Source: Elusimicrobiota bacterium (GTDB taxonomy: Bacteria; Elusimicrobiota; Elusimicrobia; UBA1565; UBA9628). Taken from it: 64,000 nucleotides of DNA. The notes under the pieces were generated by a model, which saw nothing but the letters and a program-made list of their open reading frames with translations, made no database searches and was not told the origin of the DNA. A program made the position numbers and the translations under genes. Where the stretch lies: NCBI GenBank assembly GCA_036676805.1, contig JAKFCD010000083.1, positions 1,211 to 65,210 on the forward strand, in the 5' to 3' direction. Positions 1 to 64,000 of this stretch are shown here, piece after piece; within the stretch, counting starts at the first letter, position 1; every line of letters begins with the position of its first letter.

Positions 1-11
1 GCGTCGCGCAC

Positions 12-272
12 GTGCGCTCGCTCGGCGTCGTCGGCGCTTTCCTGGCCCTCATGACGATGCTGGCCGCGGTCGGCTTCGGCTTCCTCCTGCTGTTCGGCAA
101 GGCTCTGCTCGCGGCCGCGCTCGTCAAGCTCCTGTGGCCCGCCGTCTTCAGCGTGGAATTCACGCAGTGGGTGTTCGGCTCCGAGTCGGTCCCGTTCTAC
201 AAGGTGTTCCTGCTCATGATCCTCGGAAGCGTGGTCGCCAAGATGCTGCGGCCCGCGGCCTGGGGGAGATGA
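12..272 (+). CDS. Small hydrophobic membrane protein, possibly 5'-truncated by the window edge
   Basis: Two or three hydrophobic helices, high GC3 codon pattern; frame is open from position 3. Confidence 0.6.
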   Translation: MRSLGVVGAFLALMTMLAAVGFGFLLLFGKALLAAALVKLLWPAVFSVEFTQWVFGSESVPFYKVFLLMILGSVVAKMLRPAAWGR

Positions 273-277
273 TGGGT

Positions 278-335
278 GGCCGGGCCTAGGAAGGCCCGGC
301 CCAGATGCTTCTGAGGAAATCCTCATAGCATCTAG
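278..335. repeat. Two-hairpin intergenic element, copy 1
   Basis: GGCCGGGCC-TAGGAA-GGCCCGGC-CC-AGATGC-TT-CTGAGGAAATCC-TCAT-AGCATCTAG; same layout at 23793-23847. Confidence 0.7.
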
Positions 336-366
336 TAAGACGCACGAAGAGAGGTTGTAAAAAGTC

Positions 367-792
367 ATGGCGAAGAAAGTCAAAACGCAGATCAAGCTTC
401 AGATTCCCGCCGGCGCCGCGAACCCCGCGCCGCCCGTCGGCCCCGCGCTCGGCCAGCACGGCGTCAACATCATGGATTTCTGCAAGCAGTTCAACGAGAA
501 GACCCGGACTCAAGAGCCCGGAATGCTCATCCCGGTCGTCATCACCGTGTTCGAGGACCGCTCCTTCTCGTTCATCACGAAGATGCCCCCCGTCTCGTCG
601 CTTCTCAAGAAGGCGGCGGGCCTGGCCAAGGGCTCCGGCGAGCCCAACCGCAACAAGGTGGGCCGTATCACGATGAAGCAGGCCGAGGAAGTGGCGAAGG
701 CGAAGCTGCCCGACCTCAACACCAAGGACCTCGAGGCCGCCACGCTCATGGTCCTGGGCACCGCCCGCTCGATGGGCATCGAAGTCAAGTAA
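367..792 (+). CDS. rplK: 50S ribosomal protein L11
   Basis: [35 protein letters not shown] ... [10 protein letters not shown], the canonical L11 sequence. Confidence 0.99.
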
Positions 793-806
793 ATTAGAAG
801 AAGCAC

Positions 807-837
807 GACCGAGCTCCAACAGGGGCGCCAACAGGTC
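807..837 (+). promoter_or_regulatory. L1-binding mRNA autoregulatory structure directly upstream of the rplA Shine-Dalgarno
   Basis: GACC-GA-GCTCC-AACA-GGGGC-GCCAACA-GGTC: two helices around an asymmetric GA/7-nt internal loop, the same layout as the E. coli L1 operator. SD AGGAG follows at 838-842. Confidence 0.75.
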
Positions 838-850
838 AGGAGATAAAAAG

Positions 851-1543
851 ATGGGCAAGAGATACGACGCGCTGGTGAAGGATCTGGACCTCATGAAGCT
901 CAATCCGCTCCCCGCGGCGATCGAGCTCGTGAAGAAGTGCGCGAACGCCAAGTTCGACGAGTCCGTCGAGCTGCACGTCCGCCTCGGCGTGGACCCCAAG
1001 CAGGCGGACCAGCAGGTCCGCGGCGTCGTCGGCCTGCCCCACGGCCTGGGCAAGTCCAAGAAGATCGCGGTCGTCGTCCGCGGCGACAAGCAGAAGGACG
1101 CGAAGGCCGCCGGCGCGGACCTGGTCGGCGCCGAGGACTTGATCGAGCAGATCTCAAAAGGCTTCACGGACTTCGACATCCTCGTGGCCACCCCGGACAT
1201 GATGAAGGACCTGTCCAAACTCGGAAAGGTCCTCGGTCCGAAGGGGCTGATGCCCAATCCCAAGAGCGGCACGGTCACGATGGACATCCCCAAGACCGTC
1301 AAGGAGCTCAAGGCCGGCCGCGTCGAGTACAAGGTCGACGACTACGGCATCATCCACGTGCCCGTCGGCAAGGCGTCCTTCCCGGCCGCCAACCTCGTCG
1401 GCAACGCGAAAACCGTGCTCGACGCCATCCTCAAGGCCAAGCCGTCCGCCTCGAAGGGCGTCTACATGGTCAGCGTTACGGTGGCCTCCACGATGGGGCC
1501 CGGCATCAAGGTCGAGGTCAGCGACAAAGCAGTCGCCGCCTGA
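851..1543 (+). CDS. rplA: 50S ribosomal protein L1
   Basis: AKFDESVELHVRLGVDP, LGKVLGPKGLMPNPKSGTVT and STMGPG motifs. Confidence 0.99.
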   Translation: MGKRYDALVKDLDLMKLNPLPAAIELVKKCANAKFDESVELHVRLGVDPKQADQQVRGVVGLPHGLGKSKKIAVVVRGDKQKDAKAAGADLVGAEDLIEQISKGFTDFDILVATPDMMKDLSKLGKVLGPKGLMPNPKSGTVTMDIPKTVKELKAGRVEYKVDDYGIIHVPVGKASFPAANLVGNAKTVLDAILKAKPSASKGVYMVSVTVASTMGPGIKVEVSDKAVAA

Positions 1544-1575
1544 CCCCGGACGAGCTTTTAAAAGAAAAGAGAAGG

Positions 1576-1610
1576 AAGAAGGCCCCCGCTCGCGCGGGGG
1601 CCTTCTTCTT
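1576..1610. terminator. Intrinsic terminator, probably bidirectional, between convergent rplA and RDD genes
   Basis: 14-bp stem AAGAAGGCCCCCGC-tcgc-GCGGGGGCCTTCTT, with a pyrimidine tail on one side and an A-rich run on the other. Confidence 0.85.
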
Positions 1611-1627
1611 ATTGCGGGGCGCCGCGG

Positions 1628-2419
1628 CTACGGGCCGCTGACGGCCACCAGGGTCGCATCCACGTCATTGGCGCGGGTGACGACAACGTAATTTTCTTTG
1701 TCGGCCTTGAAGCGGAAGCTCTTCAGGTCGTAGAGCGCCGACATGTCGCGCAGGAAGGCGCGGGGGTCGAGGGAGGCCTCGGCCAAGGCGTACAGGCTGC
1801 CCGCGTAGACGCCGTTGCGCTGATGATACGAGGCCTGCAAGGTCTTGACCTCCTCGAGGCCGGCCTTCGCGTGGGAGACGGTCATGAGCTTGAGATAGCG
1901 CGGCTCCCAGATCCCGTTCCAGCCCACGCCCAGCGCGAACGCGATGACGAGGGTGCCCGCCGCGAGGCGCGCGACGGCGCCGCGCGCGCCTCCGGCCGGG
2001 CGGTCGGTGATCACGGCGCTGCCCGCGGCGAGGTCGTGCCACGCCCGGCCCTTCGGGTCCAGCAGCGACCAGAAGAAGCCCAAGGTGAGGATCGAGCTCG
2101 GCAGGTACGCCAGGGAGCGCATCGCGGCCCTGCCGAAGTCGAGGGGCTCGCCCTCCGCGTCGGCCACGCGCAGGCCGAGCAGGCGCTTGCCGGCGGTGGC
2201 GCGTCCGTCGCAGGAGAAGAACGCCTGATAGATGATGAACAGCGCCGCCAGGAAGGCGATGACGACGGTGCCCTTCTCGTTGAGCAGGACCGGCATGCCG
2301 GGCTCGAGAAGCTTGAGGATCGCGAACCAGGCGGCGGCGAACAGCGCGCAGTCGGCCGCGAAGGCCAGCGCGCGCTCGGCGAATTCGGCCTGGCGGGAGA
2401 CGGGCTTAGGTTGGCTCAT
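1628..2419 (-). CDS. RDD family membrane protein with a C-terminal type IV pilin-like helix
   Basis: ERALAFAAD, TAGKRLLGLRV and RAWHDLAAGSAV are RDD motifs; C-terminal AKAGLEEVKTLQASYHQRNGVYA resembles pilin alpha1-C. Confidence 0.8.
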   Translation of the reverse strand: MSQPKPVSRQAEFAERALAFAADCALFAAAWFAILKLLEPGMPVLLNEKGTVVIAFLAALFIIYQAFFSCDGRATAGKRLLGLRVADAEGEPLDFGRAAMRSLAYLPSSILTLGFFWSLLDPKGRAWHDLAAGSAVITDRPAGGARGAVARLAAGTLVIAFALGVGWNGIWEPRYLKLMTVSHAKAGLEEVKTLQASYHQRNGVYAGSLYALAEASLDPRAFLRDMSALYDLKSFRFKADKENYVVVTRANDVDATLVAVSGP

Positions 2420-2429
2420 GGGATTATCC

Positions 2430-4745
2430 TCAGGGGACCGGCCGGATTCTGGCCGCGCTGTCCTTGATGTACGCGGTCAGCTTCTCGTTGATCTTGCAGT
2501 GCTCGTCGACGTTGTCGGGCTTATCGGGGTTGCGGTATGAGGGGCTGGCCGACGCGTCTCCCAGCCCAAGCGCCTTGGCGCAATCCGAGACCGCCGCCTG
2601 CAGCTCGGTCTTCCTCGCCTCGTCCGTCGGCCACTCCTTGTCGAACCACATCGCGGTATGGGCCGTGAGCTTCGAGCTGCCGCCGGTGAGCGCGGACAGC
2701 TTCTTGAGGCGCGGGCTTGCGACCTTCGTGTACTCACGCCGCAGCGTGTCCACGGAGGCCAGGATCGAGGCGCCGAAGGCCGCCGCAAGCTCCGCGTCCG
2801 CTTTCGCGCGCAGCTTCGCCGGATCGCGGTCGCCCGCCTCCGCGGCCGCCAGCTCCTTGATGCGGGCCCGTGCCGCGTCCTCGATGGCCTGCCTCGCCGC
2901 GACGCACCCGGCCTCGGCCTCGGCGGCCGCTTTTTCCCGCTGCGCCTTCGCGATGGCCGGGTCGTCGAAGTAGTCCTGCTTGATCGCCGCGGCCTCGGCC
3001 TTCTTCGCCTTACAGGCGACGTCGGCGGCCGCGAGCTGCTCCAGGCGCTTCTTCTCGACGTCGTTTCGCGAGCGCACGTTGTCGCCGGCCATCTCGGCCG
3101 CCGCCTCGCGCTGGCGCGCGGCGTACGTCTCGTAATCGTTGCGGATGAGATCTTTGGGGCTCTCGCACCCGGCGGCCCCCTCCTTGATCTTCTTCGATTC
3201 GGGCGGCAAGGTCCGCGCGAGCGCGGCCTCCCCTCCCGTGAGGCCGCTGTCCAGGGGCTGGCCGGGCTGGCCGCTCCCGCCGATCGCGGCCCACATCGCC
3301 TGGTTGCGGGCGTCCTCCTTGGCTCCGCTGACGATGTAGCGGGCGATCATCCCGGCGACGTCGTTGCGCGCCGAATCGCTTTTCTCCACGGCGTCGGGGA
3401 CGACGCTCGTCAGGGCCACCTTGCGGCCGCCCTGAGTGAATACCACCACCTTGCTTCCGTCCGGGGCGGTCTCGACGGTCGCGCTGCGCGCCGCCGCGAG
3501 CATCTCCTCCCGGGCTCGGGACATCGCCAGCCCGTCGGGGGACTTCGCCCAGTCCGCGCCATGCCGCTCGATGTTGCCCGCGTAGAGGATGTCGAGCTGC
3601 TGGTAGTCGCGCGACTCGGAGAGACGCTTGACCACGGACGCGGCGAGCGAGTTTTCGGGCAGCTTCGCCGCCTCCGCCGAGGTGCGCGCGGACACCTCGA
3701 ACTGCGCGATCGTCTGCCCCTTGAGGCGGGCCTTGGCCGCCGCGTGCAGCCGATCGACGTCGGCCGAGCGGACGGCGATCAGGTTGCGCAGAGCCAGGTC
3801 GACCGGATCGAGCAGGGCCGGGGCGCGCAGGCCTTGGTCCTCGAGCGCGGGGACCGTTCCCGGGCCGACCAAGGCGCTCAGCGCCGCGGCGTACTTCTCC
3901 TGGGCCAGCGCGTGAGGCCGGGTCGCCTCGACGAGGACGAACGTCGAGGGCAGGCCGGGCGTGTAATCCTTGAGGCCCTCGGTCGCGCCCGCGACGCGCT
4001 TCTTAAGCAGGGAATCGGAGCCGCCCAAGCGCCCGAGCTCCGCCTCCAGGCCCAGGACCGCCAGGCGGAAGCGGATGACGGCGTCGCCCAAGGAAGGCCC
4101 GTCGGTGACGAGCTTGCGCATCGTCGCCCCGAGCTGCTCCGGAGCGACCGTGGCGGGAACCCGCTTTTCTTCCGCGAACACGGCGACCACGCGCGGCTTG
4201 ATGGCCCCGGTGGGGCCGCCGGAGGTCCCCTTCGAAAGGTCGGCGAGCGCCTTCTCCGAGACCGTGAAGTCCGCGAGGCCCAGCGCCTTCGCCGCGTCGA
4301 TGACCTCGTCGCCCGCGGCGACGATCGCCGCGGCCTTCGCGTCGACGACGCGGAAGAAGTCGTCGGCGACGAGGACGAGACCGATGTGCTGGGCGACGGC
4401 GGTGTCCTTCCAGAAGTCCCCCGCCGCGCGGTTGCGCCAGCGCAGCGCCGTCCCGCCGACGGGCTGCCCCGTCCGGGAGTCCAGGACCGGCTCGCCGACC
4501 GGCTCCACGGTCGCGAGATGCCGCCAGGTCGCGGCGTCGCAGGTCTTCGGATTGCCGAACTTGAGCTTGACGACGTTGCCCACGACCTCGACGCGCTCGT
4601 CGGAGACGCTGCGGCCGGACTGGGACATGATGGCCTGAGTCTCTTCGAGCCATTTGACGTCGCAGCGCTCGCCCGGCTTGGGTTCGGCGGCCGCGGGCAG
4701 GGCGGCGAAAAGGAGGAGCAGCGCGAGGGACGAGGGGGTTTTCAT
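2430..4745 (-). CDS. Large secreted hypothetical protein, Ala-rich helical with scattered Cys
   Basis: Sec signal peptide (..ALPAAA-E), GGAG SD, upstream TTGACA-17-TATCCT promoter, consistent codon usage. Confidence 0.75.
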   Translation of the reverse strand: MKTPSSLALLLLFAALPAAAEPKPGERCDVKWLEETQAIMSQSGRSVSDERVEVVGNVVKLKFGNPKTCDAATWRHLATVEPVGEPVLDSRTGQPVGGTALRWRNRAAGDFWKDTAVAQHIGLVLVADDFFRVVDAKAAAIVAAGDEVIDAAKALGLADFTVSEKALADLSKGTSGGPTGAIKPRVVAVFAEEKRVPATVAPEQLGATMRKLVTDGPSLGDAVIRFRLAVLGLEAELGRLGGSDSLLKKRVAGATEGLKDYTPGLPSTFVLVEATRPHALAQEKYAAALSALVGPGTVPALEDQGLRAPALLDPVDLALRNLIAVRSADVDRLHAAAKARLKGQTIAQFEVSARTSAEAAKLPENSLAASVVKRLSESRDYQQLDILYAGNIERHGADWAKSPDGLAMSRAREEMLAAARSATVETAPDGSKVVVFTQGGRKVALTSVVPDAVEKSDSARNDVAGMIARYIVSGAKEDARNQAMWAAIGGSGQPGQPLDSGLTGGEAALARTLPPESKKIKEGAAGCESPKDLIRNDYETYAARQREAAAEMAGDNVRSRNDVEKKRLEQLAAADVACKAKKAEAAAIKQDYFDDPAIAKAQREKAAAEAEAGCVAARQAIEDAARARIKELAAAEAGDRDPAKLRAKADAELAAAFGASILASVDTLRREYTKVASPRLKKLSALTGGSSKLTAHTAMWFDKEWPTDEARKTELQAAVSDCAKALGLGDASASPSYRNPDKPDNVDEHCKINEKLTAYIKDSAARIRPVP

Positions 4746-4767
4746 GGGGCTCTCCAGGGGACGCTTG

Positions 4768-4801
4768 AAGGATAAGGCCGGCCCCTGGATTTGTCAAGCC
4801 C
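4768..4801 (-). promoter_or_regulatory. Sigma70-type promoter of the 771-aa secreted protein
   Basis: Minus strand GGGC-TTGACA-17 nt-TATCCT. Confidence 0.6.
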
Positions 4802-4828
4802 TCGCGAGCTTACGAAGCAGCCGCCTTC

Positions 4829-5965
4829 TTACTCCTCGTCGGCCCCGGCCTTGAGGCGGGGAGGCTTGCCGGCGGCGAGCCAGGACAAATAAGCCTCGAG
4901 GAACGGGTCCAGGTCCCCGTCCATGACGTTTGCGATCTGCGAGGTCTGGCAGCCGGTGCGCAGGTCCTTGACCATCTGGTAGGGCATGAAGACGTAGGAG
5001 CGGATCTGATGGCCCCAGGCGATGTCGCCCATCTCGCCGTAGTGCTTCTCCACGGCCGAGCGCTTCTTGTCCAGTTCGATCTGGTACAGCTTCGCCTTGA
5101 GCATGCGCATCGCGTTCAGGCGGTTCTGCAGCTGGGAGCGCTCGGTCTGGCAGGCGATGACGAGGCCGGAGGGCTTGTGGCGTATGCGCACCGCGGTCTC
5201 GACCTTGTTGACGTTCTGGCCGCCGGCGCCGCCGGAGCGGAACGTCTCGAGGGTGATGTCCTCGTCCTTGACCTGGATGTCGATCTCGTCCTCGATGTCG
5301 GGGACCACGTCGAGCGAGGCGAAGGAGGTGTGGCGGCGCTTGTTCGCGTCGAAGGGGCTGATGCGGACCAGGCGGTGCACTCCCATCTCTCCTTTAAGAA
5401 GGCCGTAGGCGTTGGGGCCGCGGATGAAGGCGGACAGGCTCTTGAGGCCCGCCCCGTCGCCCTTGGCCAGCTCGGTGATGACGACCTCGTAGCCGTTCTT
5501 CTCGCACCAGCGCGAGTACATGCGCCACAGCATCTCCGCCCAATCGCACGCCTCGAGGCCGCCGGCGCCGGCGTGCACGCTGACGATCGCGTCGTCCTTG
5601 TCGAACTCGCCGGAGAGCTTCAGGCGCATGTCCATCGCGCGCAGCAGCTTCTCGGCCTCCTTTATCCCCGTCGAGGCCTCCTTGATCTCGCCCTCGTCCT
5701 GCATCTCGGTGGCCAGTTCGCAGTGCGCCTTCAGGTCGTCGAGGGTGACCTTAGCCTTGTCGTACTCGGCCAAGGTCTTCTTGAGGTCGTTGAGCTCCTT
5801 GGACTTCTTCTTGGCCTTGACCGAGTCCGTCCAGAACGACGGCTCCCCCGCCTCGGCCTCGCGCGAGGACACTTCCTTGCGAAGCTTGTCGAGATCGAGG
5901 TTCCGTCCGATCTTGGCGAGCAAAGCCCGCATCTCGTCGATCTTGTTGGAGGTCTCGGTGAACAT
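4829..5965 (-). CDS. prfB: Peptide chain release factor 2, no programmed frameshift
   Basis: RISPFD (SPF motif) and GAGGQNVNK; start moved to MFTETSNK, which follows TAGAAT by 7 nt. Confidence 0.97.
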
Positions 5966-5999
5966 CGGTGATATTCTACGAAATCCAGCCCGAAAGGCT

Positions 6000-6054
6000 G
6001 GTGTCAGGCCTGTCGTTCTTTGCATAACAACGCAACAACGGGAGGTCTGACCCC
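6000..6054. repeat. REP-like imperfect palindrome, hybrid of the two arm variants
   Basis: GGTGTCAGGCCTGTCGTTCTTTGCATA...GCAACAACGGGAGGTCTGACCCC; left arm matches 27025, right arm resembles 38457-38486. Confidence 0.8.
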
Positions 6055-6929
6055 TATCGGGCGAAGAGCTTGAGGGTGGAGGCGTGAAGCCTGGCCGTGT
6101 CTTCCGGGGTGGGGCCGTAGCCGCCGCCGAGGGTGACGGCGACGGGGACCTGGTAGACCCGGCAGATGTCGTAAACCGCCATGTCGCGCTCCTTGATGCC
6201 GGCCTCGGTGAGCTTGAGGCCGCCCAGACGGTCGTGCTCCCAGACGTCCACGCCGGCCTGGTAGATCACGAGGTCGGGCTTGGACTCCATGACGGCCCGC
6301 AGGCCGTGCTTGAGCTTGTCGTAGTAGGCGGCGTCGCCGGTGCCGGCCCCGAGCTCGACGTCGAGCGAGCTGCGCCGCCGGACCTCCGGGTAGAGCCCGT
6401 GCTGGTGCATCGAGAAGGTGAACGTGTCTGGGTCCATCTCGAAGATGGCCGCGGTGCCGTTGCCTTGATGGACGTCGAGGTCGATGACCGCCGCGGTCTC
6501 GATCATGCCTTCGGCGCGAAGGCGAATGATCGCGAACGCGATGTCATTAACGGCACAGTAGCCTTCTCCATGATCTTTAAAAGCATGGTGGGCTCCTCCG
6601 CCCGCGTGAAGCCCGACGCCGGTCTCGAGGGCGTGGCGCGACGCCAGCAAGGTTCCCCCCGCCGCTAAACGGTGCGCATACGCGATCTCTTTGGAAAAGG
6701 GGAGTTCCAGGCGAGAAACATCGGCCGGGCTCAAAACGCCGGTCATGAGCTTCTCGACCCAGTCGGAGCTGTGAACGAGGAGCAGGTCTTGCCGCGACGG
6801 CTCCGAAGGCTCGATGATCTCAGCGAAAGACCGGCAGGCGTCCGCGGCCAACCGGAATTTCTCCGTCGAAAACGAGTGTTCCCCGTAATCGACCGCGTAC
6901 TTCGGCGAGTACACGACCCGGGGCTTCAT
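6054..6929 (-). CDS. Histone deacetylase family (Zn-dependent deacylase) protein
   Basis: [31 protein letters not shown] and GGGY motifs. Confidence 0.95.
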
Positions 6930-8478
6930 GCAGGCCTGCGGCGGCTATCCTTAAGGATAGTCGCCACGAAAAACACCAGAACGAAGATCAAGCTCGCGGC
7001 CCCCAGCCAGTCCCCGTGACGGGCGTAGAACGAACGCTCCGGGAATGGGTCCTCAAGCGGCACCTCCGCGTCGAGACGCCCGCGCACGTCGAGCGCCAGC
7101 TCCGCCGTCGTCACGCCCCACGGGTCGATCACCGCGGACACGCCGTTGTTGCCCGAGCGGATCACGGTCAGGCGGTTCTCGATGGCGCGGAAGCGGTTGA
7201 CGCGGTAGTGCTGGCGGGGGCCCCAGGTGTCGAGGTACCAGGCGTCGTTGGTGATGTTGATCATCAGCCGCGCGCCGCGCGCCGCGTCACGGCGCGGCCA
7301 GCGCGGGAAGATCGCCTCGTAGCAGATCGTCACCGCGGTGGGGCCCCAGGCGGTGAGCAGCAGCGGCTGGCGCGTAGCACCCGCCTCCATGTCGCCCAGG
7401 TTGTCGAGGATCATCAGCCAGCGGTCGACGACGAAGCGCGGCACGAAGCGCCGCAGGGGCACGAACTCGCCGAAGGGCACGAGCTGGCGTTTGGCGTAGC
7501 GCCCGTCGATGCGCCCGTCGGGCGCGATGAGCTGCACGGCGTTGGCCGGGCCGGCGTCGCGGTCGCCCTCGGCGATGATGCCCACGAGGTGCGGAGCCCC
7601 GAGCTTGACCGCCCAGCGCGCCGCCTCGGGCACGGGCTCGGCGCGGCGCGACCAGCGCGGGATCGCCGTCTCCGGCCAGACGACCAGCGCGGGCGGCGCG
7701 GGGCGCGGCCGCGCGAGCAGCTCGTCGTAGCCGGCGAGAATCTCGGCGATCCACTCCTCGTTCCACTTGTGGTACTGGTCCACCACCGGCTGGAGAATCT
7801 CGACGCGCGCCGTCGGGCCGCGGTCGTCGGGCCGCGACGCCAGGACGTAGGAGCCGTGAGCCCACACGCCGGCCGCGAGCGCCAACGCGGCCGACAGCGC
7901 CGCCATGGAAGCGCGGCTATCCTCAGGGACAGCCGTCTTGGGCCGCGTCGCGTCGACCCAGGCCTCGGCCAGCGCCGCGTTGAAAAGCATCAGCACGAAG
8001 TCGAGCAGGTGCGGCCCGCCCCACGAGCCGGCCTGCAGGAGCCCCAGGTTCGACCACTGCGTGTAGCCGAGCAGGTCCACGCCGAAGCGAACCGTCCAGC
8101 GAGAGGCGAAGGAGGCGACGGCGGTCCAGCACAGCGCCCAGACCAGCGGGCGCAGAAGCCGCGGCAAGGATGAGGAAAGCGCGCGCGCCAACGCCGCGGC
8201 GGCGGCCCAGCTCGCCGCGAGCAGGGCCGAGAGGCCGACGACGGCCAGCGCGGACACGACGGCGGGCACCTGCGCGAAGCGGCACGTCGCGTAGATCCAG
8301 TGCAGCGCGACGGCGTGATAGGCGAAGCCCGCGGCGAAGCCGGCCAGCGCGGCGCGGCGCGCGGTGGGGGCTTCGTTGGCGGAGAGGACCAGGGGAACCA
8401 GGCCGAGCCAGGCGAAGGCCCAAAGCCCCCACGACGGCAGGCCCAGGGCCGCGAGGGCCCCGCCGAGGGCGGCCGCGC

Positions 8479-8506
<28 letters not shown>
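6926..8506 (-). CDS. lnt: Apolipoprotein N-acyltransferase
   Basis: Multi-TM N-terminus; VVWPETA, YAKRQLVPFGEFVP, ICYEAIFP, NITNDAWY and RAIEN motifs. Confidence 0.96.
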
Positions 8507-11223
<2,717 letters not shown>

Positions 11224-11277
11224 TGGTGGAACTCCAATTATAGCAATTTCGTTCCGGGCTTAATTAACGCCCGCCGC

Positions 11278-12999
11278 CTAGCGCAGGCGGGCTTTGAGTA
11301 TCTCGTCGCCGGGCTCGAGGACGTCGAGGACGTCCATGCCCGACAGCACGCGCCCGAAGGCGGTGTAGCGCCCGTCGAGGTGAGGCGTGGGCACGAGGCT
11401 GATAAACAACTGGCATCCGCCGGTGTTCGGGCCGGCCTTGGGCATGCCCAAAGTGCCGCGCAGGAAGGGAAGGGGGTTGGCCTCGTCGGCGAGGCGGAAG
11501 CCGTCGTCGCCCCAGCCCGAGCCGCGGGGGTCGCCGCCCTGCACGACGAAGGCGGTCACGACGCGGTGCCAGATCGTCCCGTCGTAGACGCCGCGGCGGG
11601 CGGCGTCGGCGATCGCGGCGGCGGTGTTGGGCGCGGCGGAGGCGTCGAGAAGGATCTCGACCGTTCCTTTTTCCGTTTCCAGGACCAAGGTCGCCGAAGA
11701 GGCCAGGGGCGGGAAGATCTTAGGCGGGGCGAGGCCGGGGCCGGCGGCGACCGTCGCGCCGGAGGCCTTGAGCGCCTTGCGCACGGAGTCGCGAAGCTCG
11801 GCGGTGAGGTCCGCGCGCCCCCACGCCGCGCGCAGCGGGGAAACGAAGGCCGGGGACTTTCGCTCGGCGGCGGCGTCGACGGCCGTGCCGATCAGCTCGA
11901 GCTCGGCCTTGGGATCGCGCAGGACACGCTCGATCGCGACGGCGGCGGCGGGCGCGGTCGAGGCGGCCAAGGTTTCGAGAGCCTGGGCGGCGACGCGGGC
12001 GTCGGGGTCGGCGACGCCGGCGGAGAGTGTCTCGGCGGCGCCGGGCAGGAAGGCGCCGGCTTCGTAGGCGCGGGAACGGATCCACCAGCGGGGGTCCCTG
12101 CGGGCGCGCTCCAAGCGGGAGGCTTCGGGGGCGCCGCGGAGCTTCGCCAGGGCGAGGAGGGCGCGGCCGCGGGGCAGGGGAGTGTCCGCGTCGGCCATCT
12201 TTTCGAGGCGAGAAGAGAGACCGGCGTCGCCCGTCGCTGACACGGCGTCGGCGGCCGCGGCGCGGACGTGAGGCGAGGGGTCGTCATACACCGACCCGGG
12301 GAGCTCTCCCGCGGCCTTGGCCGCGCCGTAGGACCCGACGGCCTCCGCGCGGACGTAGATATCAGGATCCGACAACAACGAAACGTCGGCGCGACGGCCC
12401 AGCTTTGAAAGAGATCGAACGGCAAAAAGACGGGTGACCTTGTCGGGGTCCTTCACGGATTGCGTCAACGTCTTCGCGGCGCGTTCATCAGGGAAGCGGG
12501 AGAACGCGTAGATCGCTCGCCAACGGACCTCGTGATCGGAATCGTTGGCGAGCGTTAACAGCCTATTAAGACTTGCGGTCGAATATTCCGGGACTCGTTT
12601 CAGGAAACGCTGCCGGAATAACGCCAGAGCGACTTCGCCTCTCACTCCCGCGTCGATGTCCGTCGCGGCGGACAGCAGAATGTTCTCGAGGTTCGCGCCG
12701 CCGGTCTTACCTAAAGACTGCACGGCGGCGCGTCGGACGATCGAGTCGGGATCCGAAACGGCCGGAACCAAAGCGTCGGCGGCCGCGGAGCGCAGCGAGA
12801 CGGAGACGGCGGGCTCGCTCTCGCCCTCGGGGACCTCGGTCAGGCCGAGCTGGCCCAGGTCCCACGCGGCCCGCGAACGCTCGGCGGCGTCGGAGGAGCG
12901 GAGCGCGGCCCGGCCCGCGGCGAGGTCGACGGTTGCACGCCGCGGCGCGGAGCCGCAGGCGGTCAGGACGAAGAGGCCGGCCAGATAATGCGCGCGCAC
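11278..12999 (-). CDS. Lipoprotein with HEAT repeats and a C-terminal cyclophilin-type PPIase
   Basis: Lipobox LTAC; repeated D..VR..A HEAT units; YDGTIWHRVV..FVVQGGDP and PHLDGRYTAFGRV. Confidence 0.92.
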   Translation of the reverse strand: MRAHYLAGLFVLTACGSAPRRATVDLAAGRAALRSSDAAERSRAAWDLGQLGLTEVPEGESEPAVSVSLRSAAADALVPAVSDPDSIVRRAAVQSLGKTGGANLENILLSAATDIDAGVRGEVALALFRQRFLKRVPEYSTASLNRLLTLANDSDHEVRWRAIYAFSRFPDERAAKTLTQSVKDPDKVTRLFAVRSLSKLGRRADVSLLSDPDIYVRAEAVGSYGAAKAAGELPGSVYDDPSPHVRAAAADAVSATGDAGLSSRLEKMADADTPLPRGRALLALAKLRGAPEASRLERARRDPRWWIRSRAYEAGAFLPGAAETLSAGVADPDARVAAQALETLAASTAPAAAVAIERVLRDPKAELELIGTAVDAAAERKSPAFVSPLRAAWGRADLTAELRDSVRKALKASGATVAAGPGLAPPKIFPPLASSATLVLETEKGTVEILLDASAAPNTAAAIADAARRGVYDGTIWHRVVTAFVVQGGDPRGSGWGDDGFRLADEANPLPFLRGTLGMPKAGPNTGGCQLFISLVPTPHLDGRYTAFGRVLSGMDVLDVLEPGDEILKARLR

Positions 13000-13028
13000 G
13001 CCCCGATTATATATCCTTAAGGCCGCCC

Positions 13029-13988
13029 ATGAGACGATCGCTCCTTTTCGCCGTCATCGCCCTGCTCGCGGCCTGCGTCACCATCGAGCCGCCGCCCAAC
13101 CCGCGCGGCGCGGTCAAGCCCGGCCAGCGCCTGATCGTCCTGGTCTATCAGTCCCCCGGCCCGTGGATCGTGGCCGACCCCGACTCCAAGGCGGAGTCCG
13201 CGATGAAGATGCTGCCGCTGGGCACCTTCCTGCAGGGCATGCAGGAGGACCGGATCAACGGCCTGTCCAAGGAGATCCAGCCCTATCTCCCCCGCCCCCG
13301 CTACCAGGAGGCCGTCGAGGGCGCCTTGATCTCGGCGCTGAAGGCCGCGCACGACGGCCCCGTACAGACCGCGGCCGAGGCCGGCATCGCCCCCGGTCAG
13401 CGCCATGACTGGAACGCCGCCTCCGACCAGCTCGACTGGCGGCGCAAATTCTGGTTCACCGAGCCGGGCACGCCGTCCCCCCGCGACTACTCCAAGCTCC
13501 TGTCGCTCGACGACGCCGTCATCCTCGAGGTGAACCTGTCCTTCGGCCTCGAGCCCGACGAGCAGGACCGCACCTTGCCGCTGCTGTCCGCCGCCTCGCG
13601 CGCCTACCGCGCCGACACCACGCGCATGCTCTGGGCCCGCGCGGACCGCCTCAGCGACACGACCTCCTCGTCGACGCTCACCGAGTTTCGCGCCGCGCCG
13701 GCGGAGCTCACCGACCGCCTCTACGCGCTGGCCGTCCCGTTCGCCGGCCGCGTCGCGGCCGGCTTCGCCGCTGACGCCGGGCTGAGGCCGGCGCCGCCGC
13801 CGATCCTCGCCGAGCAGACCCCCGCGCCGGGCCTGCTCGATCTTTCGACGCCGCCGGCGGCCGCGCCCGCCCCCGCCGCGGTCGAGCCGCCCGCCGGCCC
13901 CGCCGTTTACGCTCCTCCTCCCTCGGGCGACGGCCCGCCCGCGCCCGTCTTCCCCGAAAAGCCGCAGCAGGGCTTCCCCTCGCATTGA
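13029..13988 (+). CDS. Hypothetical lipoprotein with a Pro-rich tail
   Basis: Start moved to MRRSLLFAVIALLAAC (lipobox LAAC); GC3-rich coding pattern begins there. Confidence 0.75.
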   Translation: MRRSLLFAVIALLAACVTIEPPPNPRGAVKPGQRLIVLVYQSPGPWIVADPDSKAESAMKMLPLGTFLQGMQEDRINGLSKEIQPYLPRPRYQEAVEGALISALKAAHDGPVQTAAEAGIAPGQRHDWNAASDQLDWRRKFWFTEPGTPSPRDYSKLLSLDDAVILEVNLSFGLEPDEQDRTLPLLSAASRAYRADTTRMLWARADRLSDTTSSSTLTEFRAAPAELTDRLYALAVPFAGRVAAGFAADAGLRPAPPPILAEQTPAPGLLDLSTPPAAAPAPAAVEPPAGPAVYAPPPSGDGPPAPVFPEKPQQGFPSH

Positions 13989-14629
13989 AGACGGCCGCCG
14001 TCGCCGGCGCCACGGGGCTCGTCGGCGGCTTCGTGCTGCGCCGGCTGCTGGAGGATCCCGGGACCGGGCGCGTGGTCGCGCCGACGCGCCGCCCGCTGCC
14101 TGCGCACCCGAAGCTCGAGAACCCCATCATCACGTCCGGCTGGCCGGCATTGACCGGGCTCGACGAGGCCTACGGCTGCCTCGGCACCACGCGCAAGGAC
14201 GCGGGAAGCGCCGCCGCCTTTCGCGCCGTCGATCTGGACCTGGCGGTCGGCTTCGCCCGCGCGGCCAAGGCCGGCGGCGCCGGGAGCTTCGGCCTCGTCT
14301 CCTCGGCCGGCGCGAACGCCGGATCTTCGTTCCTGTATCCGCGCGTGAAGGGCGAGGCGGAGGAGGCGGTCGCCGCCCTCGGCTTTGAGACCGTGGTGAT
14401 CGCGCGGCCCTCGTTGCTGCTCGGCGAGCGCGAAAGGCCCCGCCCCGCGGAGAGGCTGGGCGAGGCGGCCTTGGCGCTCGCGTCCCCCTTCCTCGTCGGC
14501 CCGCTGCGCAAGTACCGAGCGGTCTCCGCCGACGCGGTGGCGGCGGCGCTGATCGCCTCGACGCGGGGCCGGTTTCCGGGAACGCTGACGCTCGAGTCCG
14601 ACGGCCTTAGGGCCCATGTAGTAGAATAG
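13985..14629 (+). CDS. NAD(P)H-binding atypical SDR (YraR/HTATIP2-like)
   Basis: GATGLVG, CLGTTRKDAGS, YPRVKGEAE and ARPSLLLGER. Confidence 0.9.
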   Translation: MKTAAVAGATGLVGGFVLRRLLEDPGTGRVVAPTRRPLPAHPKLENPIITSGWPALTGLDEAYGCLGTTRKDAGSAAAFRAVDLDLAVGFARAAKAGGAGSFGLVSSAGANAGSSFLYPRVKGEAEEAVAALGFETVVIARPSLLLGERERPRPAERLGEAALALASPFLVGPLRKYRAVSADAVAAALIASTRGRFPGTLTLESDGLRAHVVE

Positions 14630-14633
14630 CCGG

Positions 14634-15932
14634 ATGAACGCCCTCAACGTCGCCGTGGCGGGCCTCGGCACCGTCGGCCGCGAAACCGTCCGTCTGCTGC
14701 GCGCGCGCCGGGCCGAGCTCAAGGAGCGCCTCGGCGCCGAGCTTCGCCTGGTCGCGGTCGCCGACCGCGGCGCCGCGCGCGAGGCGCGCGGCCTCGGCCT
14801 GCCGGCCTCGGTCGCGTTGTACCGCGACCCGCTCGACATGGCCCGGCGCGCCGAGGCCGACCTGTTCGTCGAGCTGTTAGGCGGCCTCGACACCCCCAAG
14901 CGCTTCGCCCTTTCGGTCCTCGGCCGGGGCAAGGCGCTGGTCACGGCCAACAAGCGCCTGCTCGCGCACGCCTGGCCGGAGATCACCGGGGCGGCCCGCG
15001 CGGGCGGCGCGCGCCTGGCCTTCGAGGGCAGCGTCGCCGGCGGCATCCCGGTCCTGCGCGCGCTCGAGCTTTCCTTCTCCGGCGACCGCGTCCACGGAGT
15101 CGACGGCATCCTCAACGGGACGACCAACTACATCTTGTCCCGCGGAGAAGAGGGCCTCTCCCCGCGGGACGCGCTCAAGGAAGCCCAAGCGCTGGGCTTC
15201 GCGGAGAAGAACCCCGCGATGGACCTCTCCGGCCAGGACGCCGCGCAGAAGCTGAGCGTGCTCGCCGGCCTCGTGACCGGCGGCTGGCTCAAGCCGGGAG
15301 CCTTTCCGGTCGCCGGGATCGAGGCCGTTTCATCAAGGGATCTGACCTTCGCGCGCGAGCGCCTGGGCATGGCCGTCAGGCTCGTCGCGTCGCTGCGTTT
15401 TTCCGGCAAGGCCGGAGCCCCCGCCGTCGAGGCCTCGGTCGCGCCGACCTTGGTGCCGCTGGGCCATCCGCTCGCGGCGGTGCGCCGGCAGTACAACGCG
15501 CTTCTCGTGCACACCGCGTCCGCCGGCGACCTCATGTTCTACGGGCGGGGCGCCGGCGCGGGGCCGACCGCCTCGGCCGTGCTCGCCGACGTGTTCGTCC
15601 TGGCGCGCGACATCCGCGGCGGCCTTCCCGCGGCGGTGTCCGCGGCGCGCCGCCTGACCTTGACCTCGCCCGATCACGCGGCGTCCTCCTTCTATCTCCG
15701 CCTCGAGGTCCTCGATCGCCCCGGCGCCCTGGCGCGCATCGCCGAGGAGCTGGCCGACGCCGGCGTCTCCATCGCCGCGATCCACCAGGACCCGGCGAGC
15801 GGCCGCCGCTCGGTGCCCGTGATGATCGTCACGCACCGCGCCAGTCGCGGCGAGTTCAACCTCGCGCTCAAGCGCATCTTGTCCTTGGCCGCGGTAAAGC
15901 CCGGGCACTGCGCGATGAGGATGCTCGCTTGA
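14634..15932 (+). CDS. hom: Homoserine dehydrogenase with ACT domain
   Basis: [33 protein letters not shown]; DRPGALA ACT domain. Confidence 0.97.
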
Positions 15933-16945
15933 CGGGCCTCATCGACCGCTGGCGCGACCGCCTGCCCGTGACGGCGCGCACGCCCGTCGTCAGCCTCGGC
16001 GAGGGCGGCACCCCGCTCGTCCGGGCCGACCGCGTCGCCGAGGCCGCGGGCCTGCCGCCCGGCTCCGTGTTCCTGAAGGTCGAGGGCATGAACCCTTCGG
16101 GGTCGTTCAAGGATCGCGGCATGACCTTGGCGGTCTCCAAGGCCGTCGAGGCGGGCGCCACCGGCGTGCTGTGCGCCTCGACCGGCAACACCTCCGCGTC
16201 GGCGGCCGCCTACGCGGCGCGCGCGGGCCTGCGCTGCGTCGTGTTCCTGCCCAAGGGCAAGGTCGCCGCGGGCAAGCTCTCCCAGGCCGTCATGCACGGC
16301 GCCGAGATCGTCGAGGTGGCCGGCAACTTCGACCAGGCGCTCGTGATGGCCGACGAGGCCGCCAAGACCAAGGGCTTCACCCTCGTCAACTCCTCCAACC
16401 CGTTCCGCATCGAGGGCCAGAAGACCGCGGCCTTCGAGATCCTCGAGCAGCTCGGCCGCGCGCCCGACAACCACTTCATCCCCGTCGGCAACGCCGGGAA
16501 CATCACGGCGTATTGGAAGGGCTATCAAGAGGGCGGGGCCGCGCCGCGCATGTTCGGGTGGCAGGCCGCCGGAGCGGCTCCTCTCGTCTCGGGCAAGGCG
16601 GTATCGAATCCGACGACGATCGCCACGGCCATCCGCATCGGCCGGCCGGTTTCCTGGAACGGCGCCATCGCCGCCCGCGACGAGTCCGGCGGCATGATCG
16701 GCAAGGTCACCGACGCGGAGATCCTCGGCGCCTACCGGCTTCTCGCTTCGCGAGAAGGAGTATTTTGCGAGCCCTCGTCGGCCGCCTCGGTCGCTGGCCT
16801 GCTCAAGCTCGGGAAAGCGGGCAGGGCTCCGCGCGGCGTCAGCGTCTGCGTGCTGACGGGCAACGGCCTCAAGGACCCGGGCATCACGGCGCGCTTCGCG
16901 CCGCGGATCCGGCGCGTCAGGGCGGGCGGGAAGATCAGGCTCTGA
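15929..16945 (+). CDS. thrC: Threonine synthase
   Basis: [10 protein letters not shown] (PLP Lys), [17 protein letters not shown] and LTGNGLKDP. Confidence 0.97.
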
Positions 16946-16946
16946 G

Positions 16947-17864
16947 ATGACCAAGGTCCTCGCGCGCGTGACGGTGACGGCCCCCGCGTCCACCAGCAAC
17001 CTCGGCCCGGGCTTCGACTGCCTGGGCCTGGCGCTCGGCCTGCGCAACGAGCTCGTCCTCGAGCTGCACGACGCCTCCGGCCCGCCCGTGGTCGAGATCG
17101 AGGGCGCCGGCGCCGAGGAACTGCCCCGCGGCGAGCAGAACATGCTCGTCGTCGCCGCGCGCCAGGTCCTGCCGCCCTCCTTGCCCGGGCGCCTCGTCTT
17201 CAAGGCGCGCAACCGCGTGCCGCTCGCGCGCGGCCTGGGCTCCTCGGCGGCGGCGATCGTCAGCGGCCTGTGGGCCGGAGCCCACCTGCTCGGCACCTTG
17301 CGCCGCTCCGAGGACGAGCTCGAACGGATGGCGGTGGCGCTCGAGGGCCATCCCGACAACATCGCGCCCTGCGTGCACGGCGGCCTGACCGCCAGCCTCG
17401 TCGTCGACGGCCGCGCGCGGGCGCACCGCCTCGGCATCCACCCCTCGCTTTCGGCCGTGGTCTGCATCCCCGACTTCGAGCTGTCCACGAAGAAGGCCCG
17501 CGGCGTCCTGCCCGAGACCGTCTTCCTCGCCGACGCCGTGTTCAACGCCTCGCGCGCCCTGCTGCTGGCGAAGGCGCTCGAATCGGGCCACGTCTCCCGC
17601 CTGCCCGAGCTCATGAAGGATCGCTTGCACCAGCCCTATCGCGCCAAGCTCGTCCCCGGCCTCGAGGACGCGCTGACCGCCGCCGTCGAGCACGGCGCCG
17701 CCGGCGCCGCGCTCTCCGGCTCGGGGCCCGCGGTGTTCGCCTTCGTCGAGGGCCGCAACGCCTCCGTCGGCGAGGCGATGGTCCGGGCCTTCTCCAAGCA
17801 CGGCGTCGCCGGCCGCTGGCTGTCCTTGGCCGTCGATCATCAGGGAGTGCGCGTCGAGCGCTGA
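16947..17864 (+). CDS. thrB: Homoserine kinase
   Basis: PASTSNLGPGFD, PLARGLGSSAAA, EGHPDN and SGSGP. Confidence 0.97.
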   Translation: MTKVLARVTVTAPASTSNLGPGFDCLGLALGLRNELVLELHDASGPPVVEIEGAGAEELPRGEQNMLVVAARQVLPPSLPGRLVFKARNRVPLARGLGSSAAAIVSGLWAGAHLLGTLRRSEDELERMAVALEGHPDNIAPCVHGGLTASLVVDGRARAHRLGIHPSLSAVVCIPDFELSTKKARGVLPETVFLADAVFNASRALLLAKALESGHVSRLPELMKDRLHQPYRAKLVPGLEDALTAAVEHGAAGAALSGSGPAVFAFVEGRNASVGEAMVRAFSKHGVAGRWLSLAVDHQGVRVER

Positions 17865-17866
17865 CG

Positions 17867-19105
17867 ATGGCCTCCCGAAAGATCACGGTGATGAAGTTCG
17901 GCGGCACCTCCGTCGCCGACCCCGAGAAGATCTCGCGCGCCGCCGAGCGCGCGATCGGCGAGCGCCGCAAGGGCTTCGCCGTCGTCGTCGTCGTCTCCGC
18001 GCCGGGCGACATGACCGACGAGCTCATCGCGCTGGCCGAGCGCGTCGCCCCCGAGCCCGACGAGCGCGAGCTCGACCAGCTGATCACGACCGGAGAGCAG
18101 GTCGGCATCTCCCTGTTCGCGATGGCTTGCCGGGCCCGGGGCGTTCCCGCGATCTCGCTCACCGGCCCGCAGGCCGGCATCGACGCCGTCGGCGACGCCT
18201 CCCGCGCCCAGATCCGCCGCATCCGCGCCCGCGTCATCCTCAAGCATCTGGCCGCGGGGCGCATCGTCGTCGTCGCCGGCTTTCAGGGGCTCGCCCCGAA
18301 CGGCGACACCGTCACGCTCGGCCGAGGAGGTTCCGACCTCACCGCGGTGGCGCTGGCCTCGGCGCTCAAGACCGGACGCTGCGAGATATTCTCGGACGTG
18401 AAGGGCGTCTACACCGCCGACCCGCGAATCGTCCATGACGCGCGCAAGCTGCCGCGGATCTCCTTCGAGGAGATGCTCGAGCTCGCCGGCTCCGGGGCGC
18501 AGGTCATGCAGGCCCGCTCGATGGAGGTCGCCGAGCGCTTCGGCGTCGAGCTCCACGTCCGCTCCGCCTTCCATCCCCTTCCCGGTACCTGGATCATGTC
18601 CAAGGAGAAGCTCATGCTGGAAAAAGCCTTCGTCTCTAGCCTCGCCCTCGACAAGAGCGAGGTGCGCCTGACCGTCGTCGGCGTCCCCGACCAGCCCGGC
18701 ACGGCGGCCGCAATTCTCAGCGGCCTTGCCGCCGCCGACATCCCGGTCGACATGATCATCCAATCCGCGCCGAGCCAGGCCGGCGTCAACGACATGTCCT
18801 TCATGACGCCGAAGGCCTTCGCGGTCAAGGCGAAAAAGGCCCTCGAGTGCGTCGCCAAGGCTTTGCGCGCCGAGCGCGTGGACCTCAACGAGGCGGTGGC
18901 CAAGATCTCCGCCGTCGGCACGGGCTTTCGCCACTCGCCCAAGATCGCCGCGACGATGTTCACCGCTCTCGCCGATCAGAAGATCAACATCCACATGATT
19001 TCCGCGTCCGACCTGCGCGTGTCCTGCATCGTCGACCTCGCCCAGGGCGAAGCCGCGCTGAAGGCGCTGCACAAGGCCTACGGCCTGGGGAAGGGGAGGA
19101 GATAA
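17867..19105 (+). CDS. lysC: Aspartate kinase
   Basis: VMKFGGTSV, TLGRGGSD, DVKGVYTADPR, two ACT domains; start corrected to MASRK. Confidence 0.96.
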   Translation: MASRKITVMKFGGTSVADPEKISRAAERAIGERRKGFAVVVVVSAPGDMTDELIALAERVAPEPDERELDQLITTGEQVGISLFAMACRARGVPAISLTGPQAGIDAVGDASRAQIRRIRARVILKHLAAGRIVVVAGFQGLAPNGDTVTLGRGGSDLTAVALASALKTGRCEIFSDVKGVYTADPRIVHDARKLPRISFEEMLELAGSGAQVMQARSMEVAERFGVELHVRSAFHPLPGTWIMSKEKLMLEKAFVSSLALDKSEVRLTVVGVPDQPGTAAAILSGLAAADIPVDMIIQSAPSQAGVNDMSFMTPKAFAVKAKKALECVAKALRAERVDLNEAVAKISAVGTGFRHSPKIAATMFTALADQKINIHMISASDLRVSCIVDLAQGEAALKALHKAYGLGKGRR

Positions 19106-19638
19106 TGTCCGTCTTCGTCGCCATCGACTTCGAGACGGCCGATCAGGGCCGCGACTCCGCCTGCTCGGTCGGCCTCGTGCGCGTCGAGCGCGGCGCCGTC
19201 GTTCAAAAAGTCGTCCAGCTGCTGCGCCCTCCGCGCCTGGAGGGCGGCGACCTGTTCACTCCCGCCCCGGCCGAGTTCATGTTCACCTACATCCACGGCA
19301 TCAGGCCCGAGCAGGTCCTCGACGCCCCGACCTTCGCCCAGGCCTGGCCCAAGCTCGCGCCGCTCCTCAAGGGCGCCGACTTCGTGGCCGCGCACAACGC
19401 CCCCTTCGACAGCGGCGTGCTCAACGCCTGCTGCGAGGCCGCCGGCCTGCCCAAGCCCGCGCACCGTTTCGTCTGCACGGTGCGCCTGGCGCGCAGCACG
19501 TGGAGCATCTACCCGACCAAGCTCTCGAACGTCTGCCGGCACCTCAACATCGAGCTCAACCACCACGAGGCGCTGTCCGACGCCCACGCCTGCGCCCAGA
19601 TCGTCATCGCCGCCCAGAAGAAAGGCGTCAAGATCTGA
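19105..19638 (+). CDS. DEDDh 3'-5' exonuclease (DNA polymerase III epsilon-like)
   Basis: AIDFETA, AHNAPFD and HHEALSDA; SD GGAGGAG and TAATG coupling to lysC. Confidence 0.93.
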   Translation: MSVFVAIDFETADQGRDSACSVGLVRVERGAVVQKVVQLLRPPRLEGGDLFTPAPAEFMFTYIHGIRPEQVLDAPTFAQAWPKLAPLLKGADFVAAHNAPFDSGVLNACCEAAGLPKPAHRFVCTVRLARSTWSIYPTKLSNVCRHLNIELNHHEALSDAHACAQIVIAAQKKGVKI

Positions 19639-19642
19639 CGTC

Positions 19643-19671
19643 GGGGTCAGGTTTGCCGTTGTTGCAGTATT
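19643..19671. repeat. Single arm of the REP-like repeat
   Basis: GGGGTCAGGTTTGCCGTTGTTGCAGTATT, identical to 38410-38438; lies between convergent genes. Confidence 0.85.
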
Positions 19672-21061
19672 AACGGCGGAGCTCGGCCAGTTGGGCGCCG
19701 GTGGCGAAGGTGACGCGCTCGAGGGAGAGGGTGCGGCCTTGGTCGACGACGACGCACGGGCCCAGGCCGGGAAGATCCTTGTCATCGATGACGCCCGGGT
19801 ACGGAGGCATGCCTCGGTAATCCATGCCGCCGGCCTCGGAGGCGACGAGAAGGTGGCGGCGCTCGGGAAGGTAATAGACGCGCAGGGGCAGGTAGTAGTA
19901 CTTGCCCAGGTGCACGACGGGCACGCTCGCGTCCGAGGAGCGGCGGATCACCGCGGCCAGAGCGTCTAGGCGGGGATCGACCAGGACGGCGGAAGCGAAA
20001 TAGCCGACGCAGCCCGCGACGACGACGCCGCCGGCGACGGCCCGGGTCCCGGTCCGGCGCGCTCCCAAGGCCGCGAGCAGGATCAGCAGCGGCGAGAGCG
20101 GCGTGAAGTAGCGGGCCTGGGTGACCGGCCGCCCGCTCCACAGTTCGACGGCGGCGACGAGGGCGAGAGCGGCGGCGACATGAACGAGGCAGAAGCCGAA
20201 GGCCCGGCGCTCGGGAGAGCCTTCCGCGGAGGAGAGCGCGTCCCGCCCGGCCGACGCGGCCAGCGCGGCGAAGCCGGCGCCGACGGCGATCCCGCTCCAC
20301 GCCGGCAAGGCCAGGCCGAGGAAGGTGACGTCGAAGAACGTCGTGCCGAGCAGATCCAGAACACGAGGGAAGCTCAGAGCCTCGCCCACGACGGCGTCGC
20401 CGACGTGCGCGCGCGCCTGGGCGGCCAGCGACGGCAGCCACGGAGCGAAGGCCAGCGCGGCGGCCGCGTGCGAGAGCAGGAAGGCGGGCCGGTCCTTCGA
20501 CCTGCGCGCGAGCCAAACCGCGTGGCCCGCGAGCAGGATCGCGTAGTAGTAATGCGTGTAGAGGCCGAAGGTGGCCAGGGCGGCGTAGGCGGCCCACAGC
20601 CGGGCGCGGGGCTTCTCCCCGCTCAGCGCGAGCGTCGCGATCGTCGAGAGCAGGCTGATCAGCAGCAGGAGCGAATACGCCCGTCCGTCCTGAGCGACGT
20701 GGATCCAGAAGGAGGAGGCGGCGGCCAACAAGAGCGCCGGCAGGCGCGCGCTCTCGGGAAGGAGACGGCCGGCGAGGGAGCGCAGCGCGAACAGCGAGCC
20801 TATGCCGCACAGCGCGGAGAACAGGCGCAGGCCCTCGCGCGGGTCCGCGAACGGCCCCAGCCAGAAATGCATCAGCGCGTAATACAGCGGAGGGTTGACC
20901 TCGTTGCTCACCAGCAAGGGGGCGAGCTCGGCCAGCGGCCGTCCGGCGAGCAGCATGGTGCTCGCCTCGTCGAACCAAACGGACTTGGCCCCGAGCAGAA
21001 GCAGCCGCAGCGCCGCCCCGGCCAGGATCGCCGCCGCCGCCCATTTCTCCAGCCTGGTCAT
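19670..21061 (-). CDS. GT-C glycosyltransferase (family 39/PMT/ArnT-like)
   Basis: SVWFDE, NPPLYYALMHFW, QDGRAYSL, YTHYY, many TM helices; start moved to MTRLEKW. Confidence 0.88.
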   Translation of the reverse strand: MTRLEKWAAAAILAGAALRLLLLGAKSVWFDEASTMLLAGRPLAELAPLLVSNEVNPPLYYALMHFWLGPFADPREGLRLFSALCGIGSLFALRSLAGRLLPESARLPALLLAAASSFWIHVAQDGRAYSLLLLISLLSTIATLALSGEKPRARLWAAYAALATFGLYTHYYYAILLAGHAVWLARRSKDRPAFLLSHAAAALAFAPWLPSLAAQARAHVGDAVVGEALSFPRVLDLLGTTFFDVTFLGLALPAWSGIAVGAGFAALAASAGRDALSSAEGSPERRAFGFCLVHVAAALALVAAVELWSGRPVTQARYFTPLSPLLILLAALGARRTGTRAVAGGVVVAGCVGYFASAVLVDPRLDALAAVIRRSSDASVPVVHLGKYYYLPLRVYYLPERRHLLVASEAGGMDYRGMPPYPGVIDDKDLPGLGPCVVVDQGRTLSLERVTFATGAQLAELRR

Positions 21062-21161
21062 GGGCGTATTGTAGCGGTATCGAGGTTGGCCTTTACAGGG
21101 CGCTCCCCCATGGATAGGATGGGTGCTCAAGGCCCGCAGTTCGGCCCCGGAGGACTATCAT

Positions 21162-21356
21162 ATGGCGAAGAAGATGGAGCCGCTCGTGATCGCGAGCAAG
21201 GCGAAGGCGATCTTGAAGAAGGCCGGCTGCAACACCTCGGGCGACGCGCTCGAGGGGCTCAACGGGATCGTGTATTACTACCTCGATCAGGCGGCCAAGC
21301 GCGCGAAGGCGAACGGGCGCAAGACCGTCCGCGTTCACGACTTCCACATCGGCTAG
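21162..21356 (+). CDS. Bacterial histone-fold protein (Bd0055/HMf-like singlet), 64 aa
   Basis: LVIASKAKAILKKAGCNTSGDALEGL...AAKRAKANGRKTVRVHD with the histone RxTxxxxD motif; SD GGAGG upstream, hairpin downstream. Confidence 0.9.
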   Translation: MAKKMEPLVIASKAKAILKKAGCNTSGDALEGLNGIVYYYLDQAAKRAKANGRKTVRVHDFHIG

Positions 21357-21374
21357 CCGCGGCGGAAAGACGAA

Positions 21375-21415
21375 GCGCCCGGGAGGTTTTTATCGCCCCC
21401 GGGCGCCTGTCTTTC
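21375..21415. terminator. Hairpin between the histone gene and a convergent small ORF
   Basis: GCGCCCGGG...CCCGGGCGC stem followed by CTGTCTTT. Confidence 0.6.
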
Positions 21416-21429
21416 GGTGGGACCGAAAA

Positions 21430-21579
21430 TCAGGGCTTGCGCCGGTCCTCGGCGCGCCGGGCGTCGTCCTGGGCCTTTCGCAGGGTGTCGACGATCCGGT
21501 GGGCGGTGTCGTGCACCCAGCGGCTCTTGAGGAGCCTGCGGGGGTTGATCGTCACCTTGGCGCATAGCGCGAGCTTCAT
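21430..21579 (-). CDS. 49-aa small basic protein not in the ORF track
   Basis: MKLALCAKVTINPRRLLKSRWVHDTAHRIVDTLRKAQDDARRAEDRRKP; TATACT 6 nt before ATG; strong GC3 bias. Confidence 0.6.
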   Translation of the reverse strand: MKLALCAKVTINPRRLLKSRWVHDTAHRIVDTLRKAQDDARRAEDRRKP

Positions 21580-21702
21580 GGCGCTAGTATAGCCCCGGGG
21601 CCCGGAAATGTCATTACGCCGGTGTTACAGTTCGTTGAATGTTTCCCGCCGGCGCGGGGCCGTCCTTGACGCCCCCGCGCCGGGCTGTTATATAGGAGAC
21701 CT

Positions 21703-22527
21703 ATGCTGAAGAATCACACCATCGCGGTGATCGGCGCGGGCCACATGGCCGGCGCCCTGATCGGGGGCATGATCAAGTCCAAGCTCGTCCCCGCCAAGAG
21801 CATCGTCGCCGCGCGCCGCAGCCCCGAGGCTCTCGCGGCCCTGCAGAAGAAATGGGGCGTGCGCGCCACGAGCGACAACAAGAAGGCCGTCGCCGGCGCC
21901 GACATCGTGATCCTCGCGGTCAAGCCGCAGATGGCGCGCAAGGTCATGGACGAATTGGCGGGGCATATCACGAGCGGGCAACTCGTCGTCTCGGTGATGG
22001 CGGGCGTCACCACGGCCGCGATCAGCAAGGCCCTGCGCGTCGAAGGCCCCGTCGTGCGCGCGATGCCCAACACCCCCTGCCTCGTCGACGCCGGCGCGAC
22101 CGCGATCGCCGCCGGCGCCCGCGCCGGAGAAAAGGAGCTCGCGCTCGCCGAGGCGGTCTTCGGCGCCGTCGGCCTCGTCGCGACCTTGCCGGAGTCCGCG
22201 CTCGACGCCGTGACCGGGCTCTCCGGCTCGGGCCCGGTGTACATCTACATGGTCATCGAGGCGATGATCGACGGCGGCGTGAAGATGGGCATCCCTCGCG
22301 CCGTCGCGGCCAAGCTCGCCGCGCAGACCGTTTACGGGGCCGCCAAGCTCGTCCTGGAGACCGGCAAGCACCCGGCTGTGCTCAAGGACGAGGTGACGAC
22401 CCCCGGCGGCACCGCCATCACGGCCATCCACGTCCTCGAGAGCAAGGGCCTGCGCTCGGTCCTCATCGACGGCGTCGAAGCCGCGACCAAGCGCTCCCAG
22501 GAGCTCTCGAAGCTCTTCGACGCCTAG
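21703..22527 (+). CDS. proC: Pyrroline-5-carboxylate reductase
   Basis: IGAGHMA, LAVKPQ, RAMPNTP, TGLSGSGP and VTTPGGT. Confidence 0.97.
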   Translation: MLKNHTIAVIGAGHMAGALIGGMIKSKLVPAKSIVAARRSPEALAALQKKWGVRATSDNKKAVAGADIVILAVKPQMARKVMDELAGHITSGQLVVSVMAGVTTAAISKALRVEGPVVRAMPNTPCLVDAGATAIAAGARAGEKELALAEAVFGAVGLVATLPESALDAVTGLSGSGPVYIYMVIEAMIDGGVKMGIPRAVAAKLAAQTVYGAAKLVLETGKHPAVLKDEVTTPGGTAITAIHVLESKGLRSVLIDGVEAATKRSQELSKLFDA

Positions 22528-22534
22528 GCGAGCC

Positions 22535-22563
22535 TTGACGGCCCGCTCCGTAGCTGTTATAAA
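22535..22563 (+). promoter_or_regulatory. Sigma70-type promoter of rnd
   Basis: TTGACG-17 nt-TATAAA with an extended TG; the same CCTTGACG-N12-GCTGTTATA layout precedes proC. Confidence 0.6.
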
Positions 22564-22626
22564 TAAAGGGCAGTTCACCCGGAACGCCGAGCTGGGGCGC
22601 TTCCGGATTTTTATTTATAAGGACCC

Positions 22627-23793
22627 ATGCCGCTAAGCCATATCAAAACCGCCGCCCTGATCACCGCCAAGGAGCACCTCGAGGAGGTGTGCGTCGAGCT
22701 CGCCAAGTGCGACCGTCTCGCCTTCGACACCGAGTCCAACGGCTTCTACGCGCACAAGGAGAAGGTCTGCCTCATCCAGATCTCCTCTCCGACGGAAGAC
22801 TTCATCGTGGACCCGATCGCCTTCAAGGACATCTCCTCGATGGCGCCCCTGTTCGCCGATCCCAAGATCGAGAAGCTCTTCCACGCCGGCGAGTACGACG
22901 TGCTCTGCCTCAAGCGCGACTACGGCTTCACCTTCGCCAACCTTTACGACACGATGATCGCCGCGAGGATACTCGGAACCAAGGAGCTCGGCCTGGCCGC
23001 CGCCATCGAGAGGCACTTCGGCATCGTGATCTCCAAGAAGCTGCAGCGCGCCGACTGGGGCAAGCGCCCCCTGACGCACGAGATGATCCGCTACGCGCAG
23101 GGCGACACCCATTTCCTGATGCGCCTGGCCGACATCCAGAAGAAGCTGCTCCTCGAGAAGGGCCGCATGGACGACGCGCTCGAGTCCTTCCGCGACCTCG
23201 CCGCCCTCGAGCCCAACCTCAAGACCTTCGATACCGAAGGCTATTGGAAGCTCGTCGGCCGGGAGGACATCGGCGGCCAGCAGATGGCCGTGCTCAAGGA
23301 AATCTGGCTGTACCGCGAGCAGCAGGCCCAATCGCGCGACCGGGCGCCGTTTCGCGTCATGCCCGAGGACCTGATGGTGCGCATGGCCCAGGCGATGCCG
23401 GAGACCCGGGAAGCGTTGGCCGCCGTGCGCGGCATGTCGCCCTATATTTTGGAGCGCTTCGCCGCCGGCCTGCTCGCCGCCGTGGAGAAAGGCAAGGCCT
23501 CGCCGCCGATAACCCGCCCCCCGTCGGCCGCGCCCGAGCGCAAGCGCCTCTCCGACCTCGAGTGGCGCACCTTCGAGGCCCTGCGCGCCTGGCGCAAGAG
23601 CCGTTCCGAGAAGGACGCCGTCGAGCCCGTCGTCATCATGACCACCGAGAATCTGCGCGTGCTCGCCATCCACTCCTGCCGCGACAGCGGCGGCGATCCG
23701 CTGGGCCCGCTCTCCGACCTCAAGCGCAGCCGCTACGGCGACGACATCCTCAAGGTCATGGCGACGGTGCGCGCCAACGGCAAGGCCCCCTAG
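22627..23793 (+). CDS. rnd: Ribonuclease D with HRDC domains
   Basis: AFDTES, CLIQIS, FHAGEYD, DWGKRPL and YAQGD, plus two HRDC-like repeats. Confidence 0.92.
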   Translation: MPLSHIKTAALITAKEHLEEVCVELAKCDRLAFDTESNGFYAHKEKVCLIQISSPTEDFIVDPIAFKDISSMAPLFADPKIEKLFHAGEYDVLCLKRDYGFTFANLYDTMIAARILGTKELGLAAAIERHFGIVISKKLQRADWGKRPLTHEMIRYAQGDTHFLMRLADIQKKLLLEKGRMDDALESFRDLAALEPNLKTFDTEGYWKLVGREDIGGQQMAVLKEIWLYREQQAQSRDRAPFRVMPEDLMVRMAQAMPETREALAAVRGMSPYILERFAAGLLAAVEKGKASPPITRPPSAAPERKRLSDLEWRTFEALRAWRKSRSEKDAVEPVVIMTTENLRVLAIHSCRDSGGDPLGPLSDLKRSRYGDDILKVMATVRANGKAP

Positions 23794-23847
23794 GCCGGGC
23801 CCGAGGCCCGGCACAGACGCGGCTGAGGAAATCCCTTCAGCGTCTAG
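23793..23847. repeat. Two-hairpin intergenic element, copy 2
   Basis: GGCCGGGCC-CGA-GGCCCGGC-AC-AGACGC-GG-CTGAGGAAATCC-CTTC-AGCGTCTAG. Confidence 0.7.
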
Positions 23848-23941
23848 GACCTAGGTCCCCCTTCCTCATAGGCTAAGTGCCGCCGCCTATTCGCCCTCTA
23901 GGACCGGGGCGCCCCCCTCGCCTCGCCGCTATACTGCTTCC

Positions 23942-25270
23942 ATGAACAGGATCACCCGCTTTTTCCTCTCCCTTTCCCTCATCCTCGCCGCCCCCGGCCT
24001 CGCCCCCTACCAGGCCGCCGCGCAGACGGTCTCGGCGCGAGTCGCGCCCCCCGCCGGACTCGCCGGCGCCGCCGGCGCGTCGATCAGCATCCTCGGCGGC
24101 GCGTCCGCCGTCCTGCCGTCCGCGAGCCCGCAGGCCGGGCTGATCCCCTCGCTGACCCCGGCCCCCTCGCTGGCGCCTCTGCCCGGCGCCCCCGTCGCCG
24201 CCGCGAACGCCGCCGCGCGCTGGATGGCCTATCCCGCGACGGCGCTCAAGGCCCCTTTCATCCGCGCCGCGGCCACTCCCGAAAAATTCGCCGCTCCCGC
24301 TCCCGCCGCAGCCCTCTCCGTCCTGAGGACCGGCGGCGCCGCGGTCGCCGCTTCCAACGAAGCCGCGGCGGACGCCCCGCGCGAGGCGCTCGACGGACTT
24401 TTCGAAGGCTCTATCGCCCGCCCCGAGAGCCTCGCCGTCGCCGGCCTCTCCGCCCCTTCGGACTCGCCCCGCCTCGCCCCTTCTCAAGGCCCGCGCTGGG
24501 TCAAGTCCCTGCGCGCCCCGGACGCGGCGCCCGCGCCGGCGACCTCGGCCAAGCGCACGCTCAACGTCGGCTTCCTCGCCGCGGTCATCCCGATCGCGAT
24601 CACCATGGTCACCGTCGTCGTCGCCCAGCTGCTCGGCTACGAGCTGCACCCCAACTACCAAGGCCCCGATGCCGGGGCGATGCCGACGATCTTGAGCGCG
24701 CTGGCCATGTGGGTCGGCGCCGCCGTGATGGCCCCGATCTCGGAGGAGGCCATCTTCCGCGGCGGCCTTCAGGGGAAGCTGGCCAAGCTCTCGGCGAAAT
24801 TCCGCCTGGGCTCCTTCGTCCTCCCCGCCGCCGTCACCTCCCTCATCTTCGTGGCGCTCCACGAGACCGCGGACCCCGTGCTCTTCGCCACGCGCTTCGT
24901 GCACTCGATGATCCTCGGCCGCGTCTACCAGAAGGAGGGCATACTCGCCGCGATGGCCGCGCACGGCTTCTTCAACGGCCTGCTCGCCTCCTCGATCGTG
25001 TTCGCCGCCATCGGCCTGCCCTGGCTCGGCATCGCGACCGTACCCGTCGCTCTCCTCTTCGCCTGGCGGGCCGCCAAATCCCTGCGCGGGCAAAAATCCG
25101 ACCGGGCCTCCGGCGCCCTGAGGCCCAAGCCGCTGAGCGCCGCCCTCGCCTTCCTCATGGCCGCCGTCCTCGTCGCCGGCTACTTCTTCCTGATGCCGAA
25201 TATCTTCTGGGCCATCGGCGCCGTCGCCTTGGCGGTGAAGGGGATTATGACGCTCCAAGCCAAGAAATAG
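23942..25270 (+). CDS. CPBP (CAAX/Abi) intramembrane glutamic protease with signal peptide and Ala/Pro-rich leader
   Basis: APISEEAIFRG, FVALHE and AHGFFN motifs; about 200-aa low-complexity N-terminus. Confidence 0.88.
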   Translation: MNRITRFFLSLSLILAAPGLAPYQAAAQTVSARVAPPAGLAGAAGASISILGGASAVLPSASPQAGLIPSLTPAPSLAPLPGAPVAAANAAARWMAYPATALKAPFIRAAATPEKFAAPAPAAALSVLRTGGAAVAASNEAAADAPREALDGLFEGSIARPESLAVAGLSAPSDSPRLAPSQGPRWVKSLRAPDAAPAPATSAKRTLNVGFLAAVIPIAITMVTVVVAQLLGYELHPNYQGPDAGAMPTILSALAMWVGAAVMAPISEEAIFRGGLQGKLAKLSAKFRLGSFVLPAAVTSLIFVALHETADPVLFATRFVHSMILGRVYQKEGILAAMAAHGFFNGLLASSIVFAAIGLPWLGIATVPVALLFAWRAAKSLRGQKSDRASGALRPKPLSAALAFLMAAVLVAGYFFLMPNIFWAIGAVALAVKGIMTLQAKK

Positions 25271-25271
25271 A

Positions 25272-27023
25272 ATGCGCTCCGCCGCAATCGCATTAATAAT
25301 CACGCTGCTCTCGGCTTCATTCCCCGCCGATGCCTTCGCCCAAATACGATCGGCGAAGCCGATCGCAGCTCCAAACCCCGCAATATCCGTCCTATCCTTC
25401 ACGGGCGCCGGTCTTCCCGTGAACTTCTCCGCTCCGTTGTCGTTAAGTCTATCGCCGTCATTATCCCTCTCCGTTTTCGGCATCAACGTTCAAGGCGCGC
25501 CGGCGCTCCGAGCCGCCGTTTCGCCGGCAAGAATCGGATCCGTCGCCGTTCCCGGCATCGCGACCGCGAAGCCGCTGCCGTTATCCGTCCGCGTCGAATC
25601 CGCCTCGGCCCTGACGAAGGCTCTTCCCCGCATCCCCCTCGCCGCCGCCCCCGCCGCCGCCGCCCAGAGCTTCTCCCTGCTCACCGGCGAGGCCCTCGCC
25701 CTCCGGGGCGAATCCCTCACCGTCCTCCCTGCCCCCTCCCACTTCGACTCCCCGACCCTCGCTCCGGCGCTCCTCTCGCCGACTCCGCGCTCCCCCGCCC
25801 CCTCCCCCGAAGCCGCGAAGAACGTCCGGCGCATGATGATCGGCACCGCCGCGATGAAATCGGGCATGGAGACGATCACCTTGAGCGTCCCTCTGCTCGC
25901 CCTCACCGCCTTCGGCGGCATCTCCGCCGTCGCCGGGCTCGTCGTCGTCTACGGCCTTTCCCAAGCGGTCTTCGCCGCGATGGCCGGCGGCCTCGCCGAC
26001 CGCTTCTCCGCGCGCAAGGTCCTCGCCGGGGCCGTCGCCGCCCAGGCGGCCCTCGTCGGGACCCTGATCGCCGTCGGCGCCGCCGGCGCGCTCTCGATGG
26101 GGACCTTGATCCCGCTGTACCTGCTGATCGGCGGCGTCACCGGCGTCATCGAGACCGCGCGCCACTCGATCCCCACTCTGCTCCTCGGCCAGAACGAGGC
26201 CGCGCTCAAGAAGTACAACGCGAAGCTCCACATCTGGTACGAGGTCGCCGGCGTCGCCGGCGCCCTGACGGCGGGCGCCTTGATCGGCTTCGCCGGGCCG
26301 CTGTGGTCGCTCGTCATCCAACCCCCGGCCTTCGCGCTCGCCGCCTGGTATTTCTGGCGCGTGCGCCACGCGCTGCCCGCGGAGATCCCTCCCTCCGCGG
26401 GCGGCCTCCGGGGCCGCGTCTCCGATTACTTCAAGGACATCAAGGCCGGGGCCAAGCTCGTGATGGGCGACGGGCGCATGCGCTGGATCGCGCTCGCCTT
26501 CGTGCTGCCGCAGATCGTCCACCGCGTCTTCGAGGGCCTGCTGATCCCCGTGTTCGCGAAGACGGTGCTGGAGAACCCCTCGGCCTCGGCCTGGCTGCTC
26601 ACCGCCTCCAACGCCGGCGAGCTCGCCGGCGCGGCCGTGCTGCTCAAGCTCGCCGCGCGCTTCCCCGGCACTCACGGCTGGGTCAAGTGGGGCGCCCTCG
26701 GCCTCCTGCTGACCTGGGCGCTGGCCTTCTCGACGAGCCTGCCGATCCTGCTGCCCCTGATCCTCTTCTCCTCGCTCACCTGGGCCGCCAGCGACCTGTC
26801 GCTGCGCTCCGAGGTCCAGCGCACGGTCTCCGAGAAGGACCAGCCGCGCGCGATCAGCTTCCTGTACGGCGCGTTCGTCCTCGGCTCGGCCCTCGTCACC
26901 CTCGCGCTCGGCGCCCTGTTCGGCGCGCTTGCGACGGCGACCGCGCTGTTCTGGATCTGCGGCGGCTTCAGCGCCCTGGCGCTCGCCGTCCTCTACGCCT
27001 CGCGCCGCCTCAAGCGCCGTTGA
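25272..27023 (+). CDS. MFS transporter with signal peptide and long Ser/Pro/Ala-rich leader
   Basis: GGLADRFSARKVL (MFS motif A), about 12 TM helices after residue ~185. Confidence 0.88.
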   Translation: MRSAAIALIITLLSASFPADAFAQIRSAKPIAAPNPAISVLSFTGAGLPVNFSAPLSLSLSPSLSLSVFGINVQGAPALRAAVSPARIGSVAVPGIATAKPLPLSVRVESASALTKALPRIPLAAAPAAAAQSFSLLTGEALALRGESLTVLPAPSHFDSPTLAPALLSPTPRSPAPSPEAAKNVRRMMIGTAAMKSGMETITLSVPLLALTAFGGISAVAGLVVVYGLSQAVFAAMAGGLADRFSARKVLAGAVAAQAALVGTLIAVGAAGALSMGTLIPLYLLIGGVTGVIETARHSIPTLLLGQNEAALKKYNAKLHIWYEVAGVAGALTAGALIGFAGPLWSLVIQPPAFALAAWYFWRVRHALPAEIPPSAGGLRGRVSDYFKDIKAGAKLVMGDGRMRWIALAFVLPQIVHRVFEGLLIPVFAKTVLENPSASAWLLTASNAGELAGAAVLLKLAARFPGTHGWVKWGALGLLLTWALAFSTSLPILLPLILFSSLTWAASDLSLRSEVQRTVSEKDQPRAISFLYGAFVLGSALVTLALGALFGALATATALFWICGGFSALALAVLYASRRLKRR

Positions 27024-27024
27024 T

Positions 27025-27080
27025 GGTGTCAGGCTTGTCGTTCTTTGCATAGTTATGCAAAGAACGACAAGCCTGACACC
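27025..27080. repeat. REP-like perfect palindrome with 27-bp arms
   Basis: GGTGTCAGGCTTGTCGTTCTTTGCATA-GT-TATGCAAAGAACGACAAGCCTGACACC between convergent genes. Confidence 0.9.
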
Positions 27081-27085
27081 AAGAT

Positions 27086-27847
27086 TCAGTCCGTGAGCTT
27101 GAAGCGGACTTCCTGGGGCATGCGCACGGGGACGGGGCGGCCGTTGAGGCCGATGGCGGGGGAGAAGCGCATCAAGGCGCCGACCTTGAGGGCGGCGCCG
27201 TTGAAGTCGGGACTGGCGGCGTGGATGATGTCCGAGGACGAGACCAGGCCGTCGGCGCCGAGATGGATCATGATGACGACGGCGCCCTCGCGGCCCGCCT
27301 GACGCTCGGTTTCCGGGTACAGGCGCCTGAGGCCGGCCAGCACCTCGTCGCGATTGAGCAGGCGCGGCAGCTCCTTGAGGGGCGTGCCGCCGTGGCCGGT
27401 GCCGCCGGGCACGCCGTCATCGGAGCCCTCGCCGGAGCCGCCGAGCTTGGCCGCCGTGCCGGTGCCGCCCGCTTCGCCGCCCGGCGTCGCGGCGGGCGTC
27501 TCGTGCGTCTCGACCTTCTTGGTGTCGGGCCCGGGAAGCGTCCAGTCCTTGGGCGGCTCGGGGGCTTGGTCTGCGGGCTTGGGAGGGACGGGGACGTCGG
27601 GCGTCGCATTGATGATCGCGGGCACGCCCGGCACGAAGGCCTTCGGCGCGCCGAGCTTGGCGGGGCCGTCGCCGAGGAAGGGGCTCGTGATCTCGATCTC
27701 GAACGGGGGCGCCGGCGACCGCCAGCTCAGATTCGGCAGGAGCCACAGCGCCGCGAAGAACAGCGCGTGCATGCCCGCCGACATCGCGACCGACCGAGGA
27801 AACGGCGGCGGGGCGGGGGCGCGCTTCCTCGGGGGCATGACCGTCAC
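27086..27847 (-). CDS. tonB: TonB family energy transducer
   Basis: N-terminal TM with S..H (SAGMHALFF), Pro/Gly-rich linker, YPETERQAGREGAV...MRFSPA..NGRPV C-terminal domain. Confidence 0.85.
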   Translation of the reverse strand: MTVMPPRKRAPAPPPFPRSVAMSAGMHALFFAALWLLPNLSWRSPAPPFEIEITSPFLGDGPAKLGAPKAFVPGVPAIINATPDVPVPPKPADQAPEPPKDWTLPGPDTKKVETHETPAATPGGEAGGTGTAAKLGGSGEGSDDGVPGGTGHGGTPLKELPRLLNRDEVLAGLRRLYPETERQAGREGAVVIMIHLGADGLVSSSDIIHAASPDFNGAALKVGALMRFSPAIGLNGRPVPVRMPQEVRFKLTD

Positions 27848-28245
27848 TTTCGCTGCACCTCCAAGCCCACCTTCTTGACGCCGGAGGAGCGCACCGCGTC
27901 GAGCAGCTCCGCGATCGCGCCGTAGGGCAAGGTCTTGTCGGCGGACAAGGTGACGGGCTGGTCGGGCTTGGCCGCGGTCGCGGCCGCCAGGACCTTCTTG
28001 AGCTCATCGAGCGTCGTGGGCTTTCCGGACAAGGTCAGCTCCCGCTTGCCGTTCAAGGCGACCGCGAGGGCGTCGGTGGCCGCCTTGTCCGACTTGGCCA
28101 CCCTCGGCACCTCGACCTTGATCGCGCGGCGCGCGATCATCGGGGCGGTGGCCATGAAGATGATCAGGACGACGAGCACCACGTCGACGAGCGGCGTGAT
28201 GTTGATGCTCGTGATCGGGCCGTCGGAATCACCCTCGGCGTGCAT
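27844..28245 (-). CDS. exbD: Biopolymer transport protein ExbD/TolR
   Basis: [22 protein letters not shown] and ADKTLPYG. Confidence 0.93.
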
Positions 28246-28822
28246 GATGAGTCCGCAGCGCGGCGTAGCGCAGGCCCAAAGACTCCGTCTCGGAGAGCAG
28301 GTCGCGCATCTTCTTCTGCAGGAAGTTGTAGGCGAGCACGGCCGGGATCGCGACGAGCAGCCCCACGGCGGTGGCCACCAGCGCCTCGGAGAGGCCGACC
28401 ATGACGACCTCGGGGCCGGCGCCGGACTCGGCCAGGTCGTGGAAGGCCTTGATGACGCCGAGCACGGTGCCGAACAGGCCGACGAACGGCGCGTTGTTGC
28501 CGAGCGTGCCGATCCACAGCAGGCGCCCCTCGAGGTGGCGGCGCTCGTCGGACAGCGCCGCGCCGAGGCTGCCGGGCTCGGAGAGCACGCGGGCCGCCGC
28601 GCCGGGGTTGGCCTTGACGGCCTTCAAGGCGGCGTCGGCGTCCTCCGCGGCGAGCGCGGCGAGAAAGACCGGCCGCAGGGCCGCGAGCGCCTTCGACTCC
28701 TCCTTGAGGAGGTTCCAGCGGTCGTACGCCACGGCCACGCCGCCGATCGAGCTCAGCACCAGGGCCCAGATGACCCAGTCGCCGCCGGTGAGCGCCAACG
28801 CCATGAAGGGGCTGTTGTTCAA
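28229..28822 (-). CDS. exbB: MotA/TolQ/ExbB proton channel protein
   Basis: [17 protein letters not shown] and [17 protein letters not shown]. Confidence 0.93.
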
Positions 28823-30465
28823 TTCTCGTCCTTTTTCGGGTGGAGTTTCATCAAGGCGGTCGCCAGCTCCGCCTTCGTGGAGGGGTCAGTCTCGCGATCG
28901 AGGTACTGCAGCATGCGGCGGTACTCGTAGCCGCCGCCCAGCTCGCCGAGATAATACGCCGCCATCGCGCGCGGAAACCAGTCCGCGTGGTCGAGGAAGC
29001 GCAGCAGTATCTCCTTGCCGAAGCCGTCGCCCTTGCGCCACATGCCGGCTGCGGCGTAAATCTGCACGGCCAGGGACTGGTCGTTGCGCGCGGCGCCGCC
29101 GAGCTGGAGCTGCACCGATGGATCCCCGAGAATGAGCAGGGACTCGAGCGCGGCGAAGCGCACGGTGACGCTGGGGTCGTTGAGAGCGCCCTGGAAGAGG
29201 TTCAGGTAGCGCATGTCCTTCGCGTAGGAGAGGGCCACGAGCGCGGCCGCGCGCGTCTGCACGTTCTTGGCCAGGCGCGCCGCGTTCTCGAGCTCGCGCT
29301 GGAGCTGATAGTCCTTGGTCCCGGCGAGGCCCTCGGTGAGCAGGAAGCCGAGCTCGGTGTAGCGCGTCTTGAGCGAGTAGCCGGTCAAGGTCGACAGGCG
29401 GGCGAGGTTGAACAGGGATGCGTCGCTCGAGGCGAGCGTGTCGGGGCGCGCGTCCATGCGCTGCTGCAGCAGGCGCAGCAGGTGCGCGTTGATGCGCGGA
29501 TTGATCAGCTCCTGCTGCCTCACGCGAGGCGCGGTGACGGTCAGGGGCTCGAGCGAGAACGAAGCCAGGCTCAAGCTTTCCGAGGGCGGCGGAGCGGGCG
29601 CGGGCGCCGGCGACGCCTGAGCGTTCTCCTCGGCGGCCTTTTTCTTGGGCCACAGCTTCAGCGCCGAGACGGCGAACTCGGCGACGACGAAATCGTTGCC
29701 GACTTCCCCGTCGATGCGGCGCAGGAGGAGGTCGTAGTCCTCGGACGTGCCGAGCTCGCCCAGGTACTTGGCGGCCAGGGATTTGACGACCCACGACGGG
29801 TTGTCGAGGAAGGAGCGCACCCGGTGCAGGCCCGCGACGTCGCCCATGCGCGCCAGGCCCGCGGCGGCGTACACGCGCAGCAGCGGCTCGGTGTCGCGTT
29901 CGGAGGCGGCGGCCAGCAGCGGCATCGCCTGCCGCGGATGCTCGAAGACGACGAGCGCCTCGAGCGCGCCGAAGCGCACCGCGGGGTCGAGGTGGATCAG
30001 CGCCTCGTTGAACACCTGGAGGTACTTGGGATCGTGGGTGCGCGCGAGCGCGATCAAGGCCGCGGCGCGCGATTCGCCGTCCCGGTCCCAGCGCGAGAGC
30101 TCGAGCAGCTTTCCGCGGAAGGCCGGGTCGGTGCTGCTGGCGAAGGCCTCGCCGAGCGGGATTCCGACATTCAGGAAGCGGTTGCGCAGGGCGTAGCCGA
30201 TCGGCGAGCCGACGGTCAGGATGTCGGCGACGGGCGTGCCCTCGATGCCGGTCAGGTCGCGCTTGAGATTGCGGCGGTCCTCGGCCAGCTTGATCAGCGC
30301 GTTGGAGATCGCCGGATCGAGGCGGGTCTCGCCCGGGGCGAGCGGGGAAGTGCCCGGAGCCGGGGCGTCGTACGCCGAGGGAATGTCGGTGCGCACCGTG
30401 ACCTCGCCGCAGTTCGCGAGGAACGCGAGCGCCGATAGAGGGCTCAGCTTCAAAGCGAGTCTCAT
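28819..30465 (-). CDS. HEAT-repeat lipoprotein made of two homologous halves
   Basis: Lipobox FLANC; duplicated modules ([17 protein letters not shown] and [17 protein letters not shown]); overlaps the exbB start. Confidence 0.85.
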
Positions 30466-30617
30466 CCTATTTAGTATGACTTATCCGTTTCGAATCCGCC
30501 ACGGCCGGGGCGCCCGGCCGCAATAAATTCGAAACGGCGTCCTGCTACGATGTTCCCAAGACGCGGCGGAAAGGCGCACTCGAACCGACAACAGTCCGCG
30601 TCGACCCCACCAGGAGC

Positions 30618-30650
30618 GCCCGCCCGGGACCTATAAGGTCCCGGGCGGGC
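30618..30650. terminator. Strong hairpin downstream of the HTH gene (terminator or operator)
   Basis: GCCCGCCCGGGACCT-ATA-AGGTCCCGGGCGGGC, 15-bp perfect stem. Confidence 0.6.
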
Positions 30651-30659
30651 CATTTTCCC

Positions 30660-31517
30660 CTAGAAGGTCAGCACGCGGCGCACGCGGGACTCAACGAGGA
30701 GGAAGCCCGTGTCGTCCCCGGTTTCGGTCGACGCGTAGACTTCGCTGCCGGCGACGGCCTGTGCGAGCTGCGGCAGGTAGGCCTTGAACTCGGACTCCGA
30801 GGCCCGCACGAGCAGATATTGGTCGAAGAGGGTCTTGCCGTCGCGGCGGGCCATCGCCTCCCAGCGCCGGCGCAGCTCTCCGAGATGCGGTGCGATCTCG
30901 AGCTTTCCTTCCACCGGACGCTCATGAATGAATATCTTGCCCGCGTCGGGGCAGCGCCAACGCCCGTCGGCGTCGCGCGCGATGAGGCCCGCCCGGGCGA
31001 GGCCCTCAAGCGCGCGTTTGAGCGCCGTCGCAGGCAACCCGGTGCGCGCGCGCATCTCCTCCGCGGACTGTGCGCCGAGGTCGCTCTCGAGCAAGGTGAA
31101 CGCCCAATAGTGCGCGTCGTCCTTGCGTATAAGGCGGGACTGCGCGACCGTCAGCGGACGTGAGCGCGCGGCCCAGTCGCGCTCGATGGCGCGCTTGAGC
31201 GGGGTCGCCGACGCGGGGTCCGGCGTCGCCAGCGCGCCCGCGATGAAATCGGCCGCCGCGCCCGCGCCGAGGAGCGCGCGCAGATAGGCGTGCGCGAAGC
31301 GCCGGGCGCGGTCCGGATCCTGCCACAGGCGCAGGACGGCGACGAGCGCCGCGACGAGGCGCGGACCCGGCACGTGGCGCCCGGCCTCGACGTTGAGGTA
31401 CTGCTTGTAGGTGCAGCCGAAGGCGGCGCGTCCTCCCGCGACGCGGTAGAACTCGCGCGCGGAACGATGTCCGGCGTGCTCGCGCAGGCGCGTGACCAGA
31501 CGGGAGAAATCGCTCAT
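30660..31517 (-). CDS. Putative DNA-binding protein, XRE-like HTH plus winged helix (TIGR02147-like architecture)
   Basis: LTRLRE-like N-terminus with YLNVEAGRHVP; AEEMRARTGL...ALEGLARAGLI winged helix; divergent from a secreted-protein gene. Confidence 0.65.
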   Translation of the reverse strand: MSDFSRLVTRLREHAGHRSAREFYRVAGGRAAFGCTYKQYLNVEAGRHVPGPRLVAALVAVLRLWQDPDRARRFAHAYLRALLGAGAAADFIAGALATPDPASATPLKRAIERDWAARSRPLTVAQSRLIRKDDAHYWAFTLLESDLGAQSAEEMRARTGLPATALKRALEGLARAGLIARDADGRWRCPDAGKIFIHERPVEGKLEIAPHLGELRRRWEAMARRDGKTLFDQYLLVRASESEFKAYLPQLAQAVAGSEVYASTETGDDTGFLLVESRVRRVLTF

Positions 31518-31689
31518 GGGCCATTTTACCATGAGAAGAGGCGCTTCTCATCCGGGCGGTATCGTCGCGCGCCCCTTCTGGAGCCAATGCCTTGGCGCCT
31601 TGGGACCCCGCGCCGCGCCCGCGAGCGGGCGGCGCGTCCTATCATAGGCATGACCCGCCGTCACGGCGGGAATCCTGGAGGACACACAA

Positions 31690-32124
31690 ATGATGAAGTC
31701 CGCGAAGTACCTGGCCGGCGCGCTCGCGCTGGCCGCCGGCCTCGGTCTCGGCGTCGCGCACGCCGGCGGCGAGTCCGTAAGCGCGTCGGCCGAAGGCGGC
31801 GTGGCGCAGGCGTTCCAGCAGATTCGCGCGTCGTTCGGCGCGAAGCTGTCGAAGCTCGCGAAGGAGACGAAGAAGGCTCCCGCGGGGCTGTACGGGCGCG
31901 ACCACTGCAGCCCATATGACGCCACGATGGTTCCGGCCTTCGAGAGCGAGGTCGGCTACTACTGCAAGTCGCGCAACCCGGCGTCGGTCTCATGCGAGAT
32001 CGTCGGCTGGCGGACCGTGCAGGAAGGAGATGAGGGGCCGGTCACGCGCCCGATCCTCGGCGACTGCAGCCCGCGCGGCGGGTTCGCCGGCACGCCGCTC
32101 GAGCAGGCGCCGCAGGCGCCGTAA
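31690..32124 (+). CDS. Secreted hypothetical protein with 4 Cys
   Basis: SD GGAGG, signal peptide ending AHA, downstream terminator. Confidence 0.75.
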   Translation: MMKSAKYLAGALALAAGLGLGVAHAGGESVSASAEGGVAQAFQQIRASFGAKLSKLAKETKKAPAGLYGRDHCSPYDATMVPAFESEVGYYCKSRNPASVSCEIVGWRTVQEGDEGPVTRPILGDCSPRGGFAGTPLEQAPQAP

Positions 32125-32143
32125 ACCGCAAGACGCGAAATCC

Positions 32144-32177
32144 CCGGCCCGGCTCTCTCGAGCCGGGCCGGCTTTTT
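32144..32177 (+). terminator. Intrinsic terminator
   Basis: CCGGCCCGGCTC-tctc-GAGCCGGGCCGG followed by CTTTTT. Confidence 0.8.
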
Positions 32178-32264
32178 CCCTCGGGAGGCCCTCTCCATCG
32201 ACGGCAATAATATGGATACAGGCCGCCGATGGCCCCGGCGCCCGGCGGCGGGTATGCTCCGTCC

Positions 32265-33008
32265 ATGCCGCGCCTCCGGCTCGTCGCGCTCGTCCCCGTG
32301 CTCCTCGCCCTGGCCGCGCCCGGCCGCGGCGAGGTCCTGGTCGAAGTGTTCGCGGGCAAGTCCTTCACCCGCCCCTCCGACCTCGTGCTGCGCCAGCCCG
32401 GGCGAAACACGGACGTCGCGTTTCGCGGGGTGCGCTTCGACGACCAATCACTGCGCTCTCCGCCCTACTACGGCTACCGGGCGACCTACTTTCCGCGGGA
32501 GCGCTCTCCGGTGGGGCTCGGCCTCGAGTTCGTGCACTTCAAGGCGATCGCGCGCACGGCGGCCGCCTACCGGGCGCAAGGAACGCTCAACGGCCGGCCG
32601 GTCGACGCGGACGCGAGGCTCGCGGACACCGTCCAGTCCTTCGAGGTCTCCCACGGCATGAACCTGCTGACCTTCAACCTGCAGGCGCGGCCCCCGTCCC
32701 GCGGCGCCGCCTGGCCGTACGCGGGCGCGGGCCTGGGCATCTCCATCCCGCACGTCGAGAGCGAAGTGGAGGGCCGGGGCGGCTCCCGCCGCTACGCGCT
32801 CGGAAGCCATCCCGCGTTCCAGGCCTTCGCCGGAGTCCGCGGAACGCCGTGGAAGGACCTGATCGTCTTCGGCGAGTACAAGTACTCGGACGCGCGGCTC
32901 GACGCTCCGGTCGCCGGCGGGACCGCCTCGGTGCGCTTCGCGACGCACCACGTGATCGTCGGCACCGGCGTGCGATTCCGGCCCGGCGGGGAGAAGTCCT
33001 CGCGATGA
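32265..33008 (+). CDS. Outer membrane beta-barrel protein, lipid A oxidase LpxQ-like
   Basis: Signal peptide; SPPYYGYR, GLEFVHFKA, HGMNLLTFN, PYAGAGLG.PHVE and FGEYKY motifs. Confidence 0.75.
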   Translation: MPRLRLVALVPVLLALAAPGRGEVLVEVFAGKSFTRPSDLVLRQPGRNTDVAFRGVRFDDQSLRSPPYYGYRATYFPRERSPVGLGLEFVHFKAIARTAAAYRAQGTLNGRPVDADARLADTVQSFEVSHGMNLLTFNLQARPPSRGAAWPYAGAGLGISIPHVESEVEGRGGSRRYALGSHPAFQAFAGVRGTPWKDLIVFGEYKYSDARLDAPVAGGTASVRFATHHVIVGTGVRFRPGGEKSSR

Positions 33009-33751
33009 GCGCCCTCGCCCCGCGCGCGGCCGTCCTGCTCGTCCTCCTCGCCGGCAGCTGCGCCGCGAAGGCGGCCAAGCCCCGGCCGGCCGCCCCCCCT
33101 CCGCCGGGCGCCGAAGCGCCGCTCGAGCCGACGGTCGTCGCCTATGGCGAGTACCGGGACCCGCTGCGCCCGGTCAACCGCGCGATCTTCGCCTTCAACC
33201 ACGTCGTCTATCGCTTCCTGCTGATCCCCCTCAGCAAGGGCTATGAGAAGGCGGCGCCGAAGCCCGTCCGCCGGAGCATCAGCCGCTTCTTCGACAACCT
33301 GAGAACGCCGATCTATCTCGCCAACCATCTGCTCCAGCTCGAGGCCGCCGCCGCGGGCCGCACCACCGCCCGCTTCCTCGTCAACTCGACGGCGGGCATC
33401 GGAGGCCTGTATGATCCGGCCCGGGACTGGCTGGGCTTCGAGCGGGAGGAGTCCCATCTCTCCGACACCATGGCCCGCTACGGGATCGGCTACGGGGTGT
33501 ACCTGGTCCTGCCGGTGCTCGGTCCCTCGGATCTGCGCGGCGGCGTCTCGCTCGGCGTGGAGACGTTCATGAGCCCCATCCCCTACGTGCTCGGGAATCC
33601 GGAGTCCACCGCGGTCCGCGGCTTCGACTCCTTCCAGGAATTCGCGCCGTACGCTGAGCGCTACGAGACTTTGCGCCGGAAAGCCGAGGACCCCTACATC
33701 TTTTTCCGCAATCTCCACCTGCAAGGGGTGCAGCGCGACGCGGCCTATTGA
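33005..33751 (+). CDS. mlaA: VacJ/MlaA lipid-asymmetry lipoprotein
   Basis: Lipobox LAGSC; DPLRPVNRAIFAFN, RFLVNSTAGIGGLYD, YLVLPVLGPS and DPYIFFR. Confidence 0.92.
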   Translation: MSALAPRAAVLLVLLAGSCAAKAAKPRPAAPPPPGAEAPLEPTVVAYGEYRDPLRPVNRAIFAFNHVVYRFLLIPLSKGYEKAAPKPVRRSISRFFDNLRTPIYLANHLLQLEAAAAGRTTARFLVNSTAGIGGLYDPARDWLGFEREESHLSDTMARYGIGYGVYLVLPVLGPSDLRGGVSLGVETFMSPIPYVLGNPESTAVRGFDSFQEFAPYAERYETLRRKAEDPYIFFRNLHLQGVQRDAAY

Positions 33752-33769
33752 GCGGCGGCGAATTCAGGC

Positions 33770-34252
33770 CTACAGCGCCTGAGGAGGCAGCTTCTCGATC
33801 GTCTGGAAGGGCTTGAAGAGGCGCTCGATCCAGCGCGCGTCCATGTCGTCGAAGGCGACGGCGGAGCGGGCCTCGAACATCGCCCACACCCGGGCGTTCT
33901 TGTCGAAGACGGGCACGTAGATCGTCGTCGCGCCGGGCTTGGCGTCGCCGGAGCGCAGGGCGTCGGCGATGGCGCCGTCGACGGGGACCGCGTCCTTCCT
34001 GGGCTCGGGACGCGCGGGGCCCGGCTGGAACGCCTTGCCGTCGGGCTGCAGCAGCCAGAAGCCGCACCACGTCCACGGGTTCTCGAAGGCGTCCCAGAGC
34101 TGGTCGGTGAGCTCGCGCGTCATGCGCTCGCTCTGCAGCGCGCGGCGCCTCCACTTGAGGTCGAGGGCGGACTTGATCTTGTCGTAGCGGGCCCGGGACG
34201 GGCGCTCGCGGATGTCCTTGGGGGGCGTCTCCCGCCGGTACTCGTCGTTCAT
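33770..34252 (-). CDS. GAF-like domain protein (degenerate fRMsr/YebR-like)
   Basis: WTWCGFWLL, IYVPVFD and AFDDMDARWIERL. Confidence 0.65.
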   Translation of the reverse strand: MNDEYRRETPPKDIRERPSRARYDKIKSALDLKWRRRALQSERMTRELTDQLWDAFENPWTWCGFWLLQPDGKAFQPGPARPEPRKDAVPVDGAIADALRSGDAKPGATTIYVPVFDKNARVWAMFEARSAVAFDDMDARWIERLFKPFQTIEKLPPQAL

Positions 34253-35286
34253 TTGGCCTTCTCCATCACGACCAGCTGGCCGCAGGCGCCGTCGATGTCG
34301 CGCCCGAGGTTCTGCCTGACCGTGGACTTGTAGCCGCCCGCGAGCATGCGCGCCTGGAACTCGCGCGCGTCCCGCTCATCGGTCGGCTGGTGCGCCGTGT
34401 CGGTCTGATTGAACACTATGAGGTTAACGTGAAGAAGTTCTTTGGGCCCGACGCCGTCGAGCCAGCGCGTCAGGGCGTCGGCGTCCTCCGGCCGGTCGTT
34501 CTCGCCCTTGAGGAGAACATACTCGAAAAATATCTTCCGATTTGTGGACGCGATGTAGTCCTTTAATGACGCGGCGAGCGCGGCCAGGTTGAAGGCCTTG
34601 TTCATCGGCACGAGCCGCGTGCGCAGCTCGTCGGTCGCGGCGTGCAGGGAGATGGCCAGGTTGACCTGCGGGAAGTCGCGGCCGAACAGCGAGATCTTGG
34701 GCGCCACCCCCGACGTGGACACCGAGATATGGCGGGCGCCGATGCCGAACTGCTTCTGGTCGAGGAGTATTTTCAAGCTTGCCGAGACCTGTTCATAACA
34801 CGCGAAGGGTTCCCCCATGCCCATGTACACGACGTTGTCGAGCCGCCCCGGAAGACCCTTCGCGGCCATGTATTGCCGCCAAAACAGGACCTGATCCGTG
34901 ATCTCCTCCGGCGCCAGGCTGCGCTTGAGGCCCATGAGCCCCGTCGCGCAGAAGGTGCAGGCGACCGCGCAGCCGACCTGCGAGGAGATGCACGTGGTCC
35001 AGCGGGTCTCGCTCGGACGCAGCAGCACGGTCTCGACGACGCTGCCGTCGGCGAGGTCGAGCAGGGCCTTGTACGCGCGCCCATCCCCGGAGACGTCCAC
35101 GCGGCGCTCGCGCAGGCTCAGCAGGGGCGCCGCCTCGGCCAGGGCCCTGCGCGCCGGCGCGGGCAGCACCGCGATCTCCTCGTAGGAGGACACGGCCCGG
35201 CCGAACACGGCCTGGCGCACCTGCTCCCAGCGGAACTTGGGCAGGCCGAGCGACGTCAGGGCCGCCTGGACCTTGGCCGCGTCCAC
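34249..35286 (-). CDS. rlmN: 23S rRNA m2A2503 radical SAM methyltransferase
   Basis: CISSQVGCAVACTFCATG, YMGMGEP and DIDGACGQL. Confidence 0.95.
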   Translation of the reverse strand: MDAAKVQAALTSLGLPKFRWEQVRQAVFGRAVSSYEEIAVLPAPARRALAEAAPLLSLRERRVDVSGDGRAYKALLDLADGSVVETVLLRPSETRWTTCISSQVGCAVACTFCATGLMGLKRSLAPEEITDQVLFWRQYMAAKGLPGRLDNVVYMGMGEPFACYEQVSASLKILLDQKQFGIGARHISVSTSGVAPKISLFGRDFPQVNLAISLHAATDELRTRLVPMNKAFNLAALAASLKDYIASTNRKIFFEYVLLKGENDRPEDADALTRWLDGVGPKELLHVNLIVFNQTDTAHQPTDERDAREFQARMLAGGYKSTVRQNLGRDIDGACGQLVVMEKAK

Positions 35287-35928
35287 TTAGTAGGTGAGCT
35301 CCCGGACGTGCTTGTTGTCGAGAAGCATGCGCACGACGTTCTTCTGCTCCAGACGCGGGCCGGCGACGTACCACTCGCTGTAGTACAGGTTCGCGCGCTT
35401 CATGAGCTTGCGGCGCAGGACCTTGACGTCCGAGTTGCGGAAGATGGTCTTGATCTGCTCGAGGCCGTCATCGTCGAGGTCCGAGGTGATCTTGAACGTG
35501 TGCCGCTGACGCAGCTCGTCGATCATGGTGTCGAGGTGCGGGAACACGCCCTGGACGACCAAGGTCATCACCGCGGCCGCGGCCGCGAGCGAGTAGTAGC
35601 CGAAGCCGGCCGCGACGCCGATGGCGGCGACGACCCAGATCGTGGCCGCGGTGGTCAGGCCGGTGACGTGCTCGCCCTCGCGCATGATAGCACCCGCGCC
35701 GAGGAAGCCGATGCCCGAGACGATCTGCGCGGCGATGCGCGTCACGTCGGTGCCGATCGAATCGGCGAGCAGACGCGAGAGGATCGCGAACAGGCAGGAG
35801 CCCACGCAGATCAGGATGTTCGTGCGCAGGCCCGCGGCCTTGTCGCTGAGCTCGCGCTCCAGGCCGATGAAGGCGCCGAGGGCCAGCGCGACGGTGAGGC
35901 TAAGCAAGTCCTGGGCGTACGGCGTCAT
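35287..35928 (-). CDS. MgtC/SapB family protein
   Basis: IGLERE..KAAGLRT, RIAAQIVSGIGFLGAG and GLTTAATIW. Confidence 0.95.
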   Translation of the reverse strand: MTPYAQDLLSLTVALALGAFIGLERELSDKAAGLRTNILICVGSCLFAILSRLLADSIGTDVTRIAAQIVSGIGFLGAGAIMREGEHVTGLTTAATIWVVAAIGVAAGFGYYSLAAAAAVMTLVVQGVFPHLDTMIDELRQRHTFKITSDLDDDGLEQIKTIFRNSDVKVLRRKLMKRANLYYSEWYVAGPRLEQKNVVRMLLDNKHVRELTY

Positions 35929-37342
35929 GGCTCCTCCGTGATCCGGCGAAAACGAGCTCCGCGGCGCGGCGCCCGGAGCGCACGCAGTCGGGCAGGCCCA
36001 CGCCGCCGTACGAGGCGCCGGCGAGGACGAGGCCCTGGTGCCCCTTCAGGCACGAGCCCAGACGGTCGAGGCGGCGCGCGTGGCCGACCTCGTACTGCGG
36101 ATTGGTCTTGATCCAGCGCGTGGTCCTCATCGCCGCGGGCTCCGCACCCTTGAGGCCGAGCACCTTAGCGATGTCGCCGCGCACGCGCGACTCGAGCCGG
36201 GTGATCGCGCCCTCGGCGTCGGCGTCGCGCCCGGCGCCGCCGATGAAGGCGCGCACGGTCGTGCGTCCCGGGACGGCCCGGCCCGGGAACTTGGCCGAGG
36301 AGTAGGTGGCGGCCGTCACGGTCAGCCCCTCCCCCTTGGGCGCGAGAAAGCCGAAGCCCTTGGGCTTGACCGGAATGTCCTTGTCGTCGTAGATCAGGAC
36401 CGACGTCGCCGTCGAGGAGAACGGGATCTCCCGCAGGCGCACGGCGAGCTCGGGGTCGAGGCCCTCGATGCAGTCGGCGAACGCGTACGCGGGCAGGGCC
36501 GATATGATGGAATCCGCCTCGAGGACCGAGTTTGGCGTGACGACCTCCCAATGGCCCTCGCGGCGGCGCACGGCCTGCGCGGGAGTGTCCAGGCGCACGG
36601 CGCGCGGCGGCAGGCGGCGCCGCAGGGCGTCGACGACCAAAGACAGGCCGCCCTTCAAGGTCATGAAGGTCGTCAGGCCGTCGCGCCGGGCGGCGCGCTT
36701 CGTGCCGAGCCAGCCGAGCCACATCGATTTGACCAGGCCGCCCTTCTTCTCCATGTCGAGCAGCTGCGGGAAGGTGCTGGCCACGCTCATGCGCTCCGGG
36801 TCTCCGGCGTAGATGCCGGCGAGCATGGGGGCCACGAGGCGCTCGAGGGCCTCCGCGCCCAGGCGGCGGCGCGCGAAATCGGCCAGGGACTCGTCGACCC
36901 CGTCGCGGCGGGCGGGCCGCAGCGGCTCGAGCGCCATGTGCAGCTTCGCGCCCGGAGAGAACAGCGGCGTCAGCGCGAACGGGAGGATGCGCGTCGGCGC
37001 GACCAGGTTCATGCCCGCGGGCATCGGCACCAGGCGCCCCGCGAGCAGGATGTCGACGCCGGCGTCCGGCCCGGTGCCGATGAGCTCGCCGGCCAGGCCG
37101 AGCTCGCGCACGAGCTCGAGCATCTCGGGCTTGGTGGTCAGGAAGCTGTCCGGGCCGGTCTCGAAGACCTGGCCGTCGATGGACTCGGTGCGGATCTTGC
37201 CGCCGAGGGTCTTGCCCGCCTCGAGCACCGTCACCTCGATGGGCTGCCCTCGCTTGACGAGCTCGTAGGCCGCGACGAGCCCGGAGATGCCTCCTCCGAG
37301 GACGACGACGCGCTTCGTCGCCGTCGGTCTTCCCGGTCTCAT
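35900..37342 (-). CDS. hemG: HemY-type proto/coproporphyrinogen oxidase
   Basis: VLGGGISGLVAA, ETGPDSF, AGIYAGDP, PQYEVGH and GVGLPDCV; start corrected to the ATGA overlap with hemE. Confidence 0.93.
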   Translation of the reverse strand: MRPGRPTATKRVVVLGGGISGLVAAYELVKRGQPIEVTVLEAGKTLGGKIRTESIDGQVFETGPDSFLTTKPEMLELVRELGLAGELIGTGPDAGVDILLAGRLVPMPAGMNLVAPTRILPFALTPLFSPGAKLHMALEPLRPARRDGVDESLADFARRRLGAEALERLVAPMLAGIYAGDPERMSVASTFPQLLDMEKKGGLVKSMWLGWLGTKRAARRDGLTTFMTLKGGLSLVVDALRRRLPPRAVRLDTPAQAVRRREGHWEVVTPNSVLEADSIISALPAYAFADCIEGLDPELAVRLREIPFSSTATSVLIYDDKDIPVKPKGFGFLAPKGEGLTVTAATYSSAKFPGRAVPGRTTVRAFIGGAGRDADAEGAITRLESRVRGDIAKVLGLKGAEPAAMRTTRWIKTNPQYEVGHARRLDRLGSCLKGHQGLVLAGASYGGVGLPDCVRSGRRAAELVFAGSRRSHDAVRPGLA

Positions 37343-38367
37343 GTCCGGCTGAACTCGTGGACCCAATCGGCGACCATCTTGACGGTGTCGACCGGCGTCG
37401 TCGGCAGGATGCCGTGCCCCAGGTTGAAGATGTGGCCCTTGCGGCCGCCGTTGCGGTCGATGATGTCCTTGACCGCGGCCTTCAAGGCCTTCTTGCCGGA
37501 GAACAGGAGAATCGGATCGAGGTTCCCCTGCACCGCCTTCTTGCCGAGGCGCCGGCGCGCGACGTCCATGTCGATGCGCCAGTCCACGCCGATCACCGAG
37601 CCGCCGGCCGAGGCGAAATCCTCGAGGAAGCCGTTGGTGTCGGTGCCGAAGGAGATCACGGGCACGCCCGACTTCGAGAGCCGGTCCAATATCCACTTCG
37701 AGTGCGGCCGCACATGGCGCCGGTACTGATCCGGCGAGAGCACGCCGATCCACGAGTCGAAAAGCTGCACGGCCTGGGCGCCGGCCTTGACCTGTGCCTC
37801 GAGATACTCGGCCGTGACGGTCCGGACCTTCTTCATCAGGGCGTCCCACAGGTCTGGGCGGTCGGTCATCATCGCCTTGGTGAGCTTGTAGTGGTCGGAG
37901 TGGCCGCCCTCGATCATGTAGCTGGCGACGGTGAACGGGGCGCCGGCGAAGCCGATCAGGCCGACCTTCCCCTCGGTCTCGCGGCGGATGAGCTTGACGG
38001 CCGAGAACACGCAGTCGAGCTCGGCCGCCGCGCCTTTGACCCTCAGGCGCTTGATGTCGGCCTCGGTGCGCACGGGGTTGGAGATCGTCGGGCCGGGAGC
38101 GAACCGCAGCTTGAGGCCCATCGGCTCGAGGACCAGCAGGATGTCGGCGAAGAGGATCGCGGCGTCGACGGGCAATGCCCGCACGGGCTGAAGCGTCACC
38201 TCGCAGGCCAACTCCGGCGTCTTGGCCAGCGCGAGGATGGAGTGCGTCTTGCGCAGCTCCCGGTACTCGGCCATATAGCGTCCGGCCTGGCGCATGAACC
38301 ACACCGGGGTCGCGTCGACCGCCTGGGAGCGGCAAGCCCGTAAAAATCTCAGTTTTTCGCTGCTCAT
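37339..38367 (-). CDS. hemE: Uroporphyrinogen decarboxylase
   Basis: PVWFMRQAGRYM, DAAILFADIL, QLFDSW and IFNLGHGI. Confidence 0.98.
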   Translation of the reverse strand: MSSEKLRFLRACRSQAVDATPVWFMRQAGRYMAEYRELRKTHSILALAKTPELACEVTLQPVRALPVDAAILFADILLVLEPMGLKLRFAPGPTISNPVRTEADIKRLRVKGAAAELDCVFSAVKLIRRETEGKVGLIGFAGAPFTVASYMIEGGHSDHYKLTKAMMTDRPDLWDALMKKVRTVTAEYLEAQVKAGAQAVQLFDSWIGVLSPDQYRRHVRPHSKWILDRLSKSGVPVISFGTDTNGFLEDFASAGGSVIGVDWRIDMDVARRRLGKKAVQGNLDPILLFSGKKALKAAVKDIIDRNGGRKGHIFNLGHGILPTTPVDTVKMVADWVHEFSRT

Positions 38368-38409
38368 GCCTAAATAATACATCTTAGATCGGTCGCCAGG
38401 CAGGGCTAC

Positions 38410-38486
38410 GGGGTCAGGTTTGCCGTTGTTGCAGTATTCCTATGGGAAATTCCTATGAATACTGCAACAACGGCAAACCTGACCCC
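38410..38486. repeat. REP-like perfect palindrome with 30-bp arms and a 17-nt spacer
   Basis: GGGGTCAGGTTTGCCGTTGTTGCAGTATTC ... GAATACTGCAACAACGGCAAACCTGACCCC. Confidence 0.9.
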
Positions 38487-38488
38487 AA

Positions 38489-39994
38489 TTAAGTCGCGAG
38501 GAGGGTGTCGGCGGTGCGCAATAAATTGAGGAGGATCTCGTCGGTCTTGGCGCGCAGGATCTTGCGGCGCAAGGTCTCGTTGGTGACCAAGGACGCGATG
38601 CGCTGGAGCACCTTGAGCTGCATCGTGGGCGTCTCGAGCGGGGTCATGATCAGGAACACGAGGCGCAGGGGCACGCCGTCGGGCGTGGGCAGGGGCGGCG
38701 CCTTGGCGAAGCGGCCGACGGCGATCAGCGGCGCCTTGAGGCCGGGCAGGCGCGCGTGCGGCACGAGCACGCCGCGCCCCACGGCGCTCGCGAACTTGAG
38801 CTCGCGCTCCCAGACGGCGGCGAAGGCGGCCTCGGCGTCGAGCTCGGGGTTGGCGGCCTTCATCCGGTCCATGAGGTGGCGGATCGTGGCCTTGCGCTCG
38901 GTCGTGGGCAGGTTCGCGTCGACGGCCGCGCTCGCGAAGAACTCGCCCGCCATCCAGCCCGTCGTCTTCTCGAACTCGTCGCGGACCTCGCCGACGAGCT
39001 CCTCCATGATGTCCTCGAGGGTGATCAGGCCCACGACTCGGTTGAGGGGATCGCGCACGACCGCCAGGTGGACGCCCTTGTCGGGCATGGTCTTGAGCAG
39101 CTTCTCCAGGGACTCCCCGGCGGAGACCTCGTAAAGGTCCCGGCGCAGCTTCTTGAGGTCCGGGTTCGAGCCGACCTCGTTGAGCACGAGATCCTTGATA
39201 TGCACGACGCCGATCGCGGAGTCGAGGTCGCCCTCGCAGAGCAGGTAGCGGGAGTAGCGCTTGTCGCGGATGACGTCGAGGTTCTCCGTCCACGGGCGCG
39301 CCAGCGACAGGTAGGCGATGCGCTCGCGGGGGCGCATCGCGTCGGCGACCTTGGCCGAGCCGAAGTCGAAGAGGTTCTCGAGCAGGAGCAGCCGCTCGAG
39401 CGGGATGGCGCCCTTCTCCTGCGTCTCGCCGAGCAGGATGCGCATCTCGTCGATGCCCACCGTTTGCTCCGCTTCCGCGGCGGGCTTGAGCCCGAACACG
39501 CGCAGGATCGCGGCCGAGGAGGCGGTCATAGCGCGGATCGGAAGACGCAGCCCCCCCGCCAGGATCTTGAGCGGGGCCGCTCCCCACAGGGCGAGCGGCT
39601 CGGCGTAGTTGATCGCCACCGCGCGCGGCACGAGCTCGGCGAGCACGATCTGAATTACGGCCAAGGCCGACACCGCGATCGAGAACGAGATGATCCGGGT
39701 CCAGTGCGGCGGCAGGGCGGAGAGCAGCCCCGAGAGGCGCTCGCTCAGCGCCGCCGTGACGGCCGGCTCGCCGACGGCGCCGAGGGCCAGGGCGATGACG
39801 GTTATGCCCACCTGGATCGCGGCGAGGTAGTCGTCGAGTCGGGCCAGCACCTCCTGCACGGCCAGGGCCCGCTTGCTTCCGCGGCGGGCGAGCAGCTCGA
39901 TGCGCGCCGGACGCACGCGCACGACCGCGAACTCCATGAGCACGAAAAGCGCGTTGACCGCGACCAGGCCGGAAACAAGCAGGAACATCATCAT
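38489..39994 (-). CDS. CNNM/CorB (DUF21-CBS) transporter fused to a C-terminal PTS EIIA domain
   Basis: NALFVLMEFA, QVGIT, ELVPR, CBS pair (GLITLEDIMEELVGE); then WERE..SAVGRGVLVPHAR. Confidence 0.9.
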   Translation of the reverse strand: MMMFLLVSGLVAVNALFVLMEFAVVRVRPARIELLARRGSKRALAVQEVLARLDDYLAAIQVGITVIALALGAVGEPAVTAALSERLSGLLSALPPHWTRIISFSIAVSALAVIQIVLAELVPRAVAINYAEPLALWGAAPLKILAGGLRLPIRAMTASSAAILRVFGLKPAAEAEQTVGIDEMRILLGETQEKGAIPLERLLLLENLFDFGSAKVADAMRPRERIAYLSLARPWTENLDVIRDKRYSRYLLCEGDLDSAIGVVHIKDLVLNEVGSNPDLKKLRRDLYEVSAGESLEKLLKTMPDKGVHLAVVRDPLNRVVGLITLEDIMEELVGEVRDEFEKTTGWMAGEFFASAAVDANLPTTERKATIRHLMDRMKAANPELDAEAAFAAVWERELKFASAVGRGVLVPHARLPGLKAPLIAVGRFAKAPPLPTPDGVPLRLVFLIMTPLETPTMQLKVLQRIASLVTNETLRRKILRAKTDEILLNLLRTADTLLAT

Positions 39995-40026
39995 CGTGCG
40001 GGGATTATACTCTTAAGGGGCGGGCC

Positions 40027-43000
40027 TCAGGAGGCCTCGAAGCGCCGCGCCTCCGCCTTGAGCGCCTGCATGTCCACCTTGCCCGAGCCGAGAAGCGGGA
40101 ATGCCTCGACCTTGTGGAAATTCGACTTGTCCGGAAGCCAAAGCTTGGGCAGGCCGGTGTCGGCGAGCTTCTTGAGGAGGACGTCGAGCTCGACCTCGGC
40201 GTTGTGCAGGACCACGAGGCGCTCGCCGCGCCGGTCGTCGGGCACGCCGGCGACGACGAAGGTCAGGTCGAGGACGCCGTGGACCTCGTGCAGGCTCTCC
40301 TCGACCTTGACGTGGGGCACCATCTCGCCGGCGACCTTGGAGAAGCGCGAGAGCCGGTCGGTCAAGGTGATAAAGCCGTCCTCGTCGATGCGGGCGATGT
40401 CGCCGGTCACGTAGTAGCCGTCCTTTATGACCTCGGCCGTGCGCGCCTCATCGCCGAGGTAGCCCTTCATGACGTTGGGGCCCTTCACCAGCAGCAGGCC
40501 GGGCTGGTCGGCGCCGAGCTCCCGGCCGGTGTCCGGGTCGACGACCTTCATGAATACGCCGGGCAGGGGCTGGCCCACGGTGCCGAGCTTGGTCCCGGTC
40601 TGGTTGATGCCGGGCCAGGCGATGTCGGGTATGTTGACCGACGCCACGGGAGAGAGCTCGGTGGCGCCGTAGCCCTCGAGCGGGACGAGGCCGTACTTCT
40701 CCACGAAGGCCTTGGCGACCTCGGCGCGCAGCTTCTCGGCGCCGACCACGACGCGGCGCAAAGACTTGAACTTCGCGGCCTCGACGCGGCGCAGCCAGGC
40801 GAGCAGGAAGGTCGGGGTGCCGAGAAGGCAGGTGACCTTGTATTGCTCGGCCAGGTCGCCGATGCGGCGGGCGTCGAGGGGATTGTAGTGGTACACCGTC
40901 CCCATGCCCAGGCGCAGGGGCATCCACAAGGTCACGGTGAAGCCGAAGGAGTGGAAGAACGGGAGCGCGCCGAGCATGCGATCGTCGGGGCCGAACTGGA
41001 CCACCTGGGCGACGGCCTCGAGGTTGGCGAGGACGTTCGCGTGGGTGAGCATGACGCCCTTGGGGACGCCGGTGGAGCCGCTGGTGAACATGATGGTCGC
41101 CAGGCGATCCAAGGATCCGCGGGCCTGAGAGAAGAACGTTCGTTCCAGGAGGAAGGACGGGATGATGAGGAATAGGACCGCGTGAAAGGCTTTTGACAGC
41201 GGGGAAAGGGCCGGGGCGAGATCCTCGATATATATCTTCTTGCCGTTCGGTTCCCAGCCCAATTTTTCCGAGAACTTGCGCGAGGTGACTATGGTGTTGA
41301 TGCCGGCCTTGTTGACGCACGCATCCACGACCTCTTTACTGGCCGTATAGTTAAGATTGATGGCGACCTTGCCGTGCAGACCGAGGCCGACGTTGACGAG
41401 CGCCGCGGGGGCGGATGGCGGGAGAAAGATCCCAGTGTTTTCCTCGCCTTCGGCGAGGTGTATGGCGACGGCTTTACCTAACAGATATGAGCCCGTCAAC
41501 GATTGAATGGCGCTCAAACGCGTGCCGGACGAATCGGCCATGCTCAGGGCAAACGGACGAGATTTAGCTTGTCGACTGAATGCCAACGGCAACGGTGGCG
41601 AGTCCTGGAGCCTGTGCGAGAAAGCTTCGGCGCCGAGGGCGAGAATGGCCTGTCTCACTTCGAATGCCGACGCCGTTGCCGGTAACGGTTTCCCGAAACT
41701 CACGGTCACCCGATACGGAATGCGACGCGGCCACTTAAAAACTATTTTACCCCCCGAAAAACTAAAAATGCTTCCCCACACCTCATCCAAATGCACCGGC
41801 ACGATCGGCACCTCGACGCCGTGCACCATGCTCTCGAAGCCGCGCTTGAAGCGCTGCATCTGGCCATGCCGGCTGATCTCGCCCTCGGCGAAGATACAGA
41901 CCGCCTCGCCCGACATCATGTACTCGCGCGCGCGTTTAAAAGAAGCCACGAGGGCCTTCGGCCCGTCGCCGCTCGAGACGGGGATGCAGCCCATGGCGCG
42001 AAAGAACCAGCCGGCGACGGGCAGGTCGTAAAAGGCGCGCAGCATGAGAAAGCGCACCAGGCGCTGGTTGGCCATCGCGATCAAGATCGCGTCGATGAAC
42101 GACACGTGGTTGGCCACGAGCAGGACCGGGCCGTCTACGGGCACGTTCTCCTGTCCGGTCGTGCGGATGCTGTAGACGAGGCGCGTCACCGGCAGGAACA
42201 AGAGGCGCAGGAAGAAGTCCGGCAGGCGCCGGAGGATCTCGAAGGCGACCACCGCCGACATCGCCGCGGTCACGAGGAAGACCTGGGCCGGGTCCAGGCG
42301 AAACGCGGCGTCGAGGGCCCACAGCGCCGCCGTCGCGATCAGGATTCCCGAGAAGCACAGGAAGCTGCCCGTCGCCACGATCCGGCCGCGCTCCCCCGGC
42401 GCGCTGCGCTGTTGGATGAAGGCCTGCAGGGGCACGGCGTAGAACCCGGCGGACAGGCCGGCCAGCAGAAGGTCGACCGCGACGCGGTTCATCGAGCGGT
42501 GCGCGAAGGCCAGGTCCGCGCCGAAGATCACGAGGCCGAGCGCGCCCAGCGGCACGAGCCCGAGCTCCACGCGCCCGCGCGAGAGGCGCCCGGCGATGTA
42601 GGAGCCCGCGCCGATGCCCAGCGCCAACACCACCTGCAGGCGCCCGCAGGCCGGCTCGCTTAAGCCCATCAGGCGCGTGCCGTAGATCAGGAGGTTCATC
42701 TGGAACATCGCGCCGACGAACCAGAAGAAGGCCGCCGCGTAGGTCGCGAGGTTGACGCTTTCGAGGGAGGCGAGATGACGGAGGTTGGCCGCCGTGCTCG
42801 AGACGACGTCGAAGGAGAGCGCCGCGCCGGGCCGGGCCGCCTTCGCGGCCGGGATCAGCAGCGACGCGAGGAAGCCCGCGGCCGCGACCGCCGCGAACGC
42901 CGCCGCCGCGAGCCCGGGACGCCCGCCCGCCCAGGTCACGAGCTCGGAGGCGCAGGCCGTGCCGAGTATGATCGCGGCGAAGCTCCACATCTGCACGAGG

Positions 43001-43419
43001 CCGTTGGCGTTGGAGAGCTCCGCGTCCGTCACGAGCTCCGGGACGATCGAGAACTTCACGGGGCCGAAGAAGGCGGAATGCGTCCCCATCAGGAAGAGCA
43101 GGACCAGCAGGGCCGGCGCGCTGCGGGCCGCCAGGGCGGGAACGGCGAGCAGCATCAGCGCGATCTCGATCGCCTTGAAGATCGAGACGAGCCGGGCCTT
43201 CGGCCAGCGGTCGGCCATGTCGCCGCCGGCGGTCGAGAACAGCAGGAAAGGCAGGATGAACGCGCCTCCGGCCATGGCGATGAACGCGGGCGCGTCGCCG
43301 GGCGCGGCCGCGACCACGGACAGGACGACGAAGGTCTTGAAGGCGTTGTCGTTGAACGCGCCCGTCGCCTGCGCCGCCAGAAAGCCGCGAAAACCAGCCG
43401 ACGCCGTGCCGGAGCTCAC
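40027..43419 (-). CDS. aas: LplT-like MFS, acyltransferase and acyl-ACP synthetase fusion
   Basis: GAFNDNAFK, NHVSFID, FAEGEISR, FTSGSTGVPKG and EGYGATE; GTG start overlaps the upstream stop. Confidence 0.93.
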   Translation of the reverse strand: MSSGTASAGFRGFLAAQATGAFNDNAFKTFVVLSVVAAAPGDAPAFIAMAGGAFILPFLLFSTAGGDMADRWPKARLVSIFKAIEIALMLLAVPALAARSAPALLVLLFLMGTHSAFFGPVKFSIVPELVTDAELSNANGLVQMWSFAAIILGTACASELVTWAGGRPGLAAAAFAAVAAAGFLASLLIPAAKAARPGAALSFDVVSSTAANLRHLASLESVNLATYAAAFFWFVGAMFQMNLLIYGTRLMGLSEPACGRLQVVLALGIGAGSYIAGRLSRGRVELGLVPLGALGLVIFGADLAFAHRSMNRVAVDLLLAGLSAGFYAVPLQAFIQQRSAPGERGRIVATGSFLCFSGILIATAALWALDAAFRLDPAQVFLVTAAMSAVVAFEILRRLPDFFLRLLFLPVTRLVYSIRTTGQENVPVDGPVLLVANHVSFIDAILIAMANQRLVRFLMLRAFYDLPVAGWFFRAMGCIPVSSGDGPKALVASFKRAREYMMSGEAVCIFAEGEISRHGQMQRFKRGFESMVHGVEVPIVPVHLDEVWGSIFSFSGGKIVFKWPRRIPYRVTVSFGKPLPATASAFEVRQAILALGAEAFSHRLQDSPPLPLAFSRQAKSRPFALSMADSSGTRLSAIQSLTGSYLLGKAVAIHLAEGEENTGIFLPPSAPAALVNVGLGLHGKVAINLNYTASKEVVDACVNKAGINTIVTSRKFSEKLGWEPNGKKIYIEDLAPALSPLSKAFHAVLFLIIPSFLLERTFFSQARGSLDRLATIMFTSGSTGVPKGVMLTHANVLANLEAVAQVVQFGPDDRMLGALPFFHSFGFTVTLWMPLRLGMGTVYHYNPLDARRIGDLAEQYKVTCLLGTPTFLLAWLRRVEAAKFKSLRRVVVGAEKLRAEVAKAFVEKYGLVPLEGYGATELSPVASVNIPDIAWPGINQTGTKLGTVGQPLPGVFMKVVDPDTGRELGADQPGLLLVKGPNVMKGYLGDEARTAEVIKDGYYVTGDIARIDEDGFITLTDRLSRFSKVAGEMVPHVKVEESLHEVHGVLDLTFVVAGVPDDRRGERLVVLHNAEVELDVLLKKLADTGLPKLWLPDKSNFHKVEAFPLLGSGKVDMQALKAEARRFEAS

Positions 43420-44234
43420 GGGGCCTTGGCCGCCTCGCGCTCGAGCGCGGCGCGGCGCTCCCAGGAGCCGGGATGCGTGCGGAAGTAGTCGGAGAGGCCC
43501 TCGGCGGCGACCCGTCCCGGGCCGCGGCGGAGCTCCGCGTCCGCCTTGAGGCCCAGGGCGTCGAAGGTCCGCAGGCCCGCGGCCGGATCGCGCTTGAGCG
43601 AGCGCAGCAGGCGCGCGGCGTAGGCGTCCGCCTCGAGCTCCTGGCCCGGCGAAAAGTGCAGCGAGGCGAGCAGGCGCGGTATGAGGATGACGCCGCCGAG
43701 CAGGGCGCGCAGCGGGTCCTTGGCGCCCGCGCGCAGGCGGTACGCGTCGGCGCAATGGCCGAGCTCGATGTGGCCGATCTCGTGGCCGAGCGTGAACAGC
43801 AAGGCGTCGGGATCCTGGTGGAGCTTCTCGAGCAGCCCGAAGGTCGCGTAGACGAAGCCGCCGGGGACGGCGAAGGCGTTGACCTGGCGGTGGTCCGAGG
43901 TCCGGAAATCGTAGCGCCCGCGAAAGCGCGTCACGAGCGGCGAGCCCGCCGCCTCGAGGCCGAGCTCCCTCCACAGGGCGGCGCGCGAGGCGCCGGTCGT
44001 GCCGGGCGCCGGCTCGGACGCGCCCAGGTCCTTGGCGATTCTCTCGCCGATGGCGCGCTCCTCGTCGGCCGAGAGCGGGAAGACGATCGCCGAGCCCCGG
44101 TCGAGGCCCTTGGCGTGCTCGGCGACGGCGCGCGAGACGGGCAGAAGGCTCTCCCGGCTGCGCCCGCCCCGGCTCACGACGAACGCGGCCGACAGGGCGA
44201 AGGCGACGAGCGCGAACGGCGCGGCCTTTTTCAC
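43416..44234 (-). CDS. M48 family metallopeptidase
   Basis: VNAFAVPGG, GHEIGH, QELEAD and THPGSWER. Confidence 0.9.
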   Translation of the reverse strand: MKKAAPFALVAFALSAAFVVSRGGRSRESLLPVSRAVAEHAKGLDRGSAIVFPLSADEERAIGERIAKDLGASEPAPGTTGASRAALWRELGLEAAGSPLVTRFRGRYDFRTSDHRQVNAFAVPGGFVYATFGLLEKLHQDPDALLFTLGHEIGHIELGHCADAYRLRAGAKDPLRALLGGVILIPRLLASLHFSPGQELEADAYAARLLRSLKRDPAAGLRTFDALGLKADAELRRGPGRVAAEGLSDYFRTHPGSWERRAALEREAAKAP

Positions 44235-46696
44235 TCGCCGGCGCCCGCCCGGTTGTAGAGGCTGGAGGCGAAGATGAGCACGACGCCGAGGGCCACGAAG
44301 CTCGCCACGCGGTGCGGCAGCGGAAGGTTGGCCGTGTCGGAGAGCAGCGCCTTGGCGACGCACAGGCCCAGAAGCGTCAGGCCGGGAAGGCGCAGCTCGC
44401 GCCAGCCGAGCGCGATGCCGCCGGCGAGGAAGGATATGCCCAGGCCGGTCCACGCCAGCGTGAGCTGCACGCGGTCGAGCTCCTTGGCGAAATAGGCCGC
44501 TCCGAGCACGAGCGCCAGCAGGGCGAACATCGTCGCGGCCTGATCGTCGCGGTCGGCCTCGGCCTCCGCCGTTTTCGAGGCGGACAGGCCCCCGAGCAAG
44601 GCGCCGATCGACGACCAGTACAGCGCCGCGCGCGGCACGGTGAGCCCGGAGAGCAGGGCCGCCGGCGCGGTCAGGTAGGACACGCCCGCCTCGAGCGCGG
44701 CGCCTCCCGCCAGGATGAGGGACTGGGCGCGGAAGTCGGCGCTTCTCGTCGTCCGCCCGAGCCAGAAAAGCCCAAGCGAGGCGAACGCCCAGACGGGCAG
44801 GCGCAGGCGCCCGTCGAACTCGCGGTACACCGCGAAGGACGCGACCGCCAGGAGCATCCAGGAGACGGCGCGGCGCTGCTCGGCGCGGCTGAACGGCGTC
44901 CACCGCGAAGACAGCTCCTCCTCCATCGGGTCGGCGCACAGCAGGTACAGATAGGCGCCGACGACGACCGCGCTCACCAGCAGACGCGACGAGAGCCCGA
45001 TCCCGCTCGCTCCCGTCCCGTAGTCGACGAAGAAGGAGTAGAAGCCGAAGCCGAGCTCGAGCGCGGCGGCCTGCACCCATAGATGCACGCGGCCCAGGCG
45101 CACGGCCAGGTGCTCGCCGATGATCGCGAGGGCGACGAGGCAGCATAGGAACGGCGCCGCGTCGAGCGCCCCCCACAGGCCGAGCACGAGCGCGGCGGTG
45201 CCGATGTAGAGCCAGTACTCGGTCGCCGGCTTCTCCCACTCCTCGGGGTCGGCCAGCCACAGGCGGTGGAAGCGCGAGAAGAAGTACGAGAGGCCGGAGA
45301 ACACGAACAGCGCCATCGCCGCCGCGCGGCGCGCCTCCTCGCCGCGGCGCGCGACCTCGGTGTAGAACATGAAGGTCAGCAGGCCCATGCACAGCCCGGC
45401 CGCGCGCCAGACGGGCTGGCCCAGGAACAGGCCGATGAACACCCAGCCCGTGGAGACCCCGACCCAGGCGATCAGCTTCCACATCGGATCGGGCATCTCG
45501 AAGACCGCCGCCGCGAGCAGGGCCAGGGGAATGACGCCGCCCAGGCTCACCGACGCCGCCTTGCGCCCGAGGACCTTCAGGTGGCCGATGGCGGGAAGAA
45601 GAAAAAGGGCGCTCAGGGCGCAGGCGCGCGGCAGGCTCGCGTGGCCGAAGTAGACCCGCCCCATCGAGCCCGCGACGAGGGCGAACAGGGCCGCGTTGAG
45701 GCACAGGGCCGCGTCGAGGATGCGCGACTGCTCCGGCGTGTCCAGGCGCTCGCGCGTGCGGGGCACGAAGGGCATGAGCGCTGCGATCAGGTAGCCGCCG
45801 GCCAGCCAGCCGAAGGGCTGGGCGAAGTTCGCCGCCGTGTGCTCCGCGGGCGGCAGGCCGATGGTGCGGAAGTACACGGGCACGTAGTTCGCGTGGAAGC
45901 CGATCAGCGCGGGCAGGAGGACGTCGGCCTCGCCGGACTCGACGGCGATCATGGCCGAGGCGGCGAGCAGGAGCAGGAACAGGTCGAAGGAGGCGATGTC
46001 CGCCCGGCAGAACAGCAGCAGGAAATAGGCCAGGCTGAACGCGTACAGCCGGAACGCCCGCGAGCCGGTCAGCAGGGCGTGGCCGATCATCCCGCCGGCG
46101 GCCGCGAGCAGCAGCGCCAGCGCGGTCTGCGGCGACTCGACGATCTTGACGGGCTCGAAATGATAGACCGCGTAGGCCGTGACGTAGAGGACCGACCAGC
46201 CCCCGCCGAGCAGCGCGCCCGAGAGGCTCTGATACGGGGGCCGGGAGCGCACGTAGAGGCCCAGGCCCACGAGGGCGGCGCCCGCGGCGGCGGCCATGAG
46301 CGCGCGCTCGTGCGGGCTCGTGTGCTGGGCGCGCCAGATCAGGAAGAAGACCACGCCGAGCCCGAGGATCAGCGCGCCCACGTACTGCAGCATCTTCTCG
46401 CCGATGAACTTCTCGGAGAACGCGGAGGAATAATCGCGCGCCGCCGCCGGCGCGGAGCGCAGCGGGCCCGAGGCCTTGGGCGGCGGAGCCTGGCCCTTGG
46501 CCTTGCGCACGAGCTCCTCGAAAGTGGTGGTCGGGGCCGGGGCCGGGACGTCCGCGACGGGCTTCGGCGGCTCCGCCTTGGGCGCCGGCTTCGGGGCCGG
46601 GCTGCCGCCCTTGAGCCTCTCGACCTCGTCGCGCAGCGAGCGGACCTCGAGGCTCAACTCGCGCAGCTGAGCCTGGAGGTCCTCGTTTGTCGGCAT
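44231..46696 (-). CDS. DUF2339-type polytopic membrane protein
   Basis: N-terminal coiled coil and Pro linker, EKFIGEK..YVGALILGLG, about 20 TM helices, C-terminal RVASFVALG. Confidence 0.85.
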   Translation of the reverse strand: MPTNEDLQAQLRELSLEVRSLRDEVERLKGGSPAPKPAPKAEPPKPVADVPAPAPTTTFEELVRKAKGQAPPPKASGPLRSAPAAARDYSSAFSEKFIGEKMLQYVGALILGLGVVFFLIWRAQHTSPHERALMAAAAGAALVGLGLYVRSRPPYQSLSGALLGGGWSVLYVTAYAVYHFEPVKIVESPQTALALLLAAAGGMIGHALLTGSRAFRLYAFSLAYFLLLFCRADIASFDLFLLLLAASAMIAVESGEADVLLPALIGFHANYVPVYFRTIGLPPAEHTAANFAQPFGWLAGGYLIAALMPFVPRTRERLDTPEQSRILDAALCLNAALFALVAGSMGRVYFGHASLPRACALSALFLLPAIGHLKVLGRKAASVSLGGVIPLALLAAAVFEMPDPMWKLIAWVGVSTGWVFIGLFLGQPVWRAAGLCMGLLTFMFYTEVARRGEEARRAAAMALFVFSGLSYFFSRFHRLWLADPEEWEKPATEYWLYIGTAALVLGLWGALDAAPFLCCLVALAIIGEHLAVRLGRVHLWVQAAALELGFGFYSFFVDYGTGASGIGLSSRLLVSAVVVGAYLYLLCADPMEEELSSRWTPFSRAEQRRAVSWMLLAVASFAVYREFDGRLRLPVWAFASLGLFWLGRTTRSADFRAQSLILAGGAALEAGVSYLTAPAALLSGLTVPRAALYWSSIGALLGGLSASKTAEAEADRDDQAATMFALLALVLGAAYFAKELDRVQLTLAWTGLGISFLAGGIALGWRELRLPGLTLLGLCVAKALLSDTANLPLPHRVASFVALGVVLIFASSLYNRAGAGE

Positions 46697-46704
46697 GAAG
46701 GTCT

Positions 46705-46738
46705 AAGGATAAGGCCGAGGCCGATTTCTGTCAAGCCC
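46705..46738 (-). promoter_or_regulatory. Sigma70-type promoter of the DUF2339 operon
   Basis: TTGACA-17 nt-TATCCT, with ATG 9 nt downstream. Confidence 0.6.
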
Positions 46739-46843
46739 GGCTCGTCCGGTTTTAACGTCTGATGGTTCCGCCTATGCTTTAAAGCAAAGAACCATCAGGG
46801 ATTATATCCGGCGCGGCTGGGCCGCAAGTTGTTAAACTGAGGC

Positions 46844-47302
46844 ATGGCCGAAGCCAAGGAGTTCAAGCCGCTCCAGGAGTTGGGGGCGATCCCCCTCGGC
46901 GAGACCAGCGAGCTCAAGTTCTACGTGGACGAGTTCAAAGGCCACCGGTACGGCTCGATCCGCACCTTCGTCAAGGGCGAAGCCTACAGCGGCCCCACCA
47001 AGGCGGGCGTCACTCTCAACGCGCGGGTGCTCGAGGAGACCTTGCCCGCCCTGGAGCGGCTGGCGGCCGAGCCCGCCGGCGCCGAGGACCGGGAACTGGT
47101 CCGCGTGCCCAAGAAAATGGGCGTGGAGCTCGTCGTCCGCGTCATGTTCCACCAGGAGACGGCGGGGGTCGACTTCCGCGAATGGGTCGACGAGGCCGGC
47201 GTCTCGGGCTGGTCCAAGAAAGGCGTGCGCGTTCCTTATAATAGCCTGGCGTTGATGGTCGGTTATCTCCGCCAAATGAAGGCCCTCGTCGCAAAACCCT
47301 GA
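46844..47302 (+). CDS. Tandem PC4/YdbC-like ssDNA-binding domain protein
   Basis: Two repeats: EFKGHRYGSIRTFV..GPTKAGVTL and GVDFREWV..GWSKKGVRV. Confidence 0.7.
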   Translation: MAEAKEFKPLQELGAIPLGETSELKFYVDEFKGHRYGSIRTFVKGEAYSGPTKAGVTLNARVLEETLPALERLAAEPAGAEDRELVRVPKKMGVELVVRVMFHQETAGVDFREWVDEAGVSGWSKKGVRVPYNSLALMVGYLRQMKALVAKP

Positions 47303-47348
47303 CGCCCGCCCCCTGGCGCGTCCTCTGAACTACTGTTATAGTGAACCC

Positions 47349-49286
47349 GTGAACTCCGGCGTCCTTGCGGCGATTTTCGTGCTCTTCCTGGCCGTCCCGT
47401 CGGACGCCGGCCAGGTGGAAGCCCCCGTATCCGTCCAGGTCCGGCCGGGCGGCCAAGCCGGCTCCATCGGCTCCTCTTTGGGCGCCCCCGCCCCGGTCCG
47501 GCTCGACGTGCTCTCCCTGACGGGCGTCGGGTCGCCGAGCCTGGCCTCGGCTTTGGCCCCGGCCCCCGTTTTCGCCGTTCCCGCCGCCCCCGCCGCCGCC
47601 GTCCCCGTCCTGCCGGTCTCCGCCGTGACGGCGGCCGGGCCCGCCGCGCTCGGCCAAGGGATTCGCCCGGCCGCGTCGGCTCCCGCGTCGCCCGCCGACC
47701 CCGGCGAAAGCGGCCTGGCCGAGGGCGCGGCGCTGTTCGATCAGGCCAAGCCCACGCTTTGGAGCGCCCTGCGCGAGCGCCTGCCTTTCGGCGAGCGCGC
47801 GCCTTCCTGGCCCGGCAAGGCCGGCGACGCCGTGCGCGTCGGGGGCGTCAAGGCCGTCCTCGACAAGCCCGTCGGCGACGGCGGGACCTCGAAGGTCTGG
47901 AGGTCGCGCGACGGGAACTACGCGATCAAGCTCCTGCATCCCGGCGCCCTGGCGCTGGCGGGCGTGCGCGAGGAGGCGGCGGCCTTGCGCGCTGTCTCGG
48001 CTTCCGACCTGCCCGTGGCCAAGCTCGTCGCCGAGAGCCGCGACGGGAAGGTCCTCGTCAAGGAGTTCATCGACGGCGCGACCGCCCATGAGCTGCTCGA
48101 GCGCGGACCGTTCTCCCGCTCCCAGGCCGAGGGCTGGCCCGAGCTCGCCGCCAAGCTCCTGTCCGCGGGCGTCACCGCCGACCTGGCGCGCGGCAATCTG
48201 GTCTGGCAGCACTGGCGCACCCGCTGGGTGATCGTCGACGCGGGGGGCCTCGAAGCCGGCGGCGCCAAGCCCGTGCTCGATCAGCTGCTGGCGCCCGAGC
48301 TGCTCGCCCGCACGGGCCTCGACGGGGCGGCCTTCCTGTCGGGCCTGCGCGCGCGCCTCGGCCCGGATTCCGCCGCCTGGGCCCGGACGCTCGCGGAGCT
48401 TCAAGCCGCGAAACTCGCCGCGGGGCCGCTGGCCGAGCTCGCCCGCCGCGACGCCGCGCGCCCCGCCGCGCCCCGCCTCGTCTTCGGGCCGGCTCCCCAA
48501 GGCCCGGCCGGGCTCGACGACACGGTCGTCACCGCCCGCGAGGCCGTCAGGCGCGCCGGCTACGACGCGCTGAACGCCAGGACGAAGCACAAGCTTCACG
48601 GCGACGACCCGGGCAAGCTCAACACCGTCATCTTGGCCGTCGAGGCCCCGGGTCAGGTCCCCTACGTCGTCAAGATCGCCCAATGGGACATCATCCGCAA
48701 CGAGGTCGCCCTGCGCCGCCTCGCCCGGCGCTTCTTCGGCCGCTACTTCCGCGTTCCCGCCTCCGTCGCGGTCAGGAACGGCTTCGAGTCGTACATGATC
48801 ATGGAGAAGCTCGACGCGTCGCCGTCGCACTACAAGAACCCGCTGAACAAGGAGCAGCGCGTGGCGGCCGCCCTGTTCCTGCGCACCTTCGGCGTCGGCG
48901 ACGTCAATCCCGGCAACGTGCTCGCCGGCCGCGACGGCGGCCTGCCCTGGCTTATCGATTTCGAGCAGGCCCTCGGCCGCGCCGCCCCGGTCGCCGGCCG
49001 GGTCCCCGACGAGCGCATCGCCCTCGAGATGCCGTGGCTGAGCCGAAGCGAGCGCAACGCCGTCGAGGACTATCAGCCCGGCGTGCGCGCCTGGCGCGAA
49101 TTCCTCAAGAAGCCCGAGACCCGCGCCGCGATCGCCGCGGATCTGACCGCCTCGGGCTTCACGCCGGCCGAGGCCGCCGGCCTCCTCGCCCGCTTCGACC
49201 TCAACGCCGCGGACCTGGACTGGACGCTCCAAAATGACGCAGACTTCGTGAACCAATTTGTCGACCGCAACGCCGCACACAGGTAA
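47349..49286 (+). CDS. Secreted protein with two kinase-like domains
   Basis: Signal peptide and leader; GDGGTSKVW..YAIK..DLARGN..IVDAG; then YVVK..GDVNPGNVL..LIDFE. Confidence 0.75.
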   Translation: MNSGVLAAIFVLFLAVPSDAGQVEAPVSVQVRPGGQAGSIGSSLGAPAPVRLDVLSLTGVGSPSLASALAPAPVFAVPAAPAAAVPVLPVSAVTAAGPAALGQGIRPAASAPASPADPGESGLAEGAALFDQAKPTLWSALRERLPFGERAPSWPGKAGDAVRVGGVKAVLDKPVGDGGTSKVWRSRDGNYAIKLLHPGALALAGVREEAAALRAVSASDLPVAKLVAESRDGKVLVKEFIDGATAHELLERGPFSRSQAEGWPELAAKLLSAGVTADLARGNLVWQHWRTRWVIVDAGGLEAGGAKPVLDQLLAPELLARTGLDGAAFLSGLRARLGPDSAAWARTLAELQAAKLAAGPLAELARRDAARPAAPRLVFGPAPQGPAGLDDTVVTAREAVRRAGYDALNARTKHKLHGDDPGKLNTVILAVEAPGQVPYVVKIAQWDIIRNEVALRRLARRFFGRYFRVPASVAVRNGFESYMIMEKLDASPSHYKNPLNKEQRVAAALFLRTFGVGDVNPGNVLAGRDGGLPWLIDFEQALGRAAPVAGRVPDERIALEMPWLSRSERNAVEDYQPGVRAWREFLKKPETRAAIAADLTASGFTPAEAAGLLARFDLNAADLDWTLQNDADFVNQFVDRNAAHR

Positions 49287-49291
49287 ACAAC

Positions 49292-51550
49292 ATGAATAGC
49301 CCGATTTTCCGGAGCCTGCTCTCCTTCTCCCTGGCGCTGCTCCTCGCCGTCCCCGCCTCCGCTTTCGACAAGTACGGCGGCGGCCCCATCGTCGCCGAGC
49401 TCGTCGGGCGCCTGCTCGAGCAGACCCACTACGCGCGCCGGCCGATCGACGACGGCGTCTCCAAGGATTTCCTGCGCAACTACCTCGAGGCCTACGACTA
49501 CAACCATATGATCCTGGAGAAGAGCGACGTCGACGAGTTCGAGGCCAAGTACGGCGCCACGCTCGACGACCGCATCAAGGACGGCGACGTCGAGGGCGCC
49601 TACGAGATCCACCAGCGCGTCGTGAAGCGCCTCGAGGAGCGCGTCGCCCTGGTCAAGGCCCTGACGTCCTCGACTTTCGACTTCACCAGCGACGAGAAGA
49701 TCGTCCTCGACCGCCACGAGCTGCCCTGGCCCGCGACTCCCGAGGAGGCAAAGGAGCTCTGGCGCCTGCGCATCAAGCACGAGGTCCTGCTCGAGCGCCT
49801 CGCCAAGCTCAAGGCCGAGGAGGCCAAGGCCGCCGCCGCCAAGAAGCCCGCGGCGAAGGCCGAGGAAGCCGCCAAGCCGGCCAAGGAGCTCACGGCCAAG
49901 GAGACCATCGACCAGCGCTACGACCGCATCCTGCGCAGCTACAAGGAATACGACGGCATCGACGTGTTCTCGACCTTCGTCTCCGCCCTCACCCGCGTCT
50001 TCGACCCGCACACCGACTACCTCGCCGCGGCCCAGAAGGAGAACTTCGACATCAGCATGAAGCTCTCCCTCGTCGGCATCGGCGCCGTGCTGCGCTCCGA
50101 GGACGGCTACGCGCGCATCGTCTCCCTCGTCCCCGGCGGGCCCGCCGACTCCGACAAGCGCCTCAAGCCCAACGACAAGATCGAGGCCGTCGCCCAGGGC
50201 GACGGCCCGTTCGTCGACGCCGTCGGCATGAAGCTCGACCGCCTCGTGCAGATGATCCGCGGCGAGAAGGGCTCCACCGTGCGCATGCGCGTCATCCCGG
50301 CCGACGCGATCGATCCCGCGACGCGGGTCGTCATCACGCTCGTGCGCGACGAGATCAAGCTCACCGACCAGGAGGCCAAGGCCAAGATCTTCACCGTGCC
50401 CGGCAAGGACGGCAGGCCCTCGCGCGTCGGCGTGCTCGACCTGCCCTCGTTCTACGCCGACATGCGCGGCGGCTCCGACGGCAAGAGCGCCACGCGCGAC
50501 ACCGAGCGCCTGATCGGGGAGATGAAGCGGCGCGGCGTGGACTCGCTGATCATCGACCTGCGGCGCGACGGGGGCGGCTCGCTGTCCGAGGCCGTCTCGC
50601 TCACCGGCCTGTTCATCAACACGGGCCCCGTCGTCCAGGTCAAGGACACCCGCGGCACGATCAAGCTGCTGCGCGACAACGACCCGACGACGGCCTTCGA
50701 CGGGCCGATGATCGTGCTGACGTCCCACGGCTCCGCCTCGGCCTCCGAGATCTTCGCGGCGGCCCTGCAGGACTACGGCCGCGGCGTCGTCGTCGGCGAG
50801 AAGAAGACCTTCGGCAAGGGCACGGTGCAGTCCGTGCTCGAGCTCAACCAGTACCTTCCCCCCGCCTACCGTTCCTACAAGCCCGGCGCGCTGAAGCTGA
50901 CGATCCAGAAGTTCTACCGCGTCTCCGGCGGCTCGACGCAGAACCGCGGCGTGCTGCCCGACATCCACATCCCCTTCTACGGGGACATCAGCGAGTCGAC
51001 CGAGAGCTCGCAGAAGGGCGCGCTCCCCTACGACGAGGTCGAGCCCGTCCCCTACGACCGCAGCGCCGCCCTGCAGGCGCGGCTCTCCGCCTTGGCCAAG
51101 GCCTCGACCGCCCGCGTCGCGAGCTCGCGCGAGTTCCAGTGGATCAAGGAGGACATGGCCCGCTGGGAGAAGCAGAAGAAGGACAAGGGCCTTTCGCTCA
51201 ACGAGGATAAGCGCCTGGCCGAGCGCAGGACCGACGAGGAGCGCCTCGCCGCGCGCAAGAAGGAGCGCGGCGCCCGCAAGGAGAAGCCCTACGCCTCCGA
51301 GGAGATCACCTTGGCCATCCTCGACGGCAAGGCGCCCGCCGTCTCCACGACGACCGCCGCGGCGCCCGGCGCCGGGACCTCCGCGACCACGAGCCTCGAC
51401 GAGGACGCTCCCGGCTTCGAGGCCGCGGCCGACGCGCCCGACTCCGTGCTCGACGAGACCTTGCGCATCGCGGCCGACCTGACCGCGATGACGCCGCCCG
51501 CGCCGGCGGGCCAGGCCGAGCGCCGCCGCCGCCGGGCCGTGACCCAGTGA
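49292..51550 (+). CDS. prc: Carboxy-terminal processing protease (S41, Tsp/Prc)
   Basis: DPHTDY, GIGAVL (PDZ), DLRRDGGG, SASASEI, GKGTVQ and STQNRGV. Confidence 0.95.
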   Translation: MNSPIFRSLLSFSLALLLAVPASAFDKYGGGPIVAELVGRLLEQTHYARRPIDDGVSKDFLRNYLEAYDYNHMILEKSDVDEFEAKYGATLDDRIKDGDVEGAYEIHQRVVKRLEERVALVKALTSSTFDFTSDEKIVLDRHELPWPATPEEAKELWRLRIKHEVLLERLAKLKAEEAKAAAAKKPAAKAEEAAKPAKELTAKETIDQRYDRILRSYKEYDGIDVFSTFVSALTRVFDPHTDYLAAAQKENFDISMKLSLVGIGAVLRSEDGYARIVSLVPGGPADSDKRLKPNDKIEAVAQGDGPFVDAVGMKLDRLVQMIRGEKGSTVRMRVIPADAIDPATRVVITLVRDEIKLTDQEAKAKIFTVPGKDGRPSRVGVLDLPSFYADMRGGSDGKSATRDTERLIGEMKRRGVDSLIIDLRRDGGGSLSEAVSLTGLFINTGPVVQVKDTRGTIKLLRDNDPTTAFDGPMIVLTSHGSASASEIFAAALQDYGRGVVVGEKKTFGKGTVQSVLELNQYLPPAYRSYKPGALKLTIQKFYRVSGGSTQNRGVLPDIHIPFYGDISESTESSQKGALPYDEVEPVPYDRSAALQARLSALAKASTARVASSREFQWIKEDMARWEKQKKDKGLSLNEDKRLAERRTDEERLAARKKERGARKEKPYASEEITLAILDGKAPAVSTTTAAAPGAGTSATTSLDEDAPGFEAAADAPDSVLDETLRIAADLTAMTPPAPAGQAERRRRRAVTQ

Positions 51551-51611
51551 ACGGCGCCTTGTAGGGAAAATCACGGGCTGAGGGCTGGCGCCGCCGGCGG
51601 CGTTTGATAGA

Positions 51612-54347
51612 ATGCCCGCTCCCGTGATCGCTTTCCTCCTCGCCTTCGCCGTCGCCGCGCATGCGGCTCCCCCCGTAAGGCTGGCGCTCATCGAGGACTC
51701 TCCGACGCGCACGACCCTGCAGCTCGCCCAGCCCCTCGAGCGGGTGCTGCGCGACGCCGGGGCGGACGCCGCCTTGCTCGGAGTGGAGAGCGTGCCGGTC
51801 TACTTCGGCGGCCCCGACTATCGCTTCCGCCTGCCCCCGGGCCGCGGGGCGCCCAACGGCGAGGAGACCTCGACGGCCGCCTTTCTCGAGGGAGACGCGG
51901 CGGTCGTGTTCGTGTTCCCGGCCGAGGAGTCCCTCGTCGAGGCCCTGCGCCTGGCCGCCGCCGACCCGAGGACCTTCCGCGCGCCCGACTCGGTGCGCCT
52001 GACGCCGGGCGACGCCGAGTTCGCCTCGACGACCGGGCCCGACGGCGAGACCCTGCTCTTCCTGCGCGCGCGCCTGCAGCGCCCGGCCACCGGGCGCCTG
52101 CGCTCGGGGCTCGCCGCCTACTACCGCCTGCGCTGGAAGGGCCGGGACGCCGCCGTCGCCGTCGTCGGGCGCACGTTCGGCGGCCTCGGCCGCCTGGGCG
52201 CGGCCGCGGAGCGCGAGGCGGCGGGCGGGCCCTTCACCGGCCTCGCGCGCGGCGGCACGTTCGGCTCGCCCGCCTCCGACGCGCGCGGCCCGGCCGTGCT
52301 GGCCGCCCTCGAGCGCGCGGGCCTGCGCCTGGCCTCGGCCTCCGCCTCCGAGCTCGAGCACTGGAAGGCGCTGACGGCCCACGCCGGCGGCGTGCGCTGG
52401 CTCTCGGCGAATCTCGTCTATTCGACTCAGACGACGCGGACGGTCCTGGAGCCCTACGCGGTGTTCACGGCCTCGGGCGCGCGCGTCGCCGTGGCCGGCC
52501 TCACGCCGCCGTCGGCCGAGCGGCTTCTGAAGGCGCACGGCCTCGACGGCTTCAAGATTCTCGAGCCGCTCGCGGCGCTCGAGCCCCTCATACCGCGCAT
52601 GCGCGAGGAGGCCGACCTCGTCCTCGTGCTGTCCGACCTGCCGCCCGCCGAGCAGGCGCGGCTGAGCACGCTCGCGCGCGGCCTGGACCTGATCGTCGGC
52701 GACGACGCGCCCTTCGTGAGCCATACCCCTCCGCCGGCGAGCGTCGTCGAGCAGGACGACCGGCCGGTTTTCGCCAACGCCTTCCCCCCCCTGCGCGTCT
52801 ACGCGCCGGCGCTCAACGTCATCGAGGTCGCGCGCGCTCCCGACGGCGACCGCGTCGACTGGCGCGTCGCGCAGTCGGCGGTCTTCCTCGACGACTCCGT
52901 CAATCCCGCTCGCGGCTATCCCGAGGGCTCCTTCGACGCCTTCTCGATCGTCAGCTCCACGATCCCGCCGCTGCTGCCCGACGCGCGCGCCGTCTTCGCG
53001 GCCCATGAGCGCGCCGGCGGCTTCCCGATCTACGGGCCGCGCGACTTCTGGACCCTGGCGGCGGTCCTGCTCTCCGAGCGGGGCAAGGCCGAGGCGGGGC
53101 TCCTGCTTGCCCCTCCGCTCGGCGTCCAGAGCGTCGGCGAGATCCGCGAGTCCTACGTCCGCGAGTGGCTCGGGCCCTCCGACCCGGCGGTCACCGTCTC
53201 GCTCAAGGGCGACCGGCTGCGCGCCCTCATCGAGGAGGCGGCTTCCCAGGCCCGCCGCGAGGCCTCCGGCGTCTCGCTCGGACCGCGGCCGCGCTTCGTC
53301 GTCGGCGGCGTGGATTCCAAGAAGCGCCTGCGCGGCGCCCCGCTCGACCCGTCCGGGACCTACCGAGTGGCGACCTCGCGCGCGGCCGCCGACGCCCTGG
53401 GCCTGCCCGAGCCCCGCGAGCCGCTGCTGAAGTCGCCCGCCGTCGGCCCCGCCGTGCTCGACGAGCTCCGCGCGCGGGCGGGGCGCACGCCGCCCGCCGG
53501 CTACCGCGCCTGGATGGAGGGCGCGCCCGTGAGCGAGCCCGGCCTCTGGCGCCTGAACTTCCGCGACGTCGGGCTGAACCTGCGCCAGACCAAGGTCTCG
53601 CGCTCCGACGAGTTCGACGCGGTGCCCAACTCCCGCGTCCAGGGCTTCGACGAGCTCCTCGTCGGCGGCGTGTTCAAGGCCGACGCCGAGTATCTCAAGG
53701 GCGAGTTCAAATGGACGAGCACCGTCGAGGCCGAGTACGCCAAGAGCCGCATCGAGCCGCGCGACGCGCCCGCGACCGTCAACCTCGCGTCCAACCGCGT
53801 CATGCTTCTGACCTTGGGCACCCACCGCGCCGGGCAGATCCGCCGGGAATGGCTCGCCCGCTCCTGGGGTCCGTCGCTCGGCCTGCAGTACGACGGCGAG
53901 TTCGAGGCCGCGCGCGGCCTGCGCCGCAAGCAGGCCTACAGCCTTTTCCCCGGCGTCGAGCTCTTCGACGGGACCTTCGTGCGCACCTTCACGCTCTCGG
54001 GCATCCTCAAGCGCGACCTGGGCCGCGAGCCGCCGAACACCCAGAGCGGCCTGCGCCTGCGCTCCGTGTTCTCCCGCGAGCTCGGGCCGTCCAAGGCCCT
54101 GCTCCAGGGCGAGCTCTGGAACAACTACTTCTTCCTGACCAAGCAGGACACCGCGGGCGACCTTCGCCTCGAGGGCGACTTCAACGTCAAGCTGCGCGTC
54201 CCGGTCCGCCGCCACCTGACCGTGGCCCCGTTCTTCGACTTCTACTGGTTCCAACTCAAGACCCGCCCCGACAAGGGCTACAGCATGACCATGGGCGTCT
54301 CCATCGGCTTCTCGCGGCTGTGGAAGCCCCAGTACGAGACGTTCTAA
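51612..54347 (+). CDS. Secreted protein with a degenerate 5'-nucleotidase-like region and C-terminal beta-barrel
   Basis: WLSANLV, PYAVF..GARVAVAGLT, ADLVLVLS, GLDLIVGD and LDPSGTYRVAT; amphipathic beta strands and terminal Phe. Start may be GTG 51624. Confidence 0.65.
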   Translation: MPAPVIAFLLAFAVAAHAAPPVRLALIEDSPTRTTLQLAQPLERVLRDAGADAALLGVESVPVYFGGPDYRFRLPPGRGAPNGEETSTAAFLEGDAAVVFVFPAEESLVEALRLAAADPRTFRAPDSVRLTPGDAEFASTTGPDGETLLFLRARLQRPATGRLRSGLAAYYRLRWKGRDAAVAVVGRTFGGLGRLGAAAEREAAGGPFTGLARGGTFGSPASDARGPAVLAALERAGLRLASASASELEHWKALTAHAGGVRWLSANLVYSTQTTRTVLEPYAVFTASGARVAVAGLTPPSAERLLKAHGLDGFKILEPLAALEPLIPRMREEADLVLVLSDLPPAEQARLSTLARGLDLIVGDDAPFVSHTPPPASVVEQDDRPVFANAFPPLRVYAPALNVIEVARAPDGDRVDWRVAQSAVFLDDSVNPARGYPEGSFDAFSIVSSTIPPLLPDARAVFAAHERAGGFPIYGPRDFWTLAAVLLSERGKAEAGLLLAPPLGVQSVGEIRESYVREWLGPSDPAVTVSLKGDRLRALIEEAASQARREASGVSLGPRPRFVVGGVDSKKRLRGAPLDPSGTYRVATSRAAADALGLPEPREPLLKSPAVGPAVLDELRARAGRTPPAGYRAWMEGAPVSEPGLWRLNFRDVGLNLRQTKVSRSDEFDAVPNSRVQGFDELLVGGVFKADAEYLKGEFKWTSTVEAEYAKSRIEPRDAPATVNLASNRVMLLTLGTHRAGQIRREWLARSWGPSLGLQYDGEFEAARGLRRKQAYSLFPGVELFDGTFVRTFTLSGILKRDLGREPPNTQSGLRLRSVFSRELGPSKALLQGELWNNYFFLTKQDTAGDLRLEGDFNVKLRVPVRRHLTVAPFFDFYWFQLKTRPDKGYSMTMGVSIGFSRLWKPQYETF

Positions 54348-54376
54348 CTTTCGTTTGACAGCCGTAACGGCGACTA

Positions 54377-54405
54377 TTGACAGAGCCCGCTACGGGGTCT
54401 ACACT
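54377..54405 (+). promoter_or_regulatory. Sigma70 promoter
   Basis: TTGACA-17 nt-TACACT, then SD GGGAGG. Confidence 0.75.
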
Positions 54406-54426
54406 GTCAGTCGCGGGAGGCCCCCC

Positions 54427-55194
54427 ATGAAATCGACCGGTTTTCTCGTTTTCGCCGGCATAATGGCCGTGATGCTCGGGTCTCCGCTCCCGGCCCTCGC
54501 CGAGGAGGATGAGGAGGAGGAATACGAGGAGGAAGCCTCAAACGACTCCCCCACGACCACGACCTCCACGAACGCGGGGGTGCCCGCGATCGACGAGCCG
54601 GCCCCGAAGCCCGTCTACCGGCGGCAAAGACCGGCCCGGCCGCGCGCTATTCCCCGCAATCCCGAGGGAGGGGGCGGAGGCGGAGGCTTCCCGCGTCAAC
54701 AGCCGGAAAGCGACGAGCCCGAATCCGATCCCGGCGAGAACGAAAATACATGGGAGCCGGAAACGCCCCGGGGAAAACCGGCGAACAACGTCTGCGACAT
54801 GCCCCCCCTGCGCCACATCAATGTCCACCTGATGGGCGGCAACGGCAACCGCTTCAAGGTCGACTCCACCCCGATCGTCTGCTCCACCGACCCCGGGACG
54901 AGGCACGAGCGCTACTGCCAGGAGACCATGCGCGACAACAACCGCCGCTGCTGCCCGGTCAAGCCCGAGGGACATCCGATGCGCGTGGCCTGCGAGCTGC
55001 TCCTGCTCGGCAAAGACCCCACAGACGGCATCGCCGGGCCGCGCTGGTCCTACATCGGCAGCGCCGGCGGAGTCGAACGGCACCCGGACAATCCCTTCCT
55101 GGCCTTCGCCTACGGCAAGGGCATCGTCCGCGCCTGCTCGAACGTGGCCAAGGTTTGCGGAGAAAAGGCCTTTAAGGTTCCCAACGCGAAATAA
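54427..55194 (+). CDS. Secreted Cys-rich protein, paralog A
   Basis: Signal peptide, acidic/Pro linker, domain INVHLMGGNGN..DSTPIVC..CCPVKPEGHP; start corrected. Confidence 0.8.
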   Translation: MKSTGFLVFAGIMAVMLGSPLPALAEEDEEEEYEEEASNDSPTTTTSTNAGVPAIDEPAPKPVYRRQRPARPRAIPRNPEGGGGGGGFPRQQPESDEPESDPGENENTWEPETPRGKPANNVCDMPPLRHINVHLMGGNGNRFKVDSTPIVCSTDPGTRHERYCQETMRDNNRRCCPVKPEGHPMRVACELLLLGKDPTDGIAGPRWSYIGSAGGVERHPDNPFLAFAYGKGIVRACSNVAKVCGEKAFKVPNAK

Positions 55195-55196
55195 CC

Positions 55197-56423
55197 ATGT
55201 ATTTTCTCGGCCTCGACTTGCGTAAAGCCGCGCCCTTGGCTTTCGTCTTCGCCGCGTTGGCCTGCGGCGGCGGCATCGACGGCGGAGCGGGGGGCTGCGG
55301 CCCCGAGTTCGACGCCGACAAGATCGCCGAGGACGCCAAGAAAGGCAACAACACCAAGGAAGGCGCCGCAGCCCGGGCCGCGGCGGCCGACGCCGTCATC
55401 AAGACGGGCGAGGGCTACAAGAAGGACGGCTTCGCCGGCGCGGTCGAAGGATTTTCCGGAAGCGACGCCTTGCCGGGCTCGCCGAAAAGCGAGTTCGCAC
55501 GCTTGGCCCGGTCGCTGCCGCCCACGGAGGAAAACCGCAAGCTCATCGAGCAGGCCATGGGCCGGGAGGCCGCCCGCAGCGGCCCGGGACGGACCACCGA
55601 TCTCGCCGGAAACGGCGGCTACGCCTCCGTCGTCACCGGTGCCGACGGCCAGCCCAAGTGGCAGTGGAACGCCTACGACGGGAAGCACTCCGCGCCCAAG
55701 GGCTTCGACAAGCCGTACGTCCCCCCCGCGGGCTCCGCGCCGGCCGCGGCTCCCGTCGCCGAGACCGCCCCCGCCTCCACCACCGACCCGGCGATGACGC
55801 CGCCCGCCGGCTACACGGGCTGCTGGCCGAAGCCGCCGCCCGTCAGCAAGATCAACCTCCATCTGATGGGCGGCAACGGCAACCGCCGCATCGTCGATTC
55901 GACGCCGATCGTCTGCTCGGGGAGCTACTGCTCGGCGATCGGCTTCGCCGGGCGCGGCTGCTGCCCTGTACGCCCGGAAGGCGACCCCATGCGCACGAAG
56001 TGCGAGGCGGAGGTCATGGGCAAGAACGGGCCGCGCTGGATGTTCAAAGGCAACGGCCGCATCGAGAAGCGCGAGGACAACCCCTACCTCGCCTGGGCCT
56101 ACGGCATCGGCTGGGCCGGTGCCTGCTCGGGCATCTCGCCGGTGTGCAACTGGATCGAGGTGAAAAACGAGAACGCCCTCAAGGAACTCGAAGCGGCCAA
56201 GACCGCGTCGGCCGCCGGAGCGGGCGGCGGGGGCGGAGGCGGGGGCGGAGGAGGATCGTCGGGGTCCGGCTCGCCCTCGGGTTCGAGCGGCTCTGCGCCG
56301 AAATCCGGCGACGGAACGCCGCTGAAGGCCTCGACGGACACAGCACCGGGCAACTCCAACCTGGAAAGCCTGATTCCGACGATCCCCGAGGTCGCGCCGG
56401 CCACGGACACGCCGCCGTATTAA
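55197..56423 (+). CDS. Cys-rich putative lipoprotein, paralog B
   Basis: AALAC lipobox; the same domain INLHLMGGNGN..DSTPIVC..CCPVRPEGDP; Gly/Ser tail. Confidence 0.8.
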   Translation: MYFLGLDLRKAAPLAFVFAALACGGGIDGGAGGCGPEFDADKIAEDAKKGNNTKEGAAARAAAADAVIKTGEGYKKDGFAGAVEGFSGSDALPGSPKSEFARLARSLPPTEENRKLIEQAMGREAARSGPGRTTDLAGNGGYASVVTGADGQPKWQWNAYDGKHSAPKGFDKPYVPPAGSAPAAAPVAETAPASTTDPAMTPPAGYTGCWPKPPPVSKINLHLMGGNGNRRIVDSTPIVCSGSYCSAIGFAGRGCCPVRPEGDPMRTKCEAEVMGKNGPRWMFKGNGRIEKREDNPYLAWAYGIGWAGACSGISPVCNWIEVKNENALKELEAAKTASAAGAGGGGGGGGGGGSSGSGSPSGSSGSAPKSGDGTPLKASTDTAPGNSNLESLIPTIPEVAPATDTPPY

Positions 56424-56519
56424 ACGGCGGCGGCCGCGGAGCCGGTCAGGCCGGCCTCGAAGAGTATCTCATAGGCGCGGCCGAACGGCGCGGGCTTGCT
56501 CGCGTACAGGCTGATCTTC
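56420..56519 (-). pseudogene. Orphan duplicate of the thpR 3' end
   Basis: Encodes KISLYASKPAPFGRAYEILFEA..stop; 56454-56519 matches 57575-57640 at 63 of 66 nt. Confidence 0.85.
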
Positions 56520-56617
56520 ACTAGGACCTCGGGCCCAAAACGGCGTAGGCCGGCTGTCGGCGCCCGCCGGGCCATGACGCGCCCCCCTCCTCCCTCCAAG
56601 CGCGCTAGAATCGACCT

Positions 56618-57556
56618 ATGATCGCGGCGCTGCTGCTCCTCCTCGCCTCCACGGCCCATGCCGGCGTCGCGCGCGCGCCCGCCGCGCTCGGGCGCCTTCC
56701 GCTCTCCGCCGCGGCGACCTCCGTCTCCGCGCCGCCGTCTTTGCCCCCGTTCCTGAGCGTCGCCGACCCCGCCGACGGGCCGCGGCTCGCCGCCGTCCTC
56801 CAAGCCGCCCAAGCCTCCCCGACGGCCGTCGCCGTGCTGGCCCGAGTCGCGCGCGCGGCCGAGGCCCGCGGCCGCCCCGTCCTCGTCGAGGTCGCGGACA
56901 TGGAGGAGGCGGGGACCTGGAACCTGGACTGGGGCATCCTCAGCCTGCGCCGCGGCGACATGAACGCCGCGCCCCGCGAGAACGTCTCGACCTTGATCCA
57001 CGAGCTGCAGCACCTTCTCCAGACCCGGCCCGAAATCCCCTCGGACCTCCTGGAGACCGAGCTCGAGGCCTTCGTCGTGGATTTCCGCGTCGGGCGCGAA
57101 CTCGGCGTCCGGCCCGCGCCCGGCTCGCACGACGCGAGGGCCCAGGCCGCCTTCAGGGAAGGGCTCGAGCCGTTCCTGGGCTACCTGCGCGCGCAATATC
57201 CGGAGAACGCCCAGCTGCACAAGACGCGCGCCCGCGCCTATGAGGCCCGGCTGCGCGCCGGCCTCGAGGCCTCGGTCTCGGAGCTCGAGCGGCTGAGCGT
57301 CGAGCGCGCGGACCGGGAGCGCGTGCTCGACCGGATGCGCGCGCTCGGACACTCGCGGGCGGAGGTCGAGCACTACCGGCAGGACGCCGTCGCGCCCATC
57401 GACGCGGATATCTCGGCGATGCGCCGCGCGATCGGCTGGGCGAAGGCGGACCTGGCGATCCTCGCCGACCCCGCGGCGCGGGCGCGGGCCCGCGCCTACG
57501 CGCGCTCCGTCATCCGCCGCGCGCGCGCCTTCCAGAAGATCTTCGCGCGCGATTAA
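56618..57556 (+). CDS. Secreted HEXXH zinc metallopeptidase-like protein
   Basis: Signal peptide ending AHA; STLIHELQH..ETELEAF; helical C-terminus. Confidence 0.75.
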   Translation: MIAALLLLLASTAHAGVARAPAALGRLPLSAAATSVSAPPSLPPFLSVADPADGPRLAAVLQAAQASPTAVAVLARVARAAEARGRPVLVEVADMEEAGTWNLDWGILSLRRGDMNAAPRENVSTLIHELQHLLQTRPEIPSDLLETELEAFVVDFRVGRELGVRPAPGSHDARAQAAFREGLEPFLGYLRAQYPENAQLHKTRARAYEARLRAGLEASVSELERLSVERADRERVLDRMRALGHSRAEVEHYRQDAVAPIDADISAMRRAIGWAKADLAILADPAARARARAYARSVIRRARAFQKIFARD

Positions 57557-58092
57557 GCGCCGCCGGCCAGCTTCGCCTCGAAGAGTATCTCGTAGGCGTG
57601 GCCGAACGGGGCGGGCTTGCTCGCGTACAGGCTGATCTTCGTCACCGGGCGGCGCAGGCCGAGGACGGGCTCGGCCTTGAGGGCGGCGACGAAGGCGGGC
57701 GGGGCGGCTTCGTCGCGGTTGCGCCCCAAGGTGAGGTGAGGCGAGTACGGGCGCGGCTCGTCGCGTCCGAGCAGGCCGGCGAGCTTCTCCATCGCCTCTG
57801 CGCCCTCGCTCAGGCCGATCCAGACCACGCGCGCCTCCTCGTGCGAGTCAAAGGCGTCCACGGCGCCGTAGACGATCTCGAACGGGGCCGTCGCGGCCGC
57901 GGCGCGCGCCATAAGCTCGCGGATCTCGGGCAGCCTCTCCTCGGTCGCCGTCCCGATCCAGCGCAAGGTCGTGTGCATGTCGCGCGGGTCCACCCAGCGG
58001 AAGCTTCCGCCGGCACGGCGCAGGCGCGCGACGGCCTCGGCGGCGGCCGATTTGATCTCCTCGTCCGCGGCGACGGCGATGAACAGGCGCAT
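57553..58092 (-). CDS. thpR: RNA 2',3'-cyclic phosphodiesterase (2'-5' RNA ligase family)
   Basis: MRLFIAV and two HxT motifs (HTTLRWIG, PHLTLGR). Confidence 0.93.
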   Translation of the reverse strand: MRLFIAVAADEEIKSAAAEAVARLRRAGGSFRWVDPRDMHTTLRWIGTATEERLPEIRELMARAAAATAPFEIVYGAVDAFDSHEEARVVWIGLSEGAEAMEKLAGLLGRDEPRPYSPHLTLGRNRDEAAPPAFVAALKAEPVLGLRRPVTKISLYASKPAPFGHAYEILFEAKLAGGA

Positions 58093-58111
58093 AAGAGATA
58101 AACTATATCTC

Positions 58112-58570
58112 ATGAAAGCCGTGGCGACGCGAGTTTTGTCGGCCTCCGTCCACTTGCGGGACGGCGAGCGCTCCGGAGAGAAGCGCTCGATCGGCCCCGG
58201 CCTTCTCATCCTGCTCGGCGTCGCGCTCGAGGACGACGAGGGGTCGGTCAAGAAGCTCGTCGACAAGCTCCTCGCCCTCCGGATTTTTTCCAACGACGGA
58301 GGCAAGTTCGACAAGTCCGTCCTGGACATCCGCGGCGAGATACTCCTCGTTTCCCAGTTCACCTTGTGCGCCTCGCTCAAGGGCGGCCGCCGCCCCGACT
58401 TCACCGCGGCCGCGCGTCCGGACAAGGCCGAGCCCTTGTACCGCCGCGCCGCGCAGCTGCTCGCGGCCGCGGGCTTGACGGTCCGCACCGGGGATTTCGG
58501 CGCGTCCATGGCCGTCGAATCGGTCAACGACGGCCCGGTGACCATCCTCCTCGACACCGTTTCGTTCTAG
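58112..58570 (+). CDS. dtd: D-aminoacyl-tRNA deacylase
   Basis: LRIFS, VSQFTL, GRRPDF and FGASMAV..VNDGPVT. Confidence 0.95.
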   Translation: MKAVATRVLSASVHLRDGERSGEKRSIGPGLLILLGVALEDDEGSVKKLVDKLLALRIFSNDGGKFDKSVLDIRGEILLVSQFTLCASLKGGRRPDFTAAARPDKAEPLYRRAAQLLAAAGLTVRTGDFGASMAVESVNDGPVTILLDTVSF

Positions 58571-58695
58571 GCCTTTCGGGCAATATTGAAATTTTGTGTT
58601 GTTTTTACTGCGCAATTGCAGTTGACCCTCATCAAATGCGCGGGTTGACCGCTCTCATCGGTGTTTATTCGCGAGCTTCCTATACTGTAGGGGCA

Positions 58696-59223
58696 ATGAA
58701 CACCAAGAAGACGACTTTCCTCTCCACTCTCGCTTTGATCCTCGCGACCTCGGCCTCGGCCCAGGTGACGTCGATCCTCCCCGGCGGCCGCGGCAACCTC
58801 TACATCGGCACCCCGATGAACCTTCCCGGCCCGGCGGCCAACATCGTCATCAGCCCGCGCATCAACCTGCCCGCGCCCCTGCTGACCCCGGTCTCCCCGC
58901 TCATGCTCGCCCCCGTCCCGGCGTCCATGATGGAAGCCGCCCCGGTCCGCCCCCTCGCCCTTCCCATCGCCGTGGTCGCGCTGGACCGCGCCGCCGCGCA
59001 GCGCGAGAACGTCGCGAGCTCCAACCGCGCCCTGCGCGCCAAGCTCTCCGCCCCGGCCCAGGGCGACGCGCCCGTCACGCCCAAGGAGATCGCCGCCGAG
59101 CGCGAGAAGCTCGAGAACCTCTTCGACGGCCGCCGCCGGCCCGCTGAGAAGTCTCCCGTGCGCTCCGACCGCCACCAGAGCCTTCCCGAACAGGACCTCG
59201 AAAGCGAGATCGGCGCCTACTAA
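58696..59223 (+). CDS. Secreted hypothetical protein made almost entirely of the Pro/Ala leader and LFDG motif
   Basis: Signal peptide ending ASA-Q; TATACT 9 nt upstream; KLENLFDG. Confidence 0.75.
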   Translation: MNTKKTTFLSTLALILATSASAQVTSILPGGRGNLYIGTPMNLPGPAANIVISPRINLPAPLLTPVSPLMLAPVPASMMEAAPVRPLALPIAVVALDRAAAQRENVASSNRALRAKLSAPAQGDAPVTPKEIAAEREKLENLFDGRRRPAEKSPVRSDRHQSLPEQDLESEIGAY

Positions 59224-59232
59224 TCCGCTCCC

Positions 59233-59261
59233 TTGAATTCGAACTGACGTTCGAATATACT
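59233..59261 (+). promoter_or_regulatory. SOS promoter with a LexA box (GAAC-N4-GTTC) in the spacer
   Basis: TTGAAT-17 nt-TATACT; palindrome ATTCGAAC-TGAC-GTTCGAAT at 59237-59256, upstream of umuDC. Confidence 0.85.
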
Positions 59262-59266
59262 AGGGC

Positions 59267-59557
59267 ATGTTCGTCGCCAGCGAGGACTATAACGACGTCG
59301 GGCTGAGGCTCGACGACCGGCTGATCAAGCGTCCGGCCGCGACCTTCTTCCTGCGCGCGACGGGCTCGGCGCCCGACGCCGACATCAAGGACGGCGACCT
59401 CCTGATCGTCGACCGCGCCGAACCGCCGGCCGCGGGGCGCGTCGTCGCGGCCGTCGTGCGCGGGGAGCTGCTGGTCCGGCGGCTGCCTCCGGGCTGGCGC
59501 GAGGACGACGGCCTCGAAATCTGGGGCGTGGTCCTCCACCTCGTGCGCGCGCCGTGA
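59267..59557 (+). CDS. umuD: Truncated UmuD'-like S24 fold protein
   Basis: EDY..LDDRLIKRPAATFFLRATG, IKDGDLLIVDR and EIWGVV; coupled to umuC. Confidence 0.85.
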   Translation: MFVASEDYNDVGLRLDDRLIKRPAATFFLRATGSAPDADIKDGDLLIVDRAEPPAAGRVVAAVVRGELLVRRLPPGWREDDGLEIWGVVLHLVRAP

Positions 59558-60807
59558 CGGCCGTCTTCGCGCTCGTCGACTGCAACAACTTCTTCGTCTC
59601 CTGCGAGCGCGCCTTCCGCCCCGAGCTCGAGGGACGTGCGGTCATCGTGCTGTCCAACAACGACGGCTGCGTGATCTCGCGCTCGGAGGAGGCCAAGGCC
59701 CTGGGCGTCGGCATGGCCGCGCCCTTCTTCGAGATCCGCGCGCTCGTCGCCGAGCATAAGATCGTCTCGCTGTCGGCCAATCACGAGCTGTACGTGGACA
59801 TGTCGCGCCGCGTTTCAGCGGTTTTATCCCGCCACGCGCCGGTCGTCGAGAACTACTCGATCGACGAGTCCTTTTTGACTTTTCCCCAAAACGACGATCG
59901 CCTCGAGCCGCGCGCCCACGCGCTGCGCGCGGAAGTGCGGCGCTGGACCGGCCTGCCCGTCGCCGTCGGCCTGGGGCCGACGAAGGCCCTGGCCAAGCTC
60001 GGCTCCGACAAGGCCAAGAAATGCGGCGGCGTCCTGTCCTTGCTCGACCCGATTATAAGGGAGCGGGCGCTCGACGAAACGCCGGTGACTTTTATCTGGG
60101 GCATCGCCAAGCGCTCCGCCCTGCGCCTGGCGCCCTACGGCGTGCGCACCGCCGGGGACTTCGTCCGGCTGCGCGATGCGGTGATCCAAAAAACGCTCGG
60201 CATCGGCGGCCTCAAGCTCGCCCACGAGCTGCGCGGGATCTCCTGCCTGAGCTTGGCCGGCGCGCCCCCCGAGCGCCAGTCGGTGACGGTCTCGCGTTCC
60301 TTCGGCAAGCCGGTGTACTCCCTCGAGGCCCTGCAGTCGGCGCTTGGCGCCTTCGCCGCCCGCGCCGCCGAGCGCGCGCGGCGCCACGGCCTGCGCGCCG
60401 GCGAGCTCGGCGTGCACTTCGGCTGGCGCGAGGACGACCGCCCCGTGCTGGACGGCGACTCGACTAGGCTCGCCCCCACCAACGACACGCCGGCCTTGAT
60501 CCGCGCGGCCAAAGCGCTCGCCGAAAAATTATTCGTGGAGGGCCGCGCCTACAAGAAGGCGGGCATCGTGCTGGGCGGCCTCGAGCCCGCGGACGCCTCG
60601 CAGAGAGAGTTCTTCGACGACGGCAGCGCCGCGCGCTCTTCGCGCCTGTCGAAAACGGTGGACCGGCTCAACGCCTCCCTCGGCGCGGGGGCGCTGCGCT
60701 ACGGCGGCGAGAAGGGCTCGACGGCGTGGGGGTCCCGCTGCGAGAGCCAATCGCCGTGCTGGACGACGAGGTGGGAGGACCTAAAGACCGTTCGTGCGGC
60801 GTTGTGA
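59554..60807 (+). CDS. umuC: Y-family DNA polymerase V subunit
   Basis: FALVDCNNFFVSCE, VLSNNDGC, YSIDESF, and C-terminal SPCWTTRWEDL. Confidence 0.95.
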   Translation: MTAVFALVDCNNFFVSCERAFRPELEGRAVIVLSNNDGCVISRSEEAKALGVGMAAPFFEIRALVAEHKIVSLSANHELYVDMSRRVSAVLSRHAPVVENYSIDESFLTFPQNDDRLEPRAHALRAEVRRWTGLPVAVGLGPTKALAKLGSDKAKKCGGVLSLLDPIIRERALDETPVTFIWGIAKRSALRLAPYGVRTAGDFVRLRDAVIQKTLGIGGLKLAHELRGISCLSLAGAPPERQSVTVSRSFGKPVYSLEALQSALGAFAARAAERARRHGLRAGELGVHFGWREDDRPVLDGDSTRLAPTNDTPALIRAAKALAEKLFVEGRAYKKAGIVLGGLEPADASQREFFDDGSAARSSRLSKTVDRLNASLGAGALRYGGEKGSTAWGSRCESQSPCWTTRWEDLKTVRAAL

Positions 60808-60981
60808 GCGCCCGTAGCGCACGGCGTCCCGGGGCGCCTCGCGGCGCACGATCAGAGCGGCGGCGGTGAGGAGCATCAGGCCCGCGAGCCCCAGGAACAG
60901 GCAGAACATCGTGCCCTCGCTGCACGGCAGACCCGGGTTGCTTCCTCTGCCGGCGACCGCGGCGACCATCATGTAGTTCAT
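60781..60981 (-). CDS. Small single-TM hypothetical protein
   Basis: SD GGAG, upstream CATAAT, one hydrophobic helix. Confidence 0.5.
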   Translation of the reverse strand: MNYMMVAAVAGRGSNPGLPCSEGTMFCLFLGLAGLMLLTAAALIVRREAPRDAVRYGRSQRRTNGL

Positions 60982-61097
60982 CTCGGTGTACTCCAGTCGG
61001 AGGGGCCGACAGGAGGATTATGACCGAGCCCTGTTACGACGAGATTTCAGGAAATCGTAACTAGGGTCACTTCTACCGGCGACGACATCAATCGGGG

Positions 61098-63104
61098 CTA
61101 CCGACGGCGGCGCTTTTGCCAGGGAGAGGGCTTGGCGGGCTTGTGCTTGTTCTGCCAGGGGGTGACGCGGATCTGATTGGGCAAAGAGTCCTTGACGGGC
61201 TCGAGCTCGATGCGTCCCAGGGCCTCATCTACGCCGGTGAGCTTCACCTTGAGCTTCTGGCCGATGGTGGCGTTGGCGCCGCGCCAGAGGCCGGTGGCAC
61301 CCGACTCGGGCAGGGACACGAAGGCGCCGGACGGGGTCACGTTGATGACGACGCCGTCGAAGATCTCGCCCACGGAGCGGCCCAGTATCGCGGCGCGCGC
61401 CATATCCACGGCCTTGCGCTCGGCCTCGGCGGCGCCGCGCTCGCGCTCGGAGCAGTGCACCGCAAGCCCCTCGAGATCCAAGCCGTGAACGTGGCTGGTT
61501 TTATCTCCCTTGAGCAGGCCTTTGACCGCGCGATGCACGACGAGATCAGGATATCGGCGAATCGGGGAAGTGAAGTGGCAGTAGTCCTTGGACGCCAGGC
61601 CGAAGTGGCCGCCCGCTTCCGAAGAATACCGGGCCTGCTTCAGGCTGCGGATGACCTGGATGTTGGCGGTCTCCTCGAAGGGATGGCCGACGGCGGCGGC
61701 GAGCAGGCTTTGCAGCCCCTCGACGGGGTGCGCGACGAGCGAGGTCTTGGCCATGATGCCGAGCTGTCCCATCTCCTCCTGCAGCGCCTGCAGGCGCGCG
61801 GGGTCGGGCGTCTCGTGGAGGCGGCGCATGAAGGGCGTCTTGTGCTTGGACAGCTGCCGGGCGACGGCCTCGTTGGCCGCGACCATGAACTCCTCGATCA
61901 AGCGATGGCTGTCGAGGCGCGGGCGCTTCAGTACGATCAGCGGCAGGCCCTGCTCGTCCATCTTAACGTAGTACTCGGTCGTCAAGAAGTCGAGGGCGCC
62001 GCGGCGCATGCGGACCTTGGTGAGCATCTTGGCGAGCGTCGCCATCTTCAAGACCACGGCCTTGACCTCGGGCGTCACGCGCTCGACGGGCTTGCCGTCG
62101 ACGACGTCCTGCACCTCTTCGTACGTGAAGCGCCGGCAGGAGCGGATGACGGTCTCCTCGAGCTCGACCTTGCCCGGCGCGCCGTGCTGGTCCAGCTCGA
62201 GCCAGCACGTCACGGTCAGGCGCGGCACGTCGGGACGCAGCGAGCAGAGATGATCGGAGAGCTTGGGCGGCAGCATCGGGATGACGCGGCCGGGCAGGTA
62301 CACGCTGGTGGCGCGCTTGACCGCCTCGGCGTCGACGGCCGAGCCGCGCTTGACGTACTCGGCCACAGCGGCGATGTGCACGCCCAGGCGCCAGCGGCCG
62401 CCGGGAAGCTCCTCTAAAGACACGGCGTCGTCGAAGTCCTTAGCGTCGGCGCCGTCGATGGTGAACACGGGGAGGTGGAACAGCTCCTTGCGCCCGGCCC
62501 ACTGCTCGGGCGTGGGGTCGAGGCCCATCTTCTCGGCCTCGCTCTCGACCGCCTTGGGGAAGGCGGTGTCGATCTCCTTGGAGGCCAAGGTGGCGGAGAG
62601 GCGCACCGAGGGCTCGGAGGCCTTGCCGAGGATCTTGGTGACCGTGCCGCCGGCGACGACGGTGGGCGTGGGCCAGCGCTCGATCTTGATCGCGACGAGC
62701 ACGCCCGCCTCGGGCTCGCCGGCGCCGGGCGCGAAGCCGAGCGCGACGATGGCCTGAGCCTCGTCGGAGCCCTCGGGCACGACGGCCCAATATTTCCCGG
62801 CCTTGCGCAGGAAGCCGATCGCGGTGGTGCGCGCGCGCGTGAGGACCGACACGATCTCGCCCATGCGCTTGCCGTTGCGCTCGCCGCCGAGACGGACCTT
62901 GACGCGGTCGCCGTCCATGGCCAGGCTCAAGGTCGGTCCGCTGACGTACGCGTCGGCCGTGCCGGCGACCTCGGAGATCAGGAAGCCGAAGCGCCCCTTG
63001 TGCTGGAGCTTGCCCTCGAGGAACTGCCCGCCCCCGGAGCCCTGCCCGCCGCCCCGGTTGCCCCCCTTCCTGCTCTGATGCCCGCCGCGTCCTCGTCCTC
63101 TCAT
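61098..63104 (-). CDS. rnr: Ribonuclease R (RNB family)
   Basis: TIDGADAKDFDDA, CSLRP, HRLIEEFM, HFTSPIRRYPD and S1 domain; start corrected to MRGRG. Confidence 0.95.
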   Translation of the reverse strand: MRGRGRGGHQSRKGGNRGGGQGSGGGQFLEGKLQHKGRFGFLISEVAGTADAYVSGPTLSLAMDGDRVKVRLGGERNGKRMGEIVSVLTRARTTAIGFLRKAGKYWAVVPEGSDEAQAIVALGFAPGAGEPEAGVLVAIKIERWPTPTVVAGGTVTKILGKASEPSVRLSATLASKEIDTAFPKAVESEAEKMGLDPTPEQWAGRKELFHLPVFTIDGADAKDFDDAVSLEELPGGRWRLGVHIAAVAEYVKRGSAVDAEAVKRATSVYLPGRVIPMLPPKLSDHLCSLRPDVPRLTVTCWLELDQHGAPGKVELEETVIRSCRRFTYEEVQDVVDGKPVERVTPEVKAVVLKMATLAKMLTKVRMRRGALDFLTTEYYVKMDEQGLPLIVLKRPRLDSHRLIEEFMVAANEAVARQLSKHKTPFMRRLHETPDPARLQALQEEMGQLGIMAKTSLVAHPVEGLQSLLAAAVGHPFEETANIQVIRSLKQARYSSEAGGHFGLASKDYCHFTSPIRRYPDLVVHRAVKGLLKGDKTSHVHGLDLEGLAVHCSERERGAAEAERKAVDMARAAILGRSVGEIFDGVVINVTPSGAFVSLPESGATGLWRGANATIGQKLKVKLTGVDEALGRIELEPVKDSLPNQIRVTPWQNKHKPAKPSPWQKRRRR

Positions 63105-63138
63105 GCCCTCATTATGGCATTTACGGTCGAACGACCTC

Positions 63139-63151
63139 GGGGTCAGACCCC
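63139..63151. repeat. Minimal REP-like palindrome
   Basis: GGGGTCAGACCCC immediately after the pirin stop codon; shares the family terminus. Confidence 0.6.
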
Positions 63152-63877
63152 TCAATGCACCTCGGTCTGCCAGATGAGGACTTCGGAGCCTTGAGGGCCG
63201 GCGGTCCAGGCGGGGGAGCCGGCGCGCACGAGGCGGGCGGCGTCGCCCTGGTTCAGGTCGCCGGCGCCGGCGAGCGTGCCGGAGCCCTTGGCGACGAACA
63301 GGTGGACGTGCGAGGCCTCAGGGACCTTGACCGTCTTGCCCGGGGCCAGGCGGCCGACCCACAAGGTCGCATCCTTCTGCTTGATGCGGATGGCGGCCAC
63401 GTCCTTGTCGCCGGAGGCGAGTGCGACGAGCCCGCCCTTGGCCAGCTCCGAGGTGATGTCGAGCTGCTCGTAGCCGGGCGTGATCCGGTCCGTGTCCGGC
63501 GGCACCCACATCTGCACGAGGTGCGCGCGCGTCTCGTTGCGGGAGTTCATCTCCGAGTGGTAGATGCCCGTGCCGGCGCTCATGCGCTGGGCCAGGCCGG
63601 GGTAGATGATTCCCGCGTTGCCCATGGAGTCCTTGTGCTCGACCTCGCCCTCGAGCATCCAGGTCACGATCTCCATGTCCTGGTGCGGGTGAGTGGAGAA
63701 GCCCTTCATCGGCTCGATATAGTCCTCGTTGTTGACGAGGAGCAGGCCATGATGGGTGTTCGCCGGGTCGTAATGGCTCCCGAAGCTGAAGCTGTGACGC
63801 CCGTTCAGCCAGGAGATCCGGGTGTGGAAGCGGTCTCCCGCCTTCCTGACCTCGATGTAGCCTTCGTTGGTGTTCAT
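63152..63877 (-). CDS. Pirin family protein (YhhW-like)
   Basis: HSFSFG, THPHQDMEIVT, HKDSMGN and MSAGTGIYHSE. Confidence 0.95.
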   Translation of the reverse strand: MNTNEGYIEVRKAGDRFHTRISWLNGRHSFSFGSHYDPANTHHGLLLVNNEDYIEPMKGFSTHPHQDMEIVTWMLEGEVEHKDSMGNAGIIYPGLAQRMSAGTGIYHSEMNSRNETRAHLVQMWVPPDTDRITPGYEQLDITSELAKGGLVALASGDKDVAAIRIKQKDATLWVGRLAPGKTVKVPEASHVHLFVAKGSGTLAGAGDLNQGDAARLVRAGSPAWTAGPQGSEVLIWQTEVH

Positions 63878-63887
63878 ACCGCCTCCT

Positions 63888-64000
63888 TTAGCCCTGCGCC
63901 TTGCCGAGTTTGCGGCACAGCCGCCGCAGCTCCTCCTGCTCGCCCGGCGTCAGCACGCCGAACGACCTTTCGATGACCCTCGCGTGGCGCGGAAACATCC
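63888..64000 (-). CDS. C-terminal fragment of a MarR family regulator (partial)
   Basis: ..FPRHARVIERSFGVLTPGEQEELRRLCRKLG.. is a typical MarR C-terminal helix; directly upstream of pirin. Confidence 0.7.
   Translation of the reverse strand, partial: MFPRHARVIERSFGVLTPGEQEELRRLCRKLGKAQG

Follow-up and report, generated by a model that had tools for sequence, protein, structure and literature searches.

A short HLp-type histone, probably an accessory FtF nucleoid protein, in an Elusimicrobiota bacterium

The histone locus

The window (the whole 64,000-nucleotide stretch of an Elusimicrobiota contig that we analyzed) contains a solitary short gene for a histone-fold protein. The gene and the features around it are:

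21162..21356 (including the stop codon), + strand: coding sequence of a 64-aa alpha3-truncated histone, probably of the HLp-type face-to-face (FtF) class (from the sequence, its homologues, and a model)
21149-21154, + strand: Shine-Dalgarno sequence GGAGGA, 7 nt 5' of the ATG
21092-21120, + strand: promoter-like TTTACA-17-TAGGAT, 9 of 12 matches to the consensus
21362-21418, not assigned to a strand: GC-rich hairpin between the histone gene and a convergent small ORF (−40.2 kcal/mol, z = −3.3)
21430-21579, − strand: convergent 49-aa ORF (MKLALCAKVTINPRRLLKSRWVHDTAH...), recognized as an ORF and by its conservation

The reading frame runs from the ATG at 21162 to the TAG at 21354-21356 (64 codons plus the stop). 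The residues of the product include 9 Lys, 3 Arg, 3 Asp, and 2 Glu, for a net charge of +7 and a pI of 9.87. The initial annotation, made from the sequence alone, had the coordinates of this 64-aa basic protein exactly right, and the strong Shine-Dalgarno sequence that it described is there as well; GGAGG or AGGAG is present at the same place in 12 of 13 aligned relatives. We rejected a longer frame from the GTG at 21123: the Shine-Dalgarno sequence suits the ATG only, and nearly all of the 120 close homologues start with MAKK or an equivalent (a few have longer called starts).

A promoter scan of the region gave 2 sites, versus 0.2 expected. Both hexamers of the site at 21092-21120 (TTTACA and TA[G/C]GAT) are conserved in 9 of 13 aligned upstream regions, irrespective of the upstream gene, and we infer that this site is the promoter of the histone gene. 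The upstream neighbor encodes a 486-aa PMT_2-type glycosyltransferase on the opposite strand; its likely start (ATG at 21061) leaves a spacer of 100 nt, within which the promoter-like site lies. The proposal that the histone gene is monocistronic fits this arrangement, as the gene stands alone, with a promoter-like site of its own and with the upstream gene on the other strand. The neighbors at the locus are genes for aspartokinase, an RNase T-like exonuclease, the PMT_2 glycosyltransferase, ProC, and RNase D, with the convergent 49-aa ORF and then proC and the RNase D gene lying beyond the 3' hairpin. The GC content of the histone gene is 62-65%, against a background of 63-77%, and its base composition carries no foreign signature. 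The DNA stretch was found in sequencing runs from more than one study. There were no RNA runs among the 20 runs that contain all or part of it, and the source organism is known from metagenome assemblies alone.

In the leader (21121-21161), and at the same place in 11 relatives, there is a short GC-rich inverted repeat (GCCCCGAAGGGGC-like) just 5' of the Shine-Dalgarno sequence. A 5' UTR hairpin, which we also considered, is not supported: each relative has a CCCC..GGGG repeat, but the consensus fold has 3 pairs, with a two-sided change in 1 of them.

The downstream hairpin, which lies between the histone gene and the convergent ORF, is likely a two-way terminator. (A terminator scan did not call the hairpin at 21362-21418, whose loop is too long and which has no T run.) Its core, GCGCCCG..CGGGCGC, also occurs in 3 of 4 aligned histone-less congeners, so the hairpin is a feature of the locus and of the convergent ORF and is not specific to the histone. 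The initial annotation was right that a hairpin follows the gene. The 49-aa ORF has a promoter-like site of its own (ATGACA-17-TATACT at 21614-21586, 10 of 12 matches) and is conserved at the protein level in 15 related loci. It had no matches in Pfam or NCBIfam. Because it is kept in histone-less congeners (4 of the 5 that we examined), we consider it part of the locus and not of the histone.

An alpha3-truncated histone fold

A word-indexed search found 624 homologues of the protein at E ≤ 1e-3, and a full scan found 321 cluster representatives at the same threshold. The best 120 of the 624 are 73-98% identical to it, and the pattern R..N.R.T....D is present in 120 of 120. When phmmer was run against the PDB, the closest protein was HLp of Leptospira perolatii (9qt0, E = 3.6e-12), followed by HBb, also known as Bd0055, of Bdellovibrio bacteriovorus (8cmp, E = 1.5e-5, and 8fvx, E = 1.7e-5) and by the archaeal HTkC (9f2c, E = 0.074). 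A profile from an alignment of 76 homologues (A1) gave the same order, with E-values of 2.3e-25 for HLp, 6.5e-18 for HBb, and 1.2e-14 for HTkC. The profile had weaker matches to the Methanococcales histone HmvA (4.8e-7), to HMfA (about 6e-4; the HMfA/HMfB matches extend to 0.012), and to NF-YB (about 0.008). The nearest characterized relative is HLp.

The initial annotation had staked its reading partly on the predicted structure, and the AlphaFold2 model made with A1 (pLDDT 92.4) is a histone fold. The three-helix spacing that had been read off the sequence reappears in the model as helices at residues 11-20, 27-50, and 58-60, with alpha3 cut to one turn. In Foldseek comparisons, the model was most like HLp (TMt 0.94, rmsd 0.7 Å, 48-49% identity over 55-56 aligned columns), and it was also like HBb (TMt 0.87-0.91, TMq 0.86, rmsd 1.0-1.1 Å, 37% identity) and HTkC (TMt 0.88-0.89, 28-29% identity). 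No large gaps were needed to superpose it on HLp or HBb. Archaeal nucleosomal and eukaryotic histones overall had TM-scores of about 0.5-0.7, and for HMfA/B these were 0.54-0.60 (rmsd 2.7-3.1 Å). The C-terminal RxTxxxxD motif that was noted earlier is R53-K-T55-V-R-V-H-D60, or the RD clamp. Across the 76 homologues of A1, T55 and D60 are invariant and R53, R47, and N51 are at least 90% conserved.

The curated family models behave differently. A Pfam scan of the protein returned no family at E ≤ 10, PF09123 included. A search with CBFD_NFYB_HMF (PF00808, gathering threshold 21.4 bits), which had been suggested as a check, gave no match at E ≤ 10 either on the protein or in the whole genome. The NCBIfam model archaea_histone (NF043032) aligned to residues 13-60 with 17.3 bits (E = 0.0049), which is below its 50-bit cut-off. 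As these models do not reach alpha3-truncated histones, their failure is no evidence against a histone fold. We also rejected a DUF1931 pseudodimeric histone, because the chain is one fold of 64 aa and does not match PF09123. ("DUF1931 domain-containing protein", which appears on PDB entry 9qt0, is the depositors' label.) In short, the gene is real and its product is an alpha3-truncated histone fold. The initial call of a bacterial histone stands: the sequence matches, the predicted fold, and the conserved RD clamp agree on it.

Assignment to the FtF class

According to Schwab 2024, alpha3 histones fall mainly into the FtF class and the "bacterial dimers" (HBb-like). In that scheme, an alpha3-truncated histone has an alpha3 of 3-4 residues and a shortened alpha2, and the FtF class is recognized by a predicted closed tetramer together with conserved R48 and N52, which the "bacterial dimers" (including HBb) do not have. 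The structure of the FtF histone HLp has been solved (PDB 9QT0/9QT1/9QT2), and the authors list R49, N53, and R55 among its conserved tetramer residues (Hu et al., 2025, PMC12701072). The window protein aligns to HLp without gaps, and we verified the offset between chain numbering and the numbering in the paper on R55, D62, and N53. R49, N53, R55, and F63 of HLp correspond to R47, N51, R53, and F61 of the window protein. Of the 6 tetramer-interface residues of HLp, 4 are identical and 2 differ (A50 in place of S52 and H59 in place of T61). The residues of HLp that contact DNA in two complexes are A13, S14, K15, K17, K21, T27, G29, T56, and T57 (Hu et al., 2025, PMC12701072). Their counterparts are A11, S12, K13, K15, K19, T25, G27, K54, and T55, and 8 of these 9 are identical, the exception being Thr to Lys at position 54.

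We also modeled four copies of the protein together. The ipSAE was 0.87 (0.87, 0.87, and 0.88 in individual runs), versus 0.45 for the best control; the partner pLDDT was at least 89, and the runs shared at least 94% of their contacts. (In the calibration of the modeling tool, which used two copies and not four, 20 of the 30 proteins solved as pairs and 1 of the 23 solved as single chains reached the mark.) One neighbor of the scored copy is joined to it by a full handshake. The scored copy also has a second interface, with another copy, at residues 43, 46-47, 50-51, 57, 59-60, and 62-63, which is the dimer-dimer region of HLp. As a like complex (9QT0) has already been solved, this result shows likeness to HLp and may be memory. 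The predicted tetramer interface includes the 3-residue C-terminal HIG tail, which is absent from HLp, and with the changes at A50 and H59 this implies that the geometry or stability of the tetramer could differ from that of HLp.

Two features had been proposed to affect oligomerization. First, the His in the L2/alpha3 region is H59 (T61 in HLp), and the proposal fits the model, as residues 59-60 lie in the predicted dimer-dimer contact. Second, the YYY run (residues 38-40) is real and lies where the alpha2 helices of the handshake dimer cross, with Y40 at the place of L42 of HLp and V37 at the place of L39. It is outside the dimer-dimer contact. The aromatic patch at this place is YYY in a minority of relatives: the commonest form among the best 120 homologues is YWY, and most congeners have WAYWLL. 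The window protein and those of its congeners differ at 8 positions, 5 of which are within residues 35-42.

The initial annotation had called the protein Bd0055-type. We instead assign it to the HLp type, because it is nearer to HLp in sequence (E = 3.6e-12 versus 1.5e-5) and because it keeps R47 and N51. A strict dimer of the Bd0055/HBb type, which would bend DNA or coat it edge-on and would never form a tetramer, seems to us rather improbable. Such a dimer would account for the clear match to HBb (E = 1.5e-5, TMq 0.86, 37% identity), and the four-copy model could be no more than memory of 9QT0. It would also agree with the survey of Schwab 2024, in which Elusimicrobiota appear under dimer-type and IHF-type histones and are absent from the list of main FtF phyla. 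On the other hand, HLp is a better match than HBb by seven orders of magnitude in E-value, and also by TM-score. Furthermore, R47 and N51 are both present and are nearly invariant in the family, while the dimer types lack both (Schwab 2024), and the same genome has a separate gene of the dimer class, on another contig (C46), with Lys and Glu at those positions and with HBb as its best match in the PDB.

Overall, we put the probability at roughly 75% that the protein is an FtF histone of the HLp/HTkC class, with a probably accessory role beside HU and a dimer-type histone. Given the conserved residues and the model for the tetramer, and the analogy to HLp for wrapping, the protein is most likely a DNA-wrapping tetramer.

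A dimer-type histone and HU in the same genome

The assembly (4.0 Mb in 139 contigs, 98% complete) contains exactly two histone-fold genes that are detectable with the protein or with A1. The second of these is:

Contig C46, L002:1501-1680, − strand: dimer-type (HBb-like) histone of 60 aa, 37% identical to the window protein

We rejected a third histone, as the candidates on contigs C10 (E = 0.696) and C134 (E = 0.289) are noise. The best PDB match of the paralogue on C46 is HBb (E = 2e-7). In the paralogue and its 20 orthologues, the place of N51 is taken by Glu, Asp, or Gln in 21 of 21 sequences and the place of R47 by Lys in 18 of 21, and by these sequence characters the paralogue is a dimer-type histone. 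The genome also has one HU gene.

Just 11 nt 3' of the second histone gene, on the same strand, is a gene for a 332-aa protein of the Methyltransf_28 family (PF02636, E = 2.8e-36; the pair occupies L002:491-1680, − strand). The PDB relatives of the methyltransferase are DUF185/COG1565 proteins and a "protein arginine methyltransferase NDUFAF7 homolog" (5ztz, E = 2e-7; for NDUFAF7, see PMC3829151). Of the 21 loci that we examined, 12 have the pair. It occurs in 6 of 7 loci from the genus, 4 of 6 from other genera of the family, 2 of 3 from the order, and 0 of 5 beyond the order. The identity of the methyltransferase drops to 46-53% while it still adjoins the histone gene. The histone itself has a single Arg (R21). 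This NDUFAF7/MidA-family (protein arginine) methyltransferase is a candidate for a bacterial histone-modifying enzyme. Divergent from the histone gene on C46 is a LuxR-type response regulator (Response_reg plus GerE; L002:1941-2624, + strand). In 13 of the 21 loci, a regulator of this kind (85-100% identical) is close to the histone gene, always on the side opposite the methyltransferase.

Presence and absence in the genus

We surveyed 38 genomes of the genus, including that of the window. The FtF gene (83-100% identical) was found in 20 of the 38 and not found in the other 18, of which 13 are at least 90% complete. When completeness of at least 90% and contamination of at most 5% are required, 21 genomes remain, and 8 of them have the gene. 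A weaker match (29-40% identity), which we take to be the dimer-type paralogue, is present in 35 of the 38 genomes, and HU is present in 20 of the 21 genus genomes that were sampled for it. With 18 of the 38 genomes lacking the FtF gene, its product is more plausibly an accessory nucleoid protein than the main one, and a central role in chromatin is less likely. The earlier proposal that this organism has a histone-based chromatin is therefore not supported; its genome also encodes HU and a second histone.

In 3 of the 4 histone-bearing congeners that we examined, the genes for aspartokinase, the exonuclease, the histone, the small ORF, and ProC are kept and PMT_2 is variable. (The fourth, G291, has retained only the exonuclease side of the locus.) In all 5 of the histone-less congeners that we examined, out of 18, the aspartokinase-exonuclease-proC locus is there without the histone. 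The small ORF is present in 4 of these 5, as is the RNase D gene within the fetched stretch. Because the hairpin is present in 3 of the 4 aligned non-bearers, the variable piece is the promoter, the leader, and the ORF, or about 290 bp. ProC of the bearers is 89-90% identical to that of the window, versus 82-87% for non-bearers, a pattern consistent with a single gain or a single loss within the genus.

One histone-less genome, G263, has kept about 100 nt between the exonuclease gene and the hairpin (L097:2552-2752). This stretch begins with CCGGAGAATAC, which resembles CCGGAGGATAC, the Shine-Dalgarno sequence of the histone gene in congeners; the alignment is poor. Possibly a histone gene was deleted here and this is what is left of it; if so, loss would be favored over gain.

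Relatives beyond the genus

In a sample of 301 genomes from the phylum, at least 13 had a match with at least 51% identity, and 12 of these 13 also had a weaker second match. At least another 45 had a weak match only. These figures are lower bounds, because dimer-type histones are poorly detected with this query. Among less closely related Elusimicrobiota, the FtF gene has different neighbors.

With one genome per species in GTDB, at least 58 loci encode a relative. By labeled group, the matches listed are from Elusimicrobiota (21), Bdellovibrionota (15), Myxococcota (14), Planctomycetota (2), Nitrospiria (1), Solirubrobacterales (1), unplaced bacteria (2), and Archaea (2). Among the named records in these matches, those most similar to the window protein are from Elusimicrobia/Elusimicrobiota. 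The bacterial relatives listed are 65-92% identical to it, aside from a 20-residue fragment at L073 (100%), and this is unusually high between phyla. We built a tree with 69 rows and 65 columns, from which L069 (masked bases) and the fragment at L073 were dropped. In the tree, proteins from the same genus are identical to proteins that are labeled Elusimicrobia/Elusimicrobiota. The phylum labels require 9 changes, versus a minimum of 5 and a mean of 26.3 for shuffled labels, and 29 of 58 inner branches are unresolved. Because of those branches, and because metagenomic bins can carry foreign contigs, the tree does not discriminate between transfer and extreme constraint. To look for a phage origin, we searched viral contigs with the protein, which turned up 60 pattern matches and no confirmed relatives.

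A bolder reading of this distribution is that the FtF histone is an optional cassette (promoter, Shine-Dalgarno sequence, and 64 codons) that is gained, lost, and possibly exchanged among Elusimicrobiota, Myxococcota, and Bdellovibrionota, over a core chromatin of HU and dimer-type histone. We offer this tentatively, as we think that it is probably not the case. If it were true, the DNA would be bent but not wrapped in some species of a genus and both bent and wrapped in their sister species.

Two other kinds of relatives were seen. First, the best-scoring cluster representatives (P0122-P0134, P0141-P0144, and others) are proteins of 117-132 aa with two tandem alpha3 folds and an NGRKT..D loop in each copy. 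Their Pfam matches are mostly sub-threshold (PF00808, DUF1931, CENP-X, and DUF7463). Judging by their sequences, they look like fused FtF-type doublets that are distinct from classical DUF1931. Second, the single-fold relatives P0137, P0138, P0188, P0235, and P0167 have Lys/Ala-rich N-terminal tails of 25-40 residues, and one tailed relative has a weak HC2 (histone H1-like) match (E = 6e-4). At the sequence level, these resemble tailed bacterial histones.

Proposed mode of action

We propose that two chains would first join head to tail, via alpha1 and alpha2, in a handshake dimer, and that two dimers would then close into a tetramer via the end of alpha2, L2, and the one-turn alpha3. Both steps are suggested by the residues and the model. 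The tetramer contacts would be made by R47, A50, N51, R53, H59, F61, and the C-terminal HIG. By analogy with HLp, a ring of mostly Lys, Ser, and Thr residues (A11, S12, K13, K15, K19, T25, G27, K54, and T55) would bind the DNA backbone regardless of sequence, and the tetramer would wrap roughly 60 bp and give an irregular, nucleosome-like protection. In solution, HLp forms tetramers, and it wraps about 60 bp of DNA and protects 35-72 bp from MNase; its authors leave DNA bridging possible as well (Hu et al., 2025, PMC12701072). In the cell, the window protein would be expressed from its own promoter and strong Shine-Dalgarno sequence, beside core HU and the dimer-type histone. Given its distribution, its role here is probably that of an accessory nucleoid protein.

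Another possibility is that the protein has a histone fold but does not organize the nucleoid, acting instead as a local regulator or as an adaptor that binds other proteins; such roles have been suggested for certain divergent histone-fold proteins of prokaryotes. Schwab 2024 cautions that not all "histones" are necessarily global organizers, and the FtF gene is dispensable in the genus (it is in 20 of 38 genomes), where HU and another histone are available in the window's genome. We consider this improbable because of the net charge of +7 and the retention of 8 of 9 DNA-contact residues of HLp, and because the 65-92% identity across phyla is as expected if the whole surface is constrained; the strong Shine-Dalgarno sequence and the promoter-like site of its own also argue against it. 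Finally, the ORF is very short and curated family models do not accept its product, but a chance ORF or an assembly artifact is hardly credible given 624 homologues, 321 cluster representatives, a conserved start, Shine-Dalgarno sequence, and promoter, a confident fold, and the recovery of the stretch in runs from more than one study.

To our knowledge, HBb and HLp are the only bacterial histones that have been characterized so far, and they differ in how they bind DNA. If the window protein is an accessory FtF histone as we propose, then this genome would be a natural system with wrapping and bending histones side by side, in a phylum with few cultured members. Also, close relatives would differ by the wrapping histone alone, at one locus, and comparing them might show how a bacterial nucleoid changes when it includes a tetrameric histone.

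Histones in Elusimicrobia have been noted already, for their "phylogenetic persistence" (Hocher et al., 2023, PMC10627809). The FtF class was defined by Schwab 2024, and bacterial members of the class are described there and by Hu et al., 2025 (PMC12701072). One supplementary file of Schwab 2024 has no "Elusimicrobi" entry. Our search of the literature, with the taxon figures of Schwab 2024 outside its scope, found no paper on an FtF histone from Elusimicrobiota or on its pattern of presence and absence. What is new here is the corrected subclass, the co-occurrence of both histone types with HU, and a presence/absence polymorphism at one locus.

Comparison with known systems

The archaeal histones HMfA and HMfB share the histone fold, the RxTxxxxD motif, and the RD clamp with the window protein. 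In HMfA and HMfB, alpha2 is longer and alpha3 is full. They assemble via a four-helix bundle into hypernucleosomes instead of closing face to face as a tetramer (Hu et al., 2025, PMC12701072). HTkC from Thermococcus kodakarensis (9F2C) is closer, in that it is of the FtF class and has a truncated alpha3, but it is archaeal and only 28-29% identical. Archaeal FtF histones form a separate sequence cluster (Hu et al., 2025, PMC12701072).

HBb/Bd0055 from Bdellovibrio bacteriovorus (8CMP and 8FVX; Hocher et al., 2023, PMC10627809) is also an alpha3-truncated singlet, with an RKTV loop and an S-K motif at the start of alpha1. However, HBb is a strict dimer without the Arg and Asn of the tetramer (Schwab 2024), while the window protein has both.

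HLp is the most similar. Both proteins have 63-64 aa, a one-turn alpha3, the R/N/R tetramer residues, and the RD clamp, and they share 8 of 9 DNA contacts. Unlike HLp, the window protein has A50, H59, the C-terminal HIG, and the YYY patch in alpha2, as well as a Cys at position 23 in L1, which is common in its own clade. The gene neighborhood of HLp in Leptospira (SMC, MAP, and DUF350; Hu et al., 2025, PMC12701072) is not seen around the window gene. Lastly, the two proteins come from different phyla and would work in different company. Hu et al., 2025 (PMC12701072) report that Leptospira has no HU and no second histone and that the HLp homologue of L. interrogans is essential and very abundant, while the genome of the window encodes both HU and a second histone.

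What the first reader, a model, noticed from the sequence alone, without database searches (positions are those of the whole stretch)
23942..59223. Candidate export/targeting system: a common signal peptide + Ala/Pro leader + LF[DE][GQ] motif on unrelated cargo
Seen: the CPBP protease (..ALDGLFEGS), double kinase (..GAALFDQA) and 58696 protein (..KLENLFDG, essentially leader only) start with a cleavable signal peptide, Q at or near +1, and 100-130 low-complexity residues ending in this helix motif. The MFS (..AQSFSLLTGE) is a looser match, and the 56618 peptidase has only a short leader. Established: MFS and CPBP proteins do not normally need cleavable signal peptides, and ATP-dependent kinases are rare in the periplasm. 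Inference: the leader may be a second-step signal delivering enzymes and transporters into another cell (prey or host) or compartment, with 58696 a structural or decoy member. This is the best candidate for an undescribed system here, but similarity among low-complexity regions can mislead.
Basis: inference. Interest (0 to 1): 0.8.

Follow-up and report, generated by a model that had tools for sequence, protein, structure and literature searches.

The report
Shared export leader on unrelated proteins
A group of soil and groundwater Elusimicrobia puts the same unusual N-terminal leader in front of dozens of unrelated proteins, many of them normally strictly cytoplasmic, which suggests an undescribed protein-sorting route.

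Summary
In this 4.0-Mb Elusimicrobiota genome, 78 ORFs start with a Sec-type signal peptide plus an uncharged Ala/Pro/Ser/Leu-rich stretch. Of these, 29 carry exact FDG at residues 92-183 (shuffles 0.66; other genes 50 of 1875). A profile of 33 leaders finds 40-41 copies.

The core motif is hydrophobic-F-D-[G/Q/A], not LF[DE][GQ]. The leader is coding. GC3 is 0.88, and orthologues keep the signal peptide and FD motif down to 40% identity. 35 of 73 genes have a -10 box about 6 nt before the signal-peptide start codon.

Cargo includes Lon, a ClpB-like ATPase, MoxR, glycogen synthase, PPK2, a tandem kinase, ABC/MFS transporters, nucleases, PLDs and peptidases. Several have leaderless paralogues.

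The leader matches no Pfam or NCBIfam model. It is confined mainly to one family of the phylum: 17 of 38 genomes of the genus hold 16-42 copies, and 15 of 301 phylum genomes have any.

Best reading: a lineage-specific bipartite sorting leader for a destination other than the ordinary periplasm. No machinery was found, export was not shown, and the charge bias of the membrane cargo conflicts with simple Sec export.

The parts
23930..23935 (+). -10-like hexamer TATACT, 6 nt before the CPBP start codon (suggests a leaderless mRNA)
23942..24022 (+). Signal-peptide-like start of the CPBP protein (27 aa, ends YQAAA|Q)
   Evidence: own heuristic, SignalP not run
24023..24409 (+). Low-complexity leader of the CPBP protein, ending in LFEG (24398-24409)
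   Evidence: orthologues have LFEG or LFDS
23942..25270 (+). Whole gene: leader plus CPBP/Rce1-like intramembrane protease
   Evidence: Pfam PF02517, E 1.3e-15, residues 252-346; NCBIfam MrtJ-like, below cut-off
25272..27023 (+). Leader plus MFS transporter; signal peptide 25272-25340 (ends DAFA|Q); variant motif SFSLLTGE at 25668-25691; forms a conserved pair with the CPBP gene
47337..47342 (+). -10-like hexamer TATAGT, 6 nt before the GTG start of the kinase gene; the same stretch stands upstream in the orthologues read (seen as its translation)
47349..49286 (+). Leader plus tandem protein-kinase-like protein; signal peptide 47349-47408/47411 (SDA|GQ); LFDQ at 47733-47744
56606..56611 (+). 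-10-like hexamer TAGAAT, 6 nt before the start codon of the 56618 gene
56618..57556 (+). Signal peptide plus a short (about 35 aa) leader-like stretch (SAPPSLPPF) and a DUF6782-like HExxH metallopeptidase; no FD motif; marginal member
   Evidence: (PF20573, E 1.8e-4, below cut-off); a full-leader DUF6782 paralogue is L029
58681..58686 (+). -10-like hexamer TATACT, 9 nt before the start codon of the small gene
58696..59223 (+). Small protein (175 aa): signal peptide 58696-58761, leader, LFDG at 59119-59130, then a conserved tail ..RSDRHQSLPExDLExEIGAY; best-scoring member of the leader profile
   Evidence: (E 3.5e-22)

Best explanation
The five window genes belong to a genome-wide set of proteins that share a modular N-terminal leader. 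The parts, in order, are:
(1) A Sec/SPase-I-type signal peptide: basic n-region, 10-16-residue h-region, small residues at -1 and -3, usually A|Q.
(2) An almost uncharged Ala/Pro/Ser/Leu-rich stretch of about 70-150 residues, predicted disordered. It holds one conserved block (P-[SA]-L-S .. L-[ST]-P .. [LV]-S-A-P-S-[LA]-x-P).
(3) A helix.
(4) The motif hydrophobic-F-D-[G/Q/A]-[A/S], often followed by a basic residue. The cargo follows, in glycogen synthase within two residues.

Shown: the leader is translated, conserved, lineage-specific, and fused to many unrelated cargo families.

Inferred: the signal peptide takes the protein through Sec and is cut before Gln. The spacer and the FD motif then act as a second signal, a recognition or processing site. 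That signal separates these proteins from ordinary signal-peptide proteins, which lack it, and sends them to a destination other than the ordinary periplasm.

Three features of the cargo bear on that destination. ATPases with intact motifs and PPK2 need nucleotides. Secreted-type nucleases, lipases and peptidases are present. The K/R-rich ('inside') loops of the exporters lie on the leader side. Together these fit best with an ATP-containing space that is cis to the leader's C-terminal end. The simplest such space is the cytoplasm and inner membrane of another cell, with an energised envelope compartment as the alternative. This last step is the weakest.
For: Scale and non-randomness. 78 composition-defined leader ORFs were found; 29 of 78 have FDG at residues 92-183 (median 137), against a shuffle mean of 0.66-0.67 and 50 of 1875 other genes. 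Profiles of the leaders give 49 six-frame ORFs at E<0.01 and 40-41 matches in G000.

Conserved blocks. These are visible in alignment A1 of 33 leaders; the first polar residue after the h-region is Q in 38 of 57 leaders against 92 of 624 other signal-peptide-like starts.

Real starts and coding. 35 of 73 leader genes have TAnnnT 3-12 nt (mode 6) before the signal-peptide start codon, against 36 of 4423 control positions. Leader GC3 is 0.88 against 0.94 in the cargo, with the same synonymous codon preferences.

Purifying selection. Lon orthologues in four of the five Elusimicrobia loci read keep the signal peptide and [FY]DG, with in-frame indels in the spacer; the fifth locus is a fragment without the N-terminus. 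The more distant kinase homologues read in full (12 of 70, 39-55% identical) keep signal peptide, spacer and an F-D motif. CPBP and MFS orthologues keep their variants.

Structure. AF2 of a leader gives coil plus a helix at 94-123 ending at FDG (pLDDT 68, pTM 0.27).

Cargo. 34 of the 64 leader proteins scanned have a Pfam hit at E<=1e-3. These include Lon, a LonB-like protein, a ClpB-like ATPase, MoxR, glycogen synthase, PPK2, ATP-grasp+MFS, a fused ABC exporter, MFS transporters, MscS, CPBP x2, M50, M48, M16, S41, M28, S8, PLD x3, endonuclease I, PD-(D/E)XK, GH13, LOG and haem peroxidase.

ATPase motifs. Walker A and B, the Lon Ser-Lys site and the ABC signature are intact.

Paralogues. Leaderless paralogues exist for Lon, Clp, GlgA, MoxR and LOG. 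Five genomes with 0 to 9 leader matches (two with none) hold only the canonical Lon.

A separate class. Ordinary signal-peptide proteins in the window lack the leader (Tsp at 49292, the UshA-like protein at 51612, MlaA).

Topology. K+R lies on the leader side in the cleanly predicted cases: L036 30 against 3, L034 23 against 1, L073 22 against 6, CPBP 17 against 6.
Against: Export, cleavage and any second step are all unshown. Signal peptides were called with my own heuristic only.

No machinery tracks the leader. Secretin and SPase I copy numbers are the same in leader-rich and leader-poor genomes.

Polytopic MFS and ABC cargo with a Sec-exported N-terminal leader and no extra TM segment is topologically awkward. 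It could mean that the signal-peptide-like segment does not drive export.

Only 29-35 of the 78 composition-defined ORFs carry an FD-type motif at the expected place, so the class is heterogeneous.

There is no sign in print of a predatory or host-associated lifestyle for this lineage. The DNA occurs in soil and groundwater metagenomes. Low-complexity regions inflate profile scores.
Confidence: 0.45

Rival explanations
1. Envelope tether or spacer. The signal peptide exports the protein. The Ala/Pro-rich stretch is only a long flexible linker that holds enzymes at a distance within the envelope or on the cell surface. The FD motif is a structural cap at the linker-cargo junction, not a signal.
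For: The leader is predicted to be mostly coil. Its length and sequence vary freely between orthologues. Ala/Pro-rich linkers are common in envelope proteins (own knowledge). No dedicated machinery was found.
Against: F-D and the mid-block are conserved while the rest drifts. FDG also occurs directly after a signal peptide or a lipoprotein signal, without the spacer. A tether does not explain why Lon, ClpB-like, MoxR, GlgA, PPK2, kinases and ABC nucleotide-binding domains, all with intact ATP motifs, would sit in an ATP-free periplasm. It also does not explain the K/R bias of the polytopic cargo.
Confidence: 0.2
2. Cytoplasmic membrane anchor. The signal-peptide-like segment is not cleaved and does not drive export of the cargo. 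It tethers cytoplasmic enzymes and normally oriented transporters to the inner face of the membrane through a long linker.
For: This would reconcile the ATP-dependent cargo and the positive-inside bias of the MFS, ABC and CPBP cargo with ordinary cell biology. Many leaders have Arg at +3 or +4 after the putative cleavage site, which is unfavourable for Sec export in E. coli (own knowledge).
Against: The basic n-region, the short h-region and the A-x-A|Q c-region are the signature of cleaved, N-in signal peptides. No second hydrophobic segment exists that could bring the chain back: the best 19-residue hydropathy in leaders is mostly 0.8-1.9, in Pro-rich sequence. The cargo also includes typically secreted enzymes: endonuclease I, S8, S41, M28, GH13 and haem peroxidase.
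Confidence: 0.12
3. Artefact. The leaders are mis-called upstream extensions in a GC-rich genome, or the similarity is only that of low-complexity sequence.
For: Long spurious ORF extensions do occur in this window, for example the Arg-rich extensions upstream of MlaA and LplT-Aas. LF[DE][GQ] alone is only mildly over-represented in the window: 5 observed against 1.3 expected.
Against: There are -10 boxes before the signal-peptide start codons. GC3 and codon usage are coding-like. In-frame conservation of the signal peptide and FD holds in orthologues down to 40% identity. All 89 hits among 1.84 billion representative proteins lie within about the first 180 residues of the protein, except one repetitive protein of 1923 aa. 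Enrichment is strong against shuffles.
Confidence: 0.02

Closest known systems
PEXEL/HT (Plasmodium) and RxLR (oomycete) host-targeting motifs
   Same: A signal peptide is followed, at a distance, by a short conserved motif on many unrelated cargo proteins. The motif marks them for onward transport beyond the secretory default. In Plasmodium a ClpB-type AAA+ protein (HSP101) works outside the parasite's cytoplasm, and a ClpB-like protein is among the leader cargo here. The comparison is from my own knowledge.
   Different: The motif differs (F-D-[G/Q/A] rather than RxLxE/Q/D or RxLR). The spacer is much longer (70-150 aa). The organism is a bacterium. No host, no processing protease and no translocon are known here.
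Bipartite presequences (signal peptide plus transit peptide) of complex plastids
   Same: A signal peptide is followed by an acid-poor, Ser/Ala-rich, unstructured presequence. It sits on paralogues of housekeeping proteins (Lon, Clp, starch/glycogen synthase, transporters). M16-type peptidases do the processing, and an M16 peptidase is among the cargo here. The comparison is from my own knowledge.
   Different: No organelle is known in Elusimicrobia. The conserved FD motif and the PSLS/SAPSL block have no counterpart. The genome is an ordinary bacterial one.
Lineage-specific bacterial sorting tags (PEP-CTERM/exosortase, GlyGly-CTERM/rhombosortase, MYXO-CTERM/CPBP myxosortase, T9SS C-terminal domain)
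   Same: A short tag plus a low-complexity region on dozens of unrelated proteins per genome, confined to certain lineages and found by comparative genomics. CPBP-family proteases act as sorting enzymes in some of these systems, and two CPBP proteins carry the leader here.
   Different: All of those tags are C-terminal and pair with an identified sorting enzyme. This one is N-terminal, directly after the signal peptide, and no partner enzyme was identified. No Pfam or NCBIfam model matches it.
Disordered N-terminal translocation domains of colicins and polymorphic toxins
   Same: A constant, unstructured N-terminal region with a short linear epitope is fused to variable C-terminal cargo, including nucleases, for entry into another bacterium (own knowledge; PMC3482391 was seen only in a search listing).
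   Different: The cargo here includes 12-TM transporters, 900-aa AAA+ proteases and metabolic enzymes. No receptor-binding domain and no consistent immunity genes were seen. Colicins have no Sec signal peptide.

Membership tests
Sec / signal peptidase I signal peptide | Basic n-region, 7-15-residue hydrophobic h-region, small residues at -1 and -3 | tested here: met
   Own heuristic and inspection of 70-plus N-termini. A dedicated predictor (SignalP) was not available.
Twin-arginine (Tat) signal peptide | S/T-R-R-x-F-L-K motif in the n-region | tested here: not met
   Read by eye from the N-termini printed: a minority have RR, and most have a single K or R or none (the window kinase has none). 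No count was made. Presence of TatC in the genome was not tested.
Lipoprotein (SPase II) signal | Lipobox with Cys at +1 | tested here: not met
   No Cys follows the h-region in the 33 aligned leaders. One FDG protein with a lipobox-like LTGC exists (C111).
PEXEL / RxLR host-targeting motif | RxLxE/Q/D or RxLR within about 60 residues after the signal peptide | tested here: not met
   The conserved columns of A1 are the signal peptide with AQ, the Pro-containing block and F-D-G. There is no RxL column.
Known extended signal-peptide or N-terminal sorting domains (ESPR, YSIRK and others in Pfam/NCBIfam) | A match to the family model | tested here: not met
   The 33 leaders scanned alone at E<=0.1 gave only single scattered hits (best 0.0024 in Pfam, 0.016 in NCBIfam).
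C-terminal sorting tags (T9SS CTD, PEP-CTERM and similar) | A C-terminal tag domain on the same proteins | tested here: not met
   No such Pfam family appeared among the hits of the 64 leader proteins scanned.
Eukaryotic-type protein kinase fold (cargo of 47349-49286) | Bilobal kinase fold with a catalytic Lys, D-x4-N and DF[GE] | tested here: met
   AF2 pLDDT 91. Foldseek probability 1.00 to PknB, JAK and TYK2, with tandem kinases aligned over 454-619 columns. Invariant K308, D384, N386, D403 and F404 in alignment A2. Pfam alone gave no significant hit.

The most novel reading that the evidence does not exclude
The leader is a bacterial counterpart of PEXEL or transit-peptide trafficking. It routes a 'second proteome' of about 40-70 proteins into an ATP-containing space outside the producer's cytoplasm. 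That proteome includes Lon, LonB-like, ClpB-like and MoxR proteostasis ATPases, PPK2 for ATP regeneration from polyphosphate, glycogen synthase and amylase, kinases, nucleases, lipases, and ABC/MFS exporters that keep their canonical cis orientation. The most coherent destination is the cytoplasm and inner membrane of a prey or host cell, where installed exporters would pump products out towards the Elusimicrobium. The alternative is an energised periplasm-like compartment.
Probability: 0.2. Interest if true: 0.95.

Novelty: new variant of a known kind. Interest (0 to 1): 0.82.

Why it matters
Genome-wide sorting tags have repeatedly led to new secretion or anchoring machineries, for example the T9SS and the exosortases. 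As far as my searches show, this one is undescribed, N-terminal and bipartite, which is otherwise known from eukaryotic parasites and secondary plastids.

It sits on proteins that textbook bacteriology places only in the cytoplasm: Lon, a ClpB-like ATPase, MoxR, glycogen synthase, PPK2 and the nucleotide-binding domains of an ABC exporter. If these are really exported, then either an ATP-using compartment exists outside the cytoplasm of a diderm bacterium, or an uncultured soil and groundwater lineage delivers a whole working proteome, transporters included, into other cells.

Either outcome would change how Elusimicrobia are understood and would add a new route to bacterial protein trafficking. 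The finding also yields a concrete, testable list: about 40 tagged proteins per genome, a two-residue core motif, and 17 tagged against 21 poorly tagged genomes in one genus for comparative work.

Tried and rejected
1. Shine-Dalgarno scan before the leader starts: 15 of 73 against 85 of 876 controls. Uninformative, because these genes appear to be leaderless mRNAs. Replaced by the -10 box test.

2. ATP/ADP translocase idea (TLC, PF03219). Only weak hits were found. One is the leader-bearing MFS-like protein L064 (23 bits). The other is a leaderless 418-aa ORF seen only in G000 and G002. Too weak to support an 'ATP export to the periplasm' reading.

3. Machinery by phyletic profile in 38 genomes of the genus. 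There are 2-4 secretins in every genome. A fourth secretin type occurs in 7 leader-rich genomes and 1 leader-poor genome but is absent from the other 10 leader-rich ones. SPase I gave 1-5 matches everywhere. Neither tracks the leader. In G000: one YidC, four secretins, four Omp85.

4. RNA evidence: no RNA holder is listed for window 56500-59300.

5. PDB sequence search of three cargo proteins without Pfam hits (L020, L008, L017) and of the kinase: 0 hits each.

6. ESM Atlas for the small protein: best score 0.83, no lead.

7. Earlier notes of this scan: nothing for this genome. A second query failed on a word limit and was not repeated.

8. Literature. Searches for Elusimicrobia + signal peptide + N-terminal, Lon protease + signal peptide + periplasmic ATP, and Elusimicrobiota + predatory + epibiont gave nothing on such a leader. 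The groundwater Elusimicrobia preprint 10.1101/765248 has 0 occurrences of 'signal peptide' or 'secret' (term search only). Passages read in 10.1101/2023.11.21.568195 and PMC13288927 were irrelevant. Supplements could not be seen.

9. My TM predictor is crude. It found 7-10 of the expected 12 MFS helices, so only the four cleanly alternating cases are used. P0002, L038, L064, the first half of L002 and L076 gave no clear bias.

10. My first profile was contaminated by three mis-anchored sequences and was replaced.

Full report
**Where the window lies.** The window is contig C83:1211-65210 of a 4.0-Mb, 139-contig, 68% G+C genome estimated 98% complete. Orthologues of one of its proteins lie in MAGs titled Elusimicrobia/Elusimicrobiota. 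All named homologues of the kinase cargo but one (filed only as 'bacterium') are 'hypothetical protein' from Elusimicrobia. Near-identical DNA occurs in soil and groundwater metagenome runs of several studies. The genome has BamA/Omp85, secretins and YidC, so it is an ordinary diderm by gene content.

**The observation.**
- Three have the full architecture: the CPBP protease (23942), the kinase (47349) and the small protein (58696). Each starts with a signal-peptide-like sequence ending in small residues before Gln. A nearly uncharged Ala/Pro/Ser/Leu-rich stretch of 100-130 residues follows, and then LFEG, LFDQ or LFDG.
- The MFS (25272) has the signal peptide and the spacer, but SFSLLTGE at the motif position. 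[QE]SF[SA]LLTGE stands in the three orthologues read.
- The 56618 peptidase has only a short leader-like stretch.
- The 'double kinase' is confirmed. An AF2 model built from 39 homologues has pLDDT 91 and pTM 0.88. It matches protein kinases, best of all tandem pseudokinase-kinase chains. Lys, D-x4-N and DF are invariant in the second domain.

**Scale.** The phenomenon is genome-wide.
- A motif-blind search asked for a signal-peptide-like start followed by 70 residues with at most 9% charged and at least 80% A/P/G/S/L/V/T/I. It gave 123 ORFs. 78 remain after requiring at least 9% Pro and no TM-like segment.
- Exact FDG occurs at residues 71-200 in 29 of these 78. Residue shuffles give a mean of 0.66-0.67 (maximum 4-5), and 50 of 1875 other genes have it. 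Several of those 50 turn out to be further leader proteins.
- FDG is the most enriched tripeptide in that region, 13.7-fold, ahead of the merely compositional ones.
Within the window its raw count is only mildly above chance, 5 against about 1.3.
- An HMM from 29 seed leaders finds 49 six-frame ORFs at E<0.01. The profile of alignment A1 (33 leaders) finds 40-41 in G000.

**Anatomy.**
- The signal peptide has a basic n-region and a short h-region, and ends [A/S/V]-x-[A/S]|Q. Gln is the first polar residue after the h-region in 38 of 57 leaders, against 92 of 624 other signal-peptide-like starts. The mature end often reads Q-[VTI]-R-[VA].
- A Gly/Ala/Ser/Val stretch follows, then a conserved block P-[SA]-L-S .. 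L-[ST]-P .. [LV]-S-A-P-S-[LA]-x-P with four near-invariant prolines.
- Next come a variable Ala/Pro-rich stretch, a helix with some charges, and hydrophobic-F-D-G-[A/S], often with Arg or Lys two to five residues later.
- AF2 predicts coil, except for the signal-peptide helix and a helix at 94-123 that ends at FDG (pLDDT 68, pTM 0.27).
- The F of FDG lies at residues 92-183, median 137.
- Variants show that the spacer is dispensable. FDG follows a signal peptide directly in one protein, follows a lipoprotein-like signal in an amidase-like protein, and follows a short leader in others.

**Is it translated from the signal-peptide start?** Yes, on three grounds.
1. 35 of 73 leader genes have a TAnnnT hexamer ending 3-12 nt (mode 6) before the start codon, against 36 of 4423 control positions. 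This is the spacing expected if transcription starts at the start codon (leaderless mRNA). Four of the five window genes show it: TATACT, TATAGT, TAGAAT and TATACT. The fifth, the MFS, starts right after the CPBP stop codon. In the kinase orthologues read, the stretch just before the start codon translates to the same residues as the window's TATAGT region.
2. Leader GC3 is 0.88 against 0.94 in the cargo, with the same synonymous preferences. The truly spurious upstream extensions in this window read as Arg-rich nonsense.
3. Orthologues keep the frame, the signal peptide and the F-D motif while the spacer drifts and gains in-frame indels. This holds for four Lon orthologues at 64-81% identity, for the 12 more distant kinase homologues read in full (39-55% identical; motif [GR]-R-x-[LF]-F-D-[G/Q/A/L]), and for the CPBP and MFS orthologues.

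**Cargo.** Of 64 leader-type proteins scanned against Pfam, 34 have a hit at E<=1e-3 and 30 have none. The hits fall into three groups.
- (a) Nucleotide-dependent proteins of cytoplasmic type: full-length Lon, a LonB/C-like protein, a two-ring ClpB-like AAA+, MoxR, GT5 glycogen synthase (whose domain starts two residues after FDG), PPK2, an ATP-grasp ligase fused to an MFS, a fused double ABC exporter, and the tandem kinase (by fold).
- (b) Polytopic membrane proteins: about seven MFS, the ABC exporter, two CPBP, MscS, M50 and M48.
- (c) Hydrolases of secreted type: M16, S41+PDZ, M28, two S8, three PLD proteins, endonuclease I, PD-(D/E)XK, a GH13 amylase and two DUF6782 metallopeptidases. LOG, ChaN and an animal-type haem peroxidase also occur.

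Walker A and B, the Lon Ser-Lys site and the ABC signature are intact (these motif patterns are recalled). The genome also holds leaderless paralogues of Lon (38% identity), Clp (41-44%), GlgA (40%), MoxR (50%) and LOG (46%). So the tagged copies form a second set. Five genomes with 0 to 9 leader matches (G003 and G009 with none) hold only the canonical Lon. Ordinary envelope proteins in the window (Tsp, an UshA-like protein, MlaA) have plain signals without the leader.

**Distribution.**
- No Pfam or NCBIfam model matches the 33 leaders, only scattered single hits at E>0.002.
- Among 1.84 billion representative proteins, the A1 profile finds 89 at E<=1e-3. All but one match within about the first 180 residues of the protein; the exception is a repetitive protein of 1923 aa.
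- In the GTDB genus the counts are bimodal. 17 of 38 genomes have 16-42 matches, and 21 have 0-11, five of them none.
- In a 301-genome sample of the phylum, 15 genomes have any match. 13 of those are in the window's own family.
- The profile was built from one genome, so it under-counts. The more distant kinase homologues read in full, 39-55% identical and mostly from MAGs of unstated placement, still show the architecture.

**How it most likely works.** Three things are shown: a translated, selected, lineage-specific N-terminal module, fusion to unrelated cargo, and the existence of a parallel untagged class of signal-peptide proteins. From these I infer a two-part address. The signal peptide gives Sec export and cleavage before Gln. 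The spacer and FD motif then act as a second signal, read by a receptor or a processing protease.

The destination is open, and two observations constrain it. First, the cargo mixes ATP-dependent machines with secreted-type degradative enzymes. Second, where my crude TM prediction alternates cleanly, the K/R-rich loops of the polytopic cargo lie on the leader side: L036 30 against 3, L034 23 against 1, L073 22 against 6, CPBP 17 against 6. The segment just before the first TM always carries 2-5 K/R. No extra TM segment lies between leader and cargo. Five of the ten proteins gave no clear bias, because helices were missed.

By the positive-inside rule, the leader's C-terminal end then sits on the 'cytoplasm-like' face. 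That conflicts with a simply Sec-exported leader in the producer's own inner membrane. Three readings resolve it:
- The proteins end up in, or are inserted from, the cytoplasm of another cell.
- They face an energised extracytoplasmic compartment.
- The signal-peptide-like segment does not export the cargo at all.

I rank the first as the most coherent with the whole cargo list. Exporters installed in a target membrane, proteostasis ATPases, PPK2, nucleases, lipases and kinases would all make sense there. It remains inference: no machinery, no host and no lifestyle evidence were found.

**Comparison with known systems.** The logic resembles PEXEL and RxLR host targeting and the signal-peptide-plus-transit-peptide presequences of complex plastids. 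It also resembles bacterial lineage-specific sorting tags such as PEP-CTERM, MYXO-CTERM and the T9SS C-terminal domain. The leader is not a member of any of these. The defining motifs or models were tested and not met, and the bacterial tags are all C-terminal. My literature searches found no description of it. Supplementary files could not be read.

**Verdict.** I file the feature as a new variant of a known kind, a genome-wide protein-sorting tag. There is a substantial chance that it reflects something categorically new in bacterial cell biology.

Noticed in passing
window 23930-23935, 47337-47342, 56606-56611, 58681-58686; genome-wide in G000: -10-like TAnnnT hexamers sit about 6 nt before start codons, and Shine-Dalgarno-like sequences are rare (15 of 73). 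This suggests leaderless mRNAs are common in this Elusimicrobium. Only the leader genes were tested, not the rest of the genome.
   Followed up: partly
window 58696-59223; L049, L054, L055: The small leader protein has a strongly conserved C-terminal tail after FDG (..RSDRHQSLPExDLExEIGAY, then stop). It is the best-scoring leader in the genome. G002 has two adjacent paralogues. Short frames with a strong leader match occur even in leader-poor genomes (G039, G015); the G015 one was read and is an orthologue. It could be a secreted peptide precursor or the founder of the leader family.
   Followed up: partly
window 54355-55194 and 55197-56423 (+): Two adjacent paralogous genes share a Cys-rich C-terminal domain (..N[VL]HLMGGNGNR..VDSTPIVCS..CCPV[KR]PEG.PMR..) behind acidic or Gly/Ser-rich low-complexity regions. 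Neither has a Pfam hit.
   Followed up: no
window 51612-54347 (+): A 911-aa protein with a plain signal peptide, a weak UshA/5'-nucleotidase-like region (NCBIfam E 2.4e-13, below cut-off) and a C-terminal part ending ..YETF, like an outer-membrane beta-barrel. It has no Pfam hit.
   Followed up: no
window 40030-43974 (-): A three-domain fusion of MFS, acyltransferase and AMP-binding enzyme, the LplT-Aas type of lysophospholipid transporter plus re-acylation enzyme. The longest ORF start is spurious, and the real start lies near the MFS domain.
   Followed up: partly
G000 C111:48763-50016 (-) (L062/L063); L064 730-2502 (-): A leaderless 418-aa ORF matches the TLC ATP/ADP-transporter family (69 bits in all). 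It was seen only in G000 and G002. A leader-bearing MFS-like protein has a weak TLC match of 23 bits.
   Followed up: partly
G000 C41:49633-76337: A cluster of at least seven consecutive leader genes (S8+M50, M48+MFS, PD-(D/E)XK, M28 and others). Between them lie a response-regulator receiver, two small cytoplasmic ORFs of 107 and 117 aa, a four-helix-bundle protein and a membrane adenylate cyclase. The small ORFs could be immunity-like, but this was not tested.
   Followed up: no
G037:C1:3796761-3798571 (L098/L099): In the single-contig relative G037 the kinase orthologue matches in two pieces in different frames (query 48-308 and 298-645). This is either a frameshift or an assembly error.
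   Followed up: no
G000 C10:15806-16276 (L088): A fourth secretin type (frame of about 470-510 aa) occurs in only 8 of 38 genomes of the genus. The other three secretin types are universal.
   Followed up: no
G000 C111:86025-89981 (L079); C75:19642-22686 (L077): Leader cargo with domains better known from eukaryotes: an animal-type haem peroxidase with a weak caleosin hit, and a four-domain PLD protein that also matches SACK1/FAM83.
   Followed up: no
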